IMG/VR virus record: IMGVR_UViG_3300045285_000136
Coordinates: 2,816-66,815 of that record
DNA from: a virus
Taxonomy: Duplodnaviria > Caudoviricetes
Direction: 5' to 3' (one strand)
DNA: 64,000 nucleotides
The notes under the pieces were generated by a model, which was not told the DNA's origin, made no database searches, and saw nothing but the letters and a program-made list of their open reading frames with translations. Position numbers and translations under genes: made by a program. This document shows, piece by piece, positions 1-64,000 of the stretch. The first letter of the stretch is position 1. The number at the start of each line of letters is the position of its first letter.

Positions 1-1728
1 CTGGGCTGCCATCGTGCCGAGGCCGGTCACGTCGGTGAGTGCGAGCTGCGCCTGCGCGGTAAACGCCGACGTGCCGTTGCCCTTCAGGAAACCGGTCAGC
101 GTCGTGGCGCCCGTGCCACCTCGGTTCACCTGAATGGTGCTGGCGTTCCAGGTGCCGGTAGCGACGCTACCCAGCGTGGTAATACTAGTCTGTCCGACAT
201 ACGCCGCGTCGATGTCCACGTTGTCGGCGAACACCGCGATGCGCCCGGCGGTACCAATCACGTCGAACGAATTGCCCGTGCGGGTAAGGCCGCCACCGGG
301 GGTAACCTGCGCCGCCTGCGAGAACTGCACCCACGTAATGGGTGTGGTACCCAGCGTGCCACCGATTGCCGAGTTGCACACCCACGAACTGTTGGAATTC
401 AGCGTGCCGTTGGCAACGAACACGTATCCCTGCGGCACCTCGGCCCAGGTATCCATGTCGAGGGCGCGGGTCCAGGCGCCAGCGACCGCGACGTAAATGC
501 CGTTGTTCTGTGCGAGCGTCTGGTCCTTCACCAGCACACGATCGTTGGCGACCGTGGTGTAGCCATCGATGTTCTGCAGGCCGGACAGGGTAAGGTTGGC
601 ACCCACCGACGCCACCTGAACGGCACCCTTAGCCGACAGGCCTGTAGCACTCTGGTCCACGTAGCGCTTGTTGGCGCCATCCTGCGGATTGACGGGATCC
701 GCCAGATTGGTGATCAGCTGGCTGTTCCAACTCACGGCAGCGGTCGGCACTGCCTGCTGGTCCTGGCGCACGCCCAGCACGAATGCCGTGGTGGCGATCT
801 GCGTAGTATTGGTCCCCGTAGCGGCGGTCGGCGCAGTGGGTGTGCCGGTGAGCGGCGGGGATACCAGGGGGGCGAAGTTGGTGGAGACGAACGCGGTCGT
901 CGCAACCTGCGTCGTATTGTTGGGATAGGTCGCCGTCGGCGCCGCCGGCGTGCCGGTGAACGTCGGCGACGCCAAGGGTGCTTTCGTGGTGTCGGATGGG
1001 TGGACGTGATCACCTCTGGCGTAAGCTGTGGCGACACCAACAGTACCCACACTGTCCATGACCGGCACGGTGGCCGACGCTATCGGCAGCGCCGCCGTCG
1101 TTGCGTAGCTCTGCGCCTTGACGAACGCGGTTGTCGCGATCGACGTGTCATTGTCGGCGGTTAACGGCGTGGGCGCCTGCGGGTCCCCAGTGAACACCGG
1201 CGAAGCCAGTGGCGCACGCGTAGCATCTAGCGGATGCACGTGGTCGTTGCGAGCGTACGTCGTGCCCGTGCCGACTGCGCCTGCACCACTATCCACCAGC
1301 GGCGTCGTCGTAGCTGGCGTCGGCACGGCACCGCCCACGGCGTAACCCTGGGATTTGACGAATGCCGTAGTGGCAAGCGACACCGATGAGTCAGCTGTCA
1401 GCGGCGTTGGCCCCGTCGGATTACCGGTGAACACCGGACTGGCGAGCGGTGCGCGTGAGGTATCGGTCGGATGGACGTGATCCGATCGGGTCCACGAAGA
1501 TGAAGCACCTGCCGACGCCGTGCCGTCCATCAACGGCACACTGCCCGAGGACAACCCCTGCCCGGCGATACCCACGATCACCGACGCGGTGCCACCGGCA
1601 CCACCCGTGCCCTCGCCATAGTACAGGATATGATCCTGCTCGTTGTACGCCAGTTCGGCGTTCGCGAGGCTGGTCGGTGCACCCGGCGCACCCGTCGTGC
1701 GACGCTTGATGCGCAGAATGTCAGTCAT
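1..1728 (-). CDS. Tail fibre protein, 3' end runs out of the window (not in ORF track)
   Basis: Manual translation MTDILRIKRRTTGAPGAP...; three [Y/W]xRxDHVHPxDxxxAPLASPxFTGxP...ATTAFV repeats; DGANKRYVD and DRVLVKDQT..NNGIYV fibre motifs; open to position 1. Confidence 0.85.
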   Translation of the reverse strand, partial: MTDILRIKRRTTGAPGAPTSLANAELAYNEQDHILYYGEGTGGAGGTASVIVGIAGQGLSSGSVPLMDGTASAGASSSWTRSDHVHPTDTSRAPLASPVFTGNPTGPTPLTADSSVSLATTAFVKSQGYAVGGAVPTPATTTPLVDSGAGAVGTGTTYARNDHVHPLDATRAPLASPVFTGDPQAPTPLTADNDTSIATTAFVKAQSYATTAALPIASATVPVMDSVGTVGVATAYARGDHVHPSDTTKAPLASPTFTGTPAAPTATYPNNTTQVATTAFVSTNFAPLVSPPLTGTPTAPTAATGTNTTQIATTAFVLGVRQDQQAVPTAAVSWNSQLITNLADPVNPQDGANKRYVDQSATGLSAKGAVQVASVGANLTLSGLQNIDGYTTVANDRVLVKDQTLAQNNGIYVAVAGAWTRALDMDTWAEVPQGYVFVANGTLNSNSSWVCNSAIGGTLGTTPITWVQFSQAAQVTPGGGLTRTGNSFDVIGTAGRIAVFADNVDIDAAYVGQTSITTLGSVATGTWNASTIQVNRGGTGATTLTGFLKGNGTSAFTAQAQLALTDVTGLGTMAAQ

Positions 1729-1763
1729 CAGCAGGTTCCCTTACGGTACGAGATCGTTGTCAT

Positions 1764-2093
1764 TCAAAAATTACCTCCGTCTATCAGATCGTTGGTCACG
1801 TCCACCACCACCCAGGCAGCGGTGTTGCGGCCATAGGTGCTCCCGTCCTGCGGCGCGTCCGGCAGGCCCCCGGCACCACTACGGGCATCCACGTAGCTCT
1901 TACTCGCAGCATCGCTCGCTCCGATCGGGTCGCCCGCCAGGGTCAGCGAGCCGAACATTATTCCACCTTGCAAAGGCAAGAACGGCCCGTCGATCACCGA
2001 GGGATCGGTGTTGTCGAGCTTCCGCGCGAACCAGCTGTTCCACTCGTCCGCTGATGGGATGTATCCCTTGGCCCAGTTTGGCTGTTCGCTCAC
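1764..2093 (-). CDS. Short tail-fibre-associated protein
   Basis: WxxGYIPSAxEWNxW N-terminal module shared with 4746-6287; DAASKSYVD and DAPQDGSTYGR fibre motifs; GTG start. Confidence 0.7.
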   Translation of the reverse strand: MSEQPNWAKGYIPSADEWNSWFARKLDNTDPSVIDGPFLPLQGGIMFGSLTLAGDPIGASDAASKSYVDARSGAGGLPDAPQDGSTYGRNTAAWVVVDVTNDLIDGGNF

Positions 2094-2096
2094 GGC

Positions 2097-2258
2097 TTAC
2101 TCGTTGCTGACGAGCTTCATAGGGGGGTTATCGGAGATCTTGGCATCGACGATCTCCTGCAGAGCCTGCATCACCTGCATGAGCACCGGGGCTTCACCGC
2201 CTTTGATGTCCACGCGCTGTAACAGGATCATGGCGTTACGTGCGATCTCAGCGTTCAT
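2097..2258 (-). CDS. Small tail-region protein (53 aa)
   Basis: AAGGAG RBS before ATG 2258; MNAEIARNAMILLQRVDIKGGEA. Confidence 0.65.
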   Translation of the reverse strand: MNAEIARNAMILLQRVDIKGGEAPVLMQVMQALQEIVDAKISDNPPMKLVSNE

Positions 2259-2280
2259 CTGTAGCTCCTTGTTGTAAGGT

Positions 2281-4749
2281 TCATGCCAGCACCATGGCGC
2301 GGGCCTGCACGCCGAGTGAGGTGGCTTCTTGCAGTTCGACGTTGGCCAGCACGCGCGGCCAGTAGCGCACGCGCGATTTGAAGCCGTTCTGGGCGGCCTG
2401 CCGGACGGCACTCAGGTTCAACCGGTTGGTGGATACCGGCGCGGTGCCCGAGGTCGAGACGACCGCACCGCCGTTCAGGCTCCCGGTGAGCGCGCCCGCG
2501 TTGTAAGTCATCGCCGCCCGGAACGGCGTGCCGGGCAAGATCGTGTTCGCGGTGTTCACTACCGGCTGACCAACGCCGGCACTTGCCTCTACAATCTGGA
2601 AGGAAGTAGCGCCGCATCGCGCGATGGTGCAGTTGCTGATGCTGCCATCGTCGAACCCAACGATGTCCTGGTTGCCCGCGAACACCTGCTGCATGGTGCC
2701 GTCCACCGCGAACGAACCGAGCGATGCGTTGTACCACGCCGCCGTCGGCATCGAGCACAGGTCGAAGGCGCGGGCCACAGATGTGGTCGTGGTCGGGATG
2801 TAGCTGGTGGGGGCCGTGAGAAACGCCGACGTCTCCACCTGCGCGCCCCAGGTGAAGATGCCGAGGCCGGTGCTGGCGGGTGTGAAGTTTCCACTCACAG
2901 TAGTTGCGGTGGCTGGATTGGGATTGAAACCAAAAACATAAGACCCGCCGGTCGCGTTGCTGGTCGCTGTCACGGACAGCCGATACCAGCCATTCGGGTA
3001 GGGCGTGATCGAGCAGACCGTGGTTCCGCTCATCGCCACGATGGTGCCGGTCGTCAGGTCGAACAGCCCGCCAGTAGCTCCGGCAGGAAATGCGGTGTTA
3101 CCGAAAGTCACTGATACGCGCGGATAAGCGCCCGCTTTCGCGAACAAGCTGCCGCAATATGTCGTGTTTATCGTTCCACCGGCATATGATCTAAACAAAT
3201 TATGAGAACTAGCCACCGTGTCGTTAGTCACAACGCTCGTCGCGGTGTTCGTGCCATCCGGCGCAATGCCTGCATTGCCAGTCGCTAAAAGACACGCCGC
3301 TGGCGAAATTCCCCACCCAGCCGCAGACTGGTCAACGCTCGGATACGCCAGATTGGTCCGCGTCTCCTCGATCAGCAGCCCGAGCGGCGCATGCGAAATC
3401 GGATCATACCCGAACCTCGGCGCGTTGATCGCGGCGGTCTGGACCGTGCCGGTGGCATCCACGTAGGTGCCGGTCGTGGAGCGGGTGAGGGTGAGCCCGG
3501 TAGGCAGTGTCGGTCCCGTCAGGTAGAGATCCAGCAACGGCCCGCTCAGCGACGTGGCGGCCTGTAGCTCGCTGTTGGACAGCGCGCGAGGCCAGTAGGT
3601 GATGCGACGAACGCATCCGGTTGTCTGGTCACTCGCCGTGTTATCAGCGAACAGCTTATAGGTGGTAACTGTGGAAAATCCGTTCGTTAAGTTAGCTGAA
3701 GCTATAGCTCCTGCGTTTAACAACACACGCGCTGTTCCGGCCTCCCACGTCGACGCCGCTTTCGCGATAACTCCAACGGTTAATGCATTCGCAGTGAAGA
3801 CCACGTTCGATGCGTCATATATCCCGACATTGCTCGTCGTCGCGTTCATTAACAGCGGCGCGCCGCGAGACGTGCTGGTCGCTACGATGCGTCCACCAAC
3901 GGTGTTCGCACCGTTGAGGATGATCTCGGCACACCAGCTTCCAGATGTCGTGTTGTACCAGGCCCCCACCGGAAACGTCGCCGCATCCACCGCCCGCGTC
4001 ACGGCCACGGTCGTGGTGGGAATGAAGCTCGTCGCGAACGCACCAAGCTCGAACTGCGGAGCGCCGATCCGTAGCGTGACATCGACCGTCGCAGGCGGCG
4101 TCGGCGTGATAATCCTGATAAAATGCACCATCGAGGTGCCTGTCGCGGTCACCGTTCCCGTTACGGCGTACCGCTGCGTCGCGAGCGCCGCACCTGTCGG
4201 TGTAAAAAACGCACCAATTTGGTTACCGCCCGGCTGCTCCGTCGTGTTCAGACTGACCTGCAGTCCTGACAGCGAACCAGCGATCAACTTGACATACACA
4301 CTGCCCGTCCACACCTGCCCGCTGCTGGCTGGAATAATCGTGGTCGAGTCGAATATCATGTTGTTGACGACGCCAGCAGACGACGTGCCGACTAGCTCCA
4401 GGTCGATATACGTGATGCCGTTCTCAACGCCTGTGCCGATGACGTTCCACGCCACGCCCGTTGCTGATGCCTTCGTCCAGTTCGTCGGTATGGTGCCCGG
4501 TGTGCCAACAACGGCGCCGGTCATCATCGAGTTGCGGAGGCTGTTCGTTCGTGATTCTTCGATCAGCAGCCCGCGCGGCGTAAGCGCCACCGGATCATAG
4601 TCGAAGCGCGGTGCACCACTGGCTGCCGTCTGCAACGTGCCCGTCACGTCGAAATACGTGGCCGTGCTCGCGCGGGTGAAGGTGATGCTCGGATCGAGCG
4701 TCGGCCCTAGCAGGTTCAGATCAAGAGACGGTCCGATGGATCCGCTCAT
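2281..4749 (-). CDS. Head-spike/fibre-type carbohydrate-binding virion protein with two tandem modules
   Basis: Two copies of TxTRxxTxTYxDxxGxxQTAA...PRFxYDP....GLLIEExRTN, each ending YWPRxLxNxELQxATS; beta-rich CBM/ConA-like segments. Confidence 0.7.
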
Positions 4750-6287
4750 ACACGCGCCGCCAACACGGAGATGCCCAAATCCGCCAGCGTGGCGTCCTGC
4801 GTCGCAGCCGCCACCATCTGCAGGATATCACCCACCGCCAGCGAGCCACCCGCGCCCGCCAGGGTGGCGCTGGTCGCCGAGGCCGTGGTGATGGTGATGG
4901 TCCCCAGCGCACTGGTCACGCCGGCGACGGTGATCTTGTTCAAGGTGAACACCGCGTTCGCGGTCGCCCTGGTCACGTCATACACCACGGTGCCCGCGAG
5001 TGCCGCAGGCACGGTGATCGCCATCGGCATAGGTACATTCACCGTCGCACCCGCAGACGGCCGGCCGGCAAACGGGAAACTGATCGGCAGCTGTTGGACT
5101 TCGGCGGGGAGGTCGGAATATGCGAGCGCGCCGGCAGTGCTGCTGTCGGTTACCAGACCGTAGGATGCCAACGAGGTGAGTAAGCTGGCCAGCGCCGCAG
5201 CGTTCGAGCGGGTGCCGGTAACGGTGGGCTTGGTGATCGGTGTGGCGCCGAGGAAGCCGAGAGGGGATCCTGCGTTCAATATCCGCAGACCGCCTGTGCC
5301 GCCCGAGACAATAGTCCCAGCAAGGCCGCTCGTGGACCCAGGCGAAAGCTGTATCTGATTGCCCGAACCAAGGCCAAATATAGCGGCGCTTGAGGTAAGG
5401 ACTTGCAGAGTGGTCATCATAGTCGTTATGGAAGTGAATGTTGTCGAGGCAGAAATGGTCAACCCTCCGGTGCCGCTTGCCGCCAGCGCGATCGCGCTGG
5501 CGGTCGCCGCACCCGGCGTGATCGTCAGCGTGTTCTGTGGTAAACCGCCGATCTGCATTGCGCAGTTGCTACGGAAAATTTCAAACGCAGTACCTAAACC
5601 AACTCCGGTATCACTAAATCGTTGTATGATAAAATTAGTGCCAGCGTTACTGCCGGCTTCCGCTTCCGAGCTACCAAATATCACACCCCAACGCGGCACA
5701 CCATTACGTTGAGCTTCAAAATATCCAGTGGCAGTATTCGTCGTGGTCGTATTCCATTTCACCCCTGGCCAGCTACTTCCCGTAGCTATCAAATAGAGGT
5801 TCGCATCCGTGGCATGCGTGATCGTCACCGGACCGGTAAACGGTCCGGTCATGGCGACGTTGCCAACGATCGGCACGTAGGGTCCGCCGATCGTCGTGGT
5901 CATCTGCTGCAACGTGACGGGCTGCAACGCTTGAGTAGCATCACCGGCCAAAGTAACCACGCCCGTCATAGTACCGCCGGCCAACTTCAGGTAAGGCCCG
6001 CCGGTAACCAACGGATCGTTTATGGGCACATACCCGGACACCACCTGATTCAATTGCTGCAAGGGCACTGCATGCAACGGCTGCACCGCGTTGCCGGCCA
6101 GGGTCAGCGGCCCCTGCATGGCCGTAACGCCAGACAACGCCAGCCACGGCCCGGTGCCGAACATCGGATCGCTGGCGTCGAGCTTCATCGCCCACCACGC
6201 GTTCCACTCGGCCGCCGACGGTACGTAGCCGTCCTCCCAGTTGGGCGTCTTGCCCACGGATCCTGTGAAGGTGACGCCGTCAGGCAT
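4746..6287 (-). CDS. Tail fibre/virion structural protein (513 aa)
   Basis: Gly/Thr/Ala-rich; LHAVPLQQL and LQPVTLQQM fibre motifs; structural operon context. Confidence 0.7.
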
Positions 6288-6925
6288 TATTGCTTACGCC
6301 TCCCATGTGCGTAATAGGGATAGGTGCGCCGAGATGATTGCTGGTCGGTATGCAGGCGCTCAGAAATATCCCGCGCGCGGTTCAGCCCCATGCGAAATCT
6401 CGTGCCATGGTACTGCGCCATCTGCGCGGACGACCAGGGTTTGGCGGGCTGTCCCGTCAGTCTGAACATCGTGCCGTCCAGCATGGTCTCGAACCACGTG
6501 GTCCAGAGTTCCGGGAACGCACCCGACTTGGATAGCGCGTCGAAGCTGGTTGGTTTCAGCACCACCCAGGCCCAGCCGGTGCGCGACCCCGTTGGCGGCA
6601 CCTGCAAATCCTCGAGTATGGCGGGTGGCACCACGCGAAAGTTGGTCAAACCATTTTGGTTGATCACCCAGGTGACCAACTGAGAGGCGCTGAACGGATT
6701 GAAATCCACCTGATACACGCCCGGTGCCATCTGCCACCAGATTTTCTCACGGAAATACAAACTCCGGATACAGAACTCCTCGATCGCGTTCCACAGCGCC
6801 AACTGTATGAGCGGGGTCGTCGTGGCCGGCAACGTCGCCAACACGTTATCATACACGCGCGTCACGCCCGGGTTGGACCCGAGCATGGAATTCATGTTGT
6901 CGGTGGGGGTGACGGTCGCGCTCAT
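6287..6925 (-). CDS. Putative head-tail adaptor/tail tubular protein A-like
   Basis: 212 aa, downstream of capsid in podovirus synteny; coupled overlaps. Confidence 0.5.
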
Positions 6926-7305
6926 GATGCAACCTGCAGCAGCTGCGAGATGCTCTTGTTCATCAACGTAACAGCGCGACTATCATCAGAATAAGGATCG
7001 TCACGTAGCTCGCAACGGCCAACCACGTAGTAAACGAAAGCGTTGTAGACGCTGAAATCCAACGGGAAAGCCGCATCCATATCCGTTGACGCATTATAAT
7101 AGGGCGCACCATTGCGCAGGCCTATCAGCAGGAACACGTCCGGCCGCTTCACGCGCACCTCCAGCATGAACCCGTTGATACACTCGAACATCTCCTGGTC
7201 ACTGAAGCGCGTACCGCCAGTATCAGGACCCACCGAAGGCGGCTCCTTGTCCTGCAGCAGGGTGCGCGCTTCCTGGATCAGCGTGCGGAAGGTGCGACCG
7301 GCCAC
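6922..7305 (-). CDS. Putative adaptor protein (DUF6682-like)
   Basis: RTLIQEARTLLQD...RFSDQE...RPDVF pattern; synteny. Confidence 0.5.
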   Translation of the reverse strand: MAGRTFRTLIQEARTLLQDKEPPSVGPDTGGTRFSDQEMFECINGFMLEVRVKRPDVFLLIGLRNGAPYYNASTDMDAAFPLDFSVYNAFVYYVVGRCELRDDPYSDDSRAVTLMNKSISQLLQVAS

Positions 7306-7308
7306 GGA

Positions 7309-7719
7309 TCAGCGCCCCTTCCTCTGAGGCAGGCGGCCCTTGTTGATGGTGTTTAGCGTCTTCGTGCCGAGCTTGTTCACCGCCGACTTGCGCACGACGT
7401 ACTCGCCCTTCTGGGCAGGTATCAGCCCGTCATCCTTGCCGATGCGCGGGCCCGAGGTGCGCTTGATCTTGCCCCCGCGCGCCAGTCCGCCGGTCTGTTG
7501 GTCGGGAGGTACGGTGCTGTTATCCCCTGACGGTGGGCCCGGTGCACCCAGCTTGGCCTTCTGGGCGTCCATCAGCTTGTCGTAGTACTGGCCCTTCTTG
7601 AAGTTGGCGTAAGCGCCCGTGGCACCGCTGAAGCCCTTGCTGATACTATCGCCGAGCGAGGACGAGCTGATCTGCCCGCCCTCGTCGAAGCCCCTGCGCT
7701 TGCGTACGGGCTTCTTCAT
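7309..7719 (-). CDS. Small basic protein with FDEGG/ARGG and GEYVVRKSAV motifs
   Basis: ORF coupled to neighbours; motif resembles C-termini of phage tape-measure-like proteins. Confidence 0.65.
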   Translation of the reverse strand: MKKPVRKRRGFDEGGQISSSSLGDSISKGFSGATGAYANFKKGQYYDKLMDAQKAKLGAPGPPSGDNSTVPPDQQTGGLARGGKIKRTSGPRIGKDDGLIPAQKGEYVVRKSAVNKLGTKTLNTINKGRLPQRKGR

Positions 7720-8036
7720 TTCCGCTTCCTGATCACCTTGCGGACCTTGCCACCCTTGGCTTTACCCGGAGTATCCGGCATCCCCAGATCTCGCGTATCA
7801 GCCGCCGGAAAACGCGTAGGGTTACGCGGAGTATCCGGCATCCCCAGATCACTCTCACCCGAAGTCGGACTACGTTTCGGCTTGGTATCCAGATACATGT
7901 CCTGCCCGAACTGCTGGTACGTGCCCCCGGGTTTCACGTCGCCCGGTGCGACACGCACGAACCGGCCATCGCCGACTTGTCCGCCCTCGGCGTAACCCTT
8001 GCGCTTCGCCGGGGCTTTCTTGACCGGACGCTTCAT
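7716..8036 (-). CDS. Small basic protein with YAEGG/AKGG motifs and DLGMPDTP repeat
   Basis: ATGA overlaps on both sides. Confidence 0.65.
   Translation of the reverse strand: MKRPVKKAPAKRKGYAEGGQVGDGRFVRVAPGDVKPGGTYQQFGQDMYLDTKPKRSPTSGESDLGMPDTPRNPTRFPAADTRDLGMPDTPGKAKGGKVRKVIRKRK
7767..7850. repeat. 24-bp direct repeat CGGAGTATCCGGCATCCCCAGATC x2 (7767, 7827)
   Basis: Exact copies 60 bp apart; encodes DLGMPDTP twice. Confidence 0.9.
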
Positions 8037-8263
8037 CGCCGGCCCCGCTTCGTCTTCCCCTTGACCTTGCCCCCCTTGCTGAACCCCATAGGAGAGGCGC
8101 CACCGCCCATGCCGCCGGCCATACCCGGTGGTGGGCCCCCACCGGGCGGACCCGCGCTGGGTGGCATCTGAACGGGCGGCGGCGGCAACGGCGGGGGTGC
8201 CTTGCGCTTCGGCGATGCGCCCTTCTTAGGACCAGCGCCGCCAAATGGCGGTGGACGTGCCAT
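8033..8263 (-). CDS. Small Pro/Gly/Lys-rich protein with FSKGG motif
   Basis: Coupled ORF in capsid operon. Confidence 0.6.
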   Translation of the reverse strand: MARPPPFGGAGPKKGASPKRKAPPPLPPPPVQMPPSAGPPGGGPPPGMAGGMGGGASPMGFSKGGKVKGKTKRGRR

Positions 8264-8448
8264 TACCGTTTCCCTTTCCCGAACATCGTGCGCTGGTTGG
8301 GCCGGCCCATGTTACTCTGGCCCGCCTTGTCCTCAGCTTTGTCCTTGCCCGTGCGCTCGTAGGCCTTCAGCGAGACGCCCAGCTTGCGGGCGCCCGCCTT
8401 GTCCTGCCGAACGTCCTTGGGCGAACCCTCGTACGTGCGCTTGGCCAT
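8263..8448 (-). CDS. Small basic protein (61 aa)
   Basis: MAKRTYEGSPKD...; RBS supplied by the palindrome at 8456-8470. Confidence 0.65.
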   Translation of the reverse strand: MAKRTYEGSPKDVRQDKAGARKLGVSLKAYERTGKDKAEDKAGQSNMGRPNQRTMFGKGKR

Positions 8449-8455
8449 GAGAGGA

Positions 8456-8470
8456 TTACTCCCGGAGTAA
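8456..8470. promoter_or_regulatory. Perfect 15-bp palindrome TTACTCC-C-GGAGTAA (putative operator/RBS)
   Basis: Between capsid stop and next ATG; one of 28 copies. Confidence 0.75.
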
Positions 8471-8471
8471 G

Positions 8472-9413
8472 TTAACCCCTGATGGCATACAGCTCGGCAA
8501 TCGCAATGCCGTCGAGCACCTTGGCGCCGTACACCTGCAGCCCGCGCAAGAGCGTGGAGAACGAACGCTCCGAACGCATGGTCTCCATCTTGGTGATCTG
8601 GCTGGCGAACGTCAGCCCGTGCGGATGCCCTGCGAAGATCCGGAACGCATTGGTCGCGCCCTCGGTCGCCGTCGGCAGCAGGTTCGACGAGTAGAGCGTG
8701 AACCGGTCGATCATCCCCAGGCGCCCGTTGCGCATGAGGGACACGCCGTCGCCCGAAATACTCGCGTTGCGCAGATCGCTCTTCTTGATGAGCGCCGCCA
8801 CCCATGGCGGGATGACGATCCAGCGCCCCGTCTCCGGGATGTTCTGCTCGTCCAGACACGTGCCCAGGTCCACGATCGAGTCCAGCACGTTGATCGGTGT
8901 GAGCGCGATCGGCGCACCCGTCGCACCAAGGTTGATGTTCAGCGAGATTTTGCCCGCCGTGGCGCCCTTGTTGGAGACGTTCACACCTGGATCGATCAAG
9001 GTGAGCACACCCGTGTCGATGACGATCTTCATCTGCTCGGCGGCATCATCGGACCACAGCGAGAGCAGGTTGATATCCGACTGCACCTCCATCACGTCGT
9101 CCAGCGCCTCGTTGAAGTACTTGGCGAAGTCGATCGTGAGGTCGACGATGTTGGACGACGGCCGCTCGACCAGCAGATCCTGGTTGACCTGATAGTCCCG
9201 GATCGTGATCGTGGGCTTCGTGCGAATATGCACGGTGTCGCCCATGTTCTTGATCTCGCCCTCGTAATCCGTGTTGGCGATCGCGCTCAGCACAGTGGCG
9301 GCGTAGAACTTCTCGATCAGTTTTCCGGACCAGATCTCCGGGATGAACGTCCCATGATAGGCAGGATTCTGGTTGGTCCCCACAAACGGCGTCGTGGCAA
9401 TGGTAATTGCCAT
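8472..9413 (-). CDS. Major capsid protein (P22-coat-like, HK97 fold)
   Basis: FIPEIWSGKL...YEGEIKNMGDTVHI...LRGLQVYGAKV; follows scaffold. Confidence 0.9.
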   Translation of the reverse strand: MAITIATTPFVGTNQNPAYHGTFIPEIWSGKLIEKFYAATVLSAIANTDYEGEIKNMGDTVHIRTKPTITIRDYQVNQDLLVERPSSNIVDLTIDFAKYFNEALDDVMEVQSDINLLSLWSDDAAEQMKIVIDTGVLTLIDPGVNVSNKGATAGKISLNINLGATGAPIALTPINVLDSIVDLGTCLDEQNIPETGRWIVIPPWVAALIKKSDLRNASISGDGVSLMRNGRLGMIDRFTLYSSNLLPTATEGATNAFRIFAGHPHGLTFASQITKMETMRSERSFSTLLRGLQVYGAKVLDGIAIAELYAIRG

Positions 9414-9438
9414 GTTGAGTTGCTCCTATGAGACAAAG

Positions 9439-10485
9439 TTATTGCCTCACGCGGCCCTCCCGTCCCGCTGCGATGATGTCGGCCTCGATGCGCTCGGCGT
9501 CTGCTTCGCGACCGCGCCATTCACCTCGGCCTTTGCGCCGGTAGAACTGCGTGATCTCCGCGCCCGACCAAATGCGCCTGTCAGGAGCGCCCGGCGCTGG
9601 TGGCGTGGTGGGGCCACGCCCAGGCGCCGCCAATGACTCGAGGGGTAACCGGTCCGCAGGTGGGGAGCTGCCACCCGTCTGGTTCGGTTGTGTCCCACGT
9701 GGCGGATCCACCAGGGTCTGCTCGTTCTTGAAGGCTTGGAAGAACGCGATAGTACGCGCGGCATCGCCACGCGTGTGGGCATCAGTGATCATAGCTTTAC
9801 GGCTATTGCCACTGAACGGGTCGATCTGGCCAAGCCATGTGACGAAGCCAGGGTCGATATTTATCTGCTGCCAGTCGGGAACGGCGCGATCCAGCGCCTG
9901 CTCGACCGACTGTGCAGCAGAACGTGTTTCTATACGATGGGTGTTACCCTCAAGCTGGCGTATGCGTGTCTCGAGCCGCTCGATCAGGGGCTCGTTCCAG
10001 CGCTGGGTCGCCTTGATCAGATCCTCGCCGTAGGCCTCGATGTCTTCCTCGGGGATCTTGTGATTGGCGCCGGGCGGCATGCTGGGCTGGGGCGTGGGCG
10101 CTGGCATAGACTCGGCAGGCGGTGCCGTACGCATGCTGCCGATAAGGTTCTCGAGCGACCTCACCTGACCCCGCAGCTCGGCTATCTCGGTATTGTATTT
10201 GCCCTGCAGCGTGCTGTAGCGCTGCTCCCAGTCGGTGTGCGCGGGGGTGGGTGGCGGCGACGTGCCAGGAACGCTGGCGTCAGGAGCGCCAGCAGGGATA
10301 TCCCCCATATCCCCAGCATTATCCCCAGGAGCGTCAGCAGTCCCGTCGTCATCCTGAACACCCTGTACGGCCGCAGCAGCCGCCTCGGCATGTAGTTCAT
10401 CTGCGCGCGCCGACGAACGTCGCACCGCGTCAGGGATATGATTGGCGTAGAGAGCCGTATTGGTCGGGCTGGCCGTCTCGGACAC
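9439..10485 (-). CDS. Capsid scaffolding protein
   Basis: Acidic, disordered N-terminus, coiled coil (WEQRYSTLQGKY), directly upstream of capsid. Confidence 0.75.
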   Translation of the reverse strand: MSETASPTNTALYANHIPDAVRRSSARADELHAEAAAAAVQGVQDDDGTADAPGDNAGDMGDIPAGAPDASVPGTSPPPTPAHTDWEQRYSTLQGKYNTEIAELRGQVRSLENLIGSMRTAPPAESMPAPTPQPSMPPGANHKIPEEDIEAYGEDLIKATQRWNEPLIERLETRIRQLEGNTHRIETRSAAQSVEQALDRAVPDWQQINIDPGFVTWLGQIDPFSGNSRKAMITDAHTRGDAARTIAFFQAFKNEQTLVDPPRGTQPNQTGGSSPPADRLPLESLAAPGRGPTTPPAPGAPDRRIWSGAEITQFYRRKGRGEWRGREADAERIEADIIAAGREGRVRQ

Positions 10486-10488
10486 GTC

Positions 10489-10749
10489 CTATCCCTTACC
10501 CACTGTCTGGCGTGGTTTCACCTGAGCCACGTGCTGTCCGTACATGTGTGAATGTAGGGCAAGCCATACGTCGTAGATACCACGGATGTAGGCGGTGGTA
10601 TCCACGCGGTCGGGATGGGGCGCGTTAAGAGCAGCCACCGTCCGGATGGACGCGAAGTCGCCCAGGGCGTCCACGAACCGCCGGAAGTCAGCGTTGCCGC
10701 GTAGCTCGGTGACACACTGCAGTGCATCGTTGCCAAGGTTTATCGCCAC
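10489..10749 (-). CDS. Hypothetical protein between portal and scaffold
   Basis: 86-aa helical ORF in typical synteny. Confidence 0.6.
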   Translation of the reverse strand: MAINLGNDALQCVTELRGNADFRRFVDALGDFASIRTVAALNAPHPDRVDTTAYIRGIYDVWLALHSHMYGQHVAQVKPRQTVGKG

Positions 10750-11085
10750 CTATTCCAGGTCCGTATCAGTCATCGAGTAGTCCTTGGACGTGCCCGGCTG
10801 CCCCATGCGTCCCGGCCCCAGGCCCCCGCGTATGCGCTTCATACCGCCCATGCCGCCCCGGATCTGCTTCAGCGCACTCGCCTGAGGACCACCTTTGCCG
10901 TAGTGCCCCTGCGAGCGCGCCAGGGTGTCCCCTGGGGTGAGCGTGCTGAGTTGCCCCGAATGCGGTCCCGGCAGGTGTACGCTCTGGCTGTTCTTGGCGC
11001 CGGGGAGGGTTGGCACAGAACCTCCCAACCCTCCCCCCAGCGTGGGCAGCGAACCTATTTTGCCGAGGTCTACCGGGCCCGCCAC
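10750..11085 (-). CDS. Gly-rich hypothetical protein
   Basis: Abuts neighbours, operon-coupled. Confidence 0.55.
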   Translation of the reverse strand: MAGPVDLGKIGSLPTLGGGLGGSVPTLPGAKNSQSVHLPGPHSGQLSTLTPGDTLARSQGHYGKGGPQASALKQIRGGMGGMKRIRGGLGPGRMGQPGTSKDYSMTDTDLE

Positions 11086-11088
11086 AGG

Positions 11089-11289
11089 TCAGACGCCGCA
11101 GATCCCGTACGTGCTGGCCTTCATCTTCTGCGGGTTCCAGTTGGTGTTATGCGCCGACCCCTTGCCCTTGGGGTAGGTGCGCGCCGACCCCGTGGGACCC
11201 GAGGATCCGGAATTGGACGCACCGCCGCTCATCTTGAAGTTGGATCCCGAGGAGCTGCTCTCGACCTTGGAGTAACTGTCACTGGCCAT
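11089..11289 (-). CDS. Small Ser/Gly-rich protein
   Basis: TAATG overlap with portal stop. Confidence 0.55.
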   Translation of the reverse strand: MASDSYSKVESSSSGSNFKMSGGASNSGSSGPTGSARTYPKGKGSAHNTNWNPQKMKASTYGICGV

Positions 11290-13484
11290 TATCCGGGTAT
11301 CCCCTGTGCAAAGCTGTTGGGAGGCGGCCCCGGCGCACCAGGACCCGACGGAGGTTTAACCCCCGGCGCCGTGGGCGCGCCAGCGGGTTTAGCGCCCTGT
11401 CCCTGAGCCTGCTCAGGTCCGGGCGGCGGATGACCGGTAGCGGCACCCGGTTGCGGCGGCTGACCCTGCGCCTGACCGTGAGCCGCGACCGCCTGTCCGG
11501 CGGCCATCATCTGCTTCTGGGCGTCCAACTGGGATTGTAGCGTCTGGTCGTCCGGTACGATGTCGTCAGGCAGGCCCAGATCGCTCGAAATCGCGCGCAG
11601 CACGCGCGCCCTGCCGATCTCGCCGACGATCTGCATGTCGATCGGGTTGGCGGTGATCTGCAGGAACTGTAATTGCTTCTGGCGCTCGCTCTCGCGCTGC
11701 ATCGCGACCGTCGTGCCTCTTACGCGTACCTGCTCCTCGCCTATGAGTATCCCCGACGTGTCGGTGAGCATGATCATGTCGTAGAGGTATGAAAGTAAGG
11801 GGTCCATCACGTCCTCGTCGACGTTGGACGCCACCGTCTGTAAGACCTTCTGGGCGTTAGACATGAGCATCGCGAGACCGGAGGAGGTTCGCCCCGCACC
11901 ACCCGAGAGCGATTCGCCCGTAAGATATCTGGGAATAGCGGATAACTCGTCCGCCATCGTATTCACGGCGTTCAGGATTTGAAGCAACTCTCCCACATTG
12001 GAGTTAGGCTGGAAGAAACTGATGGGCTCTCGCTGGTTACCCAGAGGATCTCCCTGCACGTGCCAGCGCTTCCACGGATACAGCTCATCACCTGACTCGG
12101 TGGGGGACACCATCTCGTCGTTAATGACCACCTGAGGTCCGGACGAGATAGAAGCGTTGTTGACCAAAGATCTGAACGTCGCGTTCTGAACCTCCTGTAT
12201 GTCTTCGAGGATATCAGTGAGTGAATGCCCTGCGACGGTGCCGGGGATCTTCTCGAACGACGTGAGAAAATAAGGCACGCGCTGGCGCGGGCTGGGATTG
12301 ATCTGGGTTTTAATCGTATGCCGCCCGACCACCCAGGACTGGACCATATAATCCCGGTCCGGATCGGGTATAAAGGTTTTAGCTACGCCCTGGTCGAGGA
12401 GAAGCGCGCCTTGCACGTTCCCGTTGAATTCCAGGCCGTCGATGAACTGCGAGCGATTGAGGTTCGGATCCTCACGGCCCTCATTGATGGCCTGTTCCGG
12501 GTCCGGCGCATCGAGCCACTCGCGCAGACCGTTCGCATAGTCCTCGAGGCACAGACGGACTTTGTCCTCGTTGTAGCCGGGGAGCCCGATCAGGTCGTTC
12601 AGATCCGCCCGGGTGTAACGCTTACGCTCCAGCGTGCTCGCTTCAGTGATGGCTGAAGCACCGGGCGACCAGTAGAAATCAAACGGGTTCACCCGCTCCC
12701 AGAACATCTGCGGGGTGTTCTGTAAAAGGGGTTTCCCCTGTGTCCAGGTGAGCTTGGGCACCATGCGCACCACAGGGCCCTTGAGTATGGCGAAGGGGAA
12801 CATGGTCAGGTCCAGCAGGAATTCCCCCAGCGCCTGATAGAACCGCCCAGCCACGAGGATATCCTCGACCTTGTCGGACGCCGAATTCGCCTGGGTCTCG
12901 GCGTTGCGTCGGGCAGCAGCCTGTGCCGCGTGGAGAAGTGAGATATAGCGCATGTGCGCCTGATCAGGATCCACCGGCTGACCCGCCATCTGCTGGTTCT
13001 GCACCTCGGTGGAGATCAGCTGGATGATGTTGGTGCGCACCTCCGGCGGTATCGGCGGATCAGGCTGCGGCTCGATCGCCCATGGGCGCTGAGGTCCCAG
13101 GTAAATGTCCCGCAAGAGCGACGTCGCACCACGGCACTTGCCCGCCGTGAGGCGAGAATACACCTCCGAGCCGCCGAACATCTGGATCTGGGAGAGTTTC
13201 TCAGGATCGTATTTGCCCTCGAACGTGCGCTGCGCACGCAGCAGGCGCTGATTTATCGGGTTGGCGCCTACGTTGCGGTGATCGCGAAAGATCATCCACT
13301 GCTGGCGAATCCAAGACCCCAGATCCGGCGGGTCGTTGGATAGCGAAGCGGCGTTACGGCGCGCGTAGTCCGCGCGATCCTGGTCGTCGCGCTGGCTCGG
13401 GGATATCACCCGCAGGAACCCAGCCGCAGCGCGCGAGCTGGCGGGTGGGGTAGAGACCGATAATCCTGCCTGCGCAATAGGCAT
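11289..13484 (-). CDS. Portal protein (start 13484 or 13490)
   Basis: About 730 aa; VNPFDFYWSPGAS, LTDILEDIQ...RSLVNN, GRTSSGLAMLM motifs typical of podovirus portals. Confidence 0.88.
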   Translation of the reverse strand: MPIAQAGLSVSTPPASSRAAAGFLRVISPSQRDDQDRADYARRNAASLSNDPPDLGSWIRQQWMIFRDHRNVGANPINQRLLRAQRTFEGKYDPEKLSQIQMFGGSEVYSRLTAGKCRGATSLLRDIYLGPQRPWAIEPQPDPPIPPEVRTNIIQLISTEVQNQQMAGQPVDPDQAHMRYISLLHAAQAAARRNAETQANSASDKVEDILVAGRFYQALGEFLLDLTMFPFAILKGPVVRMVPKLTWTQGKPLLQNTPQMFWERVNPFDFYWSPGASAITEASTLERKRYTRADLNDLIGLPGYNEDKVRLCLEDYANGLREWLDAPDPEQAINEGREDPNLNRSQFIDGLEFNGNVQGALLLDQGVAKTFIPDPDRDYMVQSWVVGRHTIKTQINPSPRQRVPYFLTSFEKIPGTVAGHSLTDILEDIQEVQNATFRSLVNNASISSGPQVVINDEMVSPTESGDELYPWKRWHVQGDPLGNQREPISFFQPNSNVGELLQILNAVNTMADELSAIPRYLTGESLSGGAGRTSSGLAMLMSNAQKVLQTVASNVDEDVMDPLLSYLYDMIMLTDTSGILIGEEQVRVRGTTVAMQRESERQKQLQFLQITANPIDMQIVGEIGRARVLRAISSDLGLPDDIVPDDQTLQSQLDAQKQMMAAGQAVAAHGQAQGQPPQPGAATGHPPPGPEQAQGQGAKPAGAPTAPGVKPPSGPGAPGPPPNSFAQGIPG

Positions 13485-13531
13485 AATCATAGATTTAGCT
13501 CATGGTGTGAGCCGACGCAACAACTGCGTGT

Positions 13532-14140
13532 ATGGGTGTGAGTATGGACGAGGAAATCATCGACGACCTGCTGGACGGGGTGACAGTGGTCGGCGGCGAC
13601 CCCGAGATGGACAAGAGCACGCTCTATGCGTTCTGCATCGACATGGCGCAGCGGATCCATGGGTACGACACGATTGCCCGTCGGTATGGGTTCGTTGACG
13701 AGAATATGCTGGTGGAGTTCCTGCGCACCCACGCGCCCGTGGTGAAGCGGGTGAAGGAGCTGCGGGCAGTCTGGGAATCCGACGAGTCGGTGGAATTGAG
13801 ACTAAGGAAGCTCGCCGGGCATAGTTTGCTGGAGGCGTTGCCGGACACCGCGTCGATAATGTTCGACCGGCAGGTTACTCCCGGAGTAAGGCTCGAGGCG
13901 CTCAGGGCGCACGCCCGCATCGCCGGGGTGGACTCGCCACCCACGCAATCCAGTTCCAACAACGCCACCGGCGGTCCGGGCGCCAGATTCTCCGTGCAGA
14001 TCGTGTTCAACAACGCCGGCAAGGTCGAGACGATCACCGCTTCGGAACGCCACGTTAAGGAAATCGAGGCTGAGACGGAGATGACCCGCGAGATGGATGC
14101 AGAGGAGAGCTTCGATACGATCATGGATGACGCGCCATGA
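13532..14140 (+). CDS. terS: Putative terminase small subunit (alternative start 13544)
   Basis: Directly upstream of and overlapping terL; helical with FSVQIVF C-terminal strand. Confidence 0.55.
   Translation: MGVSMDEEIIDDLLDGVTVVGGDPEMDKSTLYAFCIDMAQRIHGYDTIARRYGFVDENMLVEFLRTHAPVVKRVKELRAVWESDESVELRLRKLAGHSLLEALPDTASIMFDRQVTPGVRLEALRAHARIAGVDSPPTQSSSNNATGGPGARFSVQIVFNNAGKVETITASERHVKEIEAETEMTREMDAEESFDTIMDDAP
13875..13889. promoter_or_regulatory. Perfect palindrome TTACTCC-C-GGAGTAA inside terS
   Basis: Exact match to consensus. Confidence 0.65.
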
Positions 14141-15537
14141 GCATCCAGTACATACCCCCGCCCACGATAGAACGGTTTATGTTGGATAACTCCTTAGTGC
14201 GGTTCCTTCTGGGTCCTATCGGCAGCGGGAAGTCGATGGGATGCATCATGGAGATACTCAGACGCGCGCGCCAGCAGGCACCCAACGCCGACGGAGTACG
14301 TCAGACCAAATGGGTCGCGGTGCGCAACACGATGTCGCAACTAAGATTAACGGTGCTGGCGGATATACAACAGTATCTACAGCCCATGATCTCGTATTTT
14401 GTTACAGACTCAACTATTCGTATCAGGGCCGGCCTCGAGGATGGATCGAGGATCGAGTGCGATGTGATTTTAATTCCGTTGGATACGAAAGCGGATGTGC
14501 AGAGGTTATTATCCATGCAGCTGACGGGCGCGTGGATCAACGAGGTGCGCGAGGTACCCATCGACGTGGTGAGCGCGCTGATCGGACGTCTGGGCAGATA
14601 CCCGTCGAAGATCTCCGGGGGACCGACATGGTTCGGGTTGATCGCCGACTCCAACCCCTGGGACATAGACAGTCCCTACCATGAGCGTGTGCTTATATCT
14701 CCGGAGGCCAACTGGAAGCTATTCCACCAACCCTCAGGAATAGGACCCTACGCCGAGAACCTGGAAAACCTGCCACCTGGATACTACGAGAACTTACTCT
14801 CGGAACGTGACGAGGGCTGGTCCGAAGTCCACATACGTTCAGAATTCGGTTCGTCGAACGCGGGGCAGGCGGTATTCAGGAGGAGCTTCGACGCGAACAC
14901 GCACGCACGCGACATGCAGACGGTGGTCAACCCGCAACGTCCCATATGCATCGGCATGGATTTCGGGCGCACGCCCTGCGCCCTTATCGGTCAGGTGGAC
15001 GTGTATGGACGTTTGTTGATATTCGAGGAAATAGTTACAGAAGATATCGGTTTGCACCAGATGATCGGCGAGAGATTAAAGCCCAGGTTGTTGAGCGATC
15101 CCTATGTGGGCAAGCGCAACTTCATCGTCGCCGACCCCGCCGGTAACCAGAAGTCCCAGCTGACCGAGGAGAACGCGTTCGACGTGTTGAAGAGCACGGG
15201 GTTTATCGCCTACCCCGCACCCACCAACGATATCGGCCCAAGGTTACTGTCGGTGGAAAAGATGCTGCGACAGACGATATCGGGCGAGCCCGCGTTACAG
15301 ATCTCGCGGATGGGCGCACCCACGTTGGTGAGAGCGCTGGCGTCGGGGTACAAATACCGCCGCAGGCGTGATGGCGGGTTGGACGACAAGCCCGACAAGA
15401 CCCACCCTTACTCGGACATATGTGACTGCTTACAGTATCTGTGTCTGGCGGTCAGCGCCGACATGAGCACACGGGTGATCCGGCGTTTTCAGCCCAAGCC
15501 GGTGGTTAAGAAATTCTCGTCTATGGCCTGGACATGA
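14137..15537 (+). CDS. terL: Terminase large subunit
   Basis: Walker A GPIGSGKS, Walker B AWINE, nuclease GMDFG...ADPAG...HPYSDICD. Confidence 0.95.
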   Translation: MSIQYIPPPTIERFMLDNSLVRFLLGPIGSGKSMGCIMEILRRARQQAPNADGVRQTKWVAVRNTMSQLRLTVLADIQQYLQPMISYFVTDSTIRIRAGLEDGSRIECDVILIPLDTKADVQRLLSMQLTGAWINEVREVPIDVVSALIGRLGRYPSKISGGPTWFGLIADSNPWDIDSPYHERVLISPEANWKLFHQPSGIGPYAENLENLPPGYYENLLSERDEGWSEVHIRSEFGSSNAGQAVFRRSFDANTHARDMQTVVNPQRPICIGMDFGRTPCALIGQVDVYGRLLIFEEIVTEDIGLHQMIGERLKPRLLSDPYVGKRNFIVADPAGNQKSQLTEENAFDVLKSTGFIAYPAPTNDIGPRLLSVEKMLRQTISGEPALQISRMGAPTLVRALASGYKYRRRRDGGLDDKPDKTHPYSDICDCLQYLCLAVSADMSTRVIRRFQPKPVVKKFSSMAWT

Positions 15538-15558
15538 GGATGGGCGTATAGGAGGGCT

Positions 15559-15810
15559 ATGATTAAAACGAAATCATATATGCGCGCCTCGGCGCGGCGC
15601 TACAACCGACTGGCCACGTTGATGTACCAGGCGCGCATGGCGCGCAACGTTACACAGACCACGGTGGCCGGCGAGCTGGGCGCGGCACAGACCCAGGTCT
15701 CGCGCGTCGAGCGCGGCAAGGACGTGCCCGACGTCGTCGAGTTCCTGGAGTGGTGCCGCGTGCTCGAACTGGATCCCGTGGCAGTGATCAAACAGGTGCT
15801 GGAAGTCTGA
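15559..15810 (+). CDS. XRE-family helix-turn-helix regulator
   Basis: ARMARNVTQTTVAGELGAAQTQVSRVERG. Confidence 0.9.
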   Translation: MIKTKSYMRASARRYNRLATLMYQARMARNVTQTTVAGELGAAQTQVSRVERGKDVPDVVEFLEWCRVLELDPVAVIKQVLEV

Positions 15811-17547
15811 TCACACGCGCTCCGTCGCGGTCATGCTCCACTTGCGGTCGATGTAGTTGTTGCTTGTGCTGTTGGTCTTGATCTGATCGGTCAACCAGAT
15901 GCAACAGTCAGCCGCACCCTCGATACCTTGCAGTGCTGCCAGCGCAAGCGCGCTCATCGTGTAGGAGGCATAGGTCAGGCTGGCACCGGGCGGGATCACG
16001 TCGGGATCGTCGAAGTTGGTAAACTCCGGCGGTTGGAGCTGCACGTTGAGGTCCCACACGGCTGGCCAATCTTTGGCATACGGAGATTTGTCAGTCTCGC
16101 GCAGCACCATGGTGTAGGGCGTGGTTTTGGCGCGCGCCCAGCCTGATGTGCCGTTCGTCCTCGCAACTGTGTTGGCGAGTTTCCACTCGAGTATCGGCCG
16201 CCAGTCCGGGTAGCCCATCTGCACGACGTGGCCGAGCACGACGGCTTCGTAGTCTTCCATCCATGTGGAATTGTAGGTGCCTGCCGGTAGCGTGGTCGTG
16301 GCCGGCGAGCCCTGGGCATCCACCATGAAGTGGAAATCCTTGTAGGGCACTTCGGTGAAGGGTGAAGCGGTGGGGTTGACGTAGCGGGAGAGCATCCACT
16401 CGCGCTCCTGGTCCAGCCATGTCTGCCAATACGCGCGCGGCTTGAGCCAGACGGGGACGACTTCGGGCGTAACACGCGCGCATTCCGCGAGGACGCGCAG
16501 CGCCCACGCATGGGCGCGAAGGGCGAAGCCGATGCAGAAGTTGGCGCGCTGTGATGGAACCGCGCAGATCACGTTGAATGTCGCGGCGAACTGGAGTTCT
16601 TCGAGGTAGTACGGATCGCCGGTGAGGAGGAATGGCACGTAGGCCAGCGGCGGTTCGTGCGCGGTGTCGGGTGTGACCGGCGAACCGATGGTGGGTATGG
16701 TCGCGGGGTAATACACGGTGGCATTGGTATGGGCCGTAAAATCGTAGAGCGCGCCCGGATTACCCCCGTTGTTTTCGTCGCGGTAATGCCAAGGGAGTGT
16801 GCCGCTTGCTTCCGCCTGCGCGAGCAGTGACTCGGGGCCTGCGACGCCGGACAGGTATTCCGCCTGGGCCTCGGTGACGAGGCCGATTTCGTCGCGCTCG
16901 CCAGTGGTAGGTCCATAAGCGGTTAGTCCCGCGAGACCCATGGGTGTATATACTCTTGTCGGTGCATAGGGACGATTGAGCGCGAGCGCCGGATCGAACC
17001 GGGGTATCAGGCCGTCGGCCTGAAGCTGGGCGATCGAGGTGGTTATGGGACGCGGGGTGGGGTTCCACCGCCAACGGGAATACCAATAGTGTTCGGGTAT
17101 AGTGAGTGTATCGACGAGCACCGGACCGCGATATATGTTCACGGTATAATTGGTCGTATTATACGCGGTAGCGGTTGTAGTTGTATCCCCCAGTTCAAAT
17201 ACGATTTCTTCGCGGTTGGTAGTTTCGTCGCGCCTGAATTGCACAGCGAATGCCAGCAATTCCGGATGCGTGACGCGGGTGTTCTTCTGCACGAACCGGT
17301 ACTGCGGATCGGCGTAAACGCCGATATCCTCGCCCTGCTCCTCGAAGAAATCATAGGCACCACCCGCGTAGCCGATCTCGACGGACAGCAGCTCGGTATC
17401 GGGGTTGGGATTGGGCGGCGGGGTTGGCGTGGGGGTGGGGGGTGCGCCCTCGATCGGGACGACGACGGTGACGTCGATGGGCGTGCTGGTGGTGATTACA
17501 CCGGTGACCGTAATGGTCAGCTGGTTGGTGATGGGGTTTGTCGGCAT
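15811..17547 (-). CDS. YetA/PcRGLX-like (alpha/alpha)-toroid protein, putative polysaccharide lyase
   Basis: GERDEIG, DTAHEPPLAYVPFLLTGDPYYLEELQF and RAHAWALR motifs; N-terminal Pro/Thr linker. Confidence 0.5.
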   Translation of the reverse strand: MPTNPITNQLTITVTGVITTSTPIDVTVVVPIEGAPPTPTPTPPPNPNPDTELLSVEIGYAGGAYDFFEEQGEDIGVYADPQYRFVQKNTRVTHPELLAFAVQFRRDETTNREEIVFELGDTTTTATAYNTTNYTVNIYRGPVLVDTLTIPEHYWYSRWRWNPTPRPITTSIAQLQADGLIPRFDPALALNRPYAPTRVYTPMGLAGLTAYGPTTGERDEIGLVTEAQAEYLSGVAGPESLLAQAEASGTLPWHYRDENNGGNPGALYDFTAHTNATVYYPATIPTIGSPVTPDTAHEPPLAYVPFLLTGDPYYLEELQFAATFNVICAVPSQRANFCIGFALRAHAWALRVLAECARVTPEVVPVWLKPRAYWQTWLDQEREWMLSRYVNPTASPFTEVPYKDFHFMVDAQGSPATTTLPAGTYNSTWMEDYEAVVLGHVVQMGYPDWRPILEWKLANTVARTNGTSGWARAKTTPYTMVLRETDKSPYAKDWPAVWDLNVQLQPPEFTNFDDPDVIPPGASLTYASYTMSALALAALQGIEGAADCCIWLTDQIKTNSTSNNYIDRKWSMTATERV

Positions 17548-17603
17548 AATTTACACCTGTGCAGGAGCGAGACGGATCGGCGGCGGGCAAGGGCTTGGGG
17601 GGA

Positions 17604-17633
17604 TTGAGTTTACCCCAATGGCTCGATTATTGC
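17604..17633 (+). promoter_or_regulatory. Possible sigma70 promoter for PEP-CTERM gene
   Basis: TTGAGT-N18-TATTGC; same -10 hexamer as 22671. Confidence 0.3.
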
Positions 17634-17671
17634 GAGCCGGCGTGAACGCCGGACATGCTTGGAGATCACAC

Positions 17672-18310
17672 ATGCGTAGCACACTGGTTTATGGATTGGT
17701 TGCGGGATTGCTGGCAAGCACGCCCGCCGGCGCGACGCTGATCGCGTCGTTTTCGCAGAACCCGTCGGCGACGCCGACGGTCAACGCCACCGATAACGGC
17801 ACCACCACCACGATCACGGTCGACAGCGCGTCGACCACCGTCTCGGCGGGCGCCATCGTGAACCCGGCGGCGTTCTTCAGCCTGACCGCCACCTCGGTGG
17901 ACCCGGTAACGCAGATCCCACCGCTGATCATCCAGCACTATTCGGGGAATTTCTGCTTCTCGTCGCTGGCGGGCTGCGGCGGGACCAACCTGCTGTCGGG
18001 GGTGTTCACCGACGCCGCGTTCGGTCAAGGAGGAGGGCCCGGGTTGACCGTCAACGTGAACAACCCGCCGGATACCCTGACGCTCACCTCGAGCGTGCTG
18101 CCGTCGTCGGCGCTCGGCCCGCCGTCGACGTTCAACCTGACGTTCGCCGATCTGCTGCCCTTGCTGCACGTGGACGGCGCGACGATCGCGGCGTTCGCTG
18201 CCGATTTCTCGGGGACCATTTCGTCGTCGGTGCCTGAGCCGATCTCGCTGGCGGTGCTGGGGACCGGGTTGCTTGGCCTGGGGCTGGTGCGGCGCACGCG
18301 CCGGGAGTAA
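17672..18310 (+). CDS. PEP-CTERM sorting-domain surface protein (212 aa)
   Basis: GGAG RBS; signal peptide MRSTLVYGLVAGLLASTPAGA; C-terminal VPEPISLAVLGTGLLGLGLVRRTRRE. Confidence 0.9.
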   Translation: MRSTLVYGLVAGLLASTPAGATLIASFSQNPSATPTVNATDNGTTTTITVDSASTTVSAGAIVNPAAFFSLTATSVDPVTQIPPLIIQHYSGNFCFSSLAGCGGTNLLSGVFTDAAFGQGGGPGLTVNVNNPPDTLTLTSSVLPSSALGPPSTFNLTFADLLPLLHVDGATIAAFAADFSGTISSSVPEPISLAVLGTGLLGLGLVRRTRRE

Positions 18311-18362
18311 AGCTTGCGGCGAGGCCCGCTATTCGTAGCGGACGTTCAACCGAACCGAACCT

Positions 18363-18398
18363 AACCCGCCCGGGGGTCTGAGCCCGGGCGGGTTTTTT
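18363..18398 (+). terminator. Rho-independent terminator
   Basis: 12-bp stem AACCCGCCCGGG/CCCGGGCGGGTT ending in T6; between convergent genes. Confidence 0.85.
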
Positions 18399-18562
18399 CA
18401 TATTCGGCCCAATAGGAGGAGCAGGACGATTATCACGACGGCGACCGCCAGGATCCCGCCGCCGCCGTACAGGTAGGGCCCGTGGTAGCCGCGTCCGTAA
18501 CCGTAATACCCCCCGCCGCCCAGCAGCAGGAGGATCACCAGGACGATCAGGACGAGGTACAA
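18398..18562 (-). CDS. DUF3309-like small two-TM membrane protein (54 aa; not in ORF track)
   Basis: GGAGG RBS, TTG start; MYLVLIVLVILLLLGGGGYYGYGRGYHGPYLYGGGGILAVAVVIIVLLLLLGRI. Confidence 0.7.
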   Translation of the reverse strand: MYLVLIVLVILLLLGGGGYYGYGRGYHGPYLYGGGGILAVAVVIIVLLLLLGRI

Positions 18563-18650
18563 ATCACCCTCCCGCTACCCAGGGCGCCGCCGACCCCCGG
18601 ACGCCGTCCAGCGCGCTCCCAGGGGCCTCTACGGGGGTTACAACCCTGGG

Positions 18651-19523
18651 TCAGGTAACCACAACCGAATTCGAGGGCGGTGCTACCGTCGAGCCGGATG
18701 CGTTGGTGGCCGTGACCACGCAGGAGGCGCTCACGCCGATGTCGGCGGGCTGGACCTCGTAGGTCGCAGCAGTGCCGGCGACGCCGGTCCACGCGTAGCT
18801 GTAGGACGTGGGCTCGCCGGTCCAGTTACCCATGGTGCAGCTGAGCGTGGTGCCGGCCTGTTCGACGTGCGGGACGTCGACGACAGTGGGTGCGCCCGGC
18901 GCACCCTCGCCCCCCGATCCCTCGCCCTCCTCGCCCGTGCCGACTACATCCTCCGGGAGTGCGGGAAGCACATCGTCGGCGCGCATGTGGGCGCCGATGT
19001 AGAGGATGCTGGTCAGCACGCTGTTGAGGGCGGCGAGGTCGCCGGCCGTAAGGGTCGGGGTAATAGCGGCGAGCGCGTGTTCGTAGTCGGCGGCGGCGGT
19101 CTCGAGGGTACCCAGGTCGCCCCCCGACGCCAGCGTCTCCTGGGCGACCTCGAGGGCAGCGAGCACGTCCGGCGCGCCCGGATCGTCGGAGGCCTCCAGC
19201 GCGCCTCTGAGGGCGGGCACGGTGGTGTTCAGCGCGCGCCATGCATGCGCCTGCTCGTCCTGCAGCCCCAGCAGACGATCTTCGGTCGGGGTGGACGAGG
19301 CGCCGACCGTCGGCTGGTGGGAGGTATTCGGGTTCAGCAGCGGGGGTTGGGCTTCGTCGCCGACGTTGCGCGCGCCACCGCGTATGCCGCGCGGGTCGTG
19401 CATCTGACGGATGCGCGGATCCACTTTGTCGTGCATGTCGCTCACACGCCGATCTCCTCGAGCGTGTTCCCGTGCAGGGGCGTCGCTGCGTTCGAACGGT
19501 CGGTCGGCCTGGGCGATCGGCAT
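18651..19523 (-). CDS. Protein with helical N-domain and C-terminal Ig-like domain
   Basis: GGAGG RBS before ATG 19523; TLSCTMGNWTGEPTSYSYAW...ADIG...CVVTATN. Confidence 0.65.
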   Translation of the reverse strand: MPIAQADRPFERSDAPAREHARGDRRVSDMHDKVDPRIRQMHDPRGIRGGARNVGDEAQPPLLNPNTSHQPTVGASSTPTEDRLLGLQDEQAHAWRALNTTVPALRGALEASDDPGAPDVLAALEVAQETLASGGDLGTLETAAADYEHALAAITPTLTAGDLAALNSVLTSILYIGAHMRADDVLPALPEDVVGTGEEGEGSGGEGAPGAPTVVDVPHVEQAGTTLSCTMGNWTGEPTSYSYAWTGVAGTAATYEVQPADIGVSASCVVTATNASGSTVAPPSNSVVVT

Positions 19524-20432
19524 CGAGCGTGTCCTCCTGCAAGAATTCCCGCGCACCCATGGGGAGTGCGCGGGGAGTTGGGGGTAACGAAGCTAAACGT
19601 CCGTACGGGCGGGATTCTAGCGCACGTGCCGGGCGTGCACAAGACATCTATACGTGTAGATATATTACGATAATGCAATGATTAATTTCTGGAGGGGGAA
19701 ATTTTCTGAAATCCTCCAGTGATATAGATTTTAATACAAAATTAACTAAGGCCTGTACCAGCGCAGTCGTATGGGGGGCAGACCTAAAGCGGCCGAGGGG
19801 GCGGCATGGGTCAGGACATCTGGCCCTCCCCCCACCCGTCGGCGTGGGTGGGGTGGGTTACGACGTAGTAAAATCCGTTCTGGACCTAATGAGTGGAAAG
19901 CCCCTGCGCCGCGCAGGATGTCGCTACCACGTGCGGTCCGGGCAATGACCCATGGATTGACCGACAGGCTTAACCATAAGGGATACCATGTATGCGCCGC
20001 GCGTGTAGCAAACGCGCGCCATGCAAGGTGATCAGCGCCCGGTGCTAGGAAGCCGGGATGCGGGATATTCCTATCCGAACAAACTGCAAGTCTACCGTGC
20101 TACGGAGCACAACGTACGTGTGAGGGTGGAAAGGTTACTTTGGGCGAGGCTGGCCAGCGTCATTACGCCCCGGCAAACCTGAAGCAAACAACCATTTGAC
20201 CACGGCGGGGGCTTACGCGGGGAACGCGTAATTGTCAGTGATGCAGTACGTTGCGAGGGAACAGGCGGAGAAATCACCGCTGGGATATTTCCAAGCCGCA
20301 CACGACGGCAAACCAAAAGTAAACAGTCGCAAGCCTGCGCGCGTCCATACGCGCGCCGGCTTTCGTTGTTCTGGCAGACGCCGCGACGCCGCGACGTCTA
20401 CCAGAGCAACCCCTGACTACCGGAGTAAACCA

Positions 20433-20708
20433 ATGTCATCCAAGGTCAAACGCGCGCCCAAGCCGGGCGACAAGCGCCCTGCGCTGGAAAACTTCCGCCC
20501 CGCCATGGGGTGGGCCGCGCCGGCAAGCGAAAAGCTGCCCACAATCTATCCCGCATCCTATCGCGTGAAGTACCTGCCGGCGCGTGCCGCTTATGGCTCA
20601 AACACGTGGGCCATCAAGGGCGGCATGATGGGCGGCAGCAACGGCGCGTGCGCCGGTGTAACCAGCAACAACGGCATTGGCATTGTGCCTGCCGCGTTCA
20701 TCAAGTGA
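20433..20708 (+). CDS. Early hypothetical protein (91 aa)
   Basis: Palindrome/GGAG RBS immediately upstream. Confidence 0.65.
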   Translation: MSSKVKRAPKPGDKRPALENFRPAMGWAAPASEKLPTIYPASYRVKYLPARAAYGSNTWAIKGGMMGGSNGACAGVTSNNGIGIVPAAFIK

Positions 20709-20718
20709 AAGCAAACCA

Positions 20719-20925
20719 ATGAAAATTCACCCGCTATCGGGTTACCCGCTGGCGCTGATGCGTCGCGGCGACCGCCTGATCTATGTCTACGATGCATCGG
20801 GCATCAAAAAGTATTGGTCTGGTTTCAATATCTGGAGTGTTGATCGCCGCGACGCAATTCGCTTCAGTCCCAAATACAAACTCGACCGCGATATCCTCGC
20901 ACGCAACTCGTCGGAGCTTGCCTGA
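20719..20925 (+). CDS. Early hypothetical protein (68 aa)
   Basis: Follows previous stop; TGATG coupling downstream. Confidence 0.55.
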   Translation: MKIHPLSGYPLALMRRGDRLIYVYDASGIKKYWSGFNIWSVDRRDAIRFSPKYKLDRDILARNSSELA

Positions 20926-21008
20926 TGCGATACTTCAAAGTTGGCGGCCTGCGCTTCCTGCGCATCGGTCGCGTGCAATTCTCGTTTTGCATCTGCCGCA
21001 AACGCTAA
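20925..21008 (+). CDS. 27-aa microprotein MRYFKVGGLRFLRIGRVQFSFCICRKR
   Basis: TGATG overlap; fills gap to next palindrome. Confidence 0.5.
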   Translation: MRYFKVGGLRFLRIGRVQFSFCICRKR

Positions 21009-21031
21009 ACCCTAACTTCCGGAGTAACCCA

Positions 21032-21202
21032 ATGGATACCTTCATCCTCGCCATGCTCACGAACGTGGCCAACGACAACGCGCCCGGACCGTACGACCCG
21101 CGCGATTACGAAAACTTCGATCCGAGCGTGCTCCCCCATGACCTGATGTGGGACGATGATGCGCCCCTGCCGGTCGACGCTTTCATGAACCTCTACGCTT
21201 AA
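21032..21202 (+). CDS. Acidic early protein (56 aa)
   Basis: Palindrome RBS; Asp-rich. Confidence 0.6.
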   Translation: MDTFILAMLTNVANDNAPGPYDPRDYENFDPSVLPHDLMWDDDAPLPVDAFMNLYA

Positions 21203-21226
21203 CCTCACACTCCCGGAGTAACCCCA

Positions 21227-22180
21227 ATGGCCAAGACCACGATCACCCTCACTGCCGATCAGATGACCCTTGCCGGGCGCATCCGCGCGCTGGTATCGGG
21301 CGCACTCTCGCAGTCCGCGAACGACATGGCGGACGCATCGGACGCACTGAAAAACGCATCCGAAATCACCAAGAATTCCGGCCGGCTCGGACTCGCGCGC
21401 GAGATTGCCAATCTCTCGCATGATGAGCAATGGAAGGGCAACGACATCGCCGCCGCGTGCGAGTACGCGCGCACCATTGGCAATGGCAACGACAAGACTG
21501 CCAAGACACTCAACACCGCCATCTCCGAGATGCGCCTCTTCGCTAACCCGAACGTGCGCGCGGACGTAGGCACGCTCGCGGACGCCTGCCAGCAGGCATG
21601 GGACGAAGAGACCATGGAAATCGCCTGCGCCGATCCCGAGGATCGTAAGTCTGTGCCCACGCCGATCCGCAACTATGCGCCGCGCGTGTATCACCTGCTG
21701 TGCAGCGTCACGCGCGCCGTCAAGGACAACAAGCTCGACGTATACAATTCCGCCGACGTGGTGTGGTGGGCAAAGGTAAACGACCCGGCGTTCAACCCGG
21801 CGAACACGTTGAAGAAAGTCCAGACCATTATGAAGCAGCTCGACACGATCCGCGAGATCTACAAGACCTGCAACCTCGATGCGGCATCGGACGTACTGCG
21901 CGAGATCGATCAGAAGATGCTCGAGGCGGGCCTGACCAAACCGGTGCACGTAAAGCCGGGGTATGCGCCCCCGGCTTACGTGCCCGCGCCCGTGCCCGTT
22001 GTTACTCCGGAAGTAAATCATCCGGTGATCCTGCCCGTCGCACCCGTGCCACCAGTCACGGCGGCGACGCTGCTCGCCGATGATGAGCCGAGTGCGAGTG
22101 CGAGTGCGAGTGCGGGCGCGCCGGCCGACGGCGCGTACGACTATGGCCATGACGACTTTGCGGAACTCACGGTCGCATAA
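21227..22180 (+). CDS. Early hypothetical protein (317 aa)
   Basis: Palindrome RBS; helical with Pro/Ala/Asp-rich tail. Confidence 0.8.
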   Translation: MAKTTITLTADQMTLAGRIRALVSGALSQSANDMADASDALKNASEITKNSGRLGLAREIANLSHDEQWKGNDIAAACEYARTIGNGNDKTAKTLNTAISEMRLFANPNVRADVGTLADACQQAWDEETMEIACADPEDRKSVPTPIRNYAPRVYHLLCSVTRAVKDNKLDVYNSADVVWWAKVNDPAFNPANTLKKVQTIMKQLDTIREIYKTCNLDAASDVLREIDQKMLEAGLTKPVHVKPGYAPPAYVPAPVPVVTPEVNHPVILPVAPVPPVTAATLLADDEPSASASASAGAPADGAYDYGHDDFAELTVA

Positions 22181-22223
22181 GATAACGAATGATCTTTTGC
22201 GCCCATCTGCACCCATCATATCT

Positions 22224-22258
22224 GTGCGCGTGTAGCGGAATTGCCTACACGCGCGCAC
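22224..22258 (+). terminator. Strong GC hairpin after the 317-aa gene (possible terminator)
   Basis: GTGCGCGTGTAG...CTACACGCGCGCAC, about 13-bp stem; no clear U tract. Confidence 0.4.
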
Positions 22259-22647
22259 GCGTCGACCAGCGCAAAATTTGCGCAGCGTTTTCAGTGGGTT
22301 TGCCCGCCAAACATTACAGGACTTTTTCTATACCGATCTCCGCGCACGCGCTAACTCATTGATCTGAAAAAACGAAAACAGGTTTAGAGCCTATAATTTT
22401 TTGAGAACTGAGAATATGATGACTACGCGCGCGCATCGCCGTCTCACGCGTCTCAAAATGTGAGGCATCTTTGGCCAGGAACGCTCACGTTTTCGTGAAC
22501 ACACTCATATAGGATTACTGTTCCCCCGCTTCTAAGATCTTCCGGCCTTCTAATCTGGGATTATCCAACGTGTTCAATGACATTCTCGCTGCATGAGACC
22601 GATTATACAAAGCCGCGCCGAAAGTTCTATAATTCGGTGATAAACAT

Positions 22648-22676
22648 TTGACTCATATCTGACCCCATGCTATTGC
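22648..22676 (+). promoter_or_regulatory. Sigma70-type promoter upstream of RHH gene
   Basis: TTGACT-N17-TATTGC, followed by a palindrome copy at 22689. Confidence 0.6.
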
Positions 22677-22709
22677 TACCATTCAACCTCACTACCGGAG
22701 TAAATAGTC

Positions 22710-22892
22710 ATGCCGGTCATCGGCGTCTCACTCTCCCCTGAAGTCCAGACCCAAGCCAAGCAGATGGCGCAGATGGTCGGCGTTTCGTTATCTGAATACA
22801 TACGGATCTTAGTCATCAACGACACGCACCGCCTTCGGCAACGCGAACTTGACGCCAAGCCTGTTACTCCGGGAGTAGAAAACAATGGGTGA
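22710..22892 (+). CDS. Ribbon-helix-helix (CopG/Arc-like) DNA-binding protein
   Basis: Beta strand VIGVSL, helix PEVQTQAKQMAQMV, Gly turn, helix SLSEYIRILV. Confidence 0.75.
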   Translation: MPVIGVSLSPEVQTQAKQMAQMVGVSLSEYIRILVINDTHRLRQRELDAKPVTPGVENNG

Positions 22893-23379
22893 CAACCTCC
22901 CGCCCGTGCCCGGCTCAGGCGAAGCATGGTTCGGCGAAGGCTACGATCCGGCGCACTGGAAGCGTTGCGTCCAGTGCAAGCTGCGCCGTCCGATCCGCGA
23001 CTTCGCGGTCAAGCGGGACCGATTGTGCTATGGCTGCAAGGGGTTATTCGTATCACCCAGCGGCAAGGTAACCCCGCTGCCACCGGCCAAGCCGACACCT
23101 AAGCCCCGCAAGAATGCCGCATCGCTCCCGCTCGACAATTACGCCGCGCACAAGCGGTACATGCGCGAGGTCTCGCGTGCCCGCTATGAAGCCCGGCGCA
23201 TGGCCGCCGGCCTACCGGCGCATCAGCCCCCGCAGTTCCGCTCGCCGTTCGGCAAGTGTCGCGCGTGCAAGCAAACCATGCCGCGCCATCACTTCCCGGA
23301 ACGCAGCAGGATATGCAAGCCCTGCCTCGACGCGGAAACCAGAGAGATCAACAATCACTACAGGGGTAACAACGAATGA
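22885..23379 (+). CDS. Zn-finger protein (four CxxC pairs)
   Basis: CVQC..CYGC and CRAC..CKPC. Confidence 0.7.
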   Translation: MGDNLPPVPGSGEAWFGEGYDPAHWKRCVQCKLRRPIRDFAVKRDRLCYGCKGLFVSPSGKVTPLPPAKPTPKPRKNAASLPLDNYAAHKRYMREVSRARYEARRMAAGLPAHQPPQFRSPFGKCRACKQTMPRHHFPERSRICKPCLDAETREINNHYRGNNE

Positions 23380-23711
23380 TCCGCGCCACATCCGCGCTCG
23401 CACCCATGCTCGCCGTTAGCCTGCTATGCACTAACGCGCATACCACCCTCGCTCGCCCCCTCACCGATCAGGAACTCCACATCGCCGCCCTGTGCACCCA
23501 GTCCCCCAAAGGCCATACCATGCGCCGCAACTACGGCGACGCCATCACCCTCGAGTTATGCACGTGCTTCGGCGTCGCTCTCATGTCGCACACCATACGC
23601 GAGGAATACCTGCGTGCTCGCAATGATCCTGCAATGGAACGGATCGAGGATCGCGTGCAGCACCAGTGCGCGCTCGATATCGAGGAAACTCACAAACCAA
23701 TCACCCGCTAA
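23376..23711 (+). CDS. Putative exported Cys-containing protein
   Basis: Signal-peptide-like N-terminus; C/CTC/C pattern. Confidence 0.6.
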   Translation: MIRATSALAPMLAVSLLCTNAHTTLARPLTDQELHIAALCTQSPKGHTMRRNYGDAITLELCTCFGVALMSHTIREEYLRARNDPAMERIEDRVQHQCALDIEETHKPITR

Positions 23712-23728
23712 CTACGGAGTAATATCAT

Positions 23729-23833
23729 ATGCAACTACCCAACCGCCCGCCTGACGAGTTCATGCTGCGTGTATTCGTGTGTATCTACACGGTCAACGCG
23801 GTCTTGCTCGCCTACGTTACGTGGTTTATGTAA
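23729..23833 (+). CDS. 34-aa single-TM microprotein
   Basis: Palindrome RBS; hydrophobic VFVCIYTVNAVLLAYVTWFM. Confidence 0.5.
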   Translation: MQLPNRPPDEFMLRVFVCIYTVNAVLLAYVTWFM

Positions 23834-23873
23834 CACCAAACACCAAATCCACTAACTACAGGAGTAACACCCA

Positions 23874-24041
23874 ATGCCCCGTGATTTCATTCTCGGTATC
23901 ATCACCGCTGCGTCCATCCTCGTGGGCGCACACGCGTTCGCTGCCTCTTTCCTCTATGGCTGGACCGTCGAGGTCGGCGGATCGGAAGTTTGCGAGGATC
24001 CCTACATGAATAACGCCACGCGCACCATCGAGTGTGATTAA
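23874..24041 (+). CDS. 55-aa exported microprotein
   Basis: Palindrome RBS; signal peptide ..VGAHAFA; VCEDPY..IECD. Confidence 0.55.
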   Translation: MPRDFILGIITAASILVGAHAFAASFLYGWTVEVGGSEVCEDPYMNNATRTIECD

Positions 24042-24042
24042 T

Positions 24043-24384
24043 ATGGCCCAGTTCTACGCAATCATATGCGGCGCCAAGGGACCCGCCTCGCGGCTCGGCA
24101 CCGCGCGCTCAGGTATCACAACCTCAACCAAGTCCTGTGCCGGGCAGGTCAACGTCTCCATGCACCACAACGTGCTCACCGGCCGGGACATGGTGTGTGT
24201 CACCCTCGGCGAGTACGGCGGCGGCCGGTCGATAGTGCTTTACGATGGCCCCGCGTCAGGCTGGCAGGAGTACCTGTCGGCAGGAGAGCTGGGGCGCATG
24301 GCGTGGTGGGTCGAGCACACCTCGCTGCGCCTGCCGACGCCGGTGCTCTACGATATGACAACCCAGATGCAGGACGCGCAGTAA
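24043..24384 (+). CDS. Phage hypothetical protein
   Basis: MAQFYAII.G.KG.ASRLG pattern; coupled. Confidence 0.6.
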   Translation: MAQFYAIICGAKGPASRLGTARSGITTSTKSCAGQVNVSMHHNVLTGRDMVCVTLGEYGGGRSIVLYDGPASGWQEYLSAGELGRMAWWVEHTSLRLPTPVLYDMTTQMQDAQ

Positions 24385-24402
24385 CTACGGGAGTATATAC
24401 GC

Positions 24403-24591
24403 ATGACCTATCGTGAATTGCTGCGCACCCTCACCAGCATGGCTGCGCACTCCCCCGATCACCTCGACGACTACGTCGCGGTGATCCCCGCCGACACCAT
24501 CACGCCCCTGTTCATCACGCACACCGAGTACAACGACGGGTCGATAACCGACGGCGTCGAGCCGTACCAGCTGCTGCTCATGACGGTATAA
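24403..24591 (+). CDS. Early hypothetical protein (62 aa)
   Basis: Palindrome RBS. Confidence 0.6.
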   Translation: MTYRELLRTLTSMAAHSPDHLDDYVAVIPADTITPLFITHTEYNDGSITDGVEPYQLLLMTV

Positions 24592-24595
24592 TCGA

Positions 24596-24895
24596 ATGAA
24601 CCGCGCGCGCAAACCTATCAGCCGCCTGCGTATCAACAGACTCATATACGTCAGCATCCCTAGATTGCATACACCCTATATCCTCCACACTGGCGGCTTC
24701 GACGGGAACGCCGCACAGATACGCTTCAGCGTGTTCGCCCATGCCCGCGACGAGGCACGCTGGCTGCGGGAGCGCGCCTATGACAAGCCGTGGCTGTTCC
24801 CGCACAGTGCATTAAAACTACATGAGTGGGCAAAGATACACGCCCACCGGCGAACCTCGCTCGAGGCGCACCATCAACAATCACTCCAGGAGTAA
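24596..24895 (+). CDS. Early hypothetical protein (99 aa)
   Basis: Ends in the TAA of the palindrome. Confidence 0.5.
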   Translation: MNRARKPISRLRINRLIYVSIPRLHTPYILHTGGFDGNAAQIRFSVFAHARDEARWLRERAYDKPWLFPHSALKLHEWAKIHAHRRTSLEAHHQQSLQE

Positions 24896-24902
24896 CCCGC
24901 CA

Positions 24903-25097
24903 ATGATCGACGTCACCCAGTTGTTCCCCAATAAAACCATCACCACGGTCGCTTACGGTACCACCGAGCTTGGTTATCCGATGGTGCTCGTCGCCACGTC
25001 AGACGGCCATGTCGCCACCCTGCAGGCCAACGGGTACACGGTGGAGCAGGAATTCACCGTGCGTATCATCTCCCCGCAACCCTCACTCCAGGAGTAA
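24903..25097 (+). CDS. Early hypothetical protein (64 aa)
   Basis: Bounded by palindromes on both sides. Confidence 0.6.
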   Translation: MIDVTQLFPNKTITTVAYGTTELGYPMVLVATSDGHVATLQANGYTVEQEFTVRIISPQPSLQE

Positions 25098-25103
25098 CAC
25101 CCA

Positions 25104-26279
25104 GTGAATCTCAACCAAGCTCTCACCGTCCTCATGCGCACGCACATCACCGCGCTCGATCGGGGCGAGCGCCCCGTCAGCGCCGAACTCAAGTCAGGCC
25201 CGGGCGTGGGCAAGTCCACCACCGTGCGGCAGATGTGCCAGAACCTCGCGCTCACGCTCGACGAGCCCGTCGGCCTGACCACGCAGATGCTGGCGACCAT
25301 CCAGAGCGTGGATGTACGTGGCTTCATGATCCCGCAGAAGCCCAGCGACGGGAGCCTGCGCCCTGTGACGGTGTTCTCCGTGCCGCCGTGGTATCCCGTG
25401 CGTCACAACACGCAGGTGTTCTACCCGGACGGCACGTTCTCGTACGAGGGCACCTGGGAAGGACCGGTGCCGCGCGTGGGCATATGCTTCCTCGACGAAT
25501 TCGGCCAGGGCGAGGATGACGTGAAGAAAGCCGCCGCCGAGCTTTTGCTCAATGGGCAGGTGGGCAACGATCGTTTACCCGATGGCTGGCGGGTGATCGC
25601 CGCGTCCAACCGTCTCTCCGATCGGTCGGGGGTATTGCGTTCGCTGCCGTTCATTACCAACCGTCGGCTGGAACTCAACATCGCGCCGCACCTCGACACG
25701 TGGAACGATTGGGTGAACAGCCTGCCGCCGGGCAAGCGCCCGCACCACATGACGGTAAGCTTCGCCAACCGTCAGCCGGATCTCGTGTTCCGCGAAGAGG
25801 TACCACCGGGCGACGCACCCTTTTGTACGCCGCGCACGCTCATGATGATGGACCAGTCCCTCCAGGCACTACGTAGTGACCAGGACATATCGAATGATCG
25901 CATGCCGACGGACGCGATCGCGCGCGAGGTGTGTGCGGGGCTGATCGGCGGCGGCGAGTCCGCGCAGTTCTTCGTGCACATCAAGTACGCCGACGAGATA
26001 CCGGATATCTCCGAGATCGTGCGTAATCCTACCACCGCGAAGCTCAACGACAAGCGCGATGTACAGATGGTTACGGCGTTCATGCTCGCGCATCACCTGA
26101 CCGCCCAGAACGGCTCGGCCCTGATGCGCTACATCAACCGCATGAACATCGAGATGGCGGTGCTGGCCGTGAAGACGATCACCAACCAGACCGATCGCGC
26201 TGCGATGATGGTGAACAACCGCGAGTTCAGCGAGTGGCTGGTAAAAAATCAGGCGGTGCTCGTCGCGAGCCACGCCTAG
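25104..26279 (+). CDS. MoxR-type AAA+ ATPase
   Basis: Walker A GPGVGKS, Walker B FLDE, AASNR sensor I, NRR, TPR sensor II. Confidence 0.9.
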   Translation: MNLNQALTVLMRTHITALDRGERPVSAELKSGPGVGKSTTVRQMCQNLALTLDEPVGLTTQMLATIQSVDVRGFMIPQKPSDGSLRPVTVFSVPPWYPVRHNTQVFYPDGTFSYEGTWEGPVPRVGICFLDEFGQGEDDVKKAAAELLLNGQVGNDRLPDGWRVIAASNRLSDRSGVLRSLPFITNRRLELNIAPHLDTWNDWVNSLPPGKRPHHMTVSFANRQPDLVFREEVPPGDAPFCTPRTLMMMDQSLQALRSDQDISNDRMPTDAIAREVCAGLIGGGESAQFFVHIKYADEIPDISEIVRNPTTAKLNDKRDVQMVTAFMLAHHLTAQNGSALMRYINRMNIEMAVLAVKTITNQTDRAAMMVNNREFSEWLVKNQAVLVASHA

Positions 26280-26511
26280 CGCAACGCAGAGATAGAGGGC
26301 GCCTGACACTTTACCGATGACGGGCGCGCATCGCTACATGGTCTACCTCCCTAACCGATACGTCCCCCTCGACGGGCAAGCTCCCGGATCATTGGGCGTC
26401 GGCATGGGCAAAGCCGGTCAGGCCTAAGAGTTTAAAAGGCTAAGGTAGATCGCGCCCACTTAACCCTCTAACCTCACTCCCGTAGTAAACCAACCAAAGG
26501 ATCCATGCACC

Positions 26512-27423
26512 ATGCCAGATACCCAAACACCCACCCTCGTCCAGGACATGACCGAAGCCGTGCGTGCTACCGCCACGCTCGTGGATCTTTCTCTTTCACT
26601 CTGGTCGGGCGAACGCACCGATCGCATCGTGGGTGCGCGAATCAAGGAAGACGCCGGCGCCGTGGGGAACACCGGCAGATACCTGAAGAACCTACTCGCC
26701 GGGTGTGACAACAAACTCAAAGAGGTTCGCGCGGCGTATGCGCTGGCCCGTGCGGCGCATTACAATCTCACGCTGCCATGGGTGTCGGACCCCACCGCGC
26801 AGCGCGCCGTAGGCCCAAGGTTACTCCCCAACGCGCTGTTCGTCCCCTACCTGACCGAGATGGGCAAGCTCCAACGTCAAGCCGTCTCGCAACGCGATGA
26901 ATTCCTGGAGGTATACCCGACGCTCGCGCAGCAGGCGCAGGCCAACCTGGGCGACATGGCCAACGTCGACGAATACCCAAGTGTCTCCGAGATCCGCGAG
27001 GCATTCAAGCTCAAGTTCGATTTCTCCCCCATACCCGCTGCCAGTGCCTTCAGGGGGCTGCCTGAGGCCATGCTGGGCAAGTTGAGCGCCAACCTCGAGC
27101 GCCGGCAGCTCGCCGCCGTGCAGGGCGCCCAGGACGCCATGTGGGGCCGCGTCAAAGAGGGCGTCGCGCACTTGGTGGATCGCCTCGCCGACCCGGACAC
27201 GCGCTTCAAGGAGGCCAGCGTCGAGGCGGTGCGGGAATTAATTACCCTTCTGCCGGGGTTTAATTGCGTAGACGACCCGCGTATCAGCGAGGTTATCGCG
27301 GGCATCACCGACATGCTCGACGGGATAACCGCCAAGGACATACGCAACGACGCGCGCCTGCGCCAGGACGTGGTGACCAAGGCGCGTGCGATCAACGACA
27401 AGCTCACCAGCTGGAACCTATAA
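26512..27423 (+). CDS. DUF3150-like protein
   Basis: LVDLSLSLWSG..., LTLPW...GPRLLP, EYP..EIR.AF motifs. Confidence 0.55.
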   Translation: MPDTQTPTLVQDMTEAVRATATLVDLSLSLWSGERTDRIVGARIKEDAGAVGNTGRYLKNLLAGCDNKLKEVRAAYALARAAHYNLTLPWVSDPTAQRAVGPRLLPNALFVPYLTEMGKLQRQAVSQRDEFLEVYPTLAQQAQANLGDMANVDEYPSVSEIREAFKLKFDFSPIPAASAFRGLPEAMLGKLSANLERRQLAAVQGAQDAMWGRVKEGVAHLVDRLADPDTRFKEASVEAVRELITLLPGFNCVDDPRISEVIAGITDMLDGITAKDIRNDARLRQDVVTKARAINDKLTSWNL

Positions 27424-27439
27424 CTACAGGAGTAACCCA

Positions 27440-27664
27440 ATGCCGGAATTGAATGCTTACACTCGCGCGCTAGGTGACTTTGCACCCGGTTCGTTTGGGT
27501 GTCATGAGGCGCTGCATATGGCAGGTGTACTTGCTGCACTGGTCGACGAACAACTGGTCAACCATCTGGCGATCAAGGCGAACTCCTTGTGGCACGCCAA
27601 AGCGCTCGCTGCCGCCACGCTGCTCGAGCAACTGTACCAGGATATCGGTGCGGCACATCTCTAA
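27440..27664 (+). CDS. Phage hypothetical protein (74 aa)
   Basis: PGSFGCHEALH...LYQDIG; palindrome-bounded. Confidence 0.65.
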   Translation: MPELNAYTRALGDFAPGSFGCHEALHMAGVLAALVDEQLVNHLAIKANSLWHAKALAAATLLEQLYQDIGAAHL

Positions 27665-27683
27665 CTACAGGAGTAACAACCAA

Positions 27684-29003
27684 ATGCCCCAGTTCAAACC
27701 CTGCACCCTCACGCCCGCGCAGACGCGTGCCATGGAGGTGGCGCGCGTGACCTTCATGGACACCTGTCCCTTCTTCGCCCAGGTGTATTTCTCGATCGGC
27801 GAGGAGATCTTCACCAAGGATTTCCCGACGGCGTGCACTGACGGCAAGCGCATATGGATCAACCCGGATTACTTCTGCCAGTTCAAGCCGCTCGAGCAGG
27901 TGTTCATCCTCGCGCACGAGGTGGATCACATGGTGTGTTCACACCCCACGCGCATGAAAAACTACGCACGCCAGGATCACATCAGGAACAAGCCGGTGGA
28001 TCCCATGTTCGCCAACGTGTGCATGGACCTCGTGATCAACGCGCGTCTGGTTACCTCCAAGGTGGGCGCGGTTAACCCCGACTGGTTGTTCGATCCGAAG
28101 ATTACCGGCGAAGAACTCTGGGAGGACGTGTACGAGCAACGATACACGATCCCACCGCCTCCGCCCCCATCCTCCTCTCCGCTGACGCCGGGCAGCAACG
28201 GTCAACCAGGAAACTCCGGGAGTAACCAACCTCAGCCCCAGCAACCCACAGCCGGCGGGTCGAACAAGACGCTGCGCGGTGCCAAGGGTGATCCCACGGC
28301 TGCGAAGCAGGGCGGCCAGTTCGATCAGGTGCTCGAGCCCGCCGACGACCTGCCCGACGAGCATGAATTCAAGGAGGCCGTCGCGCGCGCTGCCGGTTTG
28401 GCCAAGGCGATGGGCAAGATGCCCGCCAACTATCAGCGCATCGTCGACGAGATCCTCGATCCGCAGATCGACTGGCGCGAGCATATCCGCCTCGTGATGA
28501 CCGGCAAGATCGGCCATAACAACGAGACCTGGGCCAAGCCGAACCGCCGGCGCATGGCGACCAACCCTCTGGTGATTATCCCGGGCAAACGCGGATATGG
28601 CTGCGAGACGGTGGTCGTCGGCGTGGATACCTCGGGCTCTATCGGCGACGCGGAGCTGGCGGTGTTCCTCACCGAGGTCGGCGGCATACTCAATGCGGTC
28701 CGCCCGCAGCGCATCGTGGTGATCGGCTGCGACGCCGACGTATCCCAGGTGGACGAGGTGCACTCGCTCGACGAGTTCCAGTCACTCCGTAGCAAGGGCA
28801 TCAAGGGGGGCGGCGGCACGGACTTCCGGCCGGTGTTCGAGTATGTGCGCGAGCACGACCTGCGACCGGAGACGCTGGTGTACCTCACGGATCTCGCAGG
28901 GGTATTCCCCGATACCAAGCCGGGTTACCCAGTAGTCTGGGCTGCGACAACGAATGATCCGGTGCCATTTGGCGATGTGGTGCGCATCAAGGCCACCACG
29001 TAA
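27684..29003 (+). CDS. DUF2201-type HExxH metallopeptidase + VWA-like protein
   Basis: LAHEVDH; MIDAS VDTSGS; GGGGTDFRPVF; YLTD. Confidence 0.88.
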   Translation: MPQFKPCTLTPAQTRAMEVARVTFMDTCPFFAQVYFSIGEEIFTKDFPTACTDGKRIWINPDYFCQFKPLEQVFILAHEVDHMVCSHPTRMKNYARQDHIRNKPVDPMFANVCMDLVINARLVTSKVGAVNPDWLFDPKITGEELWEDVYEQRYTIPPPPPPSSSPLTPGSNGQPGNSGSNQPQPQQPTAGGSNKTLRGAKGDPTAAKQGGQFDQVLEPADDLPDEHEFKEAVARAAGLAKAMGKMPANYQRIVDEILDPQIDWREHIRLVMTGKIGHNNETWAKPNRRRMATNPLVIIPGKRGYGCETVVVGVDTSGSIGDAELAVFLTEVGGILNAVRPQRIVVIGCDADVSQVDEVHSLDEFQSLRSKGIKGGGGTDFRPVFEYVREHDLRPETLVYLTDLAGVFPDTKPGYPVVWAATTNDPVPFGDVVRIKATT

Positions 29004-29011
29004 TATCTTGC

Positions 29012-29039
29012 TTGACGTTAGCACAGAATGCACTAACAT
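29012..29039 (+). promoter_or_regulatory. Possible sigma70 promoter
   Basis: TTGACG-N16-TAACAT in AT-rich gap. Confidence 0.35.
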
Positions 29040-29054
29040 ACATGCGAGAACCCG

Positions 29055-29615
29055 ATGAACCCGAACTCCCTTGCCGAATACGTTGCCCACCAGAGTAACC
29101 TGCTCAACCGCATGGCGACCCAGGCGGAAACGCTTGGGTTTTGCCTTGTGCCCCACGGCATCAACCCGCACACACTCAACACCCGCTTATATAACTTTAT
29201 GTCCGGCGGCTTCGGCGATCTGTTCGACGCATGGTGCCGTACTCATGGTCGTAAATACATACGTATCAACACATGGTTTTCTCCGATAACTCACGACGGC
29301 GCGCTCTTCAACTTTCTCACCCACTGGAAATTCGAGGTTCCGCGCACCAAGCGCATGCGACCCATCGTCGTGGCACTGGATCTCGTGTGTCACGTCGTCA
29401 CACAGAGCGATCAATCCCACTGGGCCGCGCGACAGGTCGCCAACCTCGCCGCCTCGGCAAGCAAGCGTCCCGTTTCGCGGCACTGCCACGACTGCCATGA
29501 ATACCAGGGGAACACCCTCGCCACGCTGGAACTCATGATCAGTATCCTGCGCATGCCGCCGCACCACGCGATCCTCACCGATACCTACACCCCCCGCGAA
29601 CCTCGCCGGAGTTAA
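29055..29615 (+). CDS. Hypothetical protein (186 aa)
   Basis: Long ORF in operon orientation. Confidence 0.6.
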   Translation: MNPNSLAEYVAHQSNLLNRMATQAETLGFCLVPHGINPHTLNTRLYNFMSGGFGDLFDAWCRTHGRKYIRINTWFSPITHDGALFNFLTHWKFEVPRTKRMRPIVVALDLVCHVVTQSDQSHWAARQVANLAASASKRPVSRHCHDCHEYQGNTLATLELMISILRMPPHHAILTDTYTPREPRRS

Positions 29616-29619
29616 TCCC

Positions 29620-30414
29620 ATGCCCAATGCCGCCATCCCGACCGGGATACGCTCGATGATCAGCAGCCGCGCCATCGGTCTGGCCGAGCGCGTGACGGCC
29701 TACTCGCTGCTGAACTTCCCGCTCGACATCAACGACCTCGAGACGCGGATCAACGACCCGGTGCCGCTCGATATGATGCGCACGCTGCAGGGCCTTGGTA
29801 TCGAACAACCCGTGTCCAACGACATCAACGTGTGTTTGCTCCGTAGTGATATCCCTGCGCTCAAGCGCGGCGTGATCGTCCGGCTGGACTACCTGCCTAA
29901 ACATATTCTGGTGCCGCGCCGGGGCGTGATGGGCACCGTGTATAATTTTAATTGGGCGGATCCGCCCAGCTCGAAGCACAAGAACGCCGCCTATATGCTG
30001 AACCTCGACGGGCTCGACGAGAACAAACTCCAGGCGCTGGGCACCTGGGCGAACAACGCCGTGTATAACTGGCGCATGCAGAAGCTGGTCGCGGAGATAG
30101 TGACCCAGACGATACACCATGAGAAATACACCCGCACGATCGGGCACCTGCATGCGTGGTGGCCGGCACTGTGCGATATGGTGGACGCCAGCGAGAAGGT
30201 CTGGCAGGACCGCATGCGCAACCCGCCCCGTCGCAACCTGAATATCTACAAGCCCGATGACGCGGCAGCGCACGCGAAATACGCCAAGCACCGCGAGCTG
30301 GCCGACCACGTGTTCGTCAAGGCGCGCATGCTGCCCGCGTATAAGCATCCCGAGGGCATGTCACGGGCGCTCATCATGCACGTCGAGAAGCTGCAGGGAG
30401 ACGTATATATCTAG
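29620..30414 (+). CDS. Hypothetical protein (264 aa)
   Basis: Long ORF, phage-like codon usage. Confidence 0.7.
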   Translation: MPNAAIPTGIRSMISSRAIGLAERVTAYSLLNFPLDINDLETRINDPVPLDMMRTLQGLGIEQPVSNDINVCLLRSDIPALKRGVIVRLDYLPKHILVPRRGVMGTVYNFNWADPPSSKHKNAAYMLNLDGLDENKLQALGTWANNAVYNWRMQKLVAEIVTQTIHHEKYTRTIGHLHAWWPALCDMVDASEKVWQDRMRNPPRRNLNIYKPDDAAAHAKYAKHRELADHVFVKARMLPAYKHPEGMSRALIMHVEKLQGDVYI

Positions 30415-30622
30415 CCCGGCTCTAGCTATGGACGGAATAAATCCGTTGTGCTTAACGTCTGACCCCTTACTACCGGTGGGATGCCAGACCCATCGGCAGC
30501 AGAGGGTCGCGGGGGCGGCGGGACACCGGACGGGGTCCACCGCCCCCGCAGCACTCACCCACAGGGGTTCTTGTGCGCAGCCTAGCGAGCGATAATACCA
30601 CGAAACCCAGGGAGATCGACGG

Positions 30623-32551
30623 ATGATAATCACTGGCGATTACGAGACGGCGTACGACAGTGAGTATTCCCTCACCAAGATGTCGGAGACCGACTACATC
30701 CTCTCGCCGCTGTTCCAGCCCATCATGCTCGCCCTTAAAGTGAGCGACGGGCCCGTGGTCACCCACGTGGGCGACCAGGACATACGTGCGGCTGTCACTG
30801 CGATCGATTGGTCACAGGTGGCGTTCCTCTCGCATAACGCGCGCTTCGACGCGAGCATCCTGGCGTGGCGCTACGGGTGCTACCCGAAGCTCTACCTCGA
30901 TACGTTCTCGATGGCCCGTGCGATGACGCACGCCCAGACGGGCTCGTCGTCGCTCAAGGCGGTGGCGGACTACCTCGGGTTGCCGCCTAAGGGTGACTAC
31001 GTAGTGAACGCCAAGGGCAAGCGCCTCGAGAGTTTCCTCGCCGACCCGCAGGAGCTTAACCTGTATATGAGCTACTGCGAGCACGACACCCGGTTGTGCT
31101 ATGAAATTTTCAACCTGTTCAGGTTACACGGGTTTCCTACCAGCGAGCTGCAGGTGATCGACATAATGCTTCGCATGTTCATCCAGCCGCAGGCCAAACT
31201 CAACGAGTTCGCGCTGGCCGAGCATTTACACATGGTTCAACAGGAGAAGGCTCGCCTCATCGCCAACGTGCAGGTGGAACACCCGAAGCAGCTATCCTCC
31301 AACCCGCAGTTCGCCGAGCTGCTCGAACAGTTGGGCGTCGAGGTGCCCCGTAAGATATCCCTTACCACGGGCAGGGAGACCTGGGCGCTGGCGAAGAACG
31401 ATCGGGGGTTCCGCGAGCTGCTCAACGACCCCGACCAGCCCACCGAAGTGCAGGCGCTGCTGGCGGCCCGCGTAGGGGTCAAGTCCACCATCGAGGAGAC
31501 CCGCGCGATCACCCTGCTGAACCTCGCAAGGCAGGACTGGGGCGTGCTGGGGCCGGCCGGTGGGTCCGCCTGGATGCCTGTCCCCTACCGATACTATGGC
31601 GCGCACACCGGCCGGCCGTCGGGCGACGGCGGGTACAACTTCACCAACCTCAAGCGGGGCTCGCCCCTGCGTGCCGCCATTACAGCCCCCGAGGGCATGC
31701 GCATCGTGCACAGGGATTCATCGCAGATCGAGGCGCGGCTGGTGGCGTGGCTGGCCGGGTGTGTGTCCCTGGTGCAGGCGTTCGCCGAGGGCCGCGACGT
31801 GTATTCCGAATTCGCCTCGCGGTTCTACGACATGCCGGTAACCAAAAAAGACGTGCCGCGCCGGTTCGCGGGTAAAACCGCCATACTCTCGCTGGGGTAT
31901 GGGTGCGGCGCGAAGAAATTCCGCAATGCGTTGTACATAGGCGCAGGAGGTATGAGCCTGGATCTCACGCTCGCGGAAGCCGAGGAGCTGGTGTCGTTCT
32001 ACCGGCTGGATTCCTACCCCGAGATCCCCCTGCTGTGGCGTCGGGGTGAGGGTGCGATCAATCGAATGATCCGCCGGCTGGGCAGCATGGACGCCCGTGT
32101 GCTGCCGCATGAGTTCCTGCCCGCGCTGCCCGTGGTCGTCGAGGGCGACGGGTATTTCATGCTGCCCAACGGGCTGTATATCCAGTATCCGAAGTTACGC
32201 CGGGAGTATGACGCCACGACGGGCGGGTATGAGACGGTGTACGCCTCGAGCAAGGTCGACGCGATGAAGATCTATGGCGCAAAGCTCGTCGAGAACGTCA
32301 CCCAGGGGCTGGCGCGCATCGTGATCACCGACGTGATGCTCCGGGTGTTCAACCAGACGGGCTATCATCCGGCATTGACAACCTATGACAGTATTGATTA
32401 CGTGGTGCCCGGGAGCGAGGTAGAGAGCTTCGACAGGATACTAGAACGCGAATTCGCCATATGCCCCGAGTGGGCACCCGGCCTGCCGCTGGCGTCCGAG
32501 GGAGGCTGGGGAGTTTCGCTGCTGGACGCTGAGAAAGCGGTGAACCGGTGA
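30623..32551 (+). CDS. polA: DNA polymerase family A with 3'-5' exonuclease
   Basis: ExoI DYET; motif A DSSQIEAR; motif B RRFAGKTAILSLGYG; motif C TYDS. Confidence 0.93.
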   Translation: MIITGDYETAYDSEYSLTKMSETDYILSPLFQPIMLALKVSDGPVVTHVGDQDIRAAVTAIDWSQVAFLSHNARFDASILAWRYGCYPKLYLDTFSMARAMTHAQTGSSSLKAVADYLGLPPKGDYVVNAKGKRLESFLADPQELNLYMSYCEHDTRLCYEIFNLFRLHGFPTSELQVIDIMLRMFIQPQAKLNEFALAEHLHMVQQEKARLIANVQVEHPKQLSSNPQFAELLEQLGVEVPRKISLTTGRETWALAKNDRGFRELLNDPDQPTEVQALLAARVGVKSTIEETRAITLLNLARQDWGVLGPAGGSAWMPVPYRYYGAHTGRPSGDGGYNFTNLKRGSPLRAAITAPEGMRIVHRDSSQIEARLVAWLAGCVSLVQAFAEGRDVYSEFASRFYDMPVTKKDVPRRFAGKTAILSLGYGCGAKKFRNALYIGAGGMSLDLTLAEAEELVSFYRLDSYPEIPLLWRRGEGAINRMIRRLGSMDARVLPHEFLPALPVVVEGDGYFMLPNGLYIQYPKLRREYDATTGGYETVYASSKVDAMKIYGAKLVENVTQGLARIVITDVMLRVFNQTGYHPALTTYDSIDYVVPGSEVESFDRILEREFAICPEWAPGLPLASEGGWGVSLLDAEKAVNR

Positions 32552-33024
32552 TGAGCGGACATTTAGGACCACATCATACACTTGCCGACGCTAAAAAATA
32601 CTTGAAGGCAAAACTCTTAAACGGTGGTGGTATATGTCCGGTCTGCACGCAACTTGCGAAAGTTTACAAGCGCCCGATTAACGCCGGTATGGCTTGTTCA
32701 CTTATTACCATGTATCGCACGTTCGGTCTTGATTTTGGCTATATCCCGGAGCTACCAGCCAAATCGCGGGAAGAAGGCAAGTTGGTTTATTGGGGGTTGG
32801 TCGCAGAAGCACATGAACTCCGACCCGATGGTGGGCGTGCTGGATGGTGGCGGGTTACCGAGAAGGGCGAAGCATTTATTCGACACGGGTTAACGGTGCC
32901 GAAATACGCACTTATCTACGATGGTCGGTTCCTTGGTTACGACAACCCGGCCGCGCAAATCGACATTAGGGACGCGCTGACGGACAAGTTTAATTTAGAG
33001 GACCTGATGGCAGCGCGAATATGA
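32551..33024 (+). CDS. Phage hypothetical protein, lower GC
   Basis: CPVC; WGLV...GWWRVTEKGEAF. Confidence 0.7.
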   Translation: MSGHLGPHHTLADAKKYLKAKLLNGGGICPVCTQLAKVYKRPINAGMACSLITMYRTFGLDFGYIPELPAKSREEGKLVYWGLVAEAHELRPDGGRAGWWRVTEKGEAFIRHGLTVPKYALIYDGRFLGYDNPAAQIDIRDALTDKFNLEDLMAARI

Positions 33025-33057
33025 ACACATCTGCACGAGTGTAGGAGGTTTGCTACA

Positions 33058-33282
33058 GTGGAAGACCCCCCCGGTTGCGCCGAAATGAGTATCATCACCG
33101 TCGTTCGAGGATTAACCATCAAAAATGGCAAGCCCCATGAATATTTCAGCCTAAAGTTCGAAGGGCATATCAAATACGCAGACGCTAAAGCAGCCATCAT
33201 CGAAATGCTCGAGGAAACCGGCGCGCAGCGTGCTATAAAGGTTGAAATGCTGGTCATGGAAGATGATGACGATGATGAGTGA
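33058..33282 (+). CDS. Small acidic-tailed protein
   Basis: GGAGG RBS, GTG start. Confidence 0.5.
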   Translation: MEDPPGCAEMSIITVVRGLTIKNGKPHEYFSLKFEGHIKYADAKAAIIEMLEETGAQRAIKVEMLVMEDDDDDE

Positions 33283-33949
33283 CGTTGCATCCAAGCCCTT
33301 CACCTGGAGCTACTCGGCGCTGAAGAACTTTGATACCTGCGCTCGTCGGTACTACGAATACAACATCGCGAAGAGCATCGACGAGCCCGAGAGTGTGCAC
33401 CTGCGCGAGGGGCATCGGGTGCACTCGGCGTTCGCCGCGCGCATCAAGGACGCCGCCCCCCTGCCCCTCGGGCTGACCATGCACGAGGGGATGCTTGCGC
33501 GCCTCGTCGACGCGCCGGGGGAGATCTACGTGGAACAACGCCTGGGGCTCACCAGTTCGTTCCAGCCCGCTGAGTTCTTCGGGAAGAACGTATGGTTCCG
33601 CACCGTGCTCGACGTGGTAAAGATCAAACCCGACGGGCGGGCGCTGATACTGGATTGGAAAACCGGCAAGGTCGCCGACGACATGACCCAGCTGGCCCTG
33701 AGCGCCGTCACCCTGTTCGCCCATGATGCCCGCGTGCACGAGGTCAAGGCGGCACTCATCTTCACCGCCTACGGTGAGCACGTCGAGGAGAGCTACTCCC
33801 GGAGTGACGTGACCAGCATCTGGTCGCGCATGCTGCCCAAGGTGAACCGGCTGCTCGACGCGCATCAAACCCAGCACTACCCTCCCAACCCGGGCGGGCT
33901 GTGCCGCAGGTGGTGCGCGGTAACATCCTGTCCGTTTCACGGGAGATAA
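33275..33949 (+). CDS. PD-(D/E)XK Cas4-like exonuclease
   Basis: WSYSALKNFDTC, LD...DWKTGK, C-terminal CRRWC..SC. Confidence 0.88.
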   Translation: MSDVASKPFTWSYSALKNFDTCARRYYEYNIAKSIDEPESVHLREGHRVHSAFAARIKDAAPLPLGLTMHEGMLARLVDAPGEIYVEQRLGLTSSFQPAEFFGKNVWFRTVLDVVKIKPDGRALILDWKTGKVADDMTQLALSAVTLFAHDARVHEVKAALIFTAYGEHVEESYSRSDVTSIWSRMLPKVNRLLDAHQTQHYPPNPGGLCRRWCAVTSCPFHGR

Positions 33950-33952
33950 AAT

Positions 33953-34387
33953 ATGTCGCTGCCCCAGTGGATGTTCGGAGGAGTGCAACCCGTGGGTACA
34001 CCTTCGCAGGTGCCTGCTCGACCGAAGCTGCCGCCAGGATGGTTGTCGAACCCGGCAGTGAGTAGCCAGATGGCGCAAGAGATCATCGCCCAGACGGCGC
34101 AACAGAACGTCGCCCAGATGAACGCCCAGTGGGCCAGCGTACGTCAGACAGCGGCGCTGCCGACAACCGTGGACAACCCCGTGCACAACGCCATGAACGC
34201 TAAGCTGTTCAAGCTGAGCACCCAGCTGCCGATGCGCCTGATCCTGCAGATCAAGAGCGTCAACTTATACAACGACCCGATGCGCATCGAGGTGCTTTAC
34301 ATGAACGACCACGTCCTGGTTATCCCTGACGTGGACGCCTTCCCGTCCGAGGAACACATCGCGCGAATTGCCTTGGAGTGCCCGTAA
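33953..34387 (+). CDS. Hypothetical protein
   Basis: GGGAG RBS. Confidence 0.6.
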   Translation: MSLPQWMFGGVQPVGTPSQVPARPKLPPGWLSNPAVSSQMAQEIIAQTAQQNVAQMNAQWASVRQTAALPTTVDNPVHNAMNAKLFKLSTQLPMRLILQIKSVNLYNDPMRIEVLYMNDHVLVIPDVDAFPSEEHIARIALECP

Positions 34388-34445
34388 ACTTTACGTAATA
34401 TCCACCTGCGCCGGACGCGCTTACGTGTGTTCGGGAGGGTGGGTC

Positions 34446-34703
34446 ATGCCTGAGGGTATGGTAGGTGGCGCTGTCGAGGTCACCAAGTCGCTGGTCTCCA
34501 AGTGGCCGCCTGCGCTGCTGGCTTTGATCGTGCTCAACCTGATTACCGTTGGTGCTTTCATGTGGCACCAGGGCAACGTGATCGTCTCCGAAGAGCGTGT
34601 CGTACTCAAACGCATGGACTCGATCAGCAGTCTCATAAAGGCCTGTGTCGATGGCGACCACCCCCGAGAGCAGAATCAAGGACAAGATCCGCGCCGTCCT
34701 TAA
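34446..34703 (+). CDS. Single-TM membrane protein
   Basis: GGGAGG RBS; WPPALLALIVLNLITVGAFMW. Confidence 0.55.
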   Translation: MPEGMVGGAVEVTKSLVSKWPPALLALIVLNLITVGAFMWHQGNVIVSEERVVLKRMDSISSLIKACVDGDHPREQNQGQDPRRP

Positions 34704-34992
34704 ATCCTACGAACATATATATTTCTTCATGCCCGTGCCGACGGGCATGGGTGCCACCACGGTCGACTTCCTGTGCTGTTACCGGGGGCACTTCTTCGGC
34801 ATCGAAGCGAAAGCACCGGGCAAAATCCCTACTCCCCGCCAGGAGTACGTGCTAGAACAAATACGACTAGCCGGTGGTAGCACCTTCACGATCGACGGCG
34901 ACGCCGGTCTGGATGCACTGCGCGAATTTCTGGAGATAGGACAGCAGGTTAATGAACGCACACACCCCGACAACCCATACCTTCGTCGCTAA
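34651..34992 (+). CDS. VRR-NUC domain nuclease
   Basis: PE..IK...D.L......GIEAKAPGK.PT..Q. Confidence 0.88.
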   Translation: MATTPESRIKDKIRAVLKSYEHIYFFMPVPTGMGATTVDFLCCYRGHFFGIEAKAPGKIPTPRQEYVLEQIRLAGGSTFTIDGDAGLDALREFLEIGQQVNERTHPDNPYLRR

Positions 34993-36532
34993 AGGCGGCC
35001 AGTACGTCGCCGTGCCCCACTCGCCGGCGCTAGCGGCGATCATACCCCACGCACAGATCTTCGAGTGGCGGGGCATGAAGATGCTCCTGATGCCCAACAA
35101 GCCCGAAGAAGCACGCATCGCGCGCAACCTGGGGGTGATGGTGCCGAGCCCGATCCTCACGCGCTATGATTGGAAGGGCACCAAGCCCTGGGACATCCAG
35201 CGCACGACGGCAGCTCTCTTGGCCGAGAGCGCACGCTGCTACGTGCTATCTTCTATGGGCACAGGAAAGACCAGGGCTGTCATATATGCGGCGGACTATC
35301 TGATTCGGATGGGTCTGGCCCACCGAATCCTGGTGGTTGCGCCATTATCTACACTCACACCGGTATGGGAGAAGGAGTTCTTCGACCTGGGCCTGTCCGC
35401 CGAGGTGCGTGTGCTCTACGGCTCGCGGGACAAGCGACTCAAGTTACTCCGGGAGCAAAAGCGCATCTGCATCACCAACCATCACGGGCTGCGCGTGATG
35501 GGCGATGACATACTGCGCGGGGGGTTCGACATCGTGGTGTTCGATGAACTCGCGATCTATCGCACGCGCACCACCCAGCTCTGGAAGTTCGCCGCGCAGC
35601 TGGTCAACTGCACCAGCACCAAGTTCGTGTGGGGGCTCACGGGTTCACCCACGCCCAACGCACCCACCGATGCCTGGGGGCAGATGCGTCTGCTCACGCC
35701 GGCGAACACCACACGTTCGTTCGTGGCGTTCCGGGATCAAACCATGCGTCGCGTCACGAGCTTTCGCTGGGTGCCCCGGCCCGAGGCCAACGCGGTGGTG
35801 CAGGCGGCGATGAACCCGAGCGTGCGCTACACGCGCGACGACGTTATGGAACTCCCCGAGTGCAGCTACGTGGATCGCCATGTGCAGCTCGAGACCGATG
35901 CCGCCAAAGCCTACAAGCTCATGTACGACAAGTCGCGCATGATCACCCACTCAGGGAAAGAAATCACCGCCGTCAACGAGGGCGTGCTGCAGAACAAGCT
36001 CTTGCAGGTATCATGCGGGTACCTCTACGCTAACGACAAGACGGTGTACGCCCTGCCCTCGCAGGGTCGTCTGACCGCGCTGGAGGAAACCCTCGACGAG
36101 ACTGATCACAAGTCCATCGTGATGGTGCCCTACCTGCATGCGCTTGATGGTGTCGCAGCACACCTTCGCAAGAAGGGCTACGACATTGCGGTCGTGCATG
36201 GCGGGGTAGGTCGTTCCGAACGCGATACTATATTTAATGATTTTCAGTCTGGACAATCCCCGCACATCCTGGTAGCACACCCGCAGTGTCTGGCACATGG
36301 GCTGACGCTCACACAGGCCGACACCATCGTTTGGTATTCGCCCACGCAATCCCTCGAGATCTACGAACAGGCCAACGCGCGCATCAACCGACCCGGCCAG
36401 AAGAACAGCACTTACATCGTGCATATGGTAGGCACTCACGTCGAACGTGCGACATACACCCGCCTCAAGATGAAAGAGCGCATGCAGTCTTGTTTGCTCA
36501 ACCTCTTCAAGGAGCAACCCCTCGCCTTCTAA
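34952..36532 (+). CDS. SNF2-family SF2 helicase
   Basis: MGTGKT, VFDE, TGSP, QANARINRPGQ. Confidence 0.92.
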   Translation: MNAHTPTTHTFVAKGGQYVAVPHSPALAAIIPHAQIFEWRGMKMLLMPNKPEEARIARNLGVMVPSPILTRYDWKGTKPWDIQRTTAALLAESARCYVLSSMGTGKTRAVIYAADYLIRMGLAHRILVVAPLSTLTPVWEKEFFDLGLSAEVRVLYGSRDKRLKLLREQKRICITNHHGLRVMGDDILRGGFDIVVFDELAIYRTRTTQLWKFAAQLVNCTSTKFVWGLTGSPTPNAPTDAWGQMRLLTPANTTRSFVAFRDQTMRRVTSFRWVPRPEANAVVQAAMNPSVRYTRDDVMELPECSYVDRHVQLETDAAKAYKLMYDKSRMITHSGKEITAVNEGVLQNKLLQVSCGYLYANDKTVYALPSQGRLTALEETLDETDHKSIVMVPYLHALDGVAAHLRKKGYDIAVVHGGVGRSERDTIFNDFQSGQSPHILVAHPQCLAHGLTLTQADTIVWYSPTQSLEIYEQANARINRPGQKNSTYIVHMVGTHVERATYTRLKMKERMQSCLLNLFKEQPLAF

Positions 36533-36549
36533 CTACAGGAGTATGACCC

Positions 36550-36993
36550 GTGTCCGAAGTCACCGAGAAACCCCGCATGACCGCCGACGACATGATCAAC
36601 AAATACGTTCGCCTGCGCGACAAGGTGAAAGATATCAAGGCCCAGCACACCGAACAGCTGGCACCCTACGCCGAGGCAATGAACACGCTCGAAGGCTGGA
36701 TGCTCGAAGCGATGAACCAAGCCGGCCTCAAGTCCATGAAGTCCGTACATGGTACCGCCTATAAGTCCACACGCGTCAGCACGAAGGTACTCGACTGGAC
36801 CGAGACGCTGACCTACATCCGTCAACACGAGGCATGGGATCTACTGGAGGCGCGCGTTTCCAAGTCGGCGGCAGCTGTCGTCGTCGAGGAGACCGGGGCA
36901 CCCATCCCCGGGGTGGAGACCACGAGTGAGATCGTGGTAAACGTCCGGCGAGCCTCCGCGACCGCTGGCACCAACGAGGAGCAAGGTAAGTGA
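36550..36993 (+). CDS. Conserved replication-region protein (Gam/Gp157-like coiled coil)
   Basis: YVRLRD..., LDW...DLLEARVSK..., PIPGV; palindrome RBS. Confidence 0.5.
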   Translation: MSEVTEKPRMTADDMINKYVRLRDKVKDIKAQHTEQLAPYAEAMNTLEGWMLEAMNQAGLKSMKSVHGTAYKSTRVSTKVLDWTETLTYIRQHEAWDLLEARVSKSAAAVVVEETGAPIPGVETTSEIVVNVRRASATAGTNEEQGK

Positions 36994-38132
36994 ACCAACT
37001 ATCCCCCCTATCGTCCAACGTCCCTGCATTCATGCAGAATGCGTCGCGTCACAACCTCAACGCATCCGCGTCACAGAACTTATCCACACCTTTCTCAGTG
37101 GTATCCATCAAGGGCAAGGTCTGGCGCATCAAACATCGCGGCGTCGAAACCATTCTCCAGACGTCGGCAGGGACCGACCATCATGGCCGGCCCCTGCCTG
37201 TCGCACCGGTGCAGACCATCGACGTCGTGGTGGTCGGTCTTGCGTCGGGCGTGAGCAAGACGTTCTACACCGGCCAGTACACCGAGGGTTCCGCCGAGAA
37301 GCCGGACTGCATGTCCGCGAACGGTGTGACGCCTGACGTCGGTGTGCCTCACAGGCAGAGCACGCATTGTGGTCCGTGCCCGCAGAACCAGTGGGGCTCG
37401 CGCACCACGGCGCAGGGCAAGCGCGCCAAGGCGTGCCAGGACGCCCGCCGGCTGGCGATCGTGCCCTCCGGTGACGAGGCCAACGACAACTTCGGTGGGC
37501 CGATGCTGTTCCGCATCCCCGCCATGTCTCTCGGCGCACTGGACAAGTACTGCCGCGACCTCGAGCGCATGAACGTGGACATCTCGCAGGTGATCACCCG
37601 TCTCGGGTTCCAGCCGAGCATGGCGTATCCGTCCATCACCTTCGAAGCCGTGGGATATATCCAGACCCCGGAAGCCTACGCGATCGTCGACGAGCACGTG
37701 CGTTCGGAGATGGTCAACCGCATCGTCAACGAGAGCGGGCTGGAGCCGGCGTCCACTGTGGACCAGCCGGTGAGCGCACTCGCGCAGGCAGCACGGCCGA
37801 CCTTCATGCCGATGCAGTCGGCCAAGCTGCCGGTCGAGCCGGTGGCGCTTGCGCCGGCACCGGCACCGGCACCGTCACCGGCACCGTCGCCGTTCCGGCA
37901 GGCAGCAGCCTCGCAGGAGCCGCAGCAGCCCACCCAGCCGCCGGCGCCGGCCCCGGCACCAGCCCCCAAGCCGCCGCTGCCGGCAGCCGCCAGCGCGGGC
38001 CCGGCTCGCGCCCGGGCGCCCCGGGCGGCGCCTACCAACGGTGCTGCGGCGCCGGCACCCGTGAGCGCCGGGCCCGTGGTGACGGGCGCGCCGGAGGACA
38101 TGGCGTCGGTGATCGATAATCTACTCGGCTGA
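36990..38132 (+). CDS. Putative ssDNA-binding/annealing protein
   Basis: PDCMSANG..P...CxxCPQNQWGS...KAC...RRL; Pro/Ala linker and acidic tip. Confidence 0.6.
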   Translation: MNQLSPLSSNVPAFMQNASRHNLNASASQNLSTPFSVVSIKGKVWRIKHRGVETILQTSAGTDHHGRPLPVAPVQTIDVVVVGLASGVSKTFYTGQYTEGSAEKPDCMSANGVTPDVGVPHRQSTHCGPCPQNQWGSRTTAQGKRAKACQDARRLAIVPSGDEANDNFGGPMLFRIPAMSLGALDKYCRDLERMNVDISQVITRLGFQPSMAYPSITFEAVGYIQTPEAYAIVDEHVRSEMVNRIVNESGLEPASTVDQPVSALAQAARPTFMPMQSAKLPVEPVALAPAPAPAPSPAPSPFRQAAASQEPQQPTQPPAPAPAPAPKPPLPAAASAGPARARAPRAAPTNGAAAPAPVSAGPVVTGAPEDMASVIDNLLG

Positions 38133-38140
38133 CCCGGCAT

Positions 38141-38185
38141 GATCCGCCGGCAGGGCACTGGCAGCCCTGCCGGCGGATCTGTTTT
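38141..38185 (+). terminator. Rho-independent terminator
   Basis: Perfect 16-bp stem GATCCGCCGGCAGGGC/GCCCTGCCGGCGGATC followed by TGTTTT. Confidence 0.8.
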
Positions 38186-38197
38186 GGGAGGTCAGCC

Positions 38198-41140
38198 ATG
38201 GATTTGCCAACGACGCTGGCGCGCATCGTGCCGACCACGCCGGATACACATCTGGTTATCGCTTACGGCACCACAGGTAACTTCACACACAAGTTTTTCC
38301 CGGCCGACACTGGCCATCTAAGTGCTGCCAACCTGCTCAGGCAGGTATCTGCCCAGGGTCTGCAGGCCTACTTCGCCGTGGCCGGGTTCGCCCGGGCGAG
38401 CCGCAAGCAGGCTGACGTCGCGGGCATACGTGCACTCTACATCGACGCCGACGTGTCGCGGCCCGGGGACGGCAAGGCCAACGCCTTCCCGGATCGCGCG
38501 GCGGCGTGGGCGTGGCTTGCACAGTTCACCCAGGGCACGGGCCTGCCCCTGCCCAACACGACGATCGACTCGGGCTACGGGTATCACTGGTACTGGGTGC
38601 TGGACACGGTGCTCGATCGGAGCACGTGGCAGGGGCTGGCGGACGCATTTCTGGCCGCCATGCTTGCGCATGGCTGGGTCGGCGACACCAACGTCACGAT
38701 CGACAGCGCCAGGATATTACGCCCGCCCGAGCTGCTGAACCACAAGGTCCCCGAAGCGCCCGTCCCGACAAGCGTGGTCGAACACCCGAAGCTACCTACA
38801 GACGATCACGATCTCACGCTCATAGAAAATAAACTACAGCCCTACCGGAACTCGGGCGCGGGCGTGACTCGGGCGGGAACTCTGTCAAGGGTAATTAAAT
38901 CCCCCGTAACAAGTTTGGGCACGCCGCCGGCGCACATCACTCCGGGAGTAAGCCCCGGCCTGAACGCCGGGGCCAGCGCCAACCTGGGTGGATTGCACGA
39001 GCCGCACTGGTTCGAGGAGGTATCCAAGCGCTGCCTGCAGGCAGGTAGATCCCTCTTGGCGGGCGGCGCGGGTGACCCCTACCCGCTGTGGTACCTGGGC
39101 TGGCTAACCATGCTCGTGTTCTGCGAGGACGGGGCTGACTTCGTGCACCCGATATCTCAGGGCCACGTGAAATATTCACAGGCCAACGTGGATAGTCATT
39201 TCGCCAAGGCCCAGCACGAGGTCACAACCAAGAACATTGGCCCGCCCACCTGCGGCAAGATCGACATGGCCAACCCCGGCCTGTGTCAGGCCTGCCCGCA
39301 CTGGGGGAACATCACCTCCCCCGCCCAGCTGGGCTACCAGAGCGACCCCGCGAGCGACACGGAGCTACCCGACGGCTACCGCCAGTCACCCACGGCGCAG
39401 CAGGTTGAGTACCAGTATGCCACCGCCAAGACCGTGCGCTGGGTGAAGCTGATCCCAGGCATCGTGAGCAACCCCTGGCTCGAGGTGATCCGTGGCGGGG
39501 GCTACCGGATACACTTCACCTACAGCTTCGGCGGCGAGGACAAGCCGGTCAACGCGAGCGACGTGGACCTCGGCACCGGCGGCGTCGAGGTGGCGCGCTC
39601 GCTCGCCCGGCTGGGGATCACCGCATCGAAGGACCAGTTCGTACATATAGGAGCGTTCCTCGTGGCCTGGATCAACAAGCTCCGCAACCAGCGGGTGATC
39701 AGCCGTGACGGGCTGCGGCCTTTCGGGTGGACCACCGACGAGCAGGGTAAGCACCTGGGCTTCGCGGTCGCCGGCATGCACTATCTGGCCAACGGCACCG
39801 AGGAAACCATCGCCGCCGGCGACGCGATGATCGCTGCCTACTACCGGCCGACGGGCGAGTATGCCGAGTGGCGCAAGCCGGGCCCGCTGTTCGAGACCAG
39901 CGAGCCCGCCGCACAGCTGATCGTTGCCACCGCCTTCGCCGCGCCCCTCATCGCCCTGGCAAGCGTGGTGAAGGGTGTGACGTGGAACTTCTGGTCGACC
40001 AGCTCGGGCGTGCGCAAGACCGCCGCGATGGAATACGCGCAGTCAGTATGGGGTGACCCGGTACAGAAATCATCCCAGTCCGATACCTACAACGCCATAG
40101 TGAACCTGCTCGGCACCACGCGCGTGCTGCCCAGGTACTGGGACGACATGCGCTGCGAGGACAAGGAGTCCCAGGAAACCTTTAACGCCCTCGTGCACAG
40201 CATCACGCAGGGTGCCGAGAAGAACCGCCTGAGTTCGGCAGCGCAGTTGCAGACGCGTCGCGAGTGGGAAACCATGCTGGTGATCTCCTCGAACCGTTCG
40301 CTGAGCGACCTGCTCTCCAACAACGACGTCAGCGATAGCGGATACCAACGCCTGATCCAAGTGAAGTTTGAGGGACAGCCCACGGCATACAACGCTCAGG
40401 TCGGCATGACGCTGAACCTGATCAAAACCAACTACGGTCATGCCGGACGGATCTACGCCAAGCACATCGCCGGGCACCACGACGAGATCCAGCAGGAGAT
40501 CGTCCAGGCGATGGAGATACTCGGGCAGCGGTTCACTATCCAGCAATCCGAGCGGCACTTCATCACCGCGATGGCGTGCGTACTGGTCGGCGCGCGCCAT
40601 GCCGAAGCGCTGGGCCTGTTCACCTTCGATCATAAGGGCATGCTGAACTGCATGCGCCTGTCGCTGGGCGATCTGCGCAGCGCCACCGGTGCGCAGGTGC
40701 TGGTGAACAGCACCGGTGCGTTCGATCCCGTGGAAGTACTCCACCGCTACGTGCACCACGAAGCAGCACGCCGGATACGCACCGATATCATTTATGCGCC
40801 GGGCGGTCCGAAGCCCCACCCCATCGGACCGCCGACCGCCAACAACATCAACGTGCAGATCGCCGAACGCACCGGGACATTGCGCATCAACCGGGTGGAC
40901 TTCCGCAAGTGGATGACCAGCGTGAACATCCCGGCGAACCAGCTGGTGGATCAGCTGGCACAGATCCAGGGTGTCCGGCAGACCCGCGAACACATCGGCG
41001 CAGGTACAGTATGGGCCACCACCAAGATGTGGGTGCTGGATATACCCCTGGTCGGGCCCTTCGTCAGCTTCATCGACGGCGCCGACGCGCACCCCGATCC
41101 GAAGATCGCCAAACTGTTTCCTGTGAAACGCAATGTGTGA
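38198..41140 (+). CDS. Primase (RepB/AEP-like) fused to DUF927 and helicase-like domain
   Basis: YIDADV, SGYGYHWYW, ARILRPP, C..C Zn site, DUF927-like central region. Confidence 0.85.
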   Translation: MDLPTTLARIVPTTPDTHLVIAYGTTGNFTHKFFPADTGHLSAANLLRQVSAQGLQAYFAVAGFARASRKQADVAGIRALYIDADVSRPGDGKANAFPDRAAAWAWLAQFTQGTGLPLPNTTIDSGYGYHWYWVLDTVLDRSTWQGLADAFLAAMLAHGWVGDTNVTIDSARILRPPELLNHKVPEAPVPTSVVEHPKLPTDDHDLTLIENKLQPYRNSGAGVTRAGTLSRVIKSPVTSLGTPPAHITPGVSPGLNAGASANLGGLHEPHWFEEVSKRCLQAGRSLLAGGAGDPYPLWYLGWLTMLVFCEDGADFVHPISQGHVKYSQANVDSHFAKAQHEVTTKNIGPPTCGKIDMANPGLCQACPHWGNITSPAQLGYQSDPASDTELPDGYRQSPTAQQVEYQYATAKTVRWVKLIPGIVSNPWLEVIRGGGYRIHFTYSFGGEDKPVNASDVDLGTGGVEVARSLARLGITASKDQFVHIGAFLVAWINKLRNQRVISRDGLRPFGWTTDEQGKHLGFAVAGMHYLANGTEETIAAGDAMIAAYYRPTGEYAEWRKPGPLFETSEPAAQLIVATAFAAPLIALASVVKGVTWNFWSTSSGVRKTAAMEYAQSVWGDPVQKSSQSDTYNAIVNLLGTTRVLPRYWDDMRCEDKESQETFNALVHSITQGAEKNRLSSAAQLQTRREWETMLVISSNRSLSDLLSNNDVSDSGYQRLIQVKFEGQPTAYNAQVGMTLNLIKTNYGHAGRIYAKHIAGHHDEIQQEIVQAMEILGQRFTIQQSERHFITAMACVLVGARHAEALGLFTFDHKGMLNCMRLSLGDLRSATGAQVLVNSTGAFDPVEVLHRYVHHEAARRIRTDIIYAPGGPKPHPIGPPTANNINVQIAERTGTLRINRVDFRKWMTSVNIPANQLVDQLAQIQGVRQTREHIGAGTVWATTKMWVLDIPLVGPFVSFIDGADAHPDPKIAKLFPVKRNV

Positions 41141-41165
41141 AAACCCTCGTTTGGAGACGATCCCG

Positions 41166-41354
41166 ATGGATGAAACCGAATACGACTGCGTGGACTGCGG
41201 CCAGCACGTCGTTGCGTGGGAGTTTTATGGCACGACCGAGCCGGGCAAGCGGTGCAATAGTTGCGATTGGATACGCGACCACGTAGCGCCGGAACATCAT
41301 GCGGCGGTGCGCGAGCGGCTAGGCGTCCCGCTCGCAGGATCGACCGATGGCTGA
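41166..41354 (+). CDS. Small Zn-ribbon protein
   Basis: CVDC..CNSC; GGAG RBS. Confidence 0.6.
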   Translation: MDETEYDCVDCGQHVVAWEFYGTTEPGKRCNSCDWIRDHVAPEHHAAVRERLGVPLAGSTDG

Positions 41355-41538
41355 GACGCGCGACGAACGTCAGGCGTTTATCGCCGAGGGTGTGCGCAAG
41401 CAGGCGCTCTACGCCGCCCAGCGTCTGCTGCATACCGACCGTGTGCGCGAAGAACTTATCGTCATGCGTGAATACGAAGTGATCTGGCAGCGCATCGTGT
41501 GTGGGTATCACCAGCAATGGAGTGCGAAGCATGGCTGA
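41347..41538 (+). CDS. Small hypothetical protein
   Basis: Coupled overlaps. Confidence 0.5.
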   Translation: MAETRDERQAFIAEGVRKQALYAAQRLLHTDRVREELIVMREYEVIWQRIVCGYHQQWSAKHG

Positions 41539-41743
41539 GTTCGTCTGCCTGCGTCATGGATCTGCCTACCGTGGGCTGAACTGTCCCATATGCAACAACA
41601 ACGAGCTAATCATGCAGGTCTCAGTTGTCAAACTTCCGGCGGTTCGCAACCGCGCTGACCACCCGAAGGTTACTCCGGGAGTTACCGCCCCCCTTGTCGA
41701 GCGGCTTTATGTGATCAACGGTCAGCTTACTGCGTGGCGATAG
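41531..41743 (+). CDS. Small hypothetical protein overlapping HNH gene convergently
   Basis: CxxH..CxxC N-terminus; 123-nt antisense overlap. Confidence 0.4.
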   Translation: MAEFVCLRHGSAYRGLNCPICNNNELIMQVSVVKLPAVRNRADHPKVTPGVTAPLVERLYVINGQLTAWR

Positions 41744-41875
41744 CTTGCCGGCCTTGATCTCGGCGGTGCGTGCCTGATCTCGTTCGACGCGCTTCTTCTT
41801 GCCCGCCTCGCTGGTCTCGCGGGCGATGTAGTACGCCCGGTTGCGCAGGTAGCTGGCGTGGGACTTAGTTGGCAT
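41621..41875 (-). CDS. HNH endonuclease (84 aa)
   Basis: VDHIKPLDKGGGNSRSNLRVVSAVANRRK. Confidence 0.85.
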   Translation of the reverse strand: MPTKSHASYLRNRAYYIARETSEAGKKKRVERDQARTAEIKAGKLSPRSKLTVDHIKPLDKGGGNSRSNLRVVSAVANRRKFDN

Positions 41876-44800
41876 TGGCGAAGCTCCCCGCCTGCATGAG
41901 TGCCGCCGCGCCCTTCTTCGGCAGGCGCAACCCCATAGTGGCACCGGACTTCTTCCCGGCCTTCTCCTGCTGCAGCAGCTGGTCCCGCGTGATGCGCGCG
42001 GTCGGGTGCGTCGCGTTGTAAGCGACGATCGCCTGCCACGCCGACGCGCGCTCGCTGGGGCTGCCTTCCATCCAGCGGGTCTCCAGCTGCGAGCGCTCGG
42101 CGGATTGTTCCTGGCGGGCCTCGAGCACCGCGTTGCGCCCCTCGCGGAACTCGGAGACGCGCGCCGGCTGGAACCCCGCCGCCTGCAGGGCGTAGTCCCC
42201 GTAGGACAGCTTGGACGGGGGCAGGATCGTCTGGCCTTTGGAGTCGGTGACGCCCTTGCTGGCCAGCTGGATCGCCTTGTACGGGTCGCGTATGACACGG
42301 GGCAGGGCGTTCTTCAGGCCACCGAAATCTCCCTGCGCCAGCTTCCCCGCACCCTCCATGATGTTGGCAAGGTTCTCGCCGGTGGCACCCGTCACGAGAT
42401 GCATGAGCGCCTCGGTGATGCCCTTCTTGCCGAAGTTGGACAGCTCGGGCATCTCCATCAGGTTGTTCAGGGACACGCGCCGGTGCACGTCGAACCCCAG
42501 CGCATGAGGCAACCCGCGTGATATGAGTTCGCCCATCTGCGGGCCAACCACGTGGGCGATCGCCGCCCGCATGGAGTTCTCATAGTTGTGCGGGTCGCGG
42601 CCATGCAGGAGATCCCAGGCGCCGCCCAGGTATCTGATCGCGTCGGTCGTGGGTAACCCCAGCACGCCGGCCATCATGGCGTGGCTGGCCATGAGATACG
42701 CCAGCGACTTGCGCGCCTCCCAGCGTTCGTCCTTGGTGCCGGCACGCATGCTCTCTTTGATGAGTGTGCCCATCATCGCATACATATGCAGGCCGTAGCG
42801 TTTGAACTGCATCAGCGGTGCGCCCAGCATACCCAACGGGCCCTTGGCTGAAGTGAGCAGCTCGCGGTTGCCGGCCATGTAGTTGGGCGCCACCCGGCGC
42901 GCGGTCTTCTCGGCGTACTCGACGGACTTACCTATGTCGCCCTTGGTCTTGGCGTGCTCCAGTTCGGCCGCCGAGTAGGCCGAGACGAAGCGGTTAATCG
43001 CGTCCACATAGTGCGCCATGATCTGATTGGTATCGGACACGCGCTCCCACATGCCGGCGACCTTGCCGCCGAACACACCCTCGGGGTTCATCTGCCGGCG
43101 CAGGTCGCTGGTCATTGTGTGGTCCACGAGACCCGTGTCGGCGAGCATCTTATGCACCGCGTCGACGAGCGCCTTGTTGGCGCCGGGCATATCCCGGAAC
43201 CGCTTGGCCAGCATGTCCAGCACGTTCCAGTTGGATGCGCTGAGATCGTGACGCATGGCCGACAGCATCGCGTTGGGAGACTTGCCCAGTATCGGCGCGG
43301 CCTTCGCGAGGTTGCGCGCCACCGCCGCCGACGATCGGATCACCCCGTGCCGTCCGGCGAGCAGGGCGATGCTGTTGGTGTGTGCCTCCATGGTGGCGGT
43401 CACCATGTGCGAGGGTGACATCAGCGAGAGCACGTAGTTGAACGCGTTCACGTGCGCCAGATTGCGCTGCGCCGAGTTGTTCATGTCCTCGGGCCGCTGG
43501 ACGCGCTTCTCGAGCGACTGGATCACCATCGCCATCTTGTTGCCGAGGTCAGGCTTGGCACCCGGGCGTTCGAGGTCGCGCTGCTGCGCCCAGAGATTAT
43601 CGAAGGTTGCTTGTCTCTCGGCGCCGTGGCGCAGGTAGCCGATACGGTTGGTGTGGTTGATGAACTCGTGGGATAGCACGCGCGCGTGGTCGATCGAGGC
43701 ACCGGGTATGCCCTGGCGTTTCAGCCGCATGCGCGCGGCCTGCCCGTCGGCCATGTGGTTGACCAGGATGCCGGCCAGCGTGTCCCGGGCCAGTTCAGCC
43801 TGCTTGGCGCTGAGGCCCTTGCGCGTGAGCGCGCTCTCCAGTTCGCCGACCGCCGGGTGCGTGGCGAGTATGTCCTGGGTGAACTTCTGGTTGTGGCGGG
43901 TGACCTGGAACACGTCCTTGTCGCCGTATTGCTTGACCAGTTCGGCGCGACGATCCTCGGCTTTGGATTTACGATCGAAGAACTCGACGCCCTGGTTGTC
44001 GCCCGTCCCGTACTTCACCACGTATTTCCCGTAGCGCCTCTGAGGGAAGTAGTCCCCCTGGGTGTAACCATACGAGTGGGCACGCGCGATCATCTTGGCG
44101 AGGTCGCGGTTCTCAGACCACTTATCCCCGAAGGCCTTGGCGATCTCGGAGTTGTCCGGATCGGCCATGAACTTGGCGAGGGTCTCCTTGTTGCGGGCTG
44201 CCTGTGCGAAAGCCTCTGCCTGCGCGTCCGTCACATCGGGTATGACAGCACGCAATGAACCCTCGAGTTCCGCTTCGCGAGACTCCTTGTAGGTCTCCTT
44301 GTACAGATCTCTGGCGTCGCCATAAAAACCTTTGGCTGCGGGAGATAGCTTCGCGTAGTCCGCCTGACCCTGCTTCAGTTCTGCCAGCTGCTCGGGTGTC
44401 GTCAGGTGCTTGTTGGCGTCCGCCGGCAAGCTATCCCCCAGGTGCATCTCACCCAGGGACGCGCGGTTCATCAGCGAACCCAGTTCCTTCTGGTCGGACA
44501 AACCACCCCACGTCTTGAGCAGACCACGCACGCGATCGCCATACTTGTTGGCGGCGTCGGTGCTGGCCTTGGCTATCTTATCGCGAACTCGTTGGTAATC
44601 CACCAATCCGGGGAGATTGTCCTTGTGCAGGCTGGTGATGGCGTCGACGTTGGTGGCGCCGGTGACGGCGTTGAATAGTCGATCAGGTAGATTGCTCGGA
44701 CGGATCCGTTCGAGCACACTTCGTCCAGTGTCACGAAGTCGATCGGTGGAGGCGTGCAGCAGAGGCTCGGCGTGGGCGCGAACAACAGGATCACTGGAGC

Positions 44801-47800
44801 GTATCCCCTCGTTGTGCTTGATCGACGCATCGAGGATATCCGTCACCGGCTGCATGATGTGATCAAGCAGCGTGTATTCGCTGGCACTCTTGGGTTTGTC
44901 AAACCCGAGGGCGTGCCGCGTCCAGTCGACAAAGTACCGCCAGATCGAATTGCCCTGCTTGCGCGGCGTGTAACCCAGTTCCGCCATGATCTGCCGGAAC
45001 TTTGGACTCGCCTGATGCGACGCGGCGAACGCCTGCACCTCGGGGTTGGTCATCAACCATGTGTGCGTCTCGCGGACATCGCCGGTCGCGTGAACCAGCC
45101 GCGACCACACACCTGGGTCCACCGTCTCCCGGTTCAACCTTGCATGGTTCGCCAACTCGGTAGCGATCGTGCGCAGCGCATGGATCTCACGATGGTTCGG
45201 GTCGGTCCTGAGCAGGTGGTTCAGGCGTTCGGTGGTAACTGAGTGGGCGATCTCATGTAACAGGGTCTGCCCGGTTACCGGCGTGTCCATGTTGATGCCG
45301 ATATGCCGCACGCCGTCGCTGCGTGCACCCGTATGATCGTAATACCCGTGGGTGCCGCGCTCCCCGCTCTCGAGGTTGTAGTGAATGCTCCGGTAACCAC
45401 GACGCTGAGCTTCACCGAACGATATGATGGGTATGTTATCGTTGACACGATCGTAGAGTTTCTTGGCTAACTCCCACAGGGGGCGCTGCTCGGTCTTCAG
45501 CGCGCTGCTGCGCAAGATCGTCTCGAGTGCCGCCTTGGGCGTATAGGCAACCCCGTGTTCCTCGGACGCGCGTATGTCCCGCCGCAGATCCTCGTGCAGG
45601 CGCGGGTCGTTGGCCATGCGCACGTAGCGCGACGAGAATGGGTTGGGCAGGCCCTCAGGTGTGACGCCCTGCTGGCGTAGCACGTCGGGCTCACCCTCTG
45701 CACTCTCAACTGCGTGCCCGACGGGATCGTGGATCTCCTTAAGCGCAGCCTCCAGACGTTCGATGCGTGTTGGATCGAACTTCTTAAGCCGTTCAGCCAG
45801 CTGCTCGGTGCGGAGTTCTTTCTGCTTGCCTACCAGCTTGGTGTTAGCCTCGTGCTCCTGCTGCTGGCGCAACAATTCCTGTTCGAGCACCGGGTTCTTC
45901 GCCGAACTCAGCTCCCGGACAATCCCTTCAGAGATCGTCTCAAGCCCTGGCCGGCGTTGCCGACCACCCTTGCGGCGCTTCCCTGCGTACTCATCATGGG
46001 CATCGGCACCGCTGATCTCACCTCGAGCGATCCGGTCGACCAACTCTTTCTGAATAAGCTTGTAGTCAGTCGTGTTCGGCCGTTGTTCCTGCGTCGCACC
46101 ATAATCCTGTGTGCGGACAGGAGCTTCTCGCTGAGGTTCGGCAGCGACAGCAGCTTTAAGCGAGGCGGCTTTCTCGGCAGCGGCCTCCTTCTTGGCCGCC
46201 TCGGCGGCCTTAAGTGCCTCGTCACGCGTCGCCTTGGCCTTGGCCAGGGCCTCGGTATCCACCGGCTTGGCTTCGGGGAGCTTGGACTTGGCGATCGCTT
46301 CGGCTGCCTTGGGCGCGGTGAGCGTGCCAGGGGGTAGCTCCTCGCGCTTCTGCTCGCGCTTCTCCATGAGCGCCGCCAGCTTCGTCGGCGCAGGCTTGGC
46401 CTCGACCTTGGGCTTTACTTCCGGAGTAACCTCACCGCGCATCTCGGTGATCTCGTTCCCGAAATGCGCACGCTTGCCCTTGTTCCACAGCTCGACGGGG
46501 GTCGCGCCTACTGCGGGCCCGTCGAGCGGCTTGACCATCGTGCGCCGCTCGAACTTCCCGGCGTCCTTGCCCGCTGTATATCGAACACCCCAGGCACCGC
46601 TGGAGTGCTGCGCGATCACCCGGCTGGAACCGCCTTGGGACTGAAAGTCGCTGCCCAGCTTCTGGGCGTCCTCGGCGGATACGTAGATCGTCTTCTCGGA
46701 GCGGGGCTGCACGCCCTGCTCGTCGATGCCGTGCTCGGGGCGGTATGCCTTGTCGCGCGTCGTCGTGCCGTCATCGTGCAGCGTGTAGGTGGAACCCTTG
46801 GCGGTGGTGAACCCGCGCCCCTCGGGCGCCGCGCCCGATTCAAGACCCGACCTCGCGCGCATCTCCTTCGCCATTATATTATTTACTTCGATAGGCGAAT
46901 GTCCCTGCGCTGCAAGCTCGCGCCGCCTGACGTCGGCGTCCTTGCTGGTGGGCGTCACCCCTGCCGCTGTCTCTCCCGTCGATGCCCTGACATCAGCAGG
47001 GGTGACTTCAGCCTGAGGTGTGATCGATGCCCCTGGCTGATCTGGTAGAGGCTTCTCGCCGACGGCCGGCTTGGACTCTACTCCCGGAGTAACTGTCGGG
47101 GGAGACTCGGCAGGAGCTTCGGCGCCGGCGAGCTTGGGACCGGCTTGTGCCTCGGGTGCAGCCTCGACTTTGGCGCTCTCGCGAGCGTGCATCTCGGCGA
47201 TCTGCTTGGTGCTCATCCCCTTGAAGCTGTCGGCCTTGCGTCCGGTCATGCTGACCAGATCGTCGACCATGTCCTTACGCGGGATGCCCTCAGTCGGCTT
47301 GATCGCTGCCGGCTTGGCCGCAGCTGCGACCTTCGCGGTATCCACCGGCCCCGTAGGCGGCGTGAGCCCGGCGGTCGCCGCCGACTGTGCTTCAGCTGAC
47401 ATCGCCGCAGGTGCTGCTGCAGTGCCCTTGGAGGCCGCCACAGCCTGCTGTGCGGCAACCGGTGGCTCACCCGGACGTCTCGGCGGGTTGGCCTCTGCCA
47501 GCGAGGGGAACATCTCCCCCTGGCCGGTGGTGGGGACGGTGGTGGGCGGTGCTTGGTTGATCGGCAGCTCGCCCTGCCGTGCGCCGGGCATGCCCATGGT
47601 GGGCGTGTTCATCGGCTGCGGCGGTGGTACGGGCTCGCCAGTCATCTGCGGCTTGGCGGCGTTAGCGTCTTGCGTGGTCTGGAACAACTCACCCTGCGTA
47701 CCCGTCGTTGGAATACCCGACGGTGCTTGGCTCAGGTCAAGTTCGCCCTGTGTGCCCAGCGCCGCCTCTGTCGCAGCACGTTGGTCACTGGGTAGCTGCC

Positions 47801-49010
47801 CCGACGAACGGGTATCGTCGATGCCCTTGTGCATGATGCCGCCGATGGCACCGAACACCAGCCCCGGCAATGCGCCCGACGCGAAGGCCTTGGCGATCTT
47901 CGCGGGGTCGAAATCCTGCTGGGTGCCCGCACCTGTCGCGGCGGTCTGCGCCAGCCCTTCATCGGCGGCACTTTGGGTGCCCATCAGGCCGGCACCCTCG
48001 GCGGCACCGATGCCGGCACGCGCGAGTATCCCTCGCCCGGCGGTGCCTGCGGCACCGTGGGTGATCATACCCGACACGCCTGAGCCGGCTACGCCGCCGA
48101 TCATCCCCGCTACCGGGACGATGATGCGCGCGGCGTTCTTGATCATCTCCTCGCGCGCCTGAACGTCGGTCATGTTCTGGCCGATGAGATCCTGATAGAC
48201 AGGATTGTTCTTCATCTGCTCAGGCGTCGCGTCGCGGATGTTCTCGGCGATCGTGTTGTAGAGCGCGCCGGCGCCCTGCGCGGTGAAGAACCCGGCAGTC
48301 GCCGCGCTACCGCCCACTTTGCCTGCTGCGACAGCAGCTTCCTTGGCGAGCCCGAGTAGCTTGCCGGCGAACTGCACGCCCTTGGCGCCGCCGACCCCGG
48401 GGATGAAGTACGATAATAGGTTGGGCACCTGCGAGGCGATGTTGATCCCGATGTACTGCGCCCAGCCGCTCACGTCGTCGGGCATGGGTGCATTGGGATC
48501 ATTGCCGAACAGGCTGGCATGGGTGGCGCGCTGCGCGGCGGGAGACATGCTCTTGACCGACGCAGCGATGTCGTCCTCGAGCGTTTTCTGCCAGCTCTTC
48601 GTCCATGTTTGCGCGGCGGGATCGGAGGATACCTGCTGCTGGGCGTAGTTCACCGCGCCCAGCAGATCCGAGCCCATCTGGCGGGCACCGTTCCATGCGG
48701 TCTTGGCGTAGTCAGACCAGTAGGTCTTGCCCTCGTCAGAGTTAATGTCCGTGGGCCGGAAAGTGAACGCCTCGCGTGTGGGATCCACCGTGAACTTGTC
48801 GGTGGCCGAGGGTATGTACTGGTGCGGCACCGGTGCGTAGCGTGACGTCCGGGCGGTCGTGGTAGGCGCGGACGTTGGCGTAGAGATGGGTGTGTAGTAA
48901 CTCGGGGTGATACCCCGACCTGTGTCCTGCTGATCCTGCAGGTCCATCAGGTCATGGGTGTCACTCGCGCTGGCGTATTCATCGGCCTCGGCAGGTGGAA
49001 GAAGCGCCAT
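41865..49010 (-). CDS. Large polyvalent DNA-ejection/internal virion protein (2381 aa)
   Basis: HEIAH metallopeptidase-like motif; PLxRFG-like YFPQRRYG; last large gene of structural operon. Confidence 0.8.
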   Translation of the reverse strand: MALLPPAEADEYASASDTHDLMDLQDQQDTGRGITPSYYTPISTPTSAPTTTARTSRYAPVPHQYIPSATDKFTVDPTREAFTFRPTDINSDEGKTYWSDYAKTAWNGARQMGSDLLGAVNYAQQQVSSDPAAQTWTKSWQKTLEDDIAASVKSMSPAAQRATHASLFGNDPNAPMPDDVSGWAQYIGINIASQVPNLLSYFIPGVGGAKGVQFAGKLLGLAKEAAVAAGKVGGSAATAGFFTAQGAGALYNTIAENIRDATPEQMKNNPVYQDLIGQNMTDVQAREEMIKNAARIIVPVAGMIGGVAGSGVSGMITHGAAGTAGRGILARAGIGAAEGAGLMGTQSAADEGLAQTAATGAGTQQDFDPAKIAKAFASGALPGLVFGAIGGIMHKGIDDTRSSGQLPSDQRAATEAALGTQGELDLSQAPSGIPTTGTQGELFQTTQDANAAKPQMTGEPVPPPQPMNTPTMGMPGARQGELPINQAPPTTVPTTGQGEMFPSLAEANPPRRPGEPPVAAQQAVAASKGTAAAPAAMSAEAQSAATAGLTPPTGPVDTAKVAAAAKPAAIKPTEGIPRKDMVDDLVSMTGRKADSFKGMSTKQIAEMHARESAKVEAAPEAQAGPKLAGAEAPAESPPTVTPGVESKPAVGEKPLPDQPGASITPQAEVTPADVRASTGETAAGVTPTSKDADVRRRELAAQGHSPIEVNNIMAKEMRARSGLESGAAPEGRGFTTAKGSTYTLHDDGTTTRDKAYRPEHGIDEQGVQPRSEKTIYVSAEDAQKLGSDFQSQGGSSRVIAQHSSGAWGVRYTAGKDAGKFERRTMVKPLDGPAVGATPVELWNKGKRAHFGNEITEMRGEVTPEVKPKVEAKPAPTKLAALMEKREQKREELPPGTLTAPKAAEAIAKSKLPEAKPVDTEALAKAKATRDEALKAAEAAKKEAAAEKAASLKAAVAAEPQREAPVRTQDYGATQEQRPNTTDYKLIQKELVDRIARGEISGADAHDEYAGKRRKGGRQRRPGLETISEGIVRELSSAKNPVLEQELLRQQQEHEANTKLVGKQKELRTEQLAERLKKFDPTRIERLEAALKEIHDPVGHAVESAEGEPDVLRQQGVTPEGLPNPFSSRYVRMANDPRLHEDLRRDIRASEEHGVAYTPKAALETILRSSALKTEQRPLWELAKKLYDRVNDNIPIISFGEAQRRGYRSIHYNLESGERGTHGYYDHTGARSDGVRHIGINMDTPVTGQTLLHEIAHSVTTERLNHLLRTDPNHREIHALRTIATELANHARLNRETVDPGVWSRLVHATGDVRETHTWLMTNPEVQAFAASHQASPKFRQIMAELGYTPRKQGNSIWRYFVDWTRHALGFDKPKSASEYTLLDHIMQPVTDILDASIKHNEGIRSSDPVVRAHAEPLLHASTDRLRDTGRSVLERIRPSNLPDRLFNAVTGATNVDAITSLHKDNLPGLVDYQRVRDKIAKASTDAANKYGDRVRGLLKTWGGLSDQKELGSLMNRASLGEMHLGDSLPADANKHLTTPEQLAELKQGQADYAKLSPAAKGFYGDARDLYKETYKESREAELEGSLRAVIPDVTDAQAEAFAQAARNKETLAKFMADPDNSEIAKAFGDKWSENRDLAKMIARAHSYGYTQGDYFPQRRYGKYVVKYGTGDNQGVEFFDRKSKAEDRRAELVKQYGDKDVFQVTRHNQKFTQDILATHPAVGELESALTRKGLSAKQAELARDTLAGILVNHMADGQAARMRLKRQGIPGASIDHARVLSHEFINHTNRIGYLRHGAERQATFDNLWAQQRDLERPGAKPDLGNKMAMVIQSLEKRVQRPEDMNNSAQRNLAHVNAFNYVLSLMSPSHMVTATMEAHTNSIALLAGRHGVIRSSAAVARNLAKAAPILGKSPNAMLSAMRHDLSASNWNVLDMLAKRFRDMPGANKALVDAVHKMLADTGLVDHTMTSDLRRQMNPEGVFGGKVAGMWERVSDTNQIMAHYVDAINRFVSAYSAAELEHAKTKGDIGKSVEYAEKTARRVAPNYMAGNRELLTSAKGPLGMLGAPLMQFKRYGLHMYAMMGTLIKESMRAGTKDERWEARKSLAYLMASHAMMAGVLGLPTTDAIRYLGGAWDLLHGRDPHNYENSMRAAIAHVVGPQMGELISRGLPHALGFDVHRRVSLNNLMEMPELSNFGKKGITEALMHLVTGATGENLANIMEGAGKLAQGDFGGLKNALPRVIRDPYKAIQLASKGVTDSKGQTILPPSKLSYGDYALQAAGFQPARVSEFREGRNAVLEARQEQSAERSQLETRWMEGSPSERASAWQAIVAYNATHPTARITRDQLLQQEKAGKKSGATMGLRLPKKGAAALMQAGSFANAN

Positions 49011-49020
49011 CGCCTACATC

Positions 49021-52000
49021 CTACGTGTACGACGACATCTGCGCTTGCTGCGCGCGCGTAGATTGTATGCCTGCGAGGTTGGTAGTGAACTGCCCGGCGG
49101 CGCGTGGATCGCTCAGGCCCGCGCCCACTGTGGTCTTGGCCGGCTGCGTGTCCCCCCTGGGTAAGGGCACCGCGCCCGTCAGGTATTGTATGCGCGTGCC
49201 GCGTTGTTCGGAGACGATCGCGCGCGGTTGGGCTTTGTTGGCGTCGACGTCCGCCTGCGTGACGTTCTTGTTGTAGATACCCACATGTTTCGAGCCGTCC
49301 GGGGCGGTCAGCGGGAACATATTGGTCCGGCCACGGCTCACGTCGTCGGCCAGCACGTCGGCAGCACCGCCGGCCATGCCATAACCGCCGTGAGGCTGTG
49401 GAATGCGCAACTCCCGGCTGATCTGTGATGCCTGACCCAGGCGTGCATACTCGGCCTCGGATTTTGCGAGCGCCTCGTTGTCGCCGCTCGCACGCGCAGC
49501 TTCGATGTTGGTGCGGGCTTCGTTCATGCGCGGCTGGAAATCCGAGTTGGTAGCAGTGCTGGCCTTATCTTCCTCAGCGGCGTTCTTCTCGTCCTTGACG
49601 CGGGCAAGCTCTGCCTTATACGCAGCGGCGTCCGCCTGACGCTGTGATACGGCGGCGTCATGTTCGCGCTGCTGCGCAGCCTTCGCGTCGAGCGTCGCCT
49701 GCTTCATATCAGGCATCTCGTTGTAATAATGCGCGTGCGCGTTAGCCAATGCGATCTCCGAGTTGGTCTTCTCGTACTTCTGCACCGTGTCCAGGAACGT
49801 GCGTGGATTTTGCAGGGACATCATCTGCGTCGCGATGTGGTCCTTGTTGATCATGAAGGGCTTACCCATCGCAAGGCCGGTTTTCTCGTCGTATTGCTGC
49901 GCCAGGAGGGTTCCGTTGGCACTCACCCCGAAGCGCCCATAGGAACCGTCCGGGAAAAACGCATGCGCGCGAGCCAGTGCGCCCGCTGCGCCCTGGGTAT
50001 TACCCTGCTGGAGCATCGTGTACGCCGACGCGAGGTTGCTCAGCGCACCCTGGTGGCTGACCTGAGCGATCCAGTCGGTGACGTGCGGCACCGCGTCGTA
50101 GTTCCCGTGCGCGATTGCCGCCGCCACCATGGCACCCTCGAGTTGCTTCCACCGGTCGGTCATTCCCATACCCGTGGGACCGGTAGTCGCTACGATATTC
50201 ATGATCTCGTCGGGGGTCTGGGCCTGTGCCACGTCACGGTAGTTATCCCGGTAGCTCTGGCCTCCACCGGTGCCGGGCGCCAGATCCTTATTGAGTTTCA
50301 TACCCGGATAGAACCGTTCGATATTTTTAGCGACCTCTGCCGGCTGGTTGCGCAGCGTGCCGTCGAAATCAGCCTGCAATTCACGGGTATGAATCGGTCC
50401 ACGCCAGTAGGCATAGTTTGTCATAAAACTGTTGGCACCGAAATTCTCGTCGACCGCGAGGTGCTTGAGGTAGCGCGCGGCAAGCTTGAGCGAGTCACCT
50501 GCATCATGCACGTTGTATTGGCCGTGCGGGTCCATCATCCGGTACGTGTCGGGCATGAACTGCATCGGCCCCATCGCGCCGGCGTAGCTGTTTTCCGATG
50601 ATGTCCTGAACCTGCTTTCGTTGTACCAGTGCGCGGCGAGCTGTTCGGCGGATACCGAGTTCCCGCCTTCGGCCTTGACCGCGTCGAGTACCATTTGCGC
50701 CTTCGCCGGGTCGTTCTTCTGCAACCATGCCCACGGACTGGGATTTACCGGGGGTGCGTAAGCCGTGTTGGTGGGCTGGGATTGCTGTGAATCGCCCTGC
50801 TGGCCGGGCGCCACGTCGCCGCCTTTGCCACCACCGACGGAGCCGGAACCCTGCACGGGGACGGGGGCGCTGGCCTGCTGAGAAGGGGGCGTGTCGGCGT
50901 GCACCTGATCAGGTGCGGCGGGGGTGGCGGGTTTGGCCTGACCGGTAACCGCGTCGATGCCCTTGGGTGGGTTGACGATCGACGCGTACCCCGAAGACGT
51001 CGGGTGTATCTGGTCTTTTTCGAGTTGCTTGGTATCCACCGGGCGGAACGTCGCGCCCGTCTGGTTGGCGATGTTCTGCAGGCTGGTGTTAACCCGGTTA
51101 TCGGTAAGATCCTTGCGGTCGCCCACACCTACCAGCGTAACCGACGCAGCACCCTTGGCCTGTAGCGCCTCGATCTGCTGGCGCACGTAGCCCACGCTAC
51201 CGTAGTCGTTGCTCGCGCCGGATGACAGGATCACGTCCTTACCGGCGATCTTATCAGCGGATGTGTTCTGGATATTATCCAGGATCGCGCGCGGACCCAG
51301 GCCCTTCTCGGCGTAGGTGGGCATACGTCCGGCGGCGCCGATACCCACACCCAAACTATCCCCGATCGCGATCATGTTGCCCGGCTGCGCGGCCGGGGGT
51401 GGTGGTGCAGCTGCGGGTGCGCCTGCGCTTGCGCCAGTTTTGGGCGGCGCGTTCGGCGCCGGCGCAAGGGGTTTCACGTCGCCCGTGCGCGCATCCAGCG
51501 TGGGCGTGGCGATCTGAGTGAACATACTCGGATCTTGGTTGGCCCCCGGCGGCGGCTCGTCGGCGTGTGCAGTACCAACACCGAGTGCGCCAAGCACCCG
51601 GCCCATCGTGGTGGGTGGCGCAGGCGGCTGCCCCGCCAAAGGTGTGCCGACCGGCACCCATTCCTGACGTGCTGGATCATACTGGTTACCGCGCCCATCG
51701 AGGATTGGCTCGGCACCGGACGCCCCCGCAGGCGCACGTACACCGCCGGGCGCGCCGTACTGCGGTATTGGTGCACGCGTCCCTGACGGTCCAGGACTTT
51801 CACCCTCACTGGTACCAACGCCCTGCGGTACTGGCGGTGCCGGCTGGGGTGGCGAAGGCGGACCCGCCTGTTGCGGAGCCACCTGACCGGGATAGGTGAC
51901 CGTGGATCCTACAGGTCTGTTGGTGATCTGCGACGGACGTTGCAGTACCGAAGGCGCGGGTGGGCCCGCCTGCTGGGGCACGGGCGGTGGCGGTGGCGCA

Positions 52001-52668
52001 GGTGGACCGTATTGTTGGTCGTAGGTCTGCAGCCCCGAGGGAGGCGTCATGACAGGCGCCACCGGTCGAGCCTCCGGCGGCGGTGGCGGTGACGCTGGCG
52101 GATACACAATCGGTATAGCTTGCGGCGAGCGCATCGGCCGGCCGTATTCGTCAACACCGCCACCCGCTGATGTCATCGGCGTCGGTGTGGTTCCCGGCAC
52201 CGCCGCAGCGCCAAACGCCGGCTCCGAAGCGCGTGTGATACCGGGAGATACCCCTCTGGGGATACGATCGATATCGGCGGCGAGCGGTGCTTCCGGCTCC
52301 TTCTTACCCCCGACGCCGCCCTCGCCCTCCTTCGTGGGTTCATCCTTCTTGGCCGGGTTACCCCACACCTCGTCGGGGTGCGCGGTTACCGGACCCGAGG
52401 TGGTCGTGGTCGTGGGCGCGGGTTGGTAGGGTTTCATCGCCGGATCGTCGGCGCCACCAGGGGTGTAACCCAGCTGCTTGCGCAGACGATCGGCGGTCTG
52501 GTCGAGGCTCTGATCAGCTGCCTGATCGGCCAGGGTTTTCTTTGCCAGATCGGCCGCATCCAGATCGTATTGGTTCTTCTGAATGCCCTGGTAGGCGTTA
52601 TAAATCGACATGGCGCTGGATGCGCCATTGAATAACCCACCTGCAAACGAGCCCAAATAGAACGGCAT
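49021..52668 (-). CDS. Internal virion protein with SGNH hydrolase and lytic transglycosylase domains
   Basis: GDSL/G/GASND/DQIH blocks; NES..AMGPMQFMP SLT motif; Pro-rich N-half. Confidence 0.85.
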   Translation of the reverse strand: MPFYLGSFAGGLFNGASSAMSIYNAYQGIQKNQYDLDAADLAKKTLADQAADQSLDQTADRLRKQLGYTPGGADDPAMKPYQPAPTTTTTSGPVTAHPDEVWGNPAKKDEPTKEGEGGVGGKKEPEAPLAADIDRIPRGVSPGITRASEPAFGAAAVPGTTPTPMTSAGGGVDEYGRPMRSPQAIPIVYPPASPPPPPEARPVAPVMTPPSGLQTYDQQYGPPAPPPPPVPQQAGPPAPSVLQRPSQITNRPVGSTVTYPGQVAPQQAGPPSPPQPAPPVPQGVGTSEGESPGPSGTRAPIPQYGAPGGVRAPAGASGAEPILDGRGNQYDPARQEWVPVGTPLAGQPPAPPTTMGRVLGALGVGTAHADEPPPGANQDPSMFTQIATPTLDARTGDVKPLAPAPNAPPKTGASAGAPAAAPPPPAAQPGNMIAIGDSLGVGIGAAGRMPTYAEKGLGPRAILDNIQNTSADKIAGKDVILSSGASNDYGSVGYVRQQIEALQAKGAASVTLVGVGDRKDLTDNRVNTSLQNIANQTGATFRPVDTKQLEKDQIHPTSSGYASIVNPPKGIDAVTGQAKPATPAAPDQVHADTPPSQQASAPVPVQGSGSVGGGKGGDVAPGQQGDSQQSQPTNTAYAPPVNPSPWAWLQKNDPAKAQMVLDAVKAEGGNSVSAEQLAAHWYNESRFRTSSENSYAGAMGPMQFMPDTYRMMDPHGQYNVHDAGDSLKLAARYLKHLAVDENFGANSFMTNYAYWRGPIHTRELQADFDGTLRNQPAEVAKNIERFYPGMKLNKDLAPGTGGGQSYRDNYRDVAQAQTPDEIMNIVATTGPTGMGMTDRWKQLEGAMVAAAIAHGNYDAVPHVTDWIAQVSHQGALSNLASAYTMLQQGNTQGAAGALARAHAFFPDGSYGRFGVSANGTLLAQQYDEKTGLAMGKPFMINKDHIATQMMSLQNPRTFLDTVQKYEKTNSEIALANAHAHYYNEMPDMKQATLDAKAAQQREHDAAVSQRQADAAAYKAELARVKDEKNAAEEDKASTATNSDFQPRMNEARTNIEAARASGDNEALAKSEAEYARLGQASQISRELRIPQPHGGYGMAGGAADVLADDVSRGRTNMFPLTAPDGSKHVGIYNKNVTQADVDANKAQPRAIVSEQRGTRIQYLTGAVPLPRGDTQPAKTTVGAGLSDPRAAGQFTTNLAGIQSTRAQQAQMSSYT

Positions 52669-52671
52669 TGA

Positions 52672-53403
52672 TTAACCCTCTACTTCCCGTTTCAGGTTCG
52701 CCAGCGACCCGGCGATCTCGTTGACCACCAACTGCAAGCGCGCATCGTATTCGAGCCAGAGCAACGGATGGTGTTTTTTCAGGTACTTCGCCCGGTTCTC
52801 CCCCCACCACGCCGAACAGCGCGCACACTCGGGAGAATTTACTACGTAGTCATAGACCCGGGGTATCTCGACCTTCTCCACTGCGAGGTAAGCGAACACC
52901 TGCTCATGGGTCCAGTCCTGCAGAGGCAACCAGAGTTCCATCTTATCGTGAAGCATGTCACCCGACTTGGCCGGCAGCACGGGCATATCCACCGCCTTGG
53001 TGCCACGTATCAAGAGCGTGTTCCCGTCCTCGATCGTGCGTGCCATCGCAGGGTGCATCAGGTTCGACCAGCAACAATCATATCTGGGCACCAAGCGTGT
53101 GCGCGCCTGCCCCATGAGATGGCCGATCGGGTGCGCCGAAAAGGGCATCAGGTCGGTGGGTAACCCGTGGGTATTGATCCACCCCTCGACGTTGGTCTCG
53201 ATGCGCGTGAAGTTGGGCACCATCTCGGCGATGCGATGCGCACTCGCCCGCATCTCCGGGAGCAGATCTCCCGTGTCGACGTGGTACACCATGATCTTAT
53301 GCAGGTAGTCTCGTAACAGGTAAACGCAGGCAAGCGAATCCTTGCCCCCGCTCGCCATCAGGGCAATCTTCTCGTGACGATCCAGGATCGAATAATCTAC
53401 CAT
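52672..53403 (-). CDS. PAPS/APS-reductase-like PP-loop protein with Fe-S motif
   Basis: SGGKDS, VDTG, CC-X81-CxxC, PLxDW; no C-terminal ECGLH. Confidence 0.8.
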   Translation of the reverse strand: MVDYSILDRHEKIALMASGGKDSLACVYLLRDYLHKIMVYHVDTGDLLPEMRASAHRIAEMVPNFTRIETNVEGWINTHGLPTDLMPFSAHPIGHLMGQARTRLVPRYDCCWSNLMHPAMARTIEDGNTLLIRGTKAVDMPVLPAKSGDMLHDKMELWLPLQDWTHEQVFAYLAVEKVEIPRVYDYVVNSPECARCSAWWGENRAKYLKKHHPLLWLEYDARLQLVVNEIAGSLANLKREVEG

Positions 53404-53504
53404 TTACACGCGCCGGTCGGGTGGTGCTCTCCTTTGGTACAGGTCGCCAAACCGAAGAACACCCCCTCCCCGCTACCTCACTCGTTCGAGGTCTTGGTGC
53501 GAAC

Positions 53505-54062
53505 CTAAGTCTTCGGCGCCAGCGTTGGCGGCAGTGGCGTGCCTGCTGTCGGCGGTGGCGTAGCCGGCAATGTGTTGTCCGGGATCAGCGACGGGTCGAC
53601 GGTCACGTAGCGCCAACCGACACCCGGTATTCCGGCGACCACATAGTACACCGTCGGCGTGGGTGGCAGCGGTGTGCCCGCTGTCGGCGGCGGGGTCGGC
53701 AGCGTGTTGTCGGGCCGTGCTGGCGTACCAGGAGCTGGCCCGCCACCGACATGCGGTGGACGTTGACCCGGAAGTCCCTGGTCAGGACGCGCACCACTAC
53801 CCCAGCCACCGCCCCAGGACGGCGGGTGGCCCACCGGCGGCCAGATTGCCCCAGGTGGCGTACCCGGCGGTGCCGGGACGATCGGATGGGACGCAGTAGG
53901 CGGCGGCCATACACCGGGCGGCGGCTTCGGCAGCTCGTGGTCGATGCCCGGCTGTTCGCCAGGACCGCCGATGTCGGGATAAGCAGGCGCACCCGGCAAC
54001 TCGTTGTCGGGGTAACCACCACCCCCACTACGCACGTGAAGAAATCCCTTTACGAAAGGCAT
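53505..54062 (-). CDS. Pro/Gly-rich repeat protein (185 aa)
   Basis: GGAGG RBS; PDxxLP repeats; duplicated PDNTLP..TPPPTAGTPLPPT. Confidence 0.75.
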   Translation of the reverse strand: MPFVKGFLHVRSGGGGYPDNELPGAPAYPDIGGPGEQPGIDHELPKPPPGVWPPPTASHPIVPAPPGTPPGAIWPPVGHPPSWGGGWGSGARPDQGLPGQRPPHVGGGPAPGTPARPDNTLPTPPPTAGTPLPPTPTVYYVVAGIPGVGWRYVTVDPSLIPDNTLPATPPPTAGTPLPPTLAPKT

Positions 54063-54097
54063 GCAAAACCTCCATTTATAGGCGTGTAATCTATAGC

Positions 54098-54760
54098 CTA
54101 GGCACGAATAGCTTTCCATAGCACAGGACGAAGTTCACTGAATATTCGCGAATACTCTTCGTCGTTATTATACAGCCGACGGAAGATCGTGTCGTCGCCC
54201 TCGGGGTTCGCGCGCGCGGTTATGTCCCAGCCGGAAATATCGGCGACGTTGCGCAGCACGTCGAACCTGATCGCGTGCGCATATAACCGCTGTGATAGCA
54301 GGAAGTTATCACCCTCAAGGCGTTCATAGTCATACACGAACAGCTCGCCGCCCGGCTTGGTCAGGCGCGCGGCCTCACGTAACGCACCACCCGGGTTGTT
54401 CGCCTGACACAGGGAGTACAGGAACATGCACCCGTCGAACGGTGCGCCGTCCAAGGGCACGTTCTCCATGTCGGCGTAGATCTTCACGTAGCCCGACGGG
54501 CAATGATCCAGCTGGAACCCGCTGTTGTTCAACAGGGTGAACCGCAGGTCCGGGCGCATCGCGCGCATCAGCATGGCCGCCTCGCCGAACCCGCACCCCA
54601 TGTCCAGCCAGTGCGTGTCAGGCGCGGGGTCCATGAATTCGAGCAGTTTCTCGACGTGTCCCCAGTCGGTGTCGGCCAGCCGGTGCCCCTGTAACAAGCG
54701 CAAGCCGTGCGCAAGGGCGAGCTGCGACGAGGAGATCATGATCGGGAGCGGGATCGTCAT
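54098..54760 (-). CDS. Class I SAM-dependent methyltransferase
   Basis: WLDMGCGFG motif I; ALREAARLTKPGG; ATGA overlap with upstream gene. Confidence 0.88.
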   Translation of the reverse strand: MTIPLPIMISSSQLALAHGLRLLQGHRLADTDWGHVEKLLEFMDPAPDTHWLDMGCGFGEAAMLMRAMRPDLRFTLLNNSGFQLDHCPSGYVKIYADMENVPLDGAPFDGCMFLYSLCQANNPGGALREAARLTKPGGELFVYDYERLEGDNFLLSQRLYAHAIRFDVLRNVADISGWDITARANPEGDDTIFRRLYNNDEEYSRIFSELRPVLWKAIRA

Positions 54761-55581
54761 ATGATTGCTGCCGCGCCGATACCCGCGCCCAGCAGCGAGC
54801 CGATACCCGATGACTGGTTCTGTGCGATCGCCGCGTTCGCGTTGAACCCGGCCATCTGGTTCTGGAAGCCCTGGTTCATCAGGTTGCCCGCGCCGGCGAG
54901 GTTGCTCGACTGGATCCCCGCCCACTGCGTCGGCGAGCCCATCATGTTGCCGTAAGTGCTGGAGGTGTTCAGCCCCGACGCGATGCCCGCGTTGCCTGCC
55001 TGTGTCGCGGTGCCGTAGGCCTGGGCCACCTGTCCCGGATACCCGCGCCCGATATTGATCGCCTCGCCCTCGAGGGCTAGTCCGGTGGCTTCACTCTGGT
55101 TGCGCGACTGAGTGCCCGCATTGGCCTGTGCGGCGGCCTGGGAGATGCGCGTGCCCAGGTCCAGCGCACCGTAGCGCGTTTGACTCGGATCAATGCCAAA
55201 GCCCTCGAGCGATTGGAGTGCCGCTTGGCGCTGCGTGCCCATCGCCGTCGCGACATCCGCCTGGGCGGCAGCCGAACGCTGCGAGGCGCGCGCCGGGTCG
55301 TTATAGCCCTGCGCCTCGGCGGCGAACTTGTTCTCGATCGGGTAATAAGTATCCTGTAACCGTTGCTGGGCCTGCTGCGCGTTCTGGATGTTCTGGTTGG
55401 AGCTGTCGATCATCGACTGCATGTACTGCTTCGTGATCGGCGCCTGATCGGCGTATTGCTGCTTCGCCCAGTTCAGCTGATCCGTCGAGGTTTGCCCGGC
55501 AATCTTCGCCGCCTCGGTGGAGGACGCGATCAGGGGACCATAGTCGGGTGCTGCCGGTGCGCTACCCTTGCCGCCACCCAT
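54757..55581 (-). CDS. Ejection/internal virion protein (small, Ala/Gln-rich)
   Basis: MGGGKGSAPAAPDY start and hydrophobic Gly/Ala tail typical of podovirus ejection proteins. Confidence 0.7.
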   Translation of the reverse strand: MGGGKGSAPAAPDYGPLIASSTEAAKIAGQTSTDQLNWAKQQYADQAPITKQYMQSMIDSSNQNIQNAQQAQQRLQDTYYPIENKFAAEAQGYNDPARASQRSAAAQADVATAMGTQRQAALQSLEGFGIDPSQTRYGALDLGTRISQAAAQANAGTQSRNQSEATGLALEGEAINIGRGYPGQVAQAYGTATQAGNAGIASGLNTSSTYGNMMGSPTQWAGIQSSNLAGAGNLMNQGFQNQMAGFNANAAIAQNQSSGIGSLLGAGIGAAAII

Positions 55582-55585
55582 TTTG

Positions 55586-56050
55586 CTAGTCCCCTTCGAT
55601 GCGCTGGAGGTTACTCCCGTAGTAACGCGGCTGAACCTTAAGCCACTTACAGTCGGCTTTCGTGAGAGTGAGGATCAGCATGTCACCACCGTCGGCGGTT
55701 ACCTCGGTGAGCTTGGCCTCGACACGGAACCCCATGCGCAGATCGATCGACAGCGCGCGTGAATTATCCGACGCGACCAGCCCTATGCACTTGCGCACGC
55801 CGAGCTGGTTAAACGCGTAATCGTACACCATCCACAGGAAATCCCGCGACGCCCAGTTGGTCTCCACGCCGGCCATGTGCATGATAATGGAAGCGTGCAG
55901 ATACCCGGTGAACACGACGCCGCCGAGTGGGGTCCCATCATGATCATGGCGGCTCACACAATGATCCGTCTTGTCGTTAAACACGCCCCCTACGCGGGCC
56001 ATCACCCAGTCGCCGGCGTCCGGTGCGTTGACGTGTATGCTGCGTGTCAT
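55586..56050 (-). CDS. GNAT-like acetyltransferase of tail operon
   Basis: YAFNQLG..KC.G.V...N.RA......GF..E. Confidence 0.8.
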   Translation of the reverse strand: MTRSIHVNAPDAGDWVMARVGGVFNDKTDHCVSRHDHDGTPLGGVVFTGYLHASIIMHMAGVETNWASRDFLWMVYDYAFNQLGVRKCIGLVASDNSRALSIDLRMGFRVEAKLTEVTADGGDMLILTLTKADCKWLKVQPRYYGSNLQRIEGD

Positions 56051-56271
56051 CAGGGTCCACGCAACAGGGATAATACCTGATCCTCGGAGACCAGCCCGAG
56101 GATCACCAGATCCCGCAAGGTCGCCGCACGGTCGAGCGAACCGCCGCGCAAACCCCCCAGCGACTCTACGCCCTGGCGCAGACGGTCCGTCACTGCCGTG
56201 AGCGCGGTGACGTCAGACACCGGCTGCGGGATCGGCGGCACGTTCGGGTTATGGAAAGTCCTGCCGGCCAT
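56050..56271 (-). CDS. Small hypothetical virion-region protein
   Basis: TGATG coupling on both sides. Confidence 0.6.
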   Translation of the reverse strand: MAGRTFHNPNVPPIPQPVSDVTALTAVTDRLRQGVESLGGLRGGSLDRAATLRDLVILGLVSEDQVLSLLRGP

Positions 56272-58034
56272 CAGGTTTGCTTCAGCTCCTTCATCGTGGT
56301 GGCCAGCTGGACCGAGTGCACAGGCACCCGCGAGGTGATCGCGAACTGCCAGTTGAAGGACTTCAACCCCGAGGGTAAGCGGAAGATCTCGAGTGGTTGC
56401 GTGAGGTACCTCGTGAACACCAGATTAAGCGCATCGCCCGGACCGGCATAGAGCTGGAACATCGCATTCACGCCGTCAGGCAATCCAAGATCTATCCCGT
56501 CGCGCAACACGGGTCCGCCCATCTTCAAGGGCGCAGGTGCGCTCACCGACGGATCCAGCGATATCTGGCAGCACCCCAGGTTGGTTGGCGCCGGCAGATA
56601 AAACTCTTTGGATTTCCAGAAGAAGGTCTGCGAAGGTGTGTCAGGTGAGTCCCACAGATAAACCTTCTGGTCGGCGATGATATACGCATCGCCCGTGAAC
56701 ACGTCATTCCAGACGCCCACCACGTCCACGACGGGGGAGATCTTCATCACCCCCATGCGCTCCTCGGTGTAGTCGATCAGGAACCCCAGGCCGGTGGCGT
56801 TGATCGCAAGGTACTGGGCGCGATGCCGACATGCGATGATATCCTCGGCATGGTAATCCTTGAGCCAGATGTTCTTGGTGAAGTTGCTCAGGCTCTGGTT
56901 CTGCATGCCGTAATAATTCAGCGCGACCAGCCCGTTCTCGCTGGCGTAGTAGACGCCAGCGAGATCGGTGATCACCGAACCCCGGGAGATGCACGGCTCG
57001 GGCGCCTGCACCTGCGCGAAGAAGAACTGCGCCGGAGAACTCCCCGACCCCGTCGAGGGAAAGCCATGCGTGAGCACGACCAGCTGCTGTTGCCAGACCG
57101 CAAGCGCGACCACCTGATACTGCAAGCTCTGATCGTATCCCGCCGGCCACGCATGAGGGCGATTAGGTTCGCAGAAGTGCACGGTGTTTCCCGTGAAACC
57201 CATCAGCATCCCGCCGGACATCCCGATCAGTCCGTCCAGGCCATCTACGGGAGGTATCCAACTCGTACTTTCGAGCAGGTTGTTCCCGACAATGTTCACG
57301 TCAGGGATCGTATCCACATACGTGTCGGATCCGAAAGGGATATCCACCACGAAATAGAACTGCGCCCCCGTGCTGGCACCCGTGATCGTCCTATACAACC
57401 GCATCTTGCTGATGATCGGGTAGAGCTTCCCTGCCGGGTTCGCCGGCGGCGCAGTTGGAAATCCCGTCACGGTCCAGGTCGCATCCGGGGGACCGTCCAC
57501 TACCTCGGACGGGTTCGCCGGTGAACTCTCCAGCCCATACTCGTCGATGTAGGTGAACGTATACGAGCGCGAGATCGCCGGCACCGTGGTATCACCGCCG
57601 GTGGGCACCGCCGTGAGGATGATCGCCGGGTCAGGCGGGATGAACCCCAGATCGTATTTCGGCTGGTCCGCCGACAGGCGCGCGTAGGTATTCCAGAACA
57701 CGCCCGGGTCAGGCCCATCGGGTGGGTTTGACCAGTAGATACGATGCAGCGTGTCGTTGGCGAGCGGACTACGCACGACCGACGAGTAGGGACTGGGCAG
57801 AGGGATCCAGATCTCCGGGTCGGTCGCGGTAGGTCCCGGGAACCGGTAGGCTTTCATGACGGTGAAGCTGGCGGTCCCCGCCAGATCGATCACGAACAAC
57901 GGCTGTGGGAGACCGTCCAGGGGCCCCGACGCCAGATCGCAGTTATAGGCGTCCTCGGCCATGTTGGGTGGCAAGAGGAAGCTCTCCCGCCGGGGGATGA
58001 TCCCACCCATGTCCTGTGTGGCGAACGCGGCCAT
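56271..58034 (-). CDS. Tail tubular protein B / P22 gp10-like stabilisation protein
   Basis: 587 aa, beta-propeller-like; FCEPNRPHAWP, PCISRGS; synteny. Confidence 0.75.
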   Translation of the reverse strand: MAAFATQDMGGIIPRRESFLLPPNMAEDAYNCDLASGPLDGLPQPLFVIDLAGTASFTVMKAYRFPGPTATDPEIWIPLPSPYSSVVRSPLANDTLHRIYWSNPPDGPDPGVFWNTYARLSADQPKYDLGFIPPDPAIILTAVPTGGDTTVPAISRSYTFTYIDEYGLESSPANPSEVVDGPPDATWTVTGFPTAPPANPAGKLYPIISKMRLYRTITGASTGAQFYFVVDIPFGSDTYVDTIPDVNIVGNNLLESTSWIPPVDGLDGLIGMSGGMLMGFTGNTVHFCEPNRPHAWPAGYDQSLQYQVVALAVWQQQLVVLTHGFPSTGSGSSPAQFFFAQVQAPEPCISRGSVITDLAGVYYASENGLVALNYYGMQNQSLSNFTKNIWLKDYHAEDIIACRHRAQYLAINATGLGFLIDYTEERMGVMKISPVVDVVGVWNDVFTGDAYIIADQKVYLWDSPDTPSQTFFWKSKEFYLPAPTNLGCCQISLDPSVSAPAPLKMGGPVLRDGIDLGLPDGVNAMFQLYAGPGDALNLVFTRYLTQPLEIFRLPSGLKSFNWQFAITSRVPVHSVQLATTMKELKQT

Positions 58035-58037
58035 CGG

Positions 58038-58745
58038 CTAACCCTCGACCCCGATGCGGGCCATCGACAGCGAGGTACTGGTGAACACGTTGGTGCCACC
58101 GGACACGCTGTTGTTGACCAGCTGGATGGTATCTCCGGCGACCAGCCGGATGATCTCCACCGCACCGTTGTCCAGCGTATAATTCACGCTGCCCGGACCG
58201 GAGATCGACTGGTTGGTCTGCGAGAAACGCTGCGAGCTGTTGATGAGTAACCCCATGCCCAGCGTAGTGGATTGGTTGCCCGACCCGCTGGACCACCCGG
58301 CGAAGATGTATATCCCGTCGAGTCCGACGGGCACCGTGACGGTATTGAACGGCATGGTGACCGGGGTAAACCCGCTGCTGTCGAAGTCCACCGTGTCGAA
58401 CTGCAGCAGTCCGCCATTGGGCACGGTGTTGTTGAGCGTCGTGCTCACCGTGCGTATGCGCACGTACTGCGCCACCGCCACCGCGTTGATGTTCGCCTGC
58501 AGGGTGTTGTCGGCAGCGATGCGCTCGGCACGCTCAGTATTATCGGCAGCGATGCGTGCCACCTGCTCGGCGTTATCGGCAGCGATACGCGCAGCTGTCT
58601 CAGCCTCGACGCCGGTCGCAAAAGTCAGATCGCCCGGCGTCGTCTTGAACTGCATCGGGTAACCGGTCTGCTGGATGCGCACGGTGGTATCCGGCCCCGG
58701 TCGTGGCAGATAGCTCGGGATGAAGATCTTGCGTTCGACCGGCAC
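58038..58745 (-). CDS. Fibre with coiled coil and C-terminal C1q/TNF-like domain
   Basis: ExxARIAADN heptads; LQFDTV...GIYIF...LVAGDTIQL. Confidence 0.65.
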   Translation of the reverse strand: MPVERKIFIPSYLPRPGPDTTVRIQQTGYPMQFKTTPGDLTFATGVEAETAARIAADNAEQVARIAADNTERAERIAADNTLQANINAVAVAQYVRIRTVSTTLNNTVPNGGLLQFDTVDFDSSGFTPVTMPFNTVTVPVGLDGIYIFAGWSSGSGNQSTTLGMGLLINSSQRFSQTNQSISGPGSVNYTLDNGAVEIIRLVAGDTIQLVNNSVSGGTNVFTSTSLSMARIGVEG

Positions 58746-58909
58746 TAACGTCCCGCCCCTTTCGGTCGCTTGTCCGCCTTGCGACGCTCGGCGTTCAGGG
58801 CGATCGCGATGGCCTGCTTGCGGTTCTTCACCACGGGGCCACCCTTGCCCGAGTGCAGGGTGCCGGCCTTGAACTCGTCGAACGCCTGCTTCTTGGACTT
58901 GAGCGGCAC
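58745..58909 (-). CDS. DUF6496-like small basic protein (not in ORF track)
   Basis: EFKAGTLHSGKGGPVVKNRKQAIAIALN. Confidence 0.75.
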   Translation of the reverse strand: MPLKSKKQAFDEFKAGTLHSGKGGPVVKNRKQAIAIALNAERRKADKRPKGAGR

Positions 58910-59245
58910 CTACTTCACCCACACCCAGGCGCCGTTCAGGTAGCGCAAGCTGATCTCGGTGTTCGCCACCGTCGTCGTAGGCGCACCCGCGACCGCGCCA
59001 CCGGCAGCGGTCTGTATAGTCAATGTAGTGACCACTGCGTTCGGGATAAGGTTCACCGTCTGCCCGGCCGTCGGGCTGGGTGGCAGTTTGATCGTCAACG
59101 CCGCGATCGCACCGCTGTTCAGGTAGACTACGGTCTGTCCCTTGGACATCGTGATGGTCGTGCCCGTGAGCGGCGCCAGCACCGTCGGTGCGACACCGCC
59201 GGGCGGGTAGAAGCTACCGGTCTGTTGCAGGAAACTCGGCATCAT
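58910..59245 (-). CDS. Small beta-rich tail-associated protein
   Basis: LTIKLPPSPTAGQ motif. Confidence 0.6.
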   Translation of the reverse strand: MMPSFLQQTGSFYPPGGVAPTVLAPLTGTTITMSKGQTVVYLNSGAIAALTIKLPPSPTAGQTVNLIPNAVVTTLTIQTAAGGAVAGAPTTTVANTEISLRYLNGAWVWVK

Positions 59246-59256
59246 GTATCTCCCTC

Positions 59257-59481
59257 TTAACGTGCGCGCACGTTAGGCTTCAGCGAACCAGCATACCCCG
59301 TGGCGTTGCCCCTGGGGGACTTCTTCGCCAGGGCCTTCTTCATCGAGATGGGCGGCCCCGTGCGCTCGGGCCCCGGCATCGGTGATTGCGTGAACGAGTG
59401 CCCCGGGCCACCGGCCACCACGCGGGTGGGCGAGCTACCCCGGGAACTCTGGTTGACGTTCTTCGGACCTGACTTCGCCAT
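59257..59481 (-). CDS. Small basic disordered protein
   Basis: RBS from palindrome at 59487. Confidence 0.55.
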   Translation of the reverse strand: MAKSGPKNVNQSSRGSSPTRVVAGGPGHSFTQSPMPGPERTGPPISMKKALAKKSPRGNATGYAGSLKPNVRAR

Positions 59482-59486
59482 AGGTG

Positions 59487-59501
59487 TTACTCCCGGAGTA
59501 A
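59487..59501. promoter_or_regulatory. Perfect palindrome TTACTCC-C-GGAGTAA at fibre stop / next RBS
   Basis: Contains the fibre TAA stop and the GGAG for 59481. Confidence 0.75.
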
Positions 59502-61544
59502 GCGTGCTTCGAGGGTCGCGATCCGCGCGTTCATCGCCTTGATCGCATTAACCGCTGCGGCAAGTATGGGCGTGTCACTGATACCCTTCATCGTGGTCCC
59601 AGGTTCAAGACCTTCGAATCTGGTCACCGCCTCGGGTATGACCGACTGCACATCCTCGATGACAAAACCAAGGTGCAGGTGTTCAGGTCGTGCTGTATGA
59701 CGGAAGGTCTTGGGCACCAATCTGAGAACTTCGGCCAGACCGTGCGAAGCTTCCACGATATCGGTCTTCATCGCGCCACTGCTAAGCAGGTTCACATAGG
59801 GACCCTGGCCACCGACCGTGTACGCCTGATTAAAGCACAGCGCGTCGTTCGCGCGCATGACCCACATCGTACCGTTATTACCTACCCAGGACATCTGACC
59901 TGTGGCAGTGTTGAAATCGAAATAGTAACCGCCCTGCGCCTGCATGATCCGGCCGGAACCGCCGTTGCCGAACACCATGTTCTGACCGGACGCAAACAGG
60001 GTTCCGCCGGCCGCTACGCTGCCCGAAGCAAAGACATCGGTATCAGCACTCAGCGTGCCCGTGGCGTGAACGTCCGCACCAGTGATAATGGCTTTGGATT
60101 CGATACTACCGGTAACGTTGATCTGGTTGGTATGCAGCGTGTTCGAGGCTATGTCCCCAGGGACCGCCAGATTAGTGGCGGTCAGAAGCCCGGATATTCC
60201 GACCGCGCCCGTGACGTTGAGGTTGCCACCCACGCTGAGCGAGGTGCCCACGGATACGTTAGCCGTCGTCGACAAAGACCCTGTGGCGATCCCGGTGCTG
60301 GACACCGACGTCCAAGACGTAACAGGTGACCCGTTACCATCGGCGGAGCCGAGATGGATGATACCCGCCGTGTCTACCCAGAACCCGCTGGCGACACTAT
60401 GCAACACGTCATAGGTAAGCACCGTAGGGATCGTGCCATCTCTGGTGAGCGATAAAACCCGGCCGATATCGCTGCGGACCTGACCGGTAGCAACGACATG
60501 ACCGGGTGCCGACAGAGTGCCGGCCTGATCAAATAACCAACCTTTCGTTGCGGCGCGAGTTCCCGTTAAAATAGTTACAGCATTAGGCGCGGACGAATAG
60601 GTCGGCCCCGTAAGCTGAATTAAGCCGCCGTCCCCCGCCACACCTGTGCTGGTACGCCTCGCAGCAAGCATGAACAGATCCGTCGCGGCGCTGAACGGTG
60701 TGAGCATGCCCGTCAGGTAGGGCGTGTTGGCGGCGTTCCCGTCGGTCACCCGCACGTCTATCTGGGTCACGCCCACCTGGGGCACACCACGTACCCAGGC
60801 ACCGTTCGAGCGCAGATAGCCATAGACGTTGGTGGGCGCTTCCTCGGTGACCTTCGCCCAACTGAGGCTGCGCCGGCCGTAGTAGAACCCGTCGCTCGGC
60901 GCATCGTGCAGCGTGCTGCCCGTCTGCACGTCCACGTAGTTCTTGGTGGCTGCCTGAAGCGGCTGCACGGGATCCGCGTACAGGCTCAGGAACCCGCCCA
61001 TGGTATCGCCCGAGCGGTTGACCTTGGTGCTCACCTGCAGCTGCGACACCACCCAGTCGGCGTATTGCTTGGTGGCCGCCTCGGTCGGGTATGTTGGGTC
61101 GCGGAACAGATACAACGGCCCCAGCATGGTGCCGCCGTAGATACTTAATGCGTCCAAGGGGATCGGCTGAGTGACAACAGGCACCGCCGCCGGCGGTTGC
61201 CCCGAGATCTGCACGCCCACTTCGAAGGTAACTTCGCGCAGCGTCGTGCCGATGATCTCGAACTGACAGGTATAGACGTTACCCGGCGTGCCGAACGACA
61301 CATACACCTCGACGCCAGTACCGCCGTCCACCAGCTTCACCTCGGTAAACATCAGGGGCGTCGGGTCGTAGGGCGGTGGTGCACCCGGCACGGGGAAGGG
61401 CGTGTTCGACCAGCCGGTCGTGCCAAGGGTGATGGTATGGGTGAGAATACTGGTAGCCACCTCGCCCTCGTCGAGCCAGTCCGACAGGTCCACGGTGAAC
61501 CGTGAAACGTCCGGGTTCTGCTTGTTGATCCGCCCGACAAACAT
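59487..61544 (-). CDS. Tail fibre with N-terminal adaptor and C-terminal peptidase S74 chaperone
   Basis: RFTVDLSDWL adaptor; EAATKQY and QAATKNY repeats; S....K..GFVIEDVQ..PEAV...coiled coil. Confidence 0.85.
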   Translation of the reverse strand: MFVGRINKQNPDVSRFTVDLSDWLDEGEVATSILTHTITLGTTGWSNTPFPVPGAPPPYDPTPLMFTEVKLVDGGTGVEVYVSFGTPGNVYTCQFEIIGTTLREVTFEVGVQISGQPPAAVPVVTQPIPLDALSIYGGTMLGPLYLFRDPTYPTEAATKQYADWVVSQLQVSTKVNRSGDTMGGFLSLYADPVQPLQAATKNYVDVQTGSTLHDAPSDGFYYGRRSLSWAKVTEEAPTNVYGYLRSNGAWVRGVPQVGVTQIDVRVTDGNAANTPYLTGMLTPFSAATDLFMLAARRTSTGVAGDGGLIQLTGPTYSSAPNAVTILTGTRAATKGWLFDQAGTLSAPGHVVATGQVRSDIGRVLSLTRDGTIPTVLTYDVLHSVASGFWVDTAGIIHLGSADGNGSPVTSWTSVSSTGIATGSLSTTANVSVGTSLSVGGNLNVTGAVGISGLLTATNLAVPGDIASNTLHTNQINVTGSIESKAIITGADVHATGTLSADTDVFASGSVAAGGTLFASGQNMVFGNGGSGRIMQAQGGYYFDFNTATGQMSWVGNNGTMWVMRANDALCFNQAYTVGGQGPYVNLLSSGAMKTDIVEASHGLAEVLRLVPKTFRHTARPEHLHLGFVIEDVQSVIPEAVTRFEGLEPGTTMKGISDTPILAAAVNAIKAMNARIATLEARLLRE

Positions 61545-61825
61545 CAGTAGCTCCAACCCTCTGGTGCCGGCAGCTTAAACATATCCTCGAGATCCGGCGT
61601 GGCGAACTGATCAGGATACTCCGGGAGTAAAAACACCACCCGGCGGCGGTCCGGCACCGGCATAAAGTGCAAGCCGACCGGGCTGCGGTTGATCACGAAC
61701 AACCCGATGCGGCTCGAATACACGCTGCTGGACAGCAGATCACCTTCGATCGGGCTGATGCCCACATCGAAGTCGCCGATGTCGGAGATGGATGTGTTGT
61801 CGGTGTCAAAGGTGCCGCCGCTCAT
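61544..61825 (-). CDS. Small hypothetical tail-region protein
   Basis: Coupled between tailspike and fibre. Confidence 0.5.
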   Translation of the reverse strand: MSGGTFDTDNTSISDIGDFDVGISPIEGDLLSSSVYSSRIGLFVINRSPVGLHFMPVPDRRRVVFLLPEYPDQFATPDLEDMFKLPAPEGWSY

Positions 61826-61826
61826 A

Positions 61827-63692
61827 CTAAATTCCTCCCCATACCCAGGTCGGCGGCGTCGTGTAGGACACGGCGATATTACCACCCGCCGCTACCAGAA
61901 ACGGACCCGTTGAAGGCCCGACCACAAACCCGTTAACGATCCAATTCAGGTTAGTGCCACCACTCACGTAGACCATCACGTCATATCCTGAGATATTAAT
62001 AAGGGTTCCGCCACTCGCCGGCACGGCAGGTGTGGCAACAATACCTACAGCGAGACCTACGTTGTCGCGGACACGGTTCGTCCCGGAGCCACCCGCCGTT
62101 ATGTCGCCAATCAGATTGTTGGCACAGTTCTCGAACACGTTGTCGGCAATGACCATATTGAGATTGGTGGCCCCTGCGAGACCAATGCCCGTCGCGAGGT
62201 TGTTCATAATATTACCGACAACCTGCGCACCGATGACCGTCGAAAGCAGGATGCCGGCGCCACCCTGGGCCTGATACTGATCGATCGAATTGCCGTTGAC
62301 CACCACACGAAGCACATCCTGGCAGACGATAGCCGTCGCCGAACCCTGCGGTGCTGTCAGCAGGCAATCCTGTACGGTCACATCAACGCACACTGCCGCA
62401 GGTGTGCCGCCGATACTGACGCCAGCCACAGAGAATGCGTCGATTGCGTGGTCAGCCACCGTAAGATACCCAGGCGCTACTGCCGGCCCGGTGCCCGGGA
62501 ACAGAATGATGCCGTTCTTTGCGCCATATGTAACTCCGTTAATGATCTGGATGCCCTGGCTGTCATTCTCGACCCAGATGCCGTCGACAGTATTGGCGGC
62601 GGGCAGGTTCAGACGTTCGCCGACAAAGTTGTTGATCACGCCGCTGATCACACGGCGGAAGTGGATGCACGCGGTGCTCACGACGCCGACCGATATGCCC
62701 ACCTCCTCGCCGGTGTGCGTCCGGCAGTTCTGCAGCGTCGGGTAGAAGCAATAGTCCGCGACGTCGGTGCTGTTGAAGTAGAACCGTCCGGCCTTGCGCC
62801 CGGCCGCTTGGTTCGGCAGTGCCTCGCAGTTCTCCATTAGCGTGAAGTAGCCGCGATCCTGGCGGATGTTATCGCCCTCGCAGCCCATGAACTCGATGTT
62901 GCTGAATGTGAGGTTGTTGGCCAGCGTCACGGCGATGCCGGTTACGCCCGCCGCATTGGCCTGGATCGACAGATCGGAAATATACAGCCGCCCCATGATG
63001 TATGACGGGGAGATAAACGACAGAACGGTCTGGCTGGCGGTGTTGGCCTTGAGCACGCTTACCCCGATGCCGTCACCAAACAGTCTATGCCCGGCGCGCA
63101 TAGTCAGTGCCGTCGTGACGAGGTACACGGCCTGTGCACCACTAGGCAGCGCCGAAAAATGCACGGCGAGGCTCGTATTCAACGCCGCCTGAATAGCACT
63201 TGTATCGTTCGTCGCACCGTTGCCCGTAGCACCGAACCACTGCACGTTGGTCGCAGCGCCTTCGGTCTCGCGGTACCAGCGTTGACCGGCCGCGTCCACG
63301 ATGATCGTGCCGCCGTTGTCAGCGGACGTAGTATCCGTTGGCACGTACTGGAACGCCCCGCCACCGGGGCCACCAACGGCAGCGTAGCCCTCGACGTAGA
63401 CCAGCGTCAGCGCGGTCAGGGCATTGGCGCGCAAGAGAGCGATGGTGCCGAACACCTGCCGCACGCCGCGATCGACATATTGCTTGGTCGCAGCCTGTAG
63501 CGCCAGCGTAGGATCGGCCGCCAGCGTGACGGTGGACCCGAAGGTAACCGCGCCCGTGACGGTGCCGCCGGACAACGCGAGGAAACCGCCGGTGCCCGTG
63601 GTGACCCACTTGGTGCCATCCCACCGATAGCTGCCGTTCGGCGCGGTGGCGATCTGGTTCAGCGTGGGTGCGTTGGGGAAATCAAATGCCAT
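61827..63692 (-). CDS. Tailspike, right-handed beta-helix depolymerase (pectate-lyase-3-like)
   Basis: NVQWFGATGNGATNDTSAIQAAL; parallel beta-helix repeats. Confidence 0.88.
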   Translation of the reverse strand: MAFDFPNAPTLNQIATAPNGSYRWDGTKWVTTGTGGFLALSGGTVTGAVTFGSTVTLAADPTLALQAATKQYVDRGVRQVFGTIALLRANALTALTLVYVEGYAAVGGPGGGAFQYVPTDTTSADNGGTIIVDAAGQRWYRETEGAATNVQWFGATGNGATNDTSAIQAALNTSLAVHFSALPSGAQAVYLVTTALTMRAGHRLFGDGIGVSVLKANTASQTVLSFISPSYIMGRLYISDLSIQANAAGVTGIAVTLANNLTFSNIEFMGCEGDNIRQDRGYFTLMENCEALPNQAAGRKAGRFYFNSTDVADYCFYPTLQNCRTHTGEEVGISVGVVSTACIHFRRVISGVINNFVGERLNLPAANTVDGIWVENDSQGIQIINGVTYGAKNGIILFPGTGPAVAPGYLTVADHAIDAFSVAGVSIGGTPAAVCVDVTVQDCLLTAPQGSATAIVCQDVLRVVVNGNSIDQYQAQGGAGILLSTVIGAQVVGNIMNNLATGIGLAGATNLNMVIADNVFENCANNLIGDITAGGSGTNRVRDNVGLAVGIVATPAVPASGGTLINISGYDVMVYVSGGTNLNWIVNGFVVGPSTGPFLVAAGGNIAVSYTTPPTWVWGGI

Positions 63693-63695
63693 CGG

Positions 63696-64000
63696 TCATA
63701 TACACCGGCCGATCTCTTGCCAGTTCCCATTGAGCGTGAGTTGCACGGTCAAGCTGGAGAAAGCCCGCGCCACGAAAGCCGCACCGTTGTTCAGCAGGAA
63801 CTGCCCGGCGACGGTCGCCGTGCCGGAATTGATCGTGAGGGCGGCCTGGAACACCAGGGTTACGATGATCCCAGCATAACGCACGTTACTGCCGATGTTC
63901 TTGCTGTAGGTCATGCCGCCGATCGTCGTGGTGCCGGTGATGATGACGTAAGGCAGCGCGTCACCGATCACGGCGGGTAGCACCAGCAGGTTTGCGCTGG
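63696..64000 (-). CDS. C-terminal part of a tail fibre/tailspike gene starting beyond the window
   Basis: Open frame to window edge; beta-rich, ends WQEIGRCI. Confidence 0.65.
   Translation of the reverse strand, partial: SANLLVLPAVIGDALPYVIITGTTTIGGMTYSKNIGSNVRYAGIIVTLVFQAALTINSGTATVAGQFLLNNGAAFVARAFSSLTVQLTLNGNWQEIGRCI

Follow-up and report, generated by a model that had tools for sequence, protein, structure and literature searches.

What is the function of a short palindrome that recurs about 30 times in a phage genome, both between genes and inside them? The palindrome, TTACTCC-N-GGAGTAA (15 bp, laid out 7-1-7), is found in an uncultivated podovirus represented by a 66,815-bp IMG/VR virus record (~66.8 kb). 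The window, which is the whole stretch of DNA that we analyzed, is the 64,000 nucleotides at positions 2816-66815 of this record, and coordinates are positions in the window unless stated otherwise. Relatives of the phage include Rhizobium phages; its closest relative is G001 (~77% nucleotide identity), and the nearest named relative has Rhizobium as its host. The host class is probably Alphaproteobacteria. Cultured Rhizobium phages (RHph_TM27A and relatives) belong to the same group, and an analogous site is present in them.

A 15-bp palindrome is dispersed through the genome

Scanning with the pattern TTACTCCNGGAGTAA, with up to 3 mismatches allowed, gave 29 matches, compared to an expectation of 0.76 and a maximum of 4 in 100 dinucleotide-preserving shuffles. 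These counts confirm the genome-wide palindrome that a sequence-only reading of this DNA had described. Of the 28 start positions listed in that reading, 27 are among our matches, and the 28th (23708) corresponds to a shortened, 14-bp copy at 23709-23722 that lacks the central base. Two weak extra matches, at 9634 and 32195, are doubtful. An additional copy lies beyond the window, at genome position 2275. The site is real and symmetric, with short inverted arms (~7 bp) that are nearly invariant within the genome and a short center; the three perfect palindromes that had been claimed were found at 8456, 13875 and 59487. Of the 20 occurrences of the half-site GGAGTAA, 17 are within a full site, as are 8 of the 9 occurrences of TTACTCC, so the unit is the palindrome and not merely a Shine-Dalgarno (SD) sequence followed by TAA. 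The core ACT.C.GGAGT is unchanged across 27 sites, and in every genome compared 20-35% of sites have a center that is 1 bp shorter. Sixteen or 17 copies are at gene junctions and 11 are interior to genes. The copies and the early gene array are as follows (fractions give identity to G001):

8456..8470: perfect copy, just past the capsid gene stop (8472), ATG 8448 (minus-strand gene 8263-8448) 7 nt on; 15/15
13875..13889: perfect copy inside the TerS-like gene 13532-14140, read as VTPGV; 14/15, flanks 71/90
20414..27676, plus strand: early small-gene array, 14 of ~16 junctions with a copy
20414..20428, plus strand: start-associated copy, ATG 20433 4 nt on
21013..21027, plus strand: start-associated copy, ATG 21032 4 nt on
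21207..21221, plus strand: start-associated copy, ATG 21227 5 nt on
22002..22016: interior copy in gene 21227-22180, read as VTPEV, stop 164 nt on; 14/15
22689..22703, plus strand: start-associated copy, ATG of the RHH gene (22710) 6 nt on
22864..22878, plus strand: copy within the 3'-terminal part of the RHH gene, ATG 22885 6 nt on
23355..23369, plus strand: start-associated copy with 3 mismatches, ATG 23376 6 nt on
23709..23722, plus strand: 14-bp copy without the central base, ATG 23729 6 nt on
23853..23867, plus strand: start-associated copy TAACTACAGGAGTAA, ATG 23874 6 nt on
24382..24396, plus strand: start-associated copy whose left arm gives gene 24034-24384 its TAA stop, ATG 24403 6 nt on
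24881..24895, plus strand: start-associated copy whose right arm gives gene 24596-24895 its TAA stop, ATG 24903 7 nt on
25083..25097, plus strand: start-associated copy, GTG 25104 6 nt on; a Pfam search of this gene's product gave no match
26474..26488, plus strand: intergenic copy, ATG 26512 23 nt on; 15/15
27421..27435, plus strand: start-associated copy at the left edge of a 74-aa gene, ATG 27440 4 nt on
27662..27676, plus strand: start-associated copy at the right edge of the 74-aa gene cassette, ATG 27684 (metallopeptidase/VWA gene) 7 nt on
28211..28225: interior copy in gene 27684-29003, read as GNSGSN; lost in G001
33793..33807: interior copy in the PD-(D/E)XK nuclease gene 33242-33949, read as SYSRSD; 14/15
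35444..35458: interior copy in the SNF2 helicase gene, read as LLREQ; lost in G001; its sole mismatch abolishes an in-frame TAA in this gene
36530..36544, plus strand: start-associated copy, left-arm TAA is the SNF2 stop, GTG 36550 5 nt on
38937..38951: interior copy in the primase-helicase gene 38198-41140, read as ITPGV; 14/15, flanks 62/101, aligned at the same column as the G001 copy
41670..41684: copy at a convergent junction, inside the final plus-strand gene (41501-41743)
46415..46429: interior copy in the gene for a 2381-aa virion protein, read as VTPEV
47078..47092: interior copy in the same virion protein gene, read as VTPGV; 15/15, flanks 48/90 with indels, same alignment column in both genomes
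55611..55625: copy 25 nt from the stop of the minus-strand gene 55586-56050, with the next start (55581) ~30 nt on; 13/15
59487..59501, minus strand: perfect copy whose TTA supplies the stop codon (TAA) for minus-strand gene 59487-61556, ATG 59481 5 nt on; 14/15
61616..61630: copy in the minus-strand gene 61544-61885, 72 nt before its stop and 60 nt upstream of the start at 61556; 15/15

Interior copies are conserved at the nucleotide level

When each of the 11 interior copies is translated, all three reading frames are used, as had been claimed. The peptide V/I-T-P-G/E-V is read at seven copies (13875, 22002, 22864, 38937, 41670, 46415 and 47078), of which six are interior and one (22864) doubles as a start-associated site; Y/N-S-x-S or YYGSN is read at three interior copies, and LLRE or LLPE at two. 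The enrichment stands against the codon-preserving null that the earlier reading had proposed: in 300 synonymous-codon shuffles we expect 0.87 gene-interior copies with up to 2 mismatches (largest 3) and observe 12, and with up to 1 mismatch we observe 9 compared to 0.16 expected.

Most alignable sites are kept in G001. In this comparison 223 of 255 motif columns are identical (87.5%), versus 1139 of 1569 flanking columns (72.6%; Fisher P = 1e-7). Conservation of intragenic sites in relatives had been put forward as a further check, and most interior copies are indeed kept at ~77% identity: G001 retains 7 of 9, one of them matching at 15/15 amid indel-rich flanks. The nucleotides of the palindrome are under purifying selection. 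Positional conservation extends deeper, in PolA, SNF2 and a 380-aa protein of TM27A, G004 and G005. A site in a variable loop of the DNA polymerase is in the same alignment column in these three phages. Its spacer differs among three lineages, at 6, 5 and 4 bp, and its left arm is translated as VT, LP and YR; selection is therefore on the DNA and not on the peptide, which supports the original claim of conservation at the nucleotide rather than peptide level.

Copies at early gene starts contain the Shine-Dalgarno sequence

Sixteen copies have a start codon 4-8 nt downstream, and GGAG is the only SD available there, so the GGAG of the right arm is the Shine-Dalgarno. At eight start-associated copies the sense-strand center base is A, and never T, which lengthens the SD to AGGAG, and in the start-associated copies positions 2 and 6 of the left arm are relaxed. 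The repeat unit of the early array extends to ~28 nt (aaccc, the copy, a c/a-rich spacer and ATG), and its junctions are crowded, with 18 sites in 7.8 kb. Copies are located 2-9 nt before a start at 54% of sites in this phage and 64% in G001, as compared to 26% for random positions. Neither G005 nor G006, the latter with the identical motif, shows such enrichment. Tight start-codon coupling is peculiar to this lineage.

The content of the early cassettes differs between this phage and G001, and blocks of homology between them begin or end at copies (21221, 25090 and 27663). Between a 303-aa gene and the metallopeptidase gene, this phage has a single 74-aa gene, which is absent from G001; in G001 the slot is occupied by a pair of small paralogs, each bounded by a copy. 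The sequence-only reading had interpreted the sites as operators blocking early gene expression, but promoter-like sequences do not coincide with palindrome sites, so we infer rather than observe any repression of early genes.

The two arms change in concert across the phage group

More than 50 related viral contigs carry variants of the palindrome: TTACTCC-N-GGAGTAA, TTACGAC-N-GTCGTAA, TTACC-N5/6-GGTAA, TTACAG-N3-CTGTAA and TCACTC-NN-GAGTGA. Both arms switch in concert between lineages, and the variants fall into clusters on the portal tree. The whole phage group has the outer bases (G)TTAC...GTAA(C) in common, while the inner bases and the length of the center are lineage-specific. The palindrome is identical to ours in contigs G006 (65% complete) and G007 (78% complete), and is a variant in TM27A and G003-G005. 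At the post-capsid junction of L010, the same junction that has the copy at 8456 in this phage, there is a variant, TTACGACAGTCGTAA, which has no GGAG and is 47 nt before the start; a separate SD, AAGGAG, is present. Because this variant without GGAG adjoins a separate SD, the palindrome's role in ribosome binding is secondary.

Candidate reader proteins

The RHH (22710) and XRE (15559) proteins had been suggested as binders, but we found homologs of them only in G001. Neither was found in the G006 and G007 contigs, and both are absent from TM27A and G003-G005. They are weak candidates because neither was found in these two incomplete contigs with the same palindrome. The ParB N-terminal domain (PF02195) is absent from the complete genomes G000, G001, G003, G004 and G005, in searches where positive controls matched. 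The TerS-like protein has an HTH-like stretch, which is conserved between phages with different palindrome variants, and this constancy argues against TerS as the reader. We found no repressor that is conserved along with the motif and, among the proteins scanned, no integrase. Sensitivity to methylation at the central CCNGG, another earlier suggestion, gains no support: the proteins scanned yielded a single methyltransferase, a generic class I enzyme, and no DNA cytosine methyltransferase. Overall, what survives of the earlier interpretation is conservation at the nucleotide level, copies that behave like half-sites read independently on double-stranded DNA, and retention of most interior copies, whereas its reader candidates, operator layout, analogues and methylation proposal are weakened or unsupported.

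Possible functions of the palindrome

We tentatively favor the reading that the palindrome is a putative double-stranded-DNA docking site for a two-fold-symmetric protein, and consider its chances to be a little short of even. A dimeric or paired sequence-specific protein, presumably encoded by the phage, would dock on the palindrome and its specificity would evolve together with the phage lineage. Sites are retained mainly at gene junctions, most densely in the early array, and at a few fixed intragenic places. In this lineage the inner bases have become CTCC/GGAG, so that a site squeezed into a 20-nt junction supplies the next gene's Shine-Dalgarno too; the left arm is relaxed there and the junction mRNA does not fold over its own SD. 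The effect may be to control expression of the early array by gene-by-gene occlusion or as a roadblock. Some observations run against a docking site. A rigid dimer would not ordinarily tolerate the variation in center length, which would be more in keeping with the loop of a hairpin. In TM27A and G005 the RNA form would be a stable hairpin (-8.1 and -12.5 kcal/mol). Beyond this phage, RHH and XRE are found only in G001, and the ParB N-terminal domain is missing from the five complete genomes. The sites do not overlap promoter-like sequences, an impasse that was also met in the study of Cluster O phages (PMC4351075).

A rival reading is an RNA-level element at early gene starts, either a translational operator or a hairpin that sequesters the SD, which would be bound by a repressor or opened by translational coupling. 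The T4 proteins RegA and RegB are the model for a repressor acting on RNA. Coupling was proposed for the start-associated sequences of Cluster K phages (PMC3203893). The 16 copies close to starts, their GGAG as sole SD, its extension by the central A, and the folds in TM27A and G005 are in its favor, but we consider an RNA element very unlikely. In this phage the early copies do not form a stable structure (-0.8 and -2.1 kcal/mol), sense-strand wobble shows no excess (G.U:A.C = 41:41), and compensated pairs are at chance level (13 versus 12.5 expected, with 475 one-sided changes), so that the transcribed strand shows no sign of compensatory or wobble changes that would keep it paired. L010 has its variant far from a start and without an SD, G005 and G006 lack start coupling, and interior copies are conserved far from any start codon. 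RNA pairing is not supported, and the data support copies that behave like independently read half-sites on double-stranded DNA rather than an RNA hairpin. Improbable too is the idea that the copies are primarily recombination junctions, serving as boundaries for swap, duplication or loss of small early gene cassettes. T4-type phages have cassette boundaries of this sort, formed by promoter-stem-loops. The ends of the G001 homology blocks, the paralogous genes in the 74-aa gene slot and the ~28-nt early repeat unit would fit, as would the repeat-flanked indels reported in Cluster O (PMC4351075). However, block ends are expected at copies anyway as genes begin right after them, 15 bp is short for homologous exchange, and both the long-kept interior copies in replication and virion genes and the concerted switch of the two arms would be left unexplained.

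A different reader of the DNA is an unlikely alternative to the lineage-specific docking protein: a conserved core protein might dock there for a non-regulatory job, possibly using dispersed loading or priming sites for a SaPI-Rep-like primase-helicase, or a 'self' mark for replication or packaging. The outer GTTAC/GTAAC bases are conserved across lineages and outlast the small early proteins, which favors a conserved reader. SaPI-Rep-type initiators carry a sequence-specific DNA-binding part, and the 980-aa DUF927 protein matches the SaPI Rep helicases 5dgk and 8tch; mean site spacing of 1.2-2.7 kb, sites inside genes and the lack of any promoter link seen are also consistent. Crowding at early junctions is unexpected for priming or marking, though, and the primase-helicase was modeled with low confidence (mean pLDDT 52), its DNA-binding domain being only putative; the constant HTH-like stretch counts against TerS in this role. 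It is quite unlikely that the sites are lineage-specific 'self' tags for a conserved replication protein (such as the SaPI-Rep-like primase-helicase), acting as dispersed loading or priming sites whose inner-base switch sets replicon identity. If they were, co-infecting relatives would be unable to use each other's machinery, and ribosome binding would be an economy that this lineage adopted later. That a host DNA-binding protein reads the sites, with the variant mirroring the host and not the phage, is highly improbable. It would account for our failure to find a conserved phage reader and for identical 15-mers in distant phages (TerL 39% identical), but the variants track the portal phylogeny, and a 17-mer scan of 185,579 species genomes found only scattered single matches and one unrelated tandem-repeat element. 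We know of no alphaproteobacterial regulator with such a site.

Comparison with known systems

L5 and Cluster A stoperators are asymmetric 13-bp sites, oriented with transcription and read by a temperate phage's immunity repressor. They resemble our array in having many dispersed copies of a short site, often in short intergenic gaps, through which one protein could govern much of the genome. Our site differs in being symmetric and 15 bp long, in a phage with no integrase among the proteins scanned and no motif-linked repressor. KorB/ParB-type sites (the RK2 OB operators, parS and Noc sites) are palindromes of 13-16 bp with an S or N center, in arrays of a dozen or more copies, some intragenic or far from promoters, with one dimeric reader. 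Our array is similarly a dispersed short palindrome with such a center and some intragenic copies, but a ParB N-terminal domain is undetectable in this phage and four complete relatives.

The Cluster K start-associated sequence, GGGATAGGAGCCC (PMC3203893), is a repeat with an SD core, located 3-7 bp before the starts of non-structural genes, and it has no assigned function (PMC3203893). In our group, placement of this kind, with the SD core inside the repeat, is seen in this lineage only. As in Cluster K, the stop of the upstream gene is often within the repeat, and conservation exceeds what 16S pairing needs. However, the Cluster K sequence is asymmetric, has a single orientation and is confined to the non-structural half of the genome. 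Ours is a palindrome with three perfect copies, it occurs inside structural and replication genes (in or beside the capsid, TerS-like and virion protein genes), and it has no SD in sister lineages. Stoperators and Cluster K sequences had been offered as its analogues, but both are asymmetric and oriented.

The nearest analogue is the 17-bp repeat TGTTCGG-NNN-CCGAACA of Cluster O mycobacteriophages, Corndog and its relatives (PMC4351075). Both repeats have 7-bp inverted arms, a short center and ~30-34 copies genome-wide (~30 here, intergenic and intragenic), and both mix intergenic, start-proximal and clearly intragenic copies. In both, positions are mostly common to relatives, indels are flanked by copies, most copies are away from promoters, and no function or binding protein has been assigned. 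They differ in sequence (the Cluster O repeat being TGTTCGGNNNCCGAACA, in Mycobacterium phages, while ours is in a relative of Rhizobium phages), in host (Actinobacteria versus probable Alphaproteobacteria) and in virion type. Only here do copies merge with the SD of early genes, and only here are there many lineages with concerted arm variants and a center varying by 1 bp. Dispersed palindromes without an assigned function have already been reported in a few phage groups, and the array is most likely a further case of this known, unsolved kind of phage repeat. What the group adds is a natural experiment, in which more than 50 related genomes show concerted arm changes, sites at fixed positions are read in different frames, and one lineage has fused the site to its ribosome-binding site. 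Since the group includes cultured Rhizobium phages, the reader protein could be fished out directly, and finding it would assign a function to an unexplained feature that recurs in phage genomes.

The palindrome is a selected feature of the phage family

The 15-bp palindrome TTACTCC-N-GGAGTAA is a real feature of this phage genome, is under selection, and is common to the whole phage family. Searching for TTACTCCNGGAGTAA with up to three mismatches gave 29 matches, compared with 0.76 expected from dinucleotide shuffles. All 27 of the 15-mers listed in the sequence-only reading were recovered, and its 28th copy is a 14-bp form without the centre base. The core ACT.C.GGAGT is invariant among copies. 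Lone half-sites are rare–17 of the 20 occurrences of GGAGTAA and 8 of the 9 occurrences of TTACTCC fall within a full site–so the left arm is tied to the right, and the motif is more than a Shine-Dalgarno (SD) sequence. Together with the dinucleotide and synonymous-codon shuffles, this rules out an origin by chance, by composition or as no more than an SD plus TAA. Separately, the non-coding region contains GTTACGACGTAGTAA at 19855-19870, which joins a left arm like that of a related locus (L010) to a local-type right arm, without the centre base.

The record containing the window is 66,815 bp long and is rated complete; the window (2816-66815) has a GC content of 62%. The closest named relative is Rhizobium phage RHph_TM27A (TM27A), which shares its gene order and has a portal protein 52-54% identical. 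Besides the genes listed here, the phage encodes a PD-(D/E)XK nuclease, a SNF2 helicase, internal virion proteins, a 2381-aa LPD39 virion protein and a 1215-aa SLT protein.

Features of the window referred to in the text
8472-9413, minus strand: capsid
11289-13490, minus strand: portal, SU10-type
14137-15537, plus strand: large terminase, identified by synteny with TM27A
15559-15810: XRE protein (HTH_31, E = 2e-8)
19991-20010, 21674-21693, 22223-22257, 22418-22443: second repeated element, within or close to the two long stretches of non-coding DNA (19.6-20.4 kb and 22.18-22.69 kb)
22710-22892: RHH protein (weak NikA-like match, clear RHH pattern)
30623-32551: DNA polymerase, family A
38198-41140: DUF927 primase-helicase (SaPI Rep helicases matched, 5dgk and 8tch)
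52672-53403 and 54098-54925: PAPS-reductase-like PP-loop protein and class I SAM methyltransferase, amid virion protein genes

There was no integrase among the proteins scanned. The TM27A homologue of the primase-helicase is annotated "putative integrase" in a record that also has attL/attR features; these labels are apparently mistaken. A near-identity search of a phage collection and a single-protein search of viral contigs both gave no match, and we found no literature on this phage group or on the motif.

Copies inside genes are conserved at the nucleotide level

Eleven copies are interior to genes. They are nearer to perfect palindromes than the start-associated copies are, and their centre base is C or G. 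Translation of the sites confirmed that all three frames are used, and where the right arm would otherwise give an in-frame TAA a lone mismatch abolishes the stop (copies 35444 and 61616). The enrichment also survives a codon-preserving null, with 12 interior copies as against 0.87 expected with synonymous-codon shuffles. The closest relative, G001 (IMGVR_UViG_3300045257_000190), is alignable over approximately 47 kb at approximately 77% identity, and at the 17 sites that could be aligned identity is 87.5% in the motif columns, compared with 72.6% in their flanks (p = 1e-7). Retention of intragenic sites in close relatives, on which the proposed operator network had been staked, was seen at seven of nine interior sites in G001; two deep intragenic sites are lost. 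One interior site is identical at 15/15 positions despite indel-rich flanks that match at only 48/90. Selection on the palindrome works at the nucleotide level.

Copies at gene starts double as ribosome-binding sites

Sixteen copies precede a plausible start codon by 4-8 nt. The early plus-strand array at 20.4-27.7 kb has fourteen start-associated copies and one is at 36530; two (8456 and 59487) are ahead of minus-strand genes. The sole SD available to these starts is the GGAG of the right arm, and the upstream gene often stops at the TAA of the left or right arm. The right arm is perfect and the left arm relaxed (typically TAACTAC), and in eight copies the sense-strand centre base is A, giving AGGAG.

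This ribosome-binding role is a lineage-specific addition, because only this phage and G001 show an enrichment of copies placed 2-9 nt ahead of a start, and because of the junction that follows the capsid gene: here a TTACTCC copy serves as the SD, and in L010 the same junction has a TTACGAC copy, then a GC-rich stem, and an AAGGAG that is distinct from the palindrome.

Several other elements lie in the early region. Of the sigma-70-like matches in 20 kb, the best (TATACA-18-TATAAT, 22604-22633) sits in an AT-richer 530-nt gap upstream of the RHH gene, with palindrome copy 22689 located 56 nt further on. A second repeated element consists of TATGCGCCGCGCGTGTAGCA, present in two places at 95% identity, and an inverted repeat TGTGCGCGTGTAG-N9-CTACACGCGCGCA; it may represent a regulatory site in its own right. 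The slot at 27421-27676 contains one 74-aa gene in this phage, and in G001 is instead occupied by two paralogous genes, each of about 50 aa (67,280-67,492 and 1-460; L090/L087), both preceded by a palindrome copy and ACCCCAATG. This is cassette-like turnover.

Lineages differ by concerted changes in the motif

TM27A, a cultured phage, has about 50 copies of a variant, GTTACC-N6-GGTAAC. From 242 portal relatives in IMG/VR we examined the best 80 loci for palindromes, of which approximately 35-40 have TTACC-N5-GGTAA or TTACC-N6-GGTAA. Other variants are TTACGAC-N-GTCGTAA (L010 and L009), TTACAG-N3-CTGTAA (L059) and TCACTC-NN-GAGTGA (L043/44). Between lineages, therefore, half-site position 5 and its mirror base change together over all the sites of a genome. 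Variant types are clustered on the portal tree (23 changes, compared with 37.5 when labels are shuffled), with the TTACGAC type nested within the TTACTCC clade. Identical TTACTCCSGGAGTAA occurs many times in two more distant family members, G006 and G007 (the G007 TerL is 39% identical).

Different variants can occupy the same place in a protein. In a variable loop of DNA polymerase, a single alignment column holds the site in TM27A and in two other relatives, G005 and G004 (43-51% protein identity), each in its own variant form, with spacers of 6, 4 and 5 bp, respectively, and with the left arm translated as V-T, L-P or Y-R among them. Sites likewise share a column in SNF2 (between TM27A and G004) and in a 380-aa core protein (between G004 and G005). 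The second enriched words found in relatives, such as GGTCCGAC, were discarded as sites, being collagen-like Gly-Pro-Thr repeats. The right arms of the L010 and TM27A variants, GTCGTAAC and AAGGTAACC, match two neighbouring words in the universal 16S rRNA 3' region, which we take to be AAGTCGTAACAAGGTAACC; the likeness is probably a coincidence arising from shared GTAAC.

A protein docking site on DNA is favoured over an RNA hairpin

If the selected feature were an RNA hairpin, the arms should pair. Start-associated copies do not fold as RNA, and a stable fold is absent in the early copies. The 82 transition mismatches between arms divide equally between sense-strand G.U and A.C (41:41), and departures from consensus comprise 475 one-sided changes and 13 compensated pairs (12.5 expected by chance). 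We therefore reject the hairpin as the selected feature; the findings fit a pair of half-sites that are each read separately on duplex DNA. An awkward fact is that the centre is 1 bp shorter in 20-35% of copies, in every genome. The repressor of Rhizobium phage 16-3 reportedly accepts operators of two spacer lengths. The likeliest role for the palindrome, in our tentative judgement at slightly below even confidence, is a docking site for a protein on DNA.

The RHH and XRE proteins, proposed from the sequence alone as binders, did not hold up as readers of the sites: homologues were found only in G001, and profile searches of other genomes were empty. Neither was found in the incomplete G006 and G007 contigs, which have the same palindrome. 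RHH also fails as a shared reader on its beta-strand, which has G in one and R in the other of two phages with an identical motif. The TerS-like protein was rejected because phages that differ in their variant nevertheless conserve its HTH-like stretch, a 116-aa protein shared with G005 because it does not resemble a DNA-binding protein, and ParB because the domain is absent. A three-HTH protein of TM27A (L005 24225-24776) was rejected because no homologue was found in other genomes; it is 183 aa long with three HTH_7-like repeats, and has a palindrome at its ribosome-binding site and another within its gene. The 380-aa core protein (36990-38132) is conserved, with an invariant Cys cluster (zinc), a long linker of Pro/Ala and acidic residues at its C-terminal tip, a layout that looks like that of a phage single-stranded-DNA-binding protein, and we set it aside as a site-specific binder on account of this architecture. 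The primase-helicase resembles SaPI Rep helicases, but the predicted model of its fold was too poor to use as evidence on the reader.

Methylation-sensitive binding through the central CCNGG, also suggested earlier, found no support: we detected no phage DNA cytosine methylase, and the sole methyltransferase belongs to the generic class I type. No sites overlap promoter-like sequences. A host regulon was likewise rejected, as a scan of species genomes gave only single matches attributable to chance and, in one MAG, a 12-bp tandem array that is unrelated. This GC-rich bacterial bin, CWP4-2.bin.134 (JAWOHE01; L208-L248), has arrays of GGAGTAACCCCC or GTTACTCCGGGG on at least 11 contigs, with orientation flips that create the same 17-mer; there is no protein similarity to the phages, and the array may be a mobile-element end.

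Comparison with known phage repeats

The palindrome belongs to a known, unsolved kind of phage repeat. It differs from stoperators in symmetry and biology. The Cluster K start-associated sequence resembles the start-coupled class only, and is asymmetric. The closest parallel is the Cluster O repeat, which matches it in architecture, number of copies, placement and conservation, and is equally unexplained. What is new in this case is that variants switch in concert and that the motif has fused with a ribosome-binding site.
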